Positions 1-32,638 of a stretch of 32,638 bases of DNA are shown piece by piece. Position 1 is the first letter of the stretch. Each line of letters begins with the position of its first letter. The DNA comes from Chitinophagaceae bacterium (lineage in GTDB: Bacteria; Bacteroidota; Bacteroidia; Chitinophagales; Chitinophagaceae). The notes beneath the pieces were generated by a model. It was not told where the DNA came from. It did not search any database and saw only the letters and a program-made list of their open reading frames with translations. The position numbers and the translations under genes are program-made. The stretch is taken from the NCBI GenBank assembly GCA_031429975.1, contig JANPAP010000185.1:1-32638 (forward strand), given 5' to 3'.

Positions 1-1648
1 CAACCAAAATTGTTGCCTTTCTGCGGTTATCATCCAGCCATTCGATTGTTTGGCCATTTATGGCTTCCCACTCCCGCCTAGCCACATCATAAACTAGTTC
101 AAGATCCTTTAAATTGCAATCTTGTTTTTTGGCTAAAATTGCCCTTGGATCTACTGCTCCGGTACGCAATGCAATAACCTGTATTGGCAAGCGATACTTT
201 TTTATCTGCAATTTCAATTGCCGTAAAACATGCTGATACGCCTTTCCGATGATCCCTTCAATTCGTAAAAAATAATAAGGCTCTAAATCAAAATTTAATG
301 GCACCCGTACAAAATCATCCGAAGAATTATAGGATTTTCCATAATAACTCAATTGCCTGTGAGCATCATTTAAAAGGGTTCGTTGATAACTCCAATGATT
401 TAATAAGGGATGGCTGCCAGCACTAACATGATAATAATAGGGAATTGATTTTTTTGATAGTAGTTCCTCATTCAACAAGCTTGGAGTAATGCGAATGAAT
501 GTATCATTTTGCTTGTCATCTATTTGTATGCTGGGTAAATAAAACTGGCCCAACATAACGGCAATTCGTTTAAATAACATTTGCAATTCGGCCACTATAT
601 TTTTTTGTACATACAAAGGCGAATAAATAAAATAATGCCGGTAAGGCAACAGCCCAAAACTTGCTGCAGGCAAGGCTTCGCCTAATAATAAATGACGTGG
701 AAACAATTTACTATCGGGGCAACAACTGCTTAAAAATGCAACCCCTATTTTCCTAAATTCCTGGTAAGCCTGTAATACATCGCTGAACAAATCGAATTGA
801 TATTGCAGAAACAGAACTTGATTTACACCGATCGTACCATCGTACAGGTATTTATATTTTGTTACCAGATTATGAAAAGGATTTAATGCAAAATCCGGCG
901 CCACTATATCGCCAAATCTGCTGTAAATATTTGTAAGTTTTATTTCTACCTCATCCAAAAACTGTTTACTCAACAACTTTAAATAAGCATTGTAAATATC
1001 CTTTGATGTTACTGGATTACTATTGGGCACATCCCATTTAGTCATTCTTATTTCGGGTAAACTGGTAAATGTATTTACCCCCAAACCTGTAGCAGCACTC
1101 CCCATCAGCAATTCTGCATCGGCCCGTGAAACTGCCATGGGCAAAAAAGACACTGCTACATTTATACCTTTATCATCGCATGAATTGGGATCACAATTTT
1201 TATTTTGATTTTCTTTTAACTCTACAAAAAGCAATATTACTTTTCCATTTAAAAAATTATTGCTGATTAAATCGGGGGCATCTTCTGTGGCAGTTTTTCT
1301 TAATTCCCAAACATCCATTTTTACTTTTTTTCCACTACCATTTAATTTGTAAAAACGATCGTAAGCCCTTGCAGTATCAACATCATATTTTTTATACCGG
1401 ATGTATTTATTTTCTTCTACAGCCACCAGATAACCCTCCGAAGTAATGCCACAACCCCGGCCAATGGTCAGCTCGGTTTTTAAATCATTAACCGATAAGT
1501 GTAATCCACAAACAATACCAATACCCACAAGATTGGTTCGGGTTATTCGGTTTTGTTCATCTAGGTAATCAAACAGATGATTCAAGTCGCCCGATGTGAG
1601 TAACTGATCGGGAACAAATTTTGGAAACTCAGTTTGTGACGGTATCAT
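1..1648 (-). CDS. Afp13/Pvc13-like eCIS tail-fibre-associated protein, 3' end outside the window (>549 aa)
   Basis: Not in the ORF track. I translated it by hand: ATG at 1648 and no stop down to base 1. It begins MIPSQTEFPKFVPDQLLTSGDLNHLFDYLDEQNRITRTNLVGIGIVCGL and contains GCGITSEGYL, CDPNSCDDKG, FPRHLLLG, IPYYY and FLRIEG, which resemble Afp13-type N-terminal motifs. Confidence 0.85.
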   Translation of the reverse strand, partial: MIPSQTEFPKFVPDQLLTSGDLNHLFDYLDEQNRITRTNLVGIGIVCGLHLSVNDLKTELTIGRGCGITSEGYLVAVEENKYIRYKKYDVDTARAYDRFYKLNGSGKKVKMDVWELRKTATEDAPDLISNNFLNGKVILLFVELKENQNKNCDPNSCDDKGINVAVSFLPMAVSRADAELLMGSAATGLGVNTFTSLPEIRMTKWDVPNSNPVTSKDIYNAYLKLLSKQFLDEVEIKLTNIYSRFGDIVAPDFALNPFHNLVTKYKYLYDGTIGVNQVLFLQYQFDLFSDVLQAYQEFRKIGVAFLSSCCPDSKLFPRHLLLGEALPAASFGLLPYRHYFIYSPLYVQKNIVAELQMLFKRIAVMLGQFYLPSIQIDDKQNDTFIRITPSLLNEELLSKKSIPYYYHVSAGSHPLLNHWSYQRTLLNDAHRQLSYYGKSYNSSDDFVRVPLNFDLEPYYFLRIEGIIGKAYQHVLRQLKLQIKKYRLPIQVIALRTGAVDPRAILAKKQDCNLKDLELVYDVARREWEAINGQTIEWLDDNRRKATILV

Positions 1649-1663
1649 TTTAATAAATTTTGC

Positions 1664-1685
1664 TTTCTGCTTTGCCGGGCAGAAA
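1664..1685 (-). other. Intergenic stem-loop between the Afp12-like and Afp13-like genes
   Basis: TTTCTGC-N8-GCAGAAA inverted repeat with no U-tract on the minus strand. Confidence 0.35.
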
Positions 1686-1688
1686 TCA

Positions 1689-4600
1689 TTAAATAATTAT
1701 ATTATCCAAAAACACCCTGTTACTGTCATCTCCATCTACGCAATCATGCAGTTTTGCATCAGGGTAAACATTTTTTAAATCGATGAAAATTTCAAGAAGC
1801 AATTCTAATAATTCGTGTAATACGGCCTCATCTATTTCATCTTTTGACAGTTCCGTAAGCCAGTTACAGTAAGCGGTTTCGAACAATGCTAATTGCAAGT
1901 TAGATACCCAACATATTTTTACTGCCAGATGAGCTGGTAATTCGGTACGGATGGTTTGCTCTGCAAAGCGGCGAAATTCAATCCCACTGTTTGCAATACC
2001 AGTTTCTCCACTCAACACTACCGTAACTCGAAATGAATAAGGGTCTTCATCCCCACAGGCATCGGCACAATTGCCCGAAGTACAAATTGGAAGCAGGGTG
2101 TCTGTCAATAAATTGTTTTTTGCAAATTCTATAATTCCATCCCGAGCTTTTTCTGCCAGCGCCTGTGTTGCAAAATGTTGTTGCCGGTATGCAATTACTT
2201 CACCGGTTTCATCCAACAAATTGATAAACCATTTTTTTTCTTTTTTAATTTGGTAATGATTAATATCTAAAATAAAATTCATCACTGCTGCAATTTCGAG
2301 CCGGGCTTTTTGTTCGGTCACTGCCAAGTGCTGGTCATAATAACGAGTACTGCTGCTGAGGTAAATTTGTTTGCCGCCTTTTAAGCGCCACCTTCTTTCA
2401 AACAATTTATTATCAACATCCAGTTCTTCATACAATTCAAAATATTTCCAAGCCGTTCTTGGGCGTAGGAGCAGGTGTTCTATAACAAAAACCTTTTCAC
2501 TTATATCCATACCCAGCAAGCGTTTTATACGAAGTTGAAGACCAGCGATATTTTCATTACTACATACTTTTAAAGTGTCTTTATAATGGATGGCCCTTGC
2601 CCGATTGGCACTCATAAAAGGAAAGTCTTTTAAAAAATTAATTTTGTCATTTATTAATTTATCCTGGGCCACTAAAATATTATCGCTGTAGGAATACAGC
2701 ATCAACGCATAGTCATTAAAATTTTCGGCAAATCGGGATAAGAGTTGATTGAGAAACCGGTTACGCCGATCTAAAAAAACGGACTTCGATTCAACTATAT
2801 TTTGCAAGTCTGCTTCGGTTATCCCATTAAATAAATCGCCGGATCCTTTTATAATTTCATTGTTTAATAAAGTGCTGAAATAGGTTTTATCAATTGCAGT
2901 ATTTAGCGAAAACAAATCTTTTACATGTGTTAACTGGCTGAGATAATTCATAAGCAATTGCTCATAAAACAACAGATATGCTTTTAATTGTTTGGCCTGT
3001 GCTTTTCGCTGTAACGAAGCCGTATCGGGCAATCCATCGTATCCAACGCCATAAGTAAGCGGTAACGAATATTGAATGGGGTAATACTCATTTAAATTAA
3101 AATGCTTGCCGTTGGGAACTGGTAAATTATTTTCGATAACCGAAAATTTGGGTTGCGTGTTTTGCCCTTTTATAACCTGTAGGGTATCGCTTAATTCAAA
3201 TTTATCTGGCAAAAATGGCAGCCCGTTTTTATACACTAAAATCTTACTTGCCTCCAAATACAACCTTGGTTGTTGATTGTAATTTACATTGATATACCAC
3301 TCGTTGCTTGCTATCAAGTTTCCATCCGTATCAAAATTGGTAAGGGTAAAACTTTTGATTGTTTTTATGCCTGCTATATCTATATCCATCAGCAGGTTTA
3401 TAATATCGGAGCTGTAAATAAATTCTTTAAGGTTTGTTGCGGCTAACTGATCGTTATCAATAAATCCATTTTCAAGAGCAGGGCCTTCAAATATTTCATC
3501 AACAGGCACTCCTTTTTCCATCAGTTCCTGCAGCGAATAAAATTTTATATCGGGACTAAAATATTGATCAATCCTATAATAAACTGTTGCCAATATTGCT
3601 TCGATATCTGCAGAGGGCTCCACTTCTATATCGGCACAAATTCCAATATCCTGCACAGCTATGGCTTTTATACTGCAATAGTCTTCGCAAAGATTACGAT
3701 GATTGTGCAATGTATTTTTTGCCTGTTGCATCAGCAAATTAGCCCGGTGAATTAATGATAAATATTTTCCAAAAATGCCAGATGCTGTTGCATCTTCAAT
3801 GGCTTGTTTGATATGACTTAATTGAATCTGCTTTCGGTCTTCATCCGATTTAAACCAAATTGTAAATGCGGTATCCGTAAAAAAAATATGCTTTTCGGAA
3901 GGAGGTTCTGTGTTTACTCTAAACTCTACCAGGATGGAATTTGCAAAAACTGGTTTTCTTAAAAGCCTTGCCAAATCGGCATCTGGTATGTTGGCATCAT
4001 CTTTTTTATTACCCGAAATTTTATCCAACTGTACGGCTATCACTTCAGAATCGGGATGCATAAAATCTTTGAACATTGCGGCCTGATCTTCCAATTGTTG
4101 CCAGGAGGGTAACCGCATTTCTATCATGGCTGTAGAAAACCCGGTAGCCACCGGAAAACTAAAATTATATTTTACTTTACCACTGTTTAAATCGCCGGTG
4201 CCTTCTTCATTATCAAACTCAATCATTACATCGTAAAAGCCTTTGATGACGATGGGTTGGGTGCCCTTGCCATTTTGATATTGTAATTTACTTTCGGCAC
4301 ATTTTACAAAAAGTTGTAGTCCATCGCAAGGGCAGTCTTTACATTTTAACCAGGCATTTTTTACGCCTTCTAAATCAATCAGTAGTTTTCTAAAATCAGC
4401 CGTGGTCCATGGGTTTACGGTAAGAATGTCTCTTGCGGTAAAAAATGCCTGTTCGCTGTAATCTTGTTGTGGTAGGTTTGATACGGGATCGGTCAGCAGG
4501 TCGATTATGTTTATATTACTTCTGTAACCAAGGTCGGTAATGGCATAACAAAGTAATTCTAAAATTGTAATGCCGGGGTCGTGCAAGTTATAATCCGTCC

Positions 4601-4712
4601 AAATATTACTTCCTAACTCTTCAATGTACTCCAGCCCTTTTTTACGCAACAATTCGTAATTGCTGGCGGCAGTAAGTACTTGTTTTTTTTGTATGGTACT
4701 AATGGGTTCCAT
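1689..4712 (-). CDS. Afp12/Pvc12-like baseplate protein (~1007 aa) with insertions
   Basis: Motifs WTDYNLHDPGITILELLCYAITDLGYR, HRNLCED, YYPIQYSLPLTYG, AKQLKAYLLFYEQ, EHLLLRP, DPYSF and ELPAHL. ATG at 4712 is preferred over TTG at 4715. Confidence 0.9.
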   Translation of the reverse strand: MEPISTIQKKQVLTAASNYELLRKKGLEYIEELGSNIWTDYNLHDPGITILELLCYAITDLGYRSNINIIDLLTDPVSNLPQQDYSEQAFFTARDILTVNPWTTADFRKLLIDLEGVKNAWLKCKDCPCDGLQLFVKCAESKLQYQNGKGTQPIVIKGFYDVMIEFDNEEGTGDLNSGKVKYNFSFPVATGFSTAMIEMRLPSWQQLEDQAAMFKDFMHPDSEVIAVQLDKISGNKKDDANIPDADLARLLRKPVFANSILVEFRVNTEPPSEKHIFFTDTAFTIWFKSDEDRKQIQLSHIKQAIEDATASGIFGKYLSLIHRANLLMQQAKNTLHNHRNLCEDYCSIKAIAVQDIGICADIEVEPSADIEAILATVYYRIDQYFSPDIKFYSLQELMEKGVPVDEIFEGPALENGFIDNDQLAATNLKEFIYSSDIINLLMDIDIAGIKTIKSFTLTNFDTDGNLIASNEWYINVNYNQQPRLYLEASKILVYKNGLPFLPDKFELSDTLQVIKGQNTQPKFSVIENNLPVPNGKHFNLNEYYPIQYSLPLTYGVGYDGLPDTASLQRKAQAKQLKAYLLFYEQLLMNYLSQLTHVKDLFSLNTAIDKTYFSTLLNNEIIKGSGDLFNGITEADLQNIVESKSVFLDRRNRFLNQLLSRFAENFNDYALMLYSYSDNILVAQDKLINDKINFLKDFPFMSANRARAIHYKDTLKVCSNENIAGLQLRIKRLLGMDISEKVFVIEHLLLRPRTAWKYFELYEELDVDNKLFERRWRLKGGKQIYLSSSTRYYDQHLAVTEQKARLEIAAVMNFILDINHYQIKKEKKWFINLLDETGEVIAYRQQHFATQALAEKARDGIIEFAKNNLLTDTLLPICTSGNCADACGDEDPYSFRVTVVLSGETGIANSGIEFRRFAEQTIRTELPAHLAVKICWVSNLQLALFETAYCNWLTELSKDEIDEAVLHELLELLLEIFIDLKNVYPDAKLHDCVDGDDSNRVFLDNIII

Positions 4713-4715
4713 CAA

Positions 4716-7700
4716 TTAATGAGTAGGGTTGTTTTGTTGATGACTGGCACTTGTTGCAATGCATTCCACTGCGGTATTAGCAGACTGAAATGAACTTGGC
4801 AGCGCTGATAATATTTCATGATTGGATGCTGGTTTTGAAACCAAAATACTCCTTGCTGTTGATGCAATAATTTCATCAGCATCTATAGCTAATGGAATAT
4901 TTGCTGCACTAAAATGTGCCATCCTAACGTCGGTAATAAAATCTACATAGGGCCTTTCTTCAATAAAATTTATAAGAACGGACTTGTATAATTTTCCACC
5001 AAAATTTATTTCACCGGCACCATAAGCCCATGGCGAAAGAAAGGAAGTGATCTCATTCTTGAGTTTATTAGAGTAAAGTGTAAAATCATCGAAGCCTTTT
5101 ACAAGTTGCAACCTGAAGGATAATTTCACTTCTTCGAAAAAAGGATTTACTACATGTAACTTAACATGGCAGGATATTTTTTTACTTAAATAAATTTGGA
5201 TGGCTTTTAATATCCGCTGGCTGGTAAATGGTTTTAAAGGATTAATATCATTGCGCTGTCTTAAATCGGGCACACTAATAATGGTTACATGCCCCGGCAT
5301 TACTTCGTTATAATCCGCATTTACACTTAATGTATGGTTTAAACATTTTACTTTATGTATTTGAGGAAATGCTTCCAAAATAAGTTTTTCGTAATCCCAG
5401 ATGGTAATAGCACGGGCTTTGTGCCTAAGGCGCTCACTTACCCGAACATAAAAAGCTTCGGCAGTTTCGGATGTTCTGCCGCCAAATGAAGCATAGGGTT
5501 GATTGATTTTTTTTATGGCCGATTGGGGTTCCTTAAGTTTATTGATACTGCCTGCGGGCAAGGCATTGTTTAAAAAATTGCTGGCATTATTATTATCGGC
5601 AAATGAAACAAAAGCAGCCTGTGCCTCAACAGAAATTAATTTACAAATTGCATCTGAATATTCCGAAACGGCAGCCCTTAGCCATAAATATCCCGCCGGC
5701 AACATCGTATTTTCAATAGTTGCATCTTCTGGAATAATAAAACTGATAATGCCTGATTGTATTAACTGCATGGTAGCATCACTAAACTGTTGCTGTGTAA
5801 AATCTTTCCACTCATTACTACTCAGGTAACTCCAACGGATATGCTCTACAGACTTACTGATGGTGGGATTAGCCGATCCATCTAATACCTGAAACAAAAC
5901 ATTTACGGATTGATTTGATTCTAAATTTTTAAACCCGATATAAAATTCTCCTTCATGTGGTATGCTCGTTCCATTTTTTTTATGAGCAAATTGAGGCAGT
6001 AAATACTGATCACTTTTATGGTTTAAAAATGCATGTTGCTCTGTATCTCCAAAAGGATACAAGTGAAAAAAATTGGCAGCTTTATTTTGAAAATTATTTT
6101 TATTGTTGGAGGTTAAATCTATTATATCACTGTTGGCCTCGTAACTAATAAAAAGCGATTTTAATAAAGGGAAATAGGGCTCTACTCCTGGAAACAATGT
6201 GGCCGTTACACCGGGTTTTGAATTATTAATAAGATGCAGGGTGAGATCGGCTAAATAATTTTTGTACCCAAAATCAGATTTTAAACCCACTTGCAAAAAC
6301 CCGTTTTTTGATTCTGTATTAAGGTCGGGATAGGATTCATTAAAAGGCAGCGTGGCGGTGGCGGGGATATTTATTTGCTTTGATTGAAATTTTGAATCTG
6401 TAGTAAATGCCGGTATCGTTTCTATATCTGGTATTACAGTATCTGTATCATCAAAAATACTCCAATTGCCATTTTTTAAAACACGGGCTGAAAGGTCAGG
6501 CACATCAGATTTTGGAGCAGTTGCCGGGCTATCATATTTTATATTATTGAGTGTTGGTAAATCGGCCCACTCCATATTTAACCAAAGGCCCACATTTTTT
6601 TTTGTAAACAATTCTTTGTTGCCAATTGTAAACGACGCATCTTTTTTGGGTTGTCCGCCAAAAGGTTGAAAGGGTTTTGATGGATCAATTTTTCCTCCGT
6701 CGGTACTTACATTCAACATTTTTAAACCATCCGTATTATAAGCTGAGCTACTCCCTACTGTTACATCCAACTCTAATTTTGAAACAGTAATATTTTTCAG
6801 TTTTTCAAATTCAAAAGGAAGGTTTTCTAATTGTACTAATATCACTTTTACAACAGGCACATTTACTTTTAATGTACCACCATGCACTGTTGCATCATAA
6901 TTAGAAATGGCCGGTTCGCCGCCGCCCATACTAAATGAAAATTCGGCACAGGACTCGTTGTTTTTTAATTTGGCAGTATGATCAACAAATAACCCTGACG
7001 ATGGCTGGTACCAACCTTTTTTAGTTGTTACAAAAACTTCGTACCGCTTATTTTTTGAAGTTAGATTATCGAGTAACAAATTATTACTTGTTGACAATTT
7101 TAATTTTATAAAACGGAGCCCTTCTTGTAAAAACAAATAATGGCTGGCAACAGCAAACCCTATTTGAGCAGGGGGCATTTTTAATGCAACCAATTTGCCC
7201 TCATTAAATTGTTTGTTGGCAATTGGATGCCATTCCTTGTTAGCAGCTGTAAGTGCTTCGCCGATCCCATCATCCGAATTAATCATTGGCGCTGCAAACA
7301 TGCGACCGTTGTTAATAATATTTATGGGATAATCATCTGCTGCCTTTCCTATATACACCGAACGCAGGCTTTTTACCAATGCCTTATTAAATGTAGTTTC
7401 ATGTTGAAGGGTATAATGCAAATCCTTTTCCTCACTATCTTTTCCTGCTTTAAACAAACTGTTGTTTTGTAAAATATGGCCTGATACCGGCTTTGCCAGC
7501 TCGGCAATAATGTGGGCATTATTGGGTATGGCAGCCCGTTGCTTTAATTGCAATACTTGTTTATAATAAAAATCGAGATGCCTTTTTGTAATACTGTTGA
7601 TATCATTTTGGGCTAATCGAAACAAGCGCAAAAATGTAAGGAATAATGCATAATGAGCCGGATGGGTATTACGGTTTTCTAAACTTTGCAAAAGATTTTT

Positions 7701-8561
7701 TTCGGCATCATTTACTAATTTGCTAAAGGCCATTAAAAACTGATCGAAAATAGAACTGAACAAATTATGGTTGGCTGCATGATTCATTTTCATAAACTGC
7801 AACCATTGAGCCTGGGTATAATTAATATTTGGTTGGTACAGGTTTTTAAAAAATAAATCAAGACTGTTATTTCCAAAAATGCTTGTATCCTTAGAAATGG
7901 CATTGTAAAATTCGTTCCATGTTTCAATTGCCGGGCCAGATTTCCACCATAATTTACTGAGCCCAATTTTTTCAATTACTTCTTTTGCATCTTTTACTTT
8001 GCGGCCAAGTATGCTCCAATTTTTAAACTCAGCAGTTTGTAAATAACCAAGTTCTTCTGCAGCTTTATAGTATCGTAATAACCTTGATAATGCTGGCGCC
8101 AAAAAAGTTTTTATTTGATTTTCGATACTTGTTTTCATGGAAATATCTGCCGGTAATAACCGATAAAATTCATCCAATGCTGCACAAAAAACAAGGATGC
8201 CAGCAAACATTTCGTTCAACACAATACTGGCTTTATTTAACTCAACAACATGGCTGTCGTTTTTTAAAAAATCAAAAAGCGATTTAATTTTTTGTTTATA
8301 GGCAGCTACGTCCTGAATGGCAATGGTGCCCAAAACGGCAGAAACATCATTTTCGAAAAACGGCACCCAATCGCCACTTTGCTCATTATTTAATTCGTAA
8401 AAATGCAGGTAGGCAGCATACTCTTTTGCAAACACAATCCAATCTGCAAACTTTTTTTCATCAACCAGTACATATCCATTTTGCATTGCAGGCAGCAACC
8501 TATCGGCCTGAGAGCTACCCGACCTTTGCAATGGATTTTTTTTATCGCTACATTTTGCCAT
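4716..8561 (-). CDS. Afp11-like baseplate J/gp47 family protein (1281 aa)
   Basis: PAHYALFLTFL, RHLDFYYKQVL, F.AGKD, SFGGR..E...FYVRVSERLRHKARAITIWDYEKLILEAFP and FIEERPYVDFI. Confidence 0.92.
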   Translation of the reverse strand: MAKCSDKKNPLQRSGSSQADRLLPAMQNGYVLVDEKKFADWIVFAKEYAAYLHFYELNNEQSGDWVPFFENDVSAVLGTIAIQDVAAYKQKIKSLFDFLKNDSHVVELNKASIVLNEMFAGILVFCAALDEFYRLLPADISMKTSIENQIKTFLAPALSRLLRYYKAAEELGYLQTAEFKNWSILGRKVKDAKEVIEKIGLSKLWWKSGPAIETWNEFYNAISKDTSIFGNNSLDLFFKNLYQPNINYTQAQWLQFMKMNHAANHNLFSSIFDQFLMAFSKLVNDAEKNLLQSLENRNTHPAHYALFLTFLRLFRLAQNDINSITKRHLDFYYKQVLQLKQRAAIPNNAHIIAELAKPVSGHILQNNSLFKAGKDSEEKDLHYTLQHETTFNKALVKSLRSVYIGKAADDYPINIINNGRMFAAPMINSDDGIGEALTAANKEWHPIANKQFNEGKLVALKMPPAQIGFAVASHYLFLQEGLRFIKLKLSTSNNLLLDNLTSKNKRYEVFVTTKKGWYQPSSGLFVDHTAKLKNNESCAEFSFSMGGGEPAISNYDATVHGGTLKVNVPVVKVILVQLENLPFEFEKLKNITVSKLELDVTVGSSSAYNTDGLKMLNVSTDGGKIDPSKPFQPFGGQPKKDASFTIGNKELFTKKNVGLWLNMEWADLPTLNNIKYDSPATAPKSDVPDLSARVLKNGNWSIFDDTDTVIPDIETIPAFTTDSKFQSKQINIPATATLPFNESYPDLNTESKNGFLQVGLKSDFGYKNYLADLTLHLINNSKPGVTATLFPGVEPYFPLLKSLFISYEANSDIIDLTSNNKNNFQNKAANFFHLYPFGDTEQHAFLNHKSDQYLLPQFAHKKNGTSIPHEGEFYIGFKNLESNQSVNVLFQVLDGSANPTISKSVEHIRWSYLSSNEWKDFTQQQFSDATMQLIQSGIISFIIPEDATIENTMLPAGYLWLRAAVSEYSDAICKLISVEAQAAFVSFADNNNASNFLNNALPAGSINKLKEPQSAIKKINQPYASFGGRTSETAEAFYVRVSERLRHKARAITIWDYEKLILEAFPQIHKVKCLNHTLSVNADYNEVMPGHVTIISVPDLRQRNDINPLKPFTSQRILKAIQIYLSKKISCHVKLHVVNPFFEEVKLSFRLQLVKGFDDFTLYSNKLKNEITSFLSPWAYGAGEINFGGKLYKSVLINFIEERPYVDFITDVRMAHFSAANIPLAIDADEIIASTARSILVSKPASNHEILSALPSSFQSANTAVECIATSASHQQNNPTH

Positions 8562-8576
8562 GGTAAATACTGATGA

Positions 8577-9011
8577 TTAAAGCCCGGTTAAAAAGCCAAG
8601 TTCTGTTCCTTCTTTTTTATAAAATGGAAAAACAAAATTGTATCTCGAATTGGTAGCTGGTATTTCATACTCTACTTCCACCAAAATTTCTCCTTCCAAT
8701 TCGTTTTGTGTATTGAGTGCTATTTTTTTTACAACGATCCTCGACTCAAAAAAAAGAATGGCCGATTTGATCCGATCTATTATTAAAGTTTTTGTTGCAG
8801 TATCCATACTTTCAAAAATCAAGTCGTCCATATTGCAACCATAACGTGGCTGCATGATGCGTTCGCCAATACTGGTTGATAAAAGTAGTTGCAGGCTTTT
8901 TTCGATATCCTCTATTTTTTCTGTAAGCAGCACTTCTTTTAATTGCTTATTAAAAGTGGGAGGAAAACTCCAACCCCTGCCCAAAAAATTATTTGATTGA
9001 TCAAATGCCAT
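8577..9011 (-). CDS. GPW/gp25 family baseplate wedge protein (Afp9-like)
   Basis: FLGRGWSFPP, LLLSTSIGERIMQPRYGC and C-terminal NSRYNFVFPFY. Confidence 0.95.
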   Translation of the reverse strand: MAFDQSNNFLGRGWSFPPTFNKQLKEVLLTEKIEDIEKSLQLLLSTSIGERIMQPRYGCNMDDLIFESMDTATKTLIIDRIKSAILFFESRIVVKKIALNTQNELEGEILVEVEYEIPATNSRYNFVFPFYKKEGTELGFLTGL

Positions 9012-9017
9012 TTTGTA

Positions 9018-9305
9018 TTAATTAATGATTACTGTTGGACAACCTAAAATAATTACCCCGCCATGTGCAGTGCTATCGCCTTGCCTTGCTGCTGGAGCAC
9101 CTGCTACCATTACAGTTGCCGACCCTGCTGCTATGGTATCGGGCGGACCTGTACAGGTAAGCATATCGCCCACTTTTGCAGCCGGCATTCCTGCAATCAT
9201 TACGGTTACTGCACCTGGAGGTATTACCGGGCCACCCACATGCGGCACGGTACCGGTTACTAACGGACAAGTGTGCATGTCGCCTACTCTTGCTGCTAAT
9301 GGCAT
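9018..9305 (-). CDS. PAAR domain spike-tip protein (Afp10-like)
   Basis: Three repeats LAARVGD, PAAKVGD and PAARQGD, with His/Cys residues suited to metal binding. Confidence 0.97.
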   Translation of the reverse strand: MPLAARVGDMHTCPLVTGTVPHVGGPVIPPGAVTVMIAGMPAAKVGDMLTCTGPPDTIAAGSATVMVAGAPAARQGDSTAHGGVIILGCPTVIIN

Positions 9306-9322
9306 AATAAAATTTTATATTT

Positions 9323-11071
9323 TTAATTTAAATTCACCATACTTCCTTTTACATTGGTGGTACCCCCGCTGGAAATTTCTGCACCACTACCTCCTTCTAC
9401 TTTTGTTTGAGCACTTCCTTTTACATTCATATTTGTTCCTTCCATTTTTACATCGCCACTTGCTTTCATTTTAATATCCTTTATACTCTCTATAATAATT
9501 CCATCTTCACTCATCGATATTTTATTTCCATTCATATCTTCTAATTCAATTTTTTTCTGGTCCTCATCAATAATAATTTTATGGCCACCAGGTGTTTCGA
9601 TATTGATTGATTTTTTTTCATCATTAAAAATCATTTTCATTTTGCTGCGGCTTACATAGCCTTTTTCATGATTATCATCTGCAGCTGTTATGGGTGCCGG
9701 CAGTGCACTGCTGTTTAACATGCCCAACACAATGCCGTGCCGGGGATCGTTGTTAATAAATCCTACAATCACTTCATCATTTATTTCGGGCCTAAAAAAA
9801 AAGCCTCTTTCATTTCCTGCATCTAATGAACTAATCCTGCACCAAGCTCCTTCATCATCTTTATGTATTATGGGTATCCTTACCATTATTCTATCTTCTC
9901 CATCGGGGTCGGCTTCTAATTTTGTTACTACCCCAATTTGCAAGCCTTCAATGGCTGGAAGCAATGCTGCAGCCATTGGCTGTTGTACATTAAAGGATTG
10001 AGCAAACCATTCGGGGTTAATACCAAACTGGATATTGGTTTGCCAGTTGCCGTTTTCGTATTGATGACCTACTGCAGTTACATACAATTTTCCTTCAAAT
10101 CGATCGCCCACTCCTTTCAATTCTATTAACTGGCCGGGTAACACTGCTGCAGTACCATCAATTTTTACACTCCCTCTTATTTTTGCCAGGCGGTGTCGCA
10201 TCATTTTTGCATTTATCCATTGTTGTAATTCGGGTGCTTCAATTTTTCCGCTATGAAAAAGATTCAATCCATCGGCGCCTAAAACATCCGCAAGTGTACT
10301 GGCATCCAGGTTTCCTGCAGCGGGCAGTTGGGGTTCTTCTGCTTCCTGATCGGCCAACAATTCCTGATCGGTATAATTCCACATATTCCCTTTTACTGCT
10401 TTGTACTGAAGCCTTGCATCAATGGTTGCATCTAATTCATGTACGGTTGCTCCATATTGGATGGTAAGGGCAATTGCCCCAGAAAAATTTGGTTTTTTTA
10501 TACTTAGTTTTCCATCATTACAAAAACACAGCATGCCATTTACATCGGCACGGCACATTATAAAATCCCAGTCGCTGCAATTATATTGTAACAGCTGCTT
10601 ATGTTTTACGGTGGTTACATCCACTTCCTTATCCAGCCGGTAAGTGTCAATCAATTGCTCCATCACTTCGCTATCTTTCATTTCTTTAAAATAATTACTC
10701 TTATATTTTGCCGTCATCTTTGCGGCTTTGTCTTTGCAATCAATAATTAAGAGGGAGCTTTTTTTTCTGGTTTTAATACTATGTTTTACTACAATGCCTT
10801 TAAAAATGGTTTCTTCACTGCTTTGATAACCCAACTTTATTTCAATTTCTTTTCCGGGTTCAAAATCTGGCTTATTGCTAATGTCGAAAGTTTGCGTTGC
10901 CGGGTCGCCATCAATCATGATGATCGTTGCAGATGCAATTCTGTTTACTTCTTTATTTACTAATACAGAAATGATATGATGTGCCCTCGAAACTTCTGCA
11001 CTGCCAGAAAGGATGGTAGCCGTAACTACGGTTTTTGGTTGATCTGATGGTATGGTTCTTTCGTTTGGCAT
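9323..11071 (-). CDS. vgrG: VgrG/gp27-gp5 spike protein (Afp8-like)
   Basis: QYNCSDWDFIMCRAD (gp27-like), AGNERGFFFRPEINDEVIVGF (gp5 OB fold) and C-terminal beta-helix repeats. Confidence 0.95.
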   Translation of the reverse strand: MPNERTIPSDQPKTVVTATILSGSAEVSRAHHIISVLVNKEVNRIASATIIMIDGDPATQTFDISNKPDFEPGKEIEIKLGYQSSEETIFKGIVVKHSIKTRKKSSLLIIDCKDKAAKMTAKYKSNYFKEMKDSEVMEQLIDTYRLDKEVDVTTVKHKQLLQYNCSDWDFIMCRADVNGMLCFCNDGKLSIKKPNFSGAIALTIQYGATVHELDATIDARLQYKAVKGNMWNYTDQELLADQEAEEPQLPAAGNLDASTLADVLGADGLNLFHSGKIEAPELQQWINAKMMRHRLAKIRGSVKIDGTAAVLPGQLIELKGVGDRFEGKLYVTAVGHQYENGNWQTNIQFGINPEWFAQSFNVQQPMAAALLPAIEGLQIGVVTKLEADPDGEDRIMVRIPIIHKDDEGAWCRISSLDAGNERGFFFRPEINDEVIVGFINNDPRHGIVLGMLNSSALPAPITAADDNHEKGYVSRSKMKMIFNDEKKSINIETPGGHKIIIDEDQKKIELEDMNGNKISMSEDGIIIESIKDIKMKASGDVKMEGTNMNVKGSAQTKVEGGSGAEISSGGTTNVKGSMVNLN

Positions 11072-11082
11072 TTATTCTTACA

Positions 11083-11751
11083 TCAATTTTTTACTATTGG
11101 AGGAAAAAAAAGTTCTTCCCCTGGTTGCAGTTTTCTAAAATTGCTTAACCCATTTGCTGCTGCCACTTGCAAATAATATTTGGAATGGCCATAAATGCGG
11201 TAACACATCAGCGGAAGTGTATCGCCTTTTTTAATGGTTCGATAATGAGTTAGATCAGGGCTGCTGTTTCTTTCTTCTGCAACCCTTCTTTCATCGTCTT
11301 TCATTTCCCGGATGGTAACTTTGCAAATAGCTCTTATGGGAGTGCCATCGGGTTTAAATAATTTATAGGCGATGCTTAATGAAATACAAATTCCTTTTAC
11401 CAAAGCCTCTCCCCAAACGAATTTGAAAAATCTTGGGCGATGAATATCTCCATCGTACTTCATTAAAAACTCTTTGATATCTTTTAATTCCTTTGCAACA
11501 TTTGTTCGCATTGGATCAATGATACCAGTATTATCAAATAACAATTCAAAGGAAAGTTCTTCGGGAGGTTTTACAATAAATTTTGCTGCTGTTGCTGAGG
11601 TTCCCTGCCCCTGTGCTGCCTGAAATTCCATCTTTGTTTCCAGCGTATAATTTTCCGGATTCATCATGGCAATAAAGATTTCTTTTTCTTCATTGCATTC
11701 CGCATCGGTACAAGAAATAATTTTTAATTTTTCAAGATGTCCGTTTACCAT
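11083..11751 (-). CDS. Afp7-like tube initiator with C-terminal LysM domain (222 aa)
   Basis: NPENYT, L.FDNTG, LFKPDGTPIRA and SPDLTHYRTIKKGDTLPLMCYRIYG...VAAANGL. Start moved to ATG 11751 because the upstream small gene ends at 11753. Confidence 0.92.
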   Translation of the reverse strand: MVNGHLEKLKIISCTDAECNEEKEIFIAMMNPENYTLETKMEFQAAQGQGTSATAAKFIVKPPEELSFELLFDNTGIIDPMRTNVAKELKDIKEFLMKYDGDIHRPRFFKFVWGEALVKGICISLSIAYKLFKPDGTPIRAICKVTIREMKDDERRVAEERNSSPDLTHYRTIKKGDTLPLMCYRIYGHSKYYLQVAAANGLSNFRKLQPGEELFFPPIVKN

Positions 11752-11752
11752 A

Positions 11753-11929
11753 TCAACGTTCTTTTTTATGATCAATAATTCGTAACACTTCTTCAACGGC
11801 CTGGCTAATGAGGGCTTCTTTATCATCGGCAACCCCAGGCGAATTTGTTGTACCGGCGGGGCTGGCCGTTGTTTGTTGCTCTTGATTAACGGTTGCTTTT
11901 ATTACCAATTCCCTAATTTCAATCGGCAT
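11753..11929 (-). CDS. Afp6/Pvc6-like small protein (DUF5908-like, 58 aa)
   Basis: Below the ORF-track cutoff. Hand translation gives MPIEIRELVIKATVNQ...DDKEALISQAVEEVLRIIDHKKER*. It fills the tube-to-LysM gap, with 5 bp and 1 bp spacers. Confidence 0.88.
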   Translation of the reverse strand: MPIEIRELVIKATVNQEQQTTASPAGTTNSPGVADDKEALISQAVEEVLRIIDHKKER

Positions 11930-11934
11930 GTTTT

Positions 11935-12393
11935 TTATTTTAAATTGAAATATTTATATGCCAGATCCATCGACTCTATCACCAGACTATTTTCCTGAGC
12001 ATTAAAATCACTTACACTCCATTTTTTTGGCCATGCACCAATTATTTCCCAATGCTTGATGGCCTGATGTTTTTCATTAAGTAATTGAACATTGATGGTA
12101 ACTGGATGAAACGTTTCAAAGTCACGGTCGTGCAATATTCCCAATACCCATTTAATCAGTTTAGAATCGTTTAAGAAACCTCTTTTCAATGAGAGGTCGG
12201 GATATTTTGACCGGACCGGCAGCTTATGTTCAAACCGGTTTTCGCCCCCTTCTTTAAAACTTTCGGTATCATATTCTACCGTTAATCCGGAAACTGATTG
12301 AAAGCGGATATCGTTATCGTTTCCAATACCAACAAATTCCACTCTGAAATGAAAGCCAACAGGTGGATAATATCCGCCGGGTGCTGTTGCCAT
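11935..12393 (-). CDS. Phage T4 gp19-like tube protein (Afp5-like)
   Basis: YYPPVGFHFRV, EGGENRFEHKLP, LSLKRG and AWPKKWSVSDFNA. Confidence 0.95.
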   Translation of the reverse strand: MATAPGGYYPPVGFHFRVEFVGIGNDNDIRFQSVSGLTVEYDTESFKEGGENRFEHKLPVRSKYPDLSLKRGFLNDSKLIKWVLGILHDRDFETFHPVTINVQLLNEKHQAIKHWEIIGAWPKKWSVSDFNAQENSLVIESMDLAYKYFNLK

Positions 12394-12457
12394 GGCTGCT
12401 TAAATTTTTAATGTATGATCTAACTTAACTGAAAATTTTCCTCCACTTTACAACCAG

Positions 12458-12886
12458 TTAATTTAAAATATTCAAGCCTTCATGCGCCAGTTCCAGGGTT
12501 TCGATGGCCACTTCATTTCCATCGCTTTTTAAATCGCTTGCCTGCACTTTTATTGGGAAGGCATTTTTTGCTTTCCAGGTCATAACAGGCACATGCGTTT
12601 CGTTCAGGAGGCTGATAATAATATCCCTTCGTTCAGAAACGGTGAGGCTGATGGTATTTATCCATTTGTAAAATTCACTGTCACCTTGTATGGTGCCTCT
12701 TTTTAAAGTGATGTTGCTGAATTTGTGCATGCCGGGCATTTTTATTTTTGAATATTCGGGGCTGCTGCCTTCCCGATATTCGATTGCTTCTACCTGCATA
12801 TCGAGACCCGTTACTTCGGTAAAACCAATTCTAACTCCACCCCATTGTACCAGGAAATGAAATTTAGGAAGAGGATATGTTGCCAT
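12458..12886 (-). CDS. Phage T4 gp19-like major tube protein (Afp1-like)
   Basis: YPLPKFHF.V, IEYREG, KMPG..K.SNITLKRG and NEVAIETLELAHEGL. Confidence 0.96.
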   Translation of the reverse strand: MATYPLPKFHFLVQWGGVRIGFTEVTGLDMQVEAIEYREGSSPEYSKIKMPGMHKFSNITLKRGTIQGDSEFYKWINTISLTVSERRDIIISLLNETHVPVMTWKAKNAFPIKVQASDLKSDGNEVAIETLELAHEGLNILN

Positions 12887-12890
12887 GATT

Positions 12891-13000
12891 TTTAGTGTTT
12901 AAAGTTTAAAAGTTGAATGTTTAAAGTTTATTGCAAAAGGTTTAGGAGTTTTAAAAAGATTAAGATGGAATAATCTTTAATCTTTAATCCTTCAACCTTG
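12891..13000. repeat. Degenerate heptamer tandem repeats with a hairpin between the sheath and tube genes
   Basis: TTTAAAG-like units near 12891-12930 and TAATCTT TAATCTT TAATCCT TCAACCT at 12971-12998. An 8-bp stem AAAGATTA/TAATCTTT spans 12955-12978. Confidence 0.55.
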
Positions 13001-13004
13001 AGGC

Positions 13005-15104
13005 TTAACTTTCTGCCATTTTATGAGAGAACTGTAGTATGATAAATTCGGCTGGGCGAACAACGGCCATACCAATTTCAACAATCATCCTACCTTCTAA
13101 AATATCCAGTGCTGTCATTGTTTTTCCTAAACCAACGGCCACATAAAAAGCATGTTCGGGTTTGGCACCTTGCAAGGCGCCTTGCCTCCATAAAACGGTC
13201 AGAAAATTTTCTATCATTCCCTGTACTTTTACCCAGGTGTTGGCATCGTTTGGTTCAAATACAAAAGGCTCGGTAGATTTTTTACAACTCTCTTCAACCA
13301 TGTTAAAGAAACGGCGAACACTTACATACCGCCATTCATTATCATTTCCCATTAAAGTTCGGGCACCCCAAACCAAAGTTCCTTTACCGGTAAAACTGCG
13401 AATGGCATTTATTGATTTTCCGGCAACTGCATCCACATTTAAATTTGATTGTTCATCGGCTGTAACCTGTTCGGCTGGTCCCGAAACGGAGTTGATGCTT
13501 TCGTTAGCAGGCGCTTTCCATTCACCTCTTGCATTATCAACCCTGGCATATATGCCTGCAACAGCGCCACTGGGAGGTATCAGGCTAAACTCTTTCTTAA
13601 TATTCTTTACAATATTGCCAATTACCGGATGCCCATCATACAATAATTTTTGAGTAACTGATTTATAATTATCTGCTGAGTTAATAATGCTTTCTGTAAA
13701 CAAAGCCAGTTTTTCAAAAGCAGCCCTGATATCTTTTTCAATAATTAATGCCAACTCTTTTTGTACTGCAATTGCTCCACCATTATTATAATCCTTACCT
13801 GCATCCTCCACAGTATCTCCATCAATATCATTTATTACCAATGCGGCTGTACTGCCCAGCCAGCTTGTATCAATGGATGCATACAATGCATTAATATCAT
13901 TTCGAGCTACTACTCCAGAAACAGTCCTTGCATCATCATTTTTTTCTATCTTAATTAAATCAATAACAGCCCCCCTCCAATAGGATGCAGACATGGCATA
14001 GGAGTTTACATCATTGGTTAAATTGGTAGATGAAAAATCTGTTTTCCAGGTTTGCAATTTGATAGCAGAGCGCCTTACAAAAAGTAATAGAATATTAAAT
14101 GCAATAGGCACTGCAGCACCAGAAGCGGCTTTCAAAATATCTACAAACTGTTTGTAACGATCCCTTACCGTAGGAGCGGTTAAGGGTAAAGCTGCATTGG
14201 TTACTGTTCCATCTGCAGCAGCATCGCAAATGGCATTGATTGCCGAACTGACATCTGACTGATCCTGTACTGCATCTTCCAAATTAAGCACCAGTTCATT
14301 TATTTTATTATCGGTAGTTAATGTGGCCAGCGTTACTGGTGTAACTTCATCCGATTCGAAAACACTGGATGCAAATTGCTCAAACGCTACCTCCGATGGA
14401 TAACTATGATACAGCCAAGGTGTATAAGCAGCTGCATATTTTAAATTATTGATCCCGATACTATTCCTAAATTCAACAACTGCAGCTTGCACATTATCTG
14501 CTTCCAATTCTTTTAAATCCAATATCGAAAACCGGTCTTGCAACTTAGCACATTGGGAAATGGCCATTTGTTGCAAACTGTAAAATACTGATGCATCAGC
14601 TAACAGTACTGCATCTGGAAATAAAATAATTGTAGGTTCATCATATTTTTCTAATGCCTTTACCCCTACTCTTAATCCCCTGCTGTTTACCGGATCATTT
14701 TCATCACCTGGTTCTACTTCGTTATTAGCTCCGGTATTATCAACAAATAATCCAACCGCAACAATGTAACAGTCGCCGCCACCGTTATCAAAAAACAGTC
14801 TTAAACTGTCGTACATATAAAAACGGTTACCAGCATCAATTCCAATTCCCAACACAGCATAATTATTATCTTCATCGGTAGTTACTGTTATGGAATCGGG
14901 CACTTTTGATTTTCCATAATAGTTGATAAATTCCACCATACTTGAAATTCGTAAAGGGATATTGATGAGCGACCCACCCTTTCTTTCTGCTTTTTCGGTA
15001 TAACCCACAAATGCAGGAATCGCTGTTTCCACCTGTGCCACAGAAGGGGGCAGCTTTGGAATTTCTTCAACATATACACCCGGGGTTTTGTACGTTGTTG
15101 CCAT
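13005..15104 (-). CDS. Contractile tail sheath protein (Afp2/3/4-like, 699 aa)
   Basis: YKTPGVYVEEI, TAIPAFVGYT, PPSGAVAGIYARVD..RG.WKAPAN, WGARTL, WRYVSVRR, FEPNDANTW and PAEFIILQF. Confidence 0.97.
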   Translation of the reverse strand: MATTYKTPGVYVEEIPKLPPSVAQVETAIPAFVGYTEKAERKGGSLINIPLRISSMVEFINYYGKSKVPDSITVTTDEDNNYAVLGIGIDAGNRFYMYDSLRLFFDNGGGDCYIVAVGLFVDNTGANNEVEPGDENDPVNSRGLRVGVKALEKYDEPTIILFPDAVLLADASVFYSLQQMAISQCAKLQDRFSILDLKELEADNVQAAVVEFRNSIGINNLKYAAAYTPWLYHSYPSEVAFEQFASSVFESDEVTPVTLATLTTDNKINELVLNLEDAVQDQSDVSSAINAICDAAADGTVTNAALPLTAPTVRDRYKQFVDILKAASGAAVPIAFNILLLFVRRSAIKLQTWKTDFSSTNLTNDVNSYAMSASYWRGAVIDLIKIEKNDDARTVSGVVARNDINALYASIDTSWLGSTAALVINDIDGDTVEDAGKDYNNGGAIAVQKELALIIEKDIRAAFEKLALFTESIINSADNYKSVTQKLLYDGHPVIGNIVKNIKKEFSLIPPSGAVAGIYARVDNARGEWKAPANESINSVSGPAEQVTADEQSNLNVDAVAGKSINAIRSFTGKGTLVWGARTLMGNDNEWRYVSVRRFFNMVEESCKKSTEPFVFEPNDANTWVKVQGMIENFLTVLWRQGALQGAKPEHAFYVAVGLGKTMTALDILEGRMIVEIGMAVVRPAEFIILQFSHKMAES

Positions 15105-15133
15105 GATTGTTTTTTTATTTAATGATAAATGAA

Positions 15134-16354
15134 TTAATAGTTGATATAAATATTACAGAAATAATCAGCATCAATTTTTGTGAGCATCCCCGCTGTATTT
15201 ATATCAGGATTAGGCGCCAGCGGAGGTTCTCTACTTATTGGACGGGTAAGATTTAATTTAAATTCGTACGGCTTTTGCTTTAATGCGATTGGCTTAACAG
15301 ATGTAAATAAATCTGCTGGATTTGCATTGGCATTAAACTGATTTGCAGGAACAGTATCGATAGACTGTACTCCTTTTTTGGGAATAAAATATTTCCAAAA
15401 TGCCAGGCGATTTGCAAACCGAATGCTATAAGTAAGCCATAAATTTTCGCCGGTAGCAATAACAATTCGATCTTTTAATTTCCCATCATTTGGTGCTCCT
15501 TGAAAAAATGAAAAATCATTTCCGTTAGGCAGGTGGTTATACAATTCAATTACTCCAAACATATTGCTGTACACTGCATCATTGCTTACATAAACCAAAA
15601 ATTCTTTTCCATTAATCAGAACTTTATATTTTGCTTCATCCAGTTTAGTTAAATCGACCGATAATTTATTTACCGGTTCTTCAAAACTCATGGTTTGTGA
15701 TAAAACCAACTCATCAAATAAATTATTCTGCAGATTTAATTTAAAAACCTGTACATCTACTTTTTCAGAAACAGGTAATACCTCAAATGAGCACTGTTGC
15801 TGAATAAATGAAATCAAATCATCGGTTGATGCATATTGATTTTTATTCCGGCTCATCCAAAAAATTGAATTTGCGGCGGGTGCATTTCCTGCAGCCGTTT
15901 GTTTAATACATTCAAACACTTCATTTGAATGTACTACCAAACTACCTGGGCTGTAAATATTCAATGGCTGATAAGCTGCTACTTGCTTTGATAAATACAA
16001 AAAATCATTGGTAACTACAGCCGTTTTATTTTGATACAAGTTGGTAAAATAAAAACGCTTTGCTTTTAAATTTTGTAAATCCAAATTGCTAATCGTCATA
16101 AATACGGGATTCAACAATTCCAGATAAAAACAAAATTTATCTTTTGCATCCGGTTGTATAAATGGTTTTGAAAACTCATTATTTTTTACAAGCACAATCA
16201 ACTTATTTCCTACAGTTTTTATTATTGCATTGTAATTGCTTAGCAATTTTTTGGTTGCAGCCGTGGGTATCAATTTAAAATCGGCACACATTCCATTCTC
16301 GTAAAAATCGTGGAGTACTTCAATTGCAAATAATATTTTAAAAGAAGTGTTCAT
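15134..16354 (-). CDS. Putative eCIS cap-adaptor protein (Alg16B-like by position), with a CBM5/12-like insert
   Basis: Lies between cap and sheath with an ATGA overlap to the cap gene. Has LF.IEV.HDFY at the N-terminus, F.NR...WKY and LAPNP near the C-terminus. Confidence 0.6.
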   Translation of the reverse strand: MNTSFKILFAIEVLHDFYENGMCADFKLIPTAATKKLLSNYNAIIKTVGNKLIVLVKNNEFSKPFIQPDAKDKFCFYLELLNPVFMTISNLDLQNLKAKRFYFTNLYQNKTAVVTNDFLYLSKQVAAYQPLNIYSPGSLVVHSNEVFECIKQTAAGNAPAANSIFWMSRNKNQYASTDDLISFIQQQCSFEVLPVSEKVDVQVFKLNLQNNLFDELVLSQTMSFEEPVNKLSVDLTKLDEAKYKVLINGKEFLVYVSNDAVYSNMFGVIELYNHLPNGNDFSFFQGAPNDGKLKDRIVIATGENLWLTYSIRFANRLAFWKYFIPKKGVQSIDTVPANQFNANANPADLFTSVKPIALKQKPYEFKLNLTRPISREPPLAPNPDINTAGMLTKIDADYFCNIYINY

Positions 16355-16956
16355 GAAAGGGGTTGCTTTAATTTATCATTTAATTGTATTTCCTTTATAA
16401 ATCCAGACTGGCTAATCACCTTATTTTCATCTACTGTTAGCTGCCTGATTTTATACATTACGCAAGGCATGTATTTTCCTCCCAAAATGCTCCATAAGTG
16501 GTTTGACTGTTCAAAACTAAGGCTGTACAGATCAACCACTAATTGCTGAATTCTGTTATCAAGAGCGGGGTGAGTACTGGGCGTAAAAACATGCTGCTGT
16601 TGAAAAAACTGAATGATGAAACCTAAAATAGAAAGCGACTCATCGTATGATTTACGGTTCATTGCAAACAGCACATACAGATTAATATAAACAGGTGGAT
16701 TTTTATAAATGGTTTTGATATCGGATTTAATATAATTTTCTTGTTGTTTCGAAATTCGATCTTCCTCAACATTTACCAAACTCAATACTGCTTTGCCTTT
16801 CATCTCTGGGCTAATAGTATCTGCAGGTAAATTTTCTGCTGCCAGTGAGATATTACTTACCACTAAACGGGCAACATTTATATCTACACTTGGCACCTTA
16901 TTATTTAAATAATTATTTATTTCTGTTGCCAGAAATTGTAAACTTTCGTTTATCAC
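16351..16956 (-). CDS. Afp16/Pvc16 cap (tail terminator) protein, DUF4255
   Basis: GTG start, LSLVNVEED, PPVYINLYVLF, FFQ, HLWSILGGKYMPCVMYKIR. Confidence 0.92.
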   Translation of the reverse strand: MINESLQFLATEINNYLNNKVPSVDINVARLVVSNISLAAENLPADTISPEMKGKAVLSLVNVEEDRISKQQENYIKSDIKTIYKNPPVYINLYVLFAMNRKSYDESLSILGFIIQFFQQQHVFTPSTHPALDNRIQQLVVDLYSLSFEQSNHLWSILGGKYMPCVMYKIRQLTVDENKVISQSGFIKEIQLNDKLKQPLS

Positions 16957-17296
16957 AACTATTGATTATTGAGGTTACTGTGGTAGAGAGAAGTGGAGGA
17001 AATCGATAGGATATTGAAAAAAAAATTAATCTAAGAACAATGCTAATAAAAGAAAACTATAATGTCAATAGCTTTTAAAATGAAAAATAAAATAAATAAT
17101 TAATTACAAAAAAGAGGCAGATTCAGGTGATTTAAATTTCAGGCATAAGCATACAAAGCCAATAACAACAAAGGTTTCAAATTAATACAATTAAAAAATC
17201 AATTTATTTTAGCTGATATGATTGGAAAGCTGTTATAGCAATTCCACTATTGAAAATGTGGAAATTACGGTGGAAAAAAAAGGTTCTACTAATCTG

Positions 17297-17962
17297 CTAA
17301 TTTTTGCCTTGTACCACAATTACAATTTCGCCTTTAACAGTTTTTGCATTAAAATAATCATGCACTTCCTGCAGACTGCCCCGTTTGTTCTCTTCAAATT
17401 TTTTTGTGAGTTCACGGCTAACACAGCATTGCCGGTCGGCTCCAAAATACTGTATAAAATCTTTCAATGTTTTAACCAGCCGCATGGGGCTTTCATAAAA
17501 CAACATGGTTCTTTCTTCTTCAGCAATTTTTTTTAGAAAAGTTTGCCGCCCTTTTTTTAGCGGAATAAATCCTTCAAAACAAAAACTGTTACAGGGTAGG
17601 CCACTATTAATTAATGCCGGTACAAATGCAGTAGCTCCGGGAAGACATTCTACTTTTACATCCTGCTTAACACATTCTCTTACCAATAAAAAAGCCGGAT
17701 CGCTGATACCGGGAGTACCAGCATCGGTAAGCAAGGCAATGGTTTTGCCTGCCTGCATTTGCTCGGTTAAATGCGTAACAATTTTATGTTCGTTATGCTG
17801 GTGATAAGGTGAAATGGGTTTTTGAATTTGATAGTGATTCAGCAAAACAGCGGATGTACGGGTATCTTCAGCCAAAATTAAATCAACCGATTTTAAAATA
17901 TCGATGGCCCTGAAAGTCATGTCGGCCAGATTACCAATGGGAGTAGGAACAATGTAGAGCAT
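17297..17962 (-). CDS. rsmI: 16S rRNA (cytidine1402-2'-O)-methyltransferase
   Basis: LYIVPTPIGNLAD, AEDTR, DAGTPGISDP, YESPMR and RELTKKFEE. Confidence 0.97.
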   Translation of the reverse strand: MLYIVPTPIGNLADMTFRAIDILKSVDLILAEDTRTSAVLLNHYQIQKPISPYHQHNEHKIVTHLTEQMQAGKTIALLTDAGTPGISDPAFLLVRECVKQDVKVECLPGATAFVPALINSGLPCNSFCFEGFIPLKKGRQTFLKKIAEEERTMLFYESPMRLVKTLKDFIQYFGADRQCCVSRELTKKFEENKRGSLQEVHDYFNAKTVKGEIVIVVQGKN

Positions 17963-17995
17963 GGTATTGGTTAATTAGTTGGCCGGTAAAAAAGT

Positions 17996-18241
17996 TTAAT
18001 TAATGGTAACCTCAAACATTTCCATAACCGGATTTGCCAGTAATTTTTTTGCAGCGGCTTCGGCAAATTGTTTTGCTTCAATTTCATTATTGGCTTCTAC
18101 CTGCAGAGTAATATGCTTTCCAATTCTTACATCTTTTATTTCAGTAAGTCCAAGGTTTTCCAATCCACCCAAAACAGCCTTTCCTTGCGGATCCAGCAAT
18201 TCTTTGTGCGGCATTACTTTTATATGTGCAGTATAGTTCAT
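17996..18241 (-). CDS. purS: Phosphoribosylformylglycinamidine synthase subunit PurS (81 aa)
   Basis: LLDPQGKAV, VRIGK and LLANPVME. Start at ATG 18241 forms a TGATG overlap with the upstream stop. Confidence 0.95.
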   Translation of the reverse strand: MNYTAHIKVMPHKELLDPQGKAVLGGLENLGLTEIKDVRIGKHITLQVEANNEIEAKQFAEAAAKKLLANPVMEMFEVTIN

Positions 18242-19011
18242 CAGTTTTTTTGTTGTTGAGTTGATAAAGATATAATAATATAAGCAATGAATATTACGGG
18301 TACAGCAAGCCAATTTAAAAATACGGAGGCAACAATTCCAATCAGTACCAACACTATTTTTGGCAAATTACTTTTCACAGAAAAGTCCTTAAACTTTAAT
18401 GCGATCATGGGTAAATTACTTACCATTAACCAACTTAAAATAATTATCAAACTATACAATACCCATTTATTAACCAGCCACTCATTTATATTTATTAATC
18501 CGCCACCATAATGTAATATCAATGGAAAGGAAGCGATCATTAAACCAACAGCCGGTGTAGGCACCCCTTTAAAGCCCAAGCTTTGCGAATTATCGAGATT
18601 GAATTTTGCTAAACGGTATGCAGCAGCTACCGTTACAATAAATGCCGGCAACAACCATGCAATAGAAATATCAATTCCATTTTCTTCCCTGATAGAACTC
18701 ATTCGTAATAATTGATACAGAATAATTCCGGGTGCTGTACCAAAACTAACCACATCGGCCAGCGAATCGAGTTGCTTTCCCATTTCGGAACTGGCATTAA
18801 AAACCCGGGCCACAAATCCATCTAAAAAATCAACCACTGCTGCTAAATAAATAAACAATGCAGCCAGTGCAAGCCTTTCAGGAACATTGAAACTACTGGT
18901 AAATTCATCGTTTGTGTATATCAGTATACTTTCGGTTTGTAAAGCAAATACAATGGCTATGCAACCAAAAAATAAATTAAGTAATGTAAATAAATTTGGT
19001 AAATGTTTCAT
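18241..19011 (-). CDS. pssA: CDP-alcohol phosphatidyltransferase (phosphatidylserine synthase-like)
   Basis: PNLFTLLNL, DFLDGFVAR..S.MGKQLDSLADVVSFG, RLAKFN and F.GVPTP, with multiple hydrophobic helices. Confidence 0.85.
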   Translation of the reverse strand: MKHLPNLFTLLNLFFGCIAIVFALQTESILIYTNDEFTSSFNVPERLALAALFIYLAAVVDFLDGFVARVFNASSEMGKQLDSLADVVSFGTAPGIILYQLLRMSSIREENGIDISIAWLLPAFIVTVAAAYRLAKFNLDNSQSLGFKGVPTPAVGLMIASFPLILHYGGGLININEWLVNKWVLYSLIIILSWLMVSNLPMIALKFKDFSVKSNLPKIVLVLIGIVASVFLNWLAVPVIFIAYIIISLSTQQQKN

Positions 19012-19081
19012 AAGCACCAAGCTCTAAATGAGTCGTAATTTTTATTTTGAATAATTGGATTTTTTTACAAATCGAAGCGCC

Positions 19082-20371
19082 TTATTTTTTCATGATGGCT
19101 TCTATTTCATCAACCGTAATGGGAATATTTTTCATTAAATCTTTATTGCCATTTTTTGTTATCCAGAAATTATTTTCAATCCGGATGCCCATTTTTTCTT
19201 CTTCAATATAAATACCCGGTTCAATTGTAAAAACCATTCCTGCTTTTATGGGTTGGGTTCTTGTTCCCAAATCATGCACATCAATTCCTAGATGATGAGA
19301 AATACCATGATATAAATATTTTCGGTAAGCCCTGTTTTCGGGGTCTTCATTCTTAACATCCGATTTTTTCAACAAGCCAATTTTTTGGAAAACAATGGTT
19401 GCTTCTTCTCCTACCTTATCAGTATAATCTAAAATACTAATGCCCGGTTTTAAAATGCTGGCAGCATAATAATGTAAGTGTAAACAGGCATTGTAAACCG
19501 TTTTTTGTCTTTTCCCAAATTTTCCATTCACCGGAATTGTTCGGGTAAGATCGGCACAGTAATTTCCATAAGAAGCACCAAAATCCATCAATATCAATTC
19601 AGCATCTTTACACTCCTGGTTATTTTCAACATAATGTAAAGTACGAGCCCGATCGCCGCTGGCAATAATGGAACCATAAGCTTGCCCGGTAGCCCGTTGC
19701 GATAAAAAAGAGTGCATAATTTCTGCCTCAATTTCATATTCCATTACACCCGGTTTTATAAATTTTAATAACCGGCGGAAAGTAGTTTCTGTAATATCCA
19801 TTGCCTGTTGCATTACTTCAATTTCCAAGGCCGTTTTTATAGCTCTCAGGTCTTTTAAAATTTTTGCACTGCGATGGTATTGATGCATCGGAAAGCGTTG
19901 CTTCATCATTTGGGCATAACGATAATCCCTTACCATTATCTGGGTTCCTTTACGATCGTTTTCGTTTGAATTTAAATAAATACTATCTGCAAGATGAACC
20001 CAAGGTTGCAATAATCCATCCAAAACATCCAACCAAACAATGGTTGTAATTCCAGCAATTGCAGTTGCTTCATTTTCCCTCAACCTATGCCCATCCCATT
20101 TTTCTTTTAAGGCATTGGGCCTAACTAAAACCAGCACTTCCCGGTATTTGGGATCGGGGTTATCCGGAAATAAAACCAACATGGTGTCTTCTTGTTCGAT
20201 ACCGGTAAGCCAAAACAAATCGGAGTTTTGTTTAAAAACATGCAATGCATCGCCATTGGCAGGCAATTCGTCGTTGCTGTTAAAAATTGCAATGGCATTT
20301 TTTTCCATCCGCTCGGTAAAGCGCTTTCTATTTTGAATAAAAATTGCTGAATTTAAAGGAAGATATTTCAT
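19082..20371 (-). CDS. pepP: Xaa-Pro aminopeptidase (M24B)
   Basis: AMP_N-type start, DFGA...YCADLTRT, HGISHHLGIDVHD, TIEPGIY and GIRIEN. Confidence 0.92.
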   Translation of the reverse strand: MKYLPLNSAIFIQNRKRFTERMEKNAIAIFNSNDELPANGDALHVFKQNSDLFWLTGIEQEDTMLVLFPDNPDPKYREVLVLVRPNALKEKWDGHRLRENEATAIAGITTIVWLDVLDGLLQPWVHLADSIYLNSNENDRKGTQIMVRDYRYAQMMKQRFPMHQYHRSAKILKDLRAIKTALEIEVMQQAMDITETTFRRLLKFIKPGVMEYEIEAEIMHSFLSQRATGQAYGSIIASGDRARTLHYVENNQECKDAELILMDFGASYGNYCADLTRTIPVNGKFGKRQKTVYNACLHLHYYAASILKPGISILDYTDKVGEEATIVFQKIGLLKKSDVKNEDPENRAYRKYLYHGISHHLGIDVHDLGTRTQPIKAGMVFTIEPGIYIEEEKMGIRIENNFWITKNGNKDLMKNIPITVDEIEAIMKK

Positions 20372-20613
20372 AACAAAAATTTATTGGCTGCAATATACTG
20401 TTATTAAAAATGTTAGAGAAAAGCTTCTGGTTGTGTAATTGCTACACATCAATTAGTTAAAATATAAAAGCTATTCAACGAAATTTCATCATTATTTAAA
20501 CTTAATTCAATAAAATTGAATTCGTTTGAAATTTATTACAACATTTAATCAATTTGATAAAAAAAATTACAATTTGACTCGCTTTTTAAAAAAAAACTAA
20601 AATATCTAAAACA

Positions 20614-20621
20614 TAACTTTG
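20614..20621 (+). promoter_or_regulatory. Candidate Bacteroidota sigmaA -7 box for pckA
   Basis: TAACTTTG matches TAnnTTTG, 38 bp upstream of the ATG. No clearly spaced -33 TTTG. Confidence 0.5.
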
Positions 20622-20659
20622 GTGCTGAAATTTATTGCTCATTAAATTGATTATTAGCT

Positions 20660-22264
20660 ATGTCAGTTCCAACGATGCTTGCCTACCCTAAAATGGACCT
20701 TATTAATGCAGGTCTAAAATTATCAAACGAAATACATTACCAATTAACACCCGAACAATTAACTGCCCAAACCGTTGCCCGTGGCGAAGGCGTTATTTGC
20801 GATACCGGAGCACTGGTAATTAATACCGGCGAATTCACTGGCAGAAGCCCTGAAGACAAGTTTACTGTTTTGGATGAAACTTCTAAAGAAACCGTAAACT
20901 GGAACAATTTTAATATCCCCATCGAGCCAAAATATTTTGATTTGCTGTATGCAAAAATGATGGCCTACTTTGATAATAAAGAAATATGGGTTAGAGATTG
21001 TTATGCATGTGCCGATCCCACTTATCGGTTAAATATCCGGGTAATTAATGAAAACCCCTGGAGTAATTTATTTTGCAACAATATGTTTTTAAGGCCCCAG
21101 GAAGCTGAACTTGAAAATTTTAAACCCGATTGGTTGATGGTTCAGGCACCCGGCTTTATGGCAGATCCTAAAACTGATGGCACCCGTCAACACAATTTTG
21201 CAATTGTAAATTTTACAAAAAAAATCATCTTGATTGGTGGTACCGGTTATACCGGTGAAATGAAGAAAAGTATCTTTTCAGTTTTAAATTATATTTTACC
21301 GCATGATAAAGGTGTATTGAGCATGCACTGCTCCGCCAACACTGGTGATGCCGGCGATACCGCTATCTTTTTTGGATTGAGCGGCACCGGAAAAACTACT
21401 TTGAGTGCTGATCCTAACCGCCAGTTGATTGGCGATGATGAACATGGCTGGACCGCCAATACCGTTTTTAATTTTGAAGGTGGCTGTTATGCAAAAACTA
21501 TTGATTTAACCTTGGAAAAAGAACCCGATATTTTTCTTGCAATAAAACCCGGAGCCTTGGTTGAGAATACACCGTTTTTTGAAGGCACAACAAAAATTGA
21601 TTTCAACAGTAAAGCGATTTCTCCAAACACCCGGGTAAGTTATCCATTAAACCATATTGAGAATACAAAAAAGCCATCGATTGCTGATATTCCAAAAAAT
21701 ATTTTCTTTCTAACCTGCGATTCTTATGGCGTTTTTCCTCCAATAAGTAAGTTATCACCAGGTCAGGCAATGTACCAGTTTATTAGCGGTTACACTGCAA
21801 AAATTGCCGGTACCGAAGCTGGGATTGTTGAACCAAAATCGACCTTCAGTGCTTGTTTTGGAGCACCGTTTTTACCCTTGCATCCTGGCCAATACGCAGC
21901 CATGTTAGGGCAAAAACTAAAAGAACATCAGGCAAATGTATGGATGATAAATACCGGCTGGAGTGGTGGTGGATATGGCGTAGGCAAAAGAATGAAATTG
22001 GATTATACTAGAGCCATGATTACCGCAGCGCTTGAAGGTAAACTGGATACTGTTGAATATGAGTCACACCGTGTATTTGGAATACAAATGCCAAAATCCT
22101 GCCCCAATGTTCCAAACGAAATATTAAATCCCCGTGAAACCTGGGCTGATGAATCTGCTTACGAAGAAGCTGCAAAAAAGCTAGCTTTACAGTTTATAAA
22201 TAATTTTGAAAAATATGCCAGCGGAGTTACGGAAGAAATATTAGCTTCGGCTCCCAAAGTATAA
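20660..22264 (+). CDS. pckA: Phosphoenolpyruvate carboxykinase (ATP)
   Basis: TGRSPEDK, GGTGYTGEMKK, GLSGTGKTTLS, LIGDDEHGW and NFEGGCYAK. Confidence 0.98.
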   Translation: MSVPTMLAYPKMDLINAGLKLSNEIHYQLTPEQLTAQTVARGEGVICDTGALVINTGEFTGRSPEDKFTVLDETSKETVNWNNFNIPIEPKYFDLLYAKMMAYFDNKEIWVRDCYACADPTYRLNIRVINENPWSNLFCNNMFLRPQEAELENFKPDWLMVQAPGFMADPKTDGTRQHNFAIVNFTKKIILIGGTGYTGEMKKSIFSVLNYILPHDKGVLSMHCSANTGDAGDTAIFFGLSGTGKTTLSADPNRQLIGDDEHGWTANTVFNFEGGCYAKTIDLTLEKEPDIFLAIKPGALVENTPFFEGTTKIDFNSKAISPNTRVSYPLNHIENTKKPSIADIPKNIFFLTCDSYGVFPPISKLSPGQAMYQFISGYTAKIAGTEAGIVEPKSTFSACFGAPFLPLHPGQYAAMLGQKLKEHQANVWMINTGWSGGGYGVGKRMKLDYTRAMITAALEGKLDTVEYESHRVFGIQMPKSCPNVPNEILNPRETWADESAYEEAAKKLALQFINNFEKYASGVTEEILASAPKV

Positions 22265-22298
22265 TAAGACAGTAGCGATTGTTTGCCAACACAGCTAC

Positions 22299-22330
22299 TC
22301 CCTCCTGAGCAATCAGGGGGGATTTTTTTT
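22299..22330 (+). terminator. Rho-independent terminator after pckA
   Basis: TCCCTCCTGA-GCAA-TCAGGGGGGA followed by T8, in the convergent gap with scoB. Confidence 0.88.
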
Positions 22331-22343
22331 GAATAGTTTTAAT

Positions 22344-23000
22344 CTAAAATTCCATTTCTGGAATATCATCTTCAACAATTAATTTACCGGCTGTTTTTTC
22401 TTGTATCTCTTCAACAGAAACTCCGGGGGCTCTTTCCAACAATTTAAAACCTTCAGCAGTAATTTCTATTACTGCCAATTCTGTTACGATTTTTTTTACG
22501 CAATTTACTCCGGTAAGCGGCAAGGTACAAGTCGGTAATAATTTCGATTCGCCTTTGGGGTTGGTATGCATCATGGCTACCAGAATATTTTTTGCACTGG
22601 CCACCAAATCCATGGCACCACCCATGCCCTTCACCATTTTACCGGGAATTTTCCAATTAGCAATATCACCGTTTTCGCTTACTTCCATAGCACCTAAAAT
22701 AGTAAGATCAACTTTGCCTGCACGGATCATTCCAAAACTCATGGCACTGTCAAAAAATGCAGATCCCGGTACTGTTGTAATGGTTTGTTTACCTGCATTA
22801 ATTAAATCAGCATCTTCATCTCCTTCAAAAGGAAAGGGGCCCATACCCAATAATCCGTTTTCACTTTGCAACACAACATTTACACCCTCTGGAATATAAT
22901 TAGCCACCAAAGTAGGGATACCAATTCCCAGATTTACATAATACCCATCTTTTAATTCTTTGGCCAGTCGTTGTGCAATTTGATTTTTATTTAAAGGCAT
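22344..23000 (-). CDS. scoB: 3-oxoacid CoA-transferase subunit B
   Basis: [15 protein letters not shown] with the catalytic Glu, and GMGGAMDL. Confidence 0.93.
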
Positions 23001-23030
23001 AATATATGTATTGCGGATTTAAAAAATAAT

Positions 23031-23729
23031 TTAGGATTTAGGAGCAACGGTACGTTGTTCAATTCTTTTTTCATAATTACTCCCTTCAAAAATGCGGTGC
23101 ACATAAATTCCAGGTGTATGAATTTGATCTGGATCTAAAGCTCCGGCAGGCAACAATTCTTCCACTTCTGCAATAGTAATTTTTCCGGCCATGGCCATCA
23201 TTGGATTAAAATTCCGGGCAGTTGCTTTAAAAATTAAATTTCCATCGGTATCTCCTTTCCATGCTTTTACCAAAGCAAAATCAGCATCAAAAGCATATTC
23301 CATCAAATAGGTTTTGTTATTAAATTCTCTTAACTCTTTTCCGATGGCTACTTCTGTACCAACACCTGCCGGAGTAAAAATTGCCGGCATGCCATAACCT
23401 GCTGCCATGCATCGGGTAGCCAATGTACCCTGTGGAATTAATTCCACTTCCAACTCGCCGCTTAACAACTGCCTTTCAAATTCGGCATTCTCACCAACAT
23501 AACTGCTGATCATTTTTTTTACCTGTTTTTGTTGAAGTAATAATCCTATTCCAAAATCATCCACTCCGGCATTGTTGGATATACAGGTAAGATTTTTAAC
23601 GCCTTTTTTTACAAGGGCTGCAATACAGTTTTCAGGAATTCCACAAAGGCCAAAACCACCTAACATCAATACAGCCCCATCCTGAATATCAGCAATAGCA
23701 TCAGCTACATTATTATATTTTTTTTTCAT
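23031..23729 (-). CDS. scoA: 3-oxoacid CoA-transferase subunit A
   Basis: [22 protein letters not shown] and PQGTLA. Start reassigned to ATG 23729 (MKKKY). Confidence 0.93.
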
Positions 23730-23917
23730 GTTGTTACAATTATCAATTCTTAACTCAAACTTTAAAGTAAATAAAGTTGCGATGGGCAAATTACATAAAA
23801 AATGTTTGAAGGACTTTTATTCTGATGGATGAAATAAACTTGTAAACATTTTACAATTTCAGAAAATAGCAAACCTATTTTTTATTTAGGCAGTTTTCCT
23901 ATATTTACCCAATCAAT

Positions 23918-25126
23918 ATGTACAAAATACTGCGAATTCATAATAGGTTAATTGTTGGAGGCCCCTCTCATAATGTTACTTTGCTGACTGCTTATCTTTC
24001 GCCGGAATTTGATACTAAACTGTTAGTTGGCAAATAAGATGCTGCCGAAAAAGATGCTACTTATATTGCTGATCAATTGGGATTAGTTCCGATTGAAATA
24101 AAAGAAATGCGGAGAAGCATTCTACCCTTTTATGATATTATTGCTTATTACAAAATAAAAAAAATAATAAAAGAATACCAGCCCGACATTGTACATACGC
24201 ATGCATCAAAATCGGGAGCAATCGGCAGGATGGCAGCAAAGTCCTGCAAGGTTCCATTAATTGTTCATACATTTCACGGACATGTTTTTCATTCGTATTT
24301 CAATACATTTCTTTCGAATATCATTGTACGTTTTGAAAGGTTTCTTGCCCGGAAAGCAGATGCGATTATCGCCATCAGTGATTCTCAAAGACATGAATTA
24401 ATTGAAACCTATAAAATTGCCCCTGCTGAAAAAATATTCACTATTCCTCTTGGTTTTAATCTTGATAAATACACCGTTGATCAGGACACAAAAAAAATCA
24501 TTTTCAGAAACAAATATGGATTTGATAACGACGAATTAATCATTGGTATTATTGGCCGCTTGGTTCCAATAAAAAACCATGAAATGTTTTTAGAAGTTGC
24601 TGCCATAATAAAATCTAAAACAAAGAAAAAAGTTCGTTTTGCAATTATTGGTGATGGAGAATCGAGGCCGGGGATTGAAGAAAAAGCAGCTGACTTAAAC
24701 TTAAGTTATTCATATTTTATTACGCAGCCTAAAAGCAACACAGATGTTGTTGTTACCTCATGGGAAACTGAAATTGACCAGGCATTGGCGGGGCTGGATA
24801 TTGTAGTACTTACTTCCAATAACGAAGGCACGCCTGTTTCATTAATTGAAGCCCAATCTGCATTACTACCAGTGGTATCTACCAATGTTGGTGGTGTTGA
24901 AGATATTGTGATACATGGTGAAACCGGCTTTATTACGGAAGTTGGAGATGTTACCTCATTTGCAAACTATGTAATTGAATTAATTGAAGATGCTGAACTC
25001 CGGAAAAAAATGGGCAAAAGCGGTTACGAAAATGTGATCAGTAGATACTCCAAACAAAGGCTGATAAACGATATGCGGAGTCTTTATCTTAGTTTTTTAA
25101 ATAAAAAAAAGACAGGCAGTAAGTAA
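23918..25126 (+). pseudogene. GT4 family glycosyltransferase interrupted by an in-frame TAA at codon 40 (nonsense mutation or sequencing error)
   Basis: ATG 23918 gives MYKILRIHNRLIVGGPSHNV...LLVGK*DAAEKDA... in frame with the 24077-25126 ORF, which carries PDIVHTHASK and EGTPVSLIEA (EX7E). TAA is at 24035-24037. Confidence 0.75.
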
Positions 25127-25160
25127 ATACATTGCCTGCCGATCCAGTTATTTATTATCC

Positions 25161-26153
25161 TCACTTTAAAATCACTTCAATCAGTTTTAATTCTGCATCT
25201 GTAAAATTTAAATTATCCAGACAGGCCAAATTATCATCCAATTGTTTTACCGAACTTGCGCCAATTAAAACCGTTGTAATTCTTTTATCTTTCAGCAACC
25301 AGGCCAATGCCATTTGTGCCAATGATTGATTGCGCTGTTGGGCAATTTCATTTAATGAATTGATTTGTTGTAAACGGTCATCGGTTAAATCGGAAACTTT
25401 TAAAAACCCATGTGCTTTTGCGGCTCTTGAATTTTCAGGAATTCCTTTTAAATATTTATTGGTTAACATGCCCTGTGCCAACGGCGAAAATGGAATACAG
25501 CCAACACCATCATCTTCCAACACATCCAGCAACCCGCCTTCCACCCATCTTTCGAACATGGAATATTTTGGTTGATGAATGATACAAGGTGTGCCCAGTT
25601 GTTTTAAAATTTCAATGGCTTTTTTAGATTCCTCTGCACTGTAACTTGATATACCTGCATATAATGCCCTGCCACTTCTTACAGCAGTATCCAATGCCAT
25701 CATAGTTTCTTCCATTGGCGTATCGGGATCGGGGCGATGTGAATAAAAAATATCCACATACTCTAATTGCATGCGTTTTAAACTCTGATCCAGGCTGGAT
25801 AATAAATATTTACGGGAACCCCATTCGCCATAAGGACCGGGCCACATCAGATAGCCGGCTTTGGTAGAAATAATCAATTCATCCCTTAGGTTTCCGGTAA
25901 AATCCTGTTTTAATATTTTTCCAAAATTTTCTTCGGCAGTGCCGGGTTCGGGTCCATAATTATTGGCCAGATCAAAATGCGTAATGCCACAATCAAATGC
26001 CCGGTGAATAATGCTGCGGCCGTTTTCAAAATCATCTACCGATCCGAAATTATGCCAAAGTCCGAGTGAGATAGCAGGTAATTTTAATCCGGATTTTCCA
26101 CAGCGGTTATACAGCATTTTATCATATCGATTTAAAGAAGGATTGTATTTCAT
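25161..26153 (-). CDS. mgrA: Aldo/keto reductase, L-glyceraldehyde 3-phosphate reductase (YghZ/Gpr/MgrA-like)
   Basis: GKSGLKLPAISLGLWHNFG, FDLANNYGP, ISTKAGY.MWPGPYGEWGSRKYL and YVDIFYSHRPD. Confidence 0.9.
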   Translation of the reverse strand: MKYNPSLNRYDKMLYNRCGKSGLKLPAISLGLWHNFGSVDDFENGRSIIHRAFDCGITHFDLANNYGPEPGTAEENFGKILKQDFTGNLRDELIISTKAGYLMWPGPYGEWGSRKYLLSSLDQSLKRMQLEYVDIFYSHRPDPDTPMEETMMALDTAVRSGRALYAGISSYSAEESKKAIEILKQLGTPCIIHQPKYSMFERWVEGGLLDVLEDDGVGCIPFSPLAQGMLTNKYLKGIPENSRAAKAHGFLKVSDLTDDRLQQINSLNEIAQQRNQSLAQMALAWLLKDKRITTVLIGASSVKQLDDNLACLDNLNFTDAELKLIEVILK

Positions 26154-26192
26154 AACTCAATTTTTTTATTATTTAAATTATTTGTTGTGTAT

Positions 26193-27263
26193 TTACCAAT
26201 TCATTTGTTGCTTTATAAAAGTAGTTAATTCTGCAGCAATTAATTGATGTTCTTCCAGGCTTGGATGCGTATCGCAGCCGCTGCTATACCGCCTTGAAAA
26301 AAAATAAACCTCCACATTTTTATCGGTTGCAGCCAATGATTTTTTAACCGCAATGATATTTTTTTTGAGCGCTTCCGTTAATGCAGCATCGGCCATTGGG
26401 CTGGTTAACAAAATAATTTTTGCTTGTTTGTAATGTTCTCTCAGTTGTTTTATAAAATTGATATACGCCTTACAAAACAAAGCAGCATCTTGTATACCAT
26501 CATTCTGCCCCAAACAAATGGTTACTACAGCTGGTTGGTATTTTTTAAAATCCCATTCAATCTTATTGTCACGCATGCTCACTTTATCAAATACCTGTGG
26601 CATGATAATATCCATATTGCAACAGCTGTGCATGAGGCCAACACCCGAAACAGCCGATAAGAAATATTGTGCATGCAATGTTCTTGCAGTAACAGCTCCA
26701 TAACTCATCCAGGCATTGTGCTGATCTTCCCAAACACCTTTACCACAAGGTATTTCAGCCATATCGCTTCCGGTACCGCAGGTTATGGAATTACCTATAA
26801 ATTCAATTTTACGAATTGGTTTTTCCAATGGTTTTACCAAAGTTTTGCAATTGATTCCAACCAATTCGAGATACCCAATATTGGCTTCTGTATTTTTTGC
26901 AATAGTTAAAGTATGCACCGTATTTGACAAACCTTTTGCAACAATAATTGTATCCCTTGCAGATTTGGTTTGAATGCGTTTTGCTTTTCCATCAACAATA
27001 ATTTCAAGATAGTTGTGTTTATTGCCCCATAAAATTTCATCATTCAATATCACTTCGCAATCGGAGCCCAAAAATTTTGTTTCGATATAAACACCCGGTT
27101 GCCAAAAGCGTGGCAACTTTGGATTTGTAAAATCTACCCGGCCGGTGTATTGAATATTAGGGTTATCGGCAGCATAAAAATTTAATGCTGCTTGTTGCTT
27201 TTTTTGAGCAACACAGGCATTCAATGTTATTAAAATCGATATAAAAAAAACAACTGATCTCAT
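26193..27263 (-). CDS. SGNH/GDSL hydrolase, CE2-like carbohydrate esterase, possible lipoprotein
   Basis: N-terminal jelly-roll-like region (IQYTGR), IEFIGNSITCG nucleophile motif, LGQND and CDTHP. Possible lipobox LNAC. Confidence 0.8.
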   Translation of the reverse strand: MRSVVFFISILITLNACVAQKKQQAALNFYAADNPNIQYTGRVDFTNPKLPRFWQPGVYIETKFLGSDCEVILNDEILWGNKHNYLEIIVDGKAKRIQTKSARDTIIVAKGLSNTVHTLTIAKNTEANIGYLELVGINCKTLVKPLEKPIRKIEFIGNSITCGTGSDMAEIPCGKGVWEDQHNAWMSYGAVTARTLHAQYFLSAVSGVGLMHSCCNMDIIMPQVFDKVSMRDNKIEWDFKKYQPAVVTICLGQNDGIQDAALFCKAYINFIKQLREHYKQAKIILLTSPMADAALTEALKKNIIAVKKSLAATDKNVEVYFFSRRYSSGCDTHPSLEEHQLIAAELTTFIKQQMNW

Positions 27264-27269
27264 TTATAT

Positions 27270-29519
27270 TTATTGATAGTTAAATACTATTTTCTTTTTT
27301 TCAATGATAATTTCAAAATCGCCGGACTCGGTTACGGTTTGTAATTTTGCATTTACAAATGCCAGATCATTTTTATCAATAACAAAATTTACTGTTTGTA
27401 TTTCACCCGCCTTTAAAAATATTTTTTGAAAAGCCCGGAGCCTTTTCATGTTAGGTGTAATGCTTGCAAACAGGTCGTGGGTATACAATTCAACCGAATG
27501 CTTGCCATCTACTTTACCGGTATTTTTTACGGTAATACTTACCGTTAGTTTTTCGTCGCCACTAATTTTTGAGCTACTCAATTTTATATCGCCGTATTCA
27601 AAACTGGTATAACTTAAACCAAAACCGAATGGATATAAAGGATTGTATCCGGTATGAATATCATCATTAAAAACTTCCCGGATATCTTCGGATGGCTTCC
27701 GGTCGTACAATACCATTTCACCCATACTGCGTGGATAACTGAATGGTAAAATGCCACTTGGATTGTAATCGCCAAACAATACATCGGCAATGGCTTCGGC
27801 AGTTTTTTTACCACTCCAGTAAGCCATTAAAATTCCTTTTGCAGCAGGTTCAATATTGGTAATAAATCTTGGACGGCCTTCGGTAAGCACTAAAATAACC
27901 GGCTTACCAGTTAATGCAGCTGCGTTTGCTAATGCTTGCTGATTGGCGTCCAGCGCCAGTTCTGGAATATTACCCGGACTTTCAGCATACGCATTTTCAC
28001 CAATACACAAAACAATTACAGCTGCAGTTGCAGCTGCTTTGGATAATGCCACTGCATCAAAATTCAATGGATTATCAAAACCCTTTCCGGTGGTTGTAAT
28101 AACATTTGACGCACCAATTTTTTCGGTGATACTTTGCAAAATTGTTTTACTGTCTGCAGGATACCATTGTTCTTCTTTACCCTGCCAGGTATAACTCCAG
28201 GCACCATTTAATGCGCTGATACTTTGTGCCGATGGGCCGGCAACCAATACTTTTTTATTTTTTGATAAAGGCAATAAATTATTTTCATTTTTTAATAAGG
28301 TCATGGCTTCGTGTGCTGCATCCAGCGCCAGAGTTTGATATTCGGCTTTTCCAAAATTTGCAAGTGCTGCATCTTCCGGATAGGGATTCTCCATCAAGCC
28401 GGTTTTTAATTTCAATAATAAAATTCTTTTTACAGCATCATCAATCCGGCTCATTTTTACTTCGCCATTTTTTACTGCTTCAATCAATAAATCGTAAAAC
28501 GAAAAATCGTTCGGCACCATACTCATATCAATTCCGGCATTTACTGCCATGGCAACCGCTGCTCTTGGAGTTGCAGCAACACTGTGCCAAGTATGTAATC
28601 TTTTAATGTCTTCCCAATCGGTAACAATCACTCCTTCAAAACCAAGTTCCTTACGCAATACATCGGTTAATAAATATTTATTGGAGTGTACCGGCTCGCC
28701 ATTTATTTCGCTGGAGTTAATCATGATGGTAGAAGATCCGGCCTTTACAGCTTCTCTAAACTGTGGCAAATAATATTCCCTTATTTCTATTTCTGATAAA
28801 TAAATGGGGGTACGATCCTTACCTGTTCGGGATGCAGAATAACCCAAATAATGTTTCATACAACTGGCAACAGCAGTACTATTTTTTAAGCCATCTTCTT
28901 CATAAGATTTTATAACAGCAGCACCCATTGTTTTACCAATGTAAACATCCTCTCCATAAGTTTCCGGAAACCTGGACCATAAAGGCTGGCGGCCAATATC
29001 CAGTACCGGCGCAAAGTTCCAGCGAACACCCGATGCTCTTAATTCTTTTGCAGCAACTTTTGTGATTGCTTTTGCAAGCTCCGTATTTCTTGTTGCGGCC
29101 ATTGCCAGATTGTGTGGAAACAGGGTTGCACCTAATGTATAGGTTTGCCCATGAATACCATCCAATCCATAAATAACCGGAATTTTTAAACGGGTATTTT
29201 TTGTTTCATCCTGAATTTGTGTTATCGTTTTTCTCCAGACATCCACACTGAGTGCATGTGCAGTTGTGTTCAACATGGAGCCCACTTTATAATCTACAAT
29301 TGCTTTTTTTAATAATGCCGGATCAATCGTTCCATCCAGATTTGCCCATCCGTCTTTTGCAAAAACGGCCATGGTTACCTGGGTCATCTGTCCCACTTTT
29401 TCTTCAAGGGTCATTTGTTTTAAAAGCGCTGTTGCTTTTTGAATATCGGAATTATTTTGTTGTGCAAATATTCCGGCAGAAAAAGAAAGGATTAAAAAAG
29501 TTGCAATTGTTTTCTTCAT
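27270..29519 (-). CDS. GH3 beta-glucosidase/xylosidase (BglX-like), secreted
   Basis: Signal peptide, MTLEEKVGQM, FAPVLDIGRQPLWSR, CMKHY, IVTDW nucleophile, PFGFGLSYT and a C-terminal Fn3-like domain. Confidence 0.93.
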   Translation of the reverse strand: MKKTIATFLILSFSAGIFAQQNNSDIQKATALLKQMTLEEKVGQMTQVTMAVFAKDGWANLDGTIDPALLKKAIVDYKVGSMLNTTAHALSVDVWRKTITQIQDETKNTRLKIPVIYGLDGIHGQTYTLGATLFPHNLAMAATRNTELAKAITKVAAKELRASGVRWNFAPVLDIGRQPLWSRFPETYGEDVYIGKTMGAAVIKSYEEDGLKNSTAVASCMKHYLGYSASRTGKDRTPIYLSEIEIREYYLPQFREAVKAGSSTIMINSSEINGEPVHSNKYLLTDVLRKELGFEGVIVTDWEDIKRLHTWHSVAATPRAAVAMAVNAGIDMSMVPNDFSFYDLLIEAVKNGEVKMSRIDDAVKRILLLKLKTGLMENPYPEDAALANFGKAEYQTLALDAAHEAMTLLKNENNLLPLSKNKKVLVAGPSAQSISALNGAWSYTWQGKEEQWYPADSKTILQSITEKIGASNVITTTGKGFDNPLNFDAVALSKAAATAAVIVLCIGENAYAESPGNIPELALDANQQALANAAALTGKPVILVLTEGRPRFITNIEPAAKGILMAYWSGKKTAEAIADVLFGDYNPSGILPFSYPRSMGEMVLYDRKPSEDIREVFNDDIHTGYNPLYPFGFGLSYTSFEYGDIKLSSSKISGDEKLTVSITVKNTGKVDGKHSVELYTHDLFASITPNMKRLRAFQKIFLKAGEIQTVNFVIDKNDLAFVNAKLQTVTESGDFEIIIEKKKIVFNYQ

Positions 29520-29652
29520 GATGATTTATTTTTTTACAATGTACAAATTGTTAGTTAAGAATAATATCACCTCCTCCAAAAGTACCCGGTAAAATTAAAA
29601 TGCAACTGAAGTCGTTATTTAATTAGAAAACATTCCATGGAATACATTATAC

Positions 29653-29684
29653 AAAAAAGAGGAATTCATTGCTGAATTCCTCTT
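29653..29684 (-). terminator. Rho-independent terminator immediately after tRNA-Lys
   Basis: Perfect 12-bp stem AAGAGGAATTCA-GCAA-TGAATTCCTCTT followed by a T run on the minus strand. Confidence 0.88.
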
Positions 29685-29685
29685 G

Positions 29686-29758
29686 TGAACTGGCTGGGAC
29701 TCGAACCCAGGACCCATACATTAAAAGTGTATTGCTCTACCAACTGAGCTACCAATTC
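29686..29758 (-). tRNA. tRNA-Lys (anticodon TTT)
   Basis: 73 nt: GAATTGG/CCAGTTC acceptor stem, D arm TAGCTCAGTTGGTAGAGC, anticodon arm ATACA-CTTTTAA-TGTAT and T loop GGTTCGAGTCC. CCA is not encoded. Confidence 0.96.
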
Positions 29759-29887
29759 ATCCTCATTTTTAATTTGGAGTGCGAAAATAAGGGAAAAACA
29801 TTTTCACGCCAAAGTTTTTAGAAAACTTTTTATTAATTAATCAAATTATAATTTAATTATTGTTCATGAACGGCGCCAGAACTCACT

Positions 29888-29895
29888 TATTTTTG
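29888..29895 (+). promoter_or_regulatory. Candidate Bacteroidota -7 promoter box for the SDR gene
   Basis: TATTTTTG matches TAnnTTTG, 20 bp upstream of the ATG at 29916. Confidence 0.5.
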
Positions 29896-29915
29896 CATAT
29901 ACCAAATAAAAATAA

Positions 29916-30725
29916 ATGAATAATTTTTTTAAAGATAAAGTTGTAGCAATTACAGGAGGTAGTGACGGCATTGGAAAAGCATTGATTGATGCCTTAATTC
30001 CTTTGGGAGCCAAAATTGCAACCTGCAGCCGTAACCAGGATAAATTGTACGATCTGCAATTGGAATATTCAAACCAACCTTTGCTTACTATTGTTGCCGA
30101 CATAAGCCGCTATCAGGATTGTGAAACTTTTATTAATGCAACTTTAAAAAATTTTGGCCATATCGATATCCTTATAAACAATGCAGGCGTTTCAATGAGA
30201 GCGCTTTTAAGAGACTTGGAAATTGATGTGATTAAAAAAGTGATGGACGTAAATTTTTATGGAACTGTATATTGTACCAAGCTGGCATTGGAATCTATTA
30301 TTGCATCAAAAGGCAGCATTGTAGGCGTTTCCAGTATTGCCGGTTATCGGGGGCTTCCCGGTAGAAGCGGTTATTCTGCATCAAAATTTGCGGTTAATGG
30401 TTGGTTAGAATCTATCAGAACAGAATTATTGGATACGGGTGTTAATGTAATGTGGGTTTGTCCGGGTTTTACTGCCAGCAATATTCGTAATGCTGCATTA
30501 AATAAAGATGGTAATACACATGGCGAAAGCCCGATGAATGAAAAACAATTAATGCGTACGGAGATTTGTGCAGCTCATATATTGAAGGCAATTGAAAAAA
30601 GAAAACGTACACTGGTATTAACTTTTAAAGGAAAGCAAACCATGTTTATGAATAAATTTTTTCCTGCTTGGGCCGACAGGCTGGTAAAGAATTTCTTTTT
30701 TAAAGAGGGTAAACTCATACGGTAG
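29916..30725 (+). CDS. Short-chain dehydrogenase/reductase (DHRS7-like)
   Basis: TGGSDGIG, INNAG, SSIAG and YSASK catalytic motif. Confidence 0.93.
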   Translation: MNNFFKDKVVAITGGSDGIGKALIDALIPLGAKIATCSRNQDKLYDLQLEYSNQPLLTIVADISRYQDCETFINATLKNFGHIDILINNAGVSMRALLRDLEIDVIKKVMDVNFYGTVYCTKLALESIIASKGSIVGVSSIAGYRGLPGRSGYSASKFAVNGWLESIRTELLDTGVNVMWVCPGFTASNIRNAALNKDGNTHGESPMNEKQLMRTEICAAHILKAIEKRKRTLVLTFKGKQTMFMNKFFPAWADRLVKNFFFKEGKLIR

Positions 30726-30876
30726 TGAATCAACTTTACTGGAAAGCTTAATTACAATTTGATAGTTTAAATTACTATTGTTATAGCACCATTATTAAAA
30801 TCTATTTGCTATTTTTATTATTAAGGGAACTTCCATCCTGATAATTACTTCTAATAAATTTCATTAAAATAAATTA

Positions 30877-31704
30877 ATGCCCTTAATAACGCTTACATCA
30901 GATATTGGTCAACAGGATTTTCTTATTGGAGGCATTAAGGGGCAATTATTAATCAGCAACCCTAATTTTTCTATTATCGATATTACGCATCAATTATCAC
31001 CCTTCAATTATCCGCAGGCAGCCTATGTTTGCAGAAATGCCATTAAAAATTTTCCAGTAGGTACAGCACATTTAGTAATGGTAAATTTGTTCGATCAAAA
31101 ACCAGAGCACTTGTTATTGGCAGAGCACAATGGCCATTTTATTGGTTGTGCCGATAATGGTTTAATCACAATGATTTTGGAAGAATTACCACAAAAAGTG
31201 GTAGCGCTGCAACTCGATAAATCAGCCCAAAAAAATGCAATTTATTGCGCTTCAATATTTGCAAAAGCAATCAATGAAATTAATGCTGGCAATGCAATTG
31301 AAGCAATTGGTGATACCAGCGTTTCGATACAGGTTAAAAATGCATTACGCCCTTTACTGGGTAATAATTGGATTGAAGGACAGATTATTTTCATAGATAA
31401 TTTTGAAAATGTAATTGTAAATATTACCAAAGAAGAATTTGAAGCCCAACGAAAAGGCCGGAGTTTTAAAATTGTTTTTAAAAGAGATGAAGTGATTGAA
31501 AGAATCAGCGATACCTATGCCGATGTTCCCGAAGGTGAAAAACTGGCTATGTTTAATGCGGCATCCTATCTTGAAATTGCCATCAATAAAGGCAATGCTG
31601 CCGGGCTTTTTGGCTTACAGGGCTTTTCCGAAAAGCAACAAAATCAAAGCCAATATCTTAATAACCGCCTTTTTTATCAAACTGTAAAAGTATATTTTGA
31701 GTAA
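30877..31704 (+). CDS. DUF62 SAM hydrolase/halogenase superfamily protein (divergent)
   Basis: ITLTSDIG, IIDITH, ADNGL, IDNFENVIVNI and YLEIAINKGNAA. Confidence 0.85.
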   Translation: MPLITLTSDIGQQDFLIGGIKGQLLISNPNFSIIDITHQLSPFNYPQAAYVCRNAIKNFPVGTAHLVMVNLFDQKPEHLLLAEHNGHFIGCADNGLITMILEELPQKVVALQLDKSAQKNAIYCASIFAKAINEINAGNAIEAIGDTSVSIQVKNALRPLLGNNWIEGQIIFIDNFENVIVNITKEEFEAQRKGRSFKIVFKRDEVIERISDTYADVPEGEKLAMFNAASYLEIAINKGNAAGLFGLQGFSEKQQNQSQYLNNRLFYQTVKVYFE

Positions 31705-31739
31705 GCTATTTTTGGTAGGTTTATAACAGCAATTGATAA

Positions 31740-32318
31740 TTGACATTTTTAAAAAACATATCAACCACAACATTATCGGATAATGAGCTGATTGCTGCTT
31801 ACAAAAAAAGCAACGACACAAAACATGTGAGTATGCTTTACCAGCGCTACATGGATTTGGTATTTGGTGTATGCCTCAAATATTTTAAAGACGCAGAAAA
31901 AAGTAAGGATGCCGTGATGGATATTTATGGAGAACTTTGTAAAAAATTAATAATTCATGAAGTAGATTTCTTGAAAGCCTGGTTACAGGTATTGGCCCGT
32001 AATCATTGCCTGATGCAATTAAGAAGTCCCAGAAATATTAAAACAACAGAATTTAGGGTCGACCTTATGCAATCTACTCAAAATACGCATCTGGAAAATG
32101 AAGCCTTTGAAAAGGAAGCAACCTTTCAACAATTAGAACATTGTATGGAACAATTGCCAACGGATCAAAAACAAAGTATTGAATTGTTTTTCTTACAAAA
32201 AAAATGTTACAATGAGATTGCAGTAATAACAGGTTTTGAATGGAATAAAGTAAGAAGCTTTATTCAAAATGGAAAACGAAACCTGAAATTATGCATGGAA
32301 GAAATCAGCATTAATTAA
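31740..32318 (+). CDS. ECF-type sigma-70 RNA polymerase sigma factor
   Basis: Region 2 (LYQRY...DAVMDIY..FLKAWL..ARNHC) and region 4 (LPTDQKQSIELFF...YNEIA...VRSFIQNGKRNLK). TTG start. Confidence 0.93.
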   Translation: MTFLKNISTTTLSDNELIAAYKKSNDTKHVSMLYQRYMDLVFGVCLKYFKDAEKSKDAVMDIYGELCKKLIIHEVDFLKAWLQVLARNHCLMQLRSPRNIKTTEFRVDLMQSTQNTHLENEAFEKEATFQQLEHCMEQLPTDQKQSIELFFLQKKCYNEIAVITGFEWNKVRSFIQNGKRNLKLCMEEISIN

Positions 32319-32365
32319 AAATTAAACAGCACAATTTTTAGCCGCAAAAAACAGTGGCAACAAAA

Positions 32366-32638
32366 ATGAGTGAATCAAAAAAACATATTATTTATTCGGC
32401 CGGAGATATCCAACGATATCTTACCGGCAAGATGTCGAATACAGAAATGCATGCTATTGAAAAAGCTGCATTGGATGATCCATTACTTGCTGAAGCAATG
32501 GAAGGATATGATGGTATGGAGCAAAAAGATTGGAACCATGAACTTGCTGCATTAAAAATTAAATTATCCGAAGTAGAAAATTCGCCCATTGTACCGGTTT
32601 ATAAAACCAGTTTTACCAGATGGTGGAAAGCAGCAGCA
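32366..32638 (+). CDS. Putative anti-sigma-like membrane protein, N-terminus only (truncated at window edge)
   Basis: Hand translation gives MSESKKHIIYSAGDIQRYLTGKMSNTEMHAIEKAALDDPLLAEAMEGY...WWKAAA. This IQRYL.G.M..EMH..EKAALDDP.LA.A.EG pattern followed by a transmembrane start is typical downstream of Bacteroidota ECF sigmas. Confidence 0.75.
   Translation, partial: MSESKKHIIYSAGDIQRYLTGKMSNTEMHAIEKAALDDPLLAEAMEGYDGMEQKDWNHELAALKIKLSEVENSPIVPVYKTSFTRWWKAAA

What the first reader, a model, noticed from the sequence alone, without database searches (positions are those of the whole stretch)
1..16956. Intact-looking AlgoCIS-type extracellular contractile injection system in a Chitinophagaceae-like genome
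Seen: 13 co-directional ORFs with no evident frameshifts, several abutting or overlapping, covering cap, sheath, tubes, initiator, spike, PAAR and baseplate. Known: this set and order define eCIS (Serratia Afp, Photorhabdus PVC, Pseudoalteromonas MAC, Algoriphagus AlgoCIS, Bacteroidales BIS). The single sheath, extra post-cap gene and enlarged baseplates point to the AlgoCIS type. Inference: this is an uncharacterised member with unknown target and cargo. The class itself is not new.
Basis: partly seen in the sequence, partly recalled or inferred. Interest (0 to 1): 0.8.

Follow-up and report, generated by a model that had tools for sequence, protein, structure and literature searches.

The report
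Swappable injection-needle cassette in sediment bacterium
A sediment bacterium carries an unbroken gene set for a known kind of phage-tail-like protein syringe, which likely injects toxins into neighbouring bacteria, and in related species the same chromosomal position holds different syringe types or none.

Summary
Confirmed. Window 2-16956 holds 13 co-directional genes of a clade Ib contractile injection system (CIS): cap, cap adaptor, one sheath, two tubes, plug, initiator, spike, PAAR, gp25, Alg11, Alg12 and an Alg19-type fibre. The host is probably Ferruginibacter (Chitinophagaceae).

The window is one whole contig. The locus continues on C47 (fibre tip, tape measure, start of a peptidoglycan-binding gene; join bridged by a public contig) and probably C181 (AAA ATPase). 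No head genes were found. The cargo is not assembled. Close relatives carry DUF4157 polymorphic cargo, some with nuclease-like tips and one with a SMI1/KNR4-like neighbour, which points to bacterial targets.

Differences from AlgoCIS:
- The cap adaptor is tCIS-type, with a CBM5/12-fold module (1-3 copies in homologues).
- Alg12 has a 165-residue insert with no structural match.
- A swappable cell-wall hydrolase gene follows the tape measure.

The locus sits in a fixed rsmI to M1-peptidase slot. In the genus, 27 of 71 cap-bearing genomes use this slot. It holds about five deep CIS lineages scattered over the host tree, or is empty. Verdict: a new variant of a known kind, of moderate interest.

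The parts
17297..17962 (-). rsmI, 16S rRNA methyltransferase; conserved upstream flank of the slot (not part of the CIS)
   Evidence: TIGR00096 above cut-off; cap lies under 7 kb downstream of rsmI in 27 of 71 cap-bearing genus genomes
16351..16956 (-). Cap / tail terminator, short Alg16A type, 201 aa
   Evidence: Pvc16_N E 4e-33; Alg16A is 197 aa (PMC8894135)
15134..16354 (-). Cap adaptor, Cis16B type, 406 aa; residues 124-171 (window 15842-15985) have a CBM5/12 fold, residues 181-257 an Ig-like fold
   Evidence: phmmer to All3326 E 5e-11; AlphaFold2 pLDDT 92.7; Z 31.7 to 7b5i_AB and 16.2 to 7adz_1A, Z about 7 to chitin-binding domains; PF02839 in 20 of 78 homologues at E up to 0.1
13005..15104 (-). 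Single contractile sheath, 699 aa, Alg2-sized
   Evidence: Phage_sheath domains; AlgoCIS sheath (692 aa) E 1e-134, All3325 E 1e-130
12458..12886 (-). Inner tube (Alg1 type)
   Evidence: Phage_T4_gp19 E 2e-47
11935..12393 (-). Second tube protein / initiator (Alg5 type)
   Evidence: Phage_T4_gp19 E 2e-42
11753..11929 (-). Plug (Alg6 type), 58 aa
   Evidence: DUF5908 E 2e-17; assignment to Alg6 rests on position and size
11083..11751 (-). Tube initiator (Alg7 type) with C-terminal LysM-like part
   Evidence: CIS_tube E 2e-48; Phage_tail_X weak
9323..11071 (-). VgrG-like spike (Alg8 type), 582 aa
   Evidence: Phage_base_V and Phage_GPD; TIGR01646 above cut-off
9018..9305 (-). PAAR tip
   Evidence: PAAR_motif E 3e-24
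8577..9011 (-). gp25-like baseplate (Alg9 type)
   Evidence: GPW_gp25 E 1e-21
4716..8561 (-). Baseplate/cage protein (Alg11 type), 1281 aa, with about 200 extra residues (75-280) relative to Alg11
   Evidence: Alg11 E 5e-149 over residues 4-74 and 277-1243; Cis11 E 1e-136; insert distribution
1689..4712 (-). Baseplate wedge (Alg12 type), about 1007 aa, with a 165-residue insert (window 3720-4214) lacking in Alg12 and Cis12
   Evidence: Cis12 E 1e-135, Alg12 E 5e-112; alignment jumps from query 170 to 329 against 166 to 183; insert pLDDT 94.4, best Z 4.6 and no Foldseek hit at E 0.001
2..1648 (-). N-terminal 549 aa of an Alg19/Cis19-type tail fibre, cut by the contig end; about 1320 aa in all with the PKD/Ig-rich part on C47
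   Evidence: 9wt0_a (1443 aa, the length of Alg19) E 2e-41, All3314 E 2e-36; C47 overlap; PKD domains; one public contig covers window 1-9133 and C47 1-583

Best explanation
The locus encodes an AlgoCIS/tCIS-class contractile injection system that is predicted to form free syringe particles, likely released by lysis and likely used to inject polymorphic toxins into neighbouring bacteria. Shown: the full structural gene set, the fibre with PKD/Ig domains, the tape measure, the start of a peptidoglycan-binding gene and an AAA ATPase next to the far flank of the slot. Inferred, step by step from AlgoCIS: (1) tube, sheath, cage baseplate and two-part cap assemble on the 480-aa tape measure, giving about 110 nm; (2) the ATPase threads DUF4157 cargo into the tube; (3) the cell-wall hydrolase helps lyse the producer; (4) the fibre binds a cell surface and the sheath contracts; (5) a nuclease-like cargo tip poisons the target, while an immunity gene protects kin. 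The cargo genes lie in an unassembled gap and are inferred from close relatives. The cassette sits in a fixed rsmI to M1-peptidase slot, where whole CIS types are likely exchanged or lost between lineages.
For: Structure. Continuation and join. ATPase on C181 with Walker A and B motifs, followed by an M1-peptidase homologue, 78-82% identical to the ATPases of the nearest loci. Cargo in relatives: eCIS_core in 11 of 11 large cargo proteins scanned, PT-TG in 6 of 11, Endonuclea_NS_2 in 4 of 11 but all below cut-off. The gene after the cargo in the nearest relative is 56% identical to a protein whose Atlas structure neighbours are Knr4/Smi1-like, TM 0.64-0.76. A cell-wall hydrolase gene follows the tape measure in 11 of 14 same-type loci, with CHAP, Amidase_2 or M15 catalytic types. 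AlgoCIS binds and fires on a bacterium through Alg19 (PMC13314943). Alg15 loads cargo and Alg14 sets length at 0.229 nm per residue (bioRxiv 10.64898/2026.05.27.728243). Slot.
Against: No cargo gene was found in this assembly: PF13699 0 hits against 4 of 4 relatives, and no hit with relatives' cargo proteins. C181 has no sequence overlap with C47, so its link rests on synteny. AlgoCIS particles killed none of the bacterial strains tested (PMC8894135). Pfam gave no SMI1/KNR4 hit for any putative immunity gene, and the three candidates are only 17-25% identical to each other. Only 55 aa of the hydrolase are assembled here, three same-type loci lack it, and no holin was seen in the assembled parts. 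The hydrolase could be cargo rather than a lysis enzyme. There is no expression evidence.
Confidence: 0.6

Rival explanations
1. Same particle, but aimed at eukaryotes in the sediment (protists, fungi, small invertebrates), as MACs, Afp and PVC are.
For: PKD/Ig fibre tips are discussed as eukaryote-related adhesion modules (PMC12923769). The cap adaptor carries a module with the fold of chitin-binding domains. Clade Ib includes MACs, which kill insect cells (PMC8894135). Nuclease cargo could act in any cell.
Against: A SMI1/KNR4-like gene follows the cargo in the nearest relative. Some relatives' cargo carry CHAP-like, PG-binding or OmpA domains. Alg19 binds bacteria. The CBM module sits at the end opposite the spike, and its conserved aromatics (Y134, F/Y147, W166) look like core residues.
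Confidence: 0.2
2. A cell-attached device, anchored inside the producer like T6SS subtype iv or tCIS through the Alg11/Alg12 inserts, or tethered outside by the CBM-bearing cap.
For: Cap adaptor and Alg12 are closer to tCIS than to AlgoCIS. Alg12-like proteins are an evolutionary hotspot for anchoring and array formation (PMC8894135). The 165-residue insert has no known fold match. The CBM module occurs in 1-3 copies.
Against: There is no Cis13-type gene between Alg11 and Alg12, which are 3 nt apart, and that gene carries the tCIS membrane anchor (PMC8894136). No structural protein exceeds a 19-residue hydropathy of 2.0. A cell-wall hydrolase gene fits release.
Confidence: 0.12
3. A silent or decaying cassette that has lost its cargo and makes no useful particle.
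For: No cargo in the assembly. Loss happens at this slot: G357 keeps only a 193-aa tape-measure remnant, and the nearest relative's locus is split after the tape measure.
Against: All ORFs are open here and in four runs' contigs. pN/pS is low. The assembly is in 664 pieces with N50 6.3 kb, and a public contig runs about 2.5 kb past the end of C47.
Confidence: 0.07
4. The tail region of a prophage.
For: Phage tail families match several genes.
Against: CIS-specific families Pvc16_N, CIS_tube, DUF5908 and CIS_TMP are present. No PHROG head protein matches apart from an endolysin-labelled family. No Terminase_6N or Phage_portal in the assembly. Housekeeping genes flank both ends.
Confidence: 0.01

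Closest known systems
AlgoCIS of Algoriphagus machipongonensis (clade Ib eCIS; PMC8894135, PMC13314943)
   Same: Short cap plus cap adaptor, one sheath of about 700 aa, plug, cage-sized Alg11, Alg19 fibre with Ig/PKD tip, tape measure and AAA ATPase; two DUF4157 cargo genes in most same-type relatives.
   Different: Cap adaptor of 406 aa against 284 aa, with CBM5/12-fold and Ig-like extras; about 200 extra residues in Alg11; a 165-residue insert in Alg12; a cell-wall hydrolase gene after the tape measure (the AlgoCIS paper's main text has no 'amidase' or 'peptidoglycan'); freshwater sediment host.
Thylakoid-anchored CIS (tCIS) of Anabaena PCC 7120 (PMC8894136)
   Same: Cis16B-type cap adaptor (Z 31.7, 360 residues aligned), Cis19-type crown N-terminus, Cis12 as best match of the wedge protein.
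   Different: No Cis13 transmembrane anchor gene; longer sheath (699 against 484 aa); the host is not a cyanobacterium.
MACs and Amoebophilus T6SS subtype iv (clade Ib)
   Same: Plug and cage are shared according to PMC8894135.
   Different: MACs lack Alg19 homologues. Arrays and membrane attachment were not testable here, and no sequence comparison with them was run.
Pseudomonas tailocin hot spots mutS-cinA and trpE-trpG (PMC4684702)
   Same: Headless phage-tail clusters of different ancestry occupy a fixed interval between housekeeping genes, with a peptidoglycan hydrolase gene.
   Different: Those are cargo-less R/F tailocins with holins; here the slot holds cargo-loading eCIS types in Chitinophagaceae.
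Afp and PVC (clade Ia)
   Same: Core tube, sheath, spike and baseplate homology.
   Different: Several sheaths, a one-piece long cap, no cage and no Alg19; much weaker matches.

Membership tests
eCIS (Afp/PVC/MAC/AlgoCIS superfamily) | Core set: tube, sheath, spike, PAAR, gp25, baseplate J, Pvc16 cap, AAA ATPase | tested here: met
   ATPase on C181 linked by synteny only
eCIS (Afp/PVC/MAC/AlgoCIS superfamily) | No phage head or packaging genes | tested here: met
   Two families searched in the whole assembly with working controls and PHROG scan of the locus; the assembly is 88.7% complete and the gap is unseen
eCIS (Afp/PVC/MAC/AlgoCIS superfamily) | DUF4157 cargo in the locus | tested here: inconclusive
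   Not in this assembly; present at the expected place in relatives
eCIS (Afp/PVC/MAC/AlgoCIS superfamily) | Free particles released from cells | not testable with these tools
   Needs EM or tomography
AlgoCIS-like clade Ib | Short cap plus separate cap adaptor | tested here: met
   201-aa cap; adaptor model matches Cis16B Z 31.7 and Alg16B Z 16.2
AlgoCIS-like clade Ib | Single sheath protein | tested here: met
   One sheath gene in the assembly by tblastn; best match Alg2
AlgoCIS-like clade Ib | Plug (Alg6) | tested here: met
   58-aa DUF5908 gene between second tube and initiator
AlgoCIS-like clade Ib | Cage extension in Alg11 | tested here: met
   Continuous alignment to Alg11 residues 89-1025, spanning the cage domain 278-643
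AlgoCIS-like clade Ib | Alg19-type fibre with Ig-rich C-terminus | tested here: met
   join bridged
AlgoCIS-like clade Ib | Placement in clade Ib on a sheath or spike tree with reference systems | not tested
tCIS (membrane-anchored) | Cis13 gene with transmembrane helix between Cis11 and Cis12 | tested here: not met
   Alg11 and Alg12 are 3 nt apart; no strong hydrophobic segment
Classical T6SS | VipB/TssC-type sheath | tested here: not met
   PF05943 absent from the assembly, control rings in E. coli; the sheath is phage-type
T6SS subtype iv | Inner-membrane attachment and arrays | not testable with these tools
   Needs cryo-tomography
CBM5/12 chitin-binding module (cap adaptor 124-171) | CBM5/12 fold | tested here: met
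   Six chitinase or chitin-binding domains at Z 6.9-7.3, 43-51 residues, rmsd 1.0-2.6; PF02839 in 20 of 78 homologues, though not in the window's own protein
CBM5/12 chitin-binding module (cap adaptor 124-171) | Exposed aromatic residues and chitin binding | tested here: inconclusive
   Positions 150-160 hold no conserved aromatic; that characterised modules bind through exposed aromatics there is recalled, not from a call

The most novel reading that the evidence does not exclude
Chitinophagaceae keep a dedicated chromosomal slot between rsmI and an M1 peptidase gene in which entire eCIS types, each with its own cargo, immunity and lysis genes, are swapped like tailocin cassettes. The type found here is a distinct antibacterial subtype whose carbohydrate-binding cap tethers particles to a surface with the spike pointing outward, and whose baseplate carries a domain of unrecorded fold.
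Probability: 0.25. Interest if true: 0.72.

Novelty: new variant of a known kind. Interest (0 to 1): 0.47.

Why it matters
The natural targets of AlgoCIS-type systems are still open. This subtype pairs a variable toxin tip, a likely immunity gene and a lysis-type enzyme, and it has a cultured carrier (Lacibacter luteus), so target and release can be tested. A fixed slot holding about five CIS types gives a natural comparison set for which parts travel together. The carbohydrate-binding-fold cap module and the unmatched baseplate domain are new structural variations on a platform now used for protein delivery. The class itself is well described.

Tried and rejected
Finding the cargo: no hit in the assembly by PF13699, tblastn with two relatives' cargo or a third cargo. 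No contig-end overlap for the C47 3' end or either end of C181. Two metagenome scans and one genome scan found nothing.

Expression: no RNA holder listed, which is no evidence either way.

Promoters and terminators: counts equal shuffles, 21 against 20.5 and 4 against 4.5. Rfam finds only the tRNA.

Putative immunity genes: no Pfam or PDB sequence match. The profile search returned no annotated homologue.

CBM module: no PDB sequence match using a two-copy homologue.

Alg12 insert: no fold match in PDB or BFVD; this does not prove a new fold. The Alg11 insert was not folded.

The one-clade test for type E did not finish.

Second CIS copy in this genome: rejected, since every gene hits only C185, plus the 200-nt C47 overlap.

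Paper searches with no relevant result: Ferruginibacter with contractile injection, 0; CIS with rsmI, 0; five-term clade Ib search, 0; hotspot search gave unrelated papers; lysis search gave nothing specific in the listing. Earlier scan findings: none.
Full report
Observation. The window is all of contig C185 in a 664-contig, 3.35-Mb, 88.7%-complete assembly. Thirteen minus-strand ORFs fill 2-16956 with gaps of -4 to 118 nt. In order they are cap, cap adaptor, sheath, two tube proteins, plug, initiator, spike, PAAR, gp25, Alg11-like, Alg12-like and an open-ended fibre gene. Best solved relatives are AlgoCIS for sheath, Alg11 and fibre, and Anabaena tCIS for Alg12 and the cap adaptor. Contigs from four sediment runs cover all 30 bins and list no frame-breaking indel. 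pN/pS is 0.05-0.40 against three related loci.

Host. Same-genus genomes share contigs with records titled Ferruginibacter, and the nearest named spike relatives are Ferruginibacter, Lacibacter, Terrimonas and other Chitinophagaceae at 76-81%. The genus name is therefore an inference. Eight DNA runs from two studies hold the locus; seven are labelled sediment or freshwater sediment, and one may be the source.

Beyond the window. C47 overlaps the window end by 200 nt at 95% identity, with 7 synonymous and 3 non-synonymous changes, which is probably strain variation. One 9,516-nt public contig covers window 1-9133 and C47 1-583, so the join is real. C47 encodes the fibre C-terminus with three PKD domains, a 480-aa CIS_TMP and the first 55 aa of a PG_binding_1 protein. 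That fragment is 78% identical to a PG-binding plus M15 peptidase of a congener. C181 holds the last 356 aa of an AAA ATPase followed by an M1 peptidase homologue. No cargo is assembled. No Terminase_6N, Phage_portal or VipB was found.

What fills the gap in relatives. In same-type loci the order after the tape measure is usually hydrolase, large DUF4157 cargo (1,300-2,100 aa), sometimes a small gene, one or two small DUF4157 cargo, ATPase. The hydrolase is present in 11 of 14 loci, counting this one, and is CHAP, Amidase_2 or M15 type. It is absent in G224, G226 and the split locus of G141. All 11 large cargo scanned have eCIS_core, 6 have PT-TG, and 4 have sub-threshold Endonuclea_NS_2 hits; their C-termini differ. 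The small gene after the cargo in G141 is 56% identical to a protein whose predicted-structure neighbours are Knr4/Smi1-like. That SMI1/KNR4 proteins act as immunity proteins for nuclease toxins is recalled knowledge. Pfam itself did not label these genes.

Structural variations. The cap adaptor model (pLDDT 92.7) matches Cis16B over 360 residues (Z 31.7, rmsd 2.8) and Alg16B over 237 (Z 16.2). Residues 124-171 have the CBM5/12 fold. The module occurs once in 71, twice in 5 and three times in 2 of 78 homologues. The tCIS paper's main text has neither 'carbohydrate' nor 'chitin', although Cis16B aligns across this module. Binding is untested. Alg12 has a 165-residue insert found in 32 of 43 homologues and missing from Alg12 and Cis12. 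It folds confidently (pLDDT 94.4) and has no match above Z 4.6. No Cis13-type anchor gene is present.

The slot. Pvc16_N occurs in 71 of 339 genus genomes, and 66 of the 70 others also have a sheath homologue. In 27 of the 71 the cap lies under 7 kb downstream of rsmI on the same strand; 7 have it elsewhere on the same contig, 36 on another contig, and 1 lacks an rsmI hit. Of 14 slot loci read to their far end, 12 finish at the M1 peptidase; G168 and G005 do not. In 17 of 18 genomes that I picked without a cap there (not a random draw), M1 follows rsmI within 2.7 kb. One of them keeps a tape-measure remnant. Three non-Ferruginibacter loci, including Lacibacter luteus, use the same upstream flank.

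Swapping. Slot residents fall into about five lineages by spike tree and gene sizes, with 41-49% spike identity between this type and most others. This type groups (support 99) with Lacibacter, Sediminibacterium, Mucilaginibacter and Prolixibacteraceae loci rather than with other Ferruginibacter slot residents. On a tree of four flanking genes the five types need 12 changes among 27 genomes; the minimum is 4, the shuffled mean is 14.5, and 22 of 500 shuffles give 12 or fewer. One fully supported seven-genome clade holds three types and two empty slots. Hosts of this type are rejected as a clade (p-AU 5e-19). Caveats: quick trees, long branches, three genomes typed without a spike in the same stretch, and flank genes that may recombine with the cassette. 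An ancestral tandem array with differential loss is not excluded, but no slot read to both ends held two systems.

Mechanism. By homology to AlgoCIS the particle assembles with a caged baseplate and two-part cap (PMC8894135), is sized by the tape measure at about 110 nm and loaded by the ATPase (bioRxiv 10.64898/2026.05.27.728243), and binds cells through the Alg19 fibre (PMC13314943). I favour bacterial targets (0.6 for the whole model) over eukaryotic targets (0.2), an anchored mode (0.12), decay (0.07) or prophage (0.01). The identity as a clade Ib-like CIS is close to certain; release, target and cargo are inferred.

Papers seen: PMC8894135, parts 1-4 of 12 of the text plus passages; passages only for PMC8894136, PMC13314943, PMC8213781, PMC12923769, the bioRxiv preprint and PMC4684702; all others as search listings. 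No supplements were opened, and they may list these loci. PMC8213781 reports eCIS in 89% of sequenced Chitinophaga, so the class is common in this family. My searches found no paper on Ferruginibacter CIS or the rsmI slot.

Verdict. A real and apparently intact system, a new variant of a known kind. Its interest lies in the slot, the cap module and the testable antibacterial hypothesis, not in the class.

Noticed in passing
window 17297-32638: The rest of the window is housekeeping: rsmI, purS, CDP-alcohol phosphatidyltransferase, aminopeptidase P, PEP carboxykinase, CoA transferase subunits, glycosyltransferase, aldo-keto reductase, esterase, GH3, tRNA-Lys at 29685-29758, SDR, SAM hydroxide adenosyltransferase and an ECF sigma factor.
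   Followed up: partly
window 1-200 and C47 1-200: The contig overlap is only 95% identical; public contigs carry either allele set, so the assembly mixes strains.
   Followed up: yes
window 12891-12930: Two 18-nt direct repeats lie between sheath and tube genes; one run's contig has several small indels in this spacer.
   Followed up: no
window 17040-17068: The best sigma-70-like site (10 of 12) lies upstream of the cap gene, but the total count equals chance.
   Followed up: partly
L008, L026, L027 (G013:C12): Two different CIS loci lie back to back away from the rsmI slot, one with two sheath genes; the slot itself is empty in this genome.
   Followed up: partly
L127, L128, L131 (type E loci): One slot type has no Alg19 homologue: Alg12 is followed directly by the tape measure, and the ATPase precedes the cargo.
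   Followed up: no
L137:3610-4191 in oriented coordinates (G357): A tape-measure C-terminal remnant sits in an otherwise empty slot, a likely deletion scar.
   Followed up: yes
L065: A record titled as a gammaproteobacterial methanotroph carries a spike nested among Prolixibacteraceae sequences, next to a truncated Alg11: transfer or misbinning.
   Followed up: no
L055, L059, L060, L076, L078: Chryseobacterium loci have three sheath genes, two copies of the main tube gene, no cap-adaptor hit and a divergently placed tape measure.
   Followed up: no
L092:13282-13731 and G167:C58 22163-22615: A 150-aa gene on the opposite strand follows two cargo proteins with similar C-termini; it has no Pfam match and is a possible immunity gene.
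   Followed up: partly
L105, L106, L108, L109: The M15-type hydrolase also occurs away from the tape measure or outside CIS loci, so it moves independently.
   Followed up: partly
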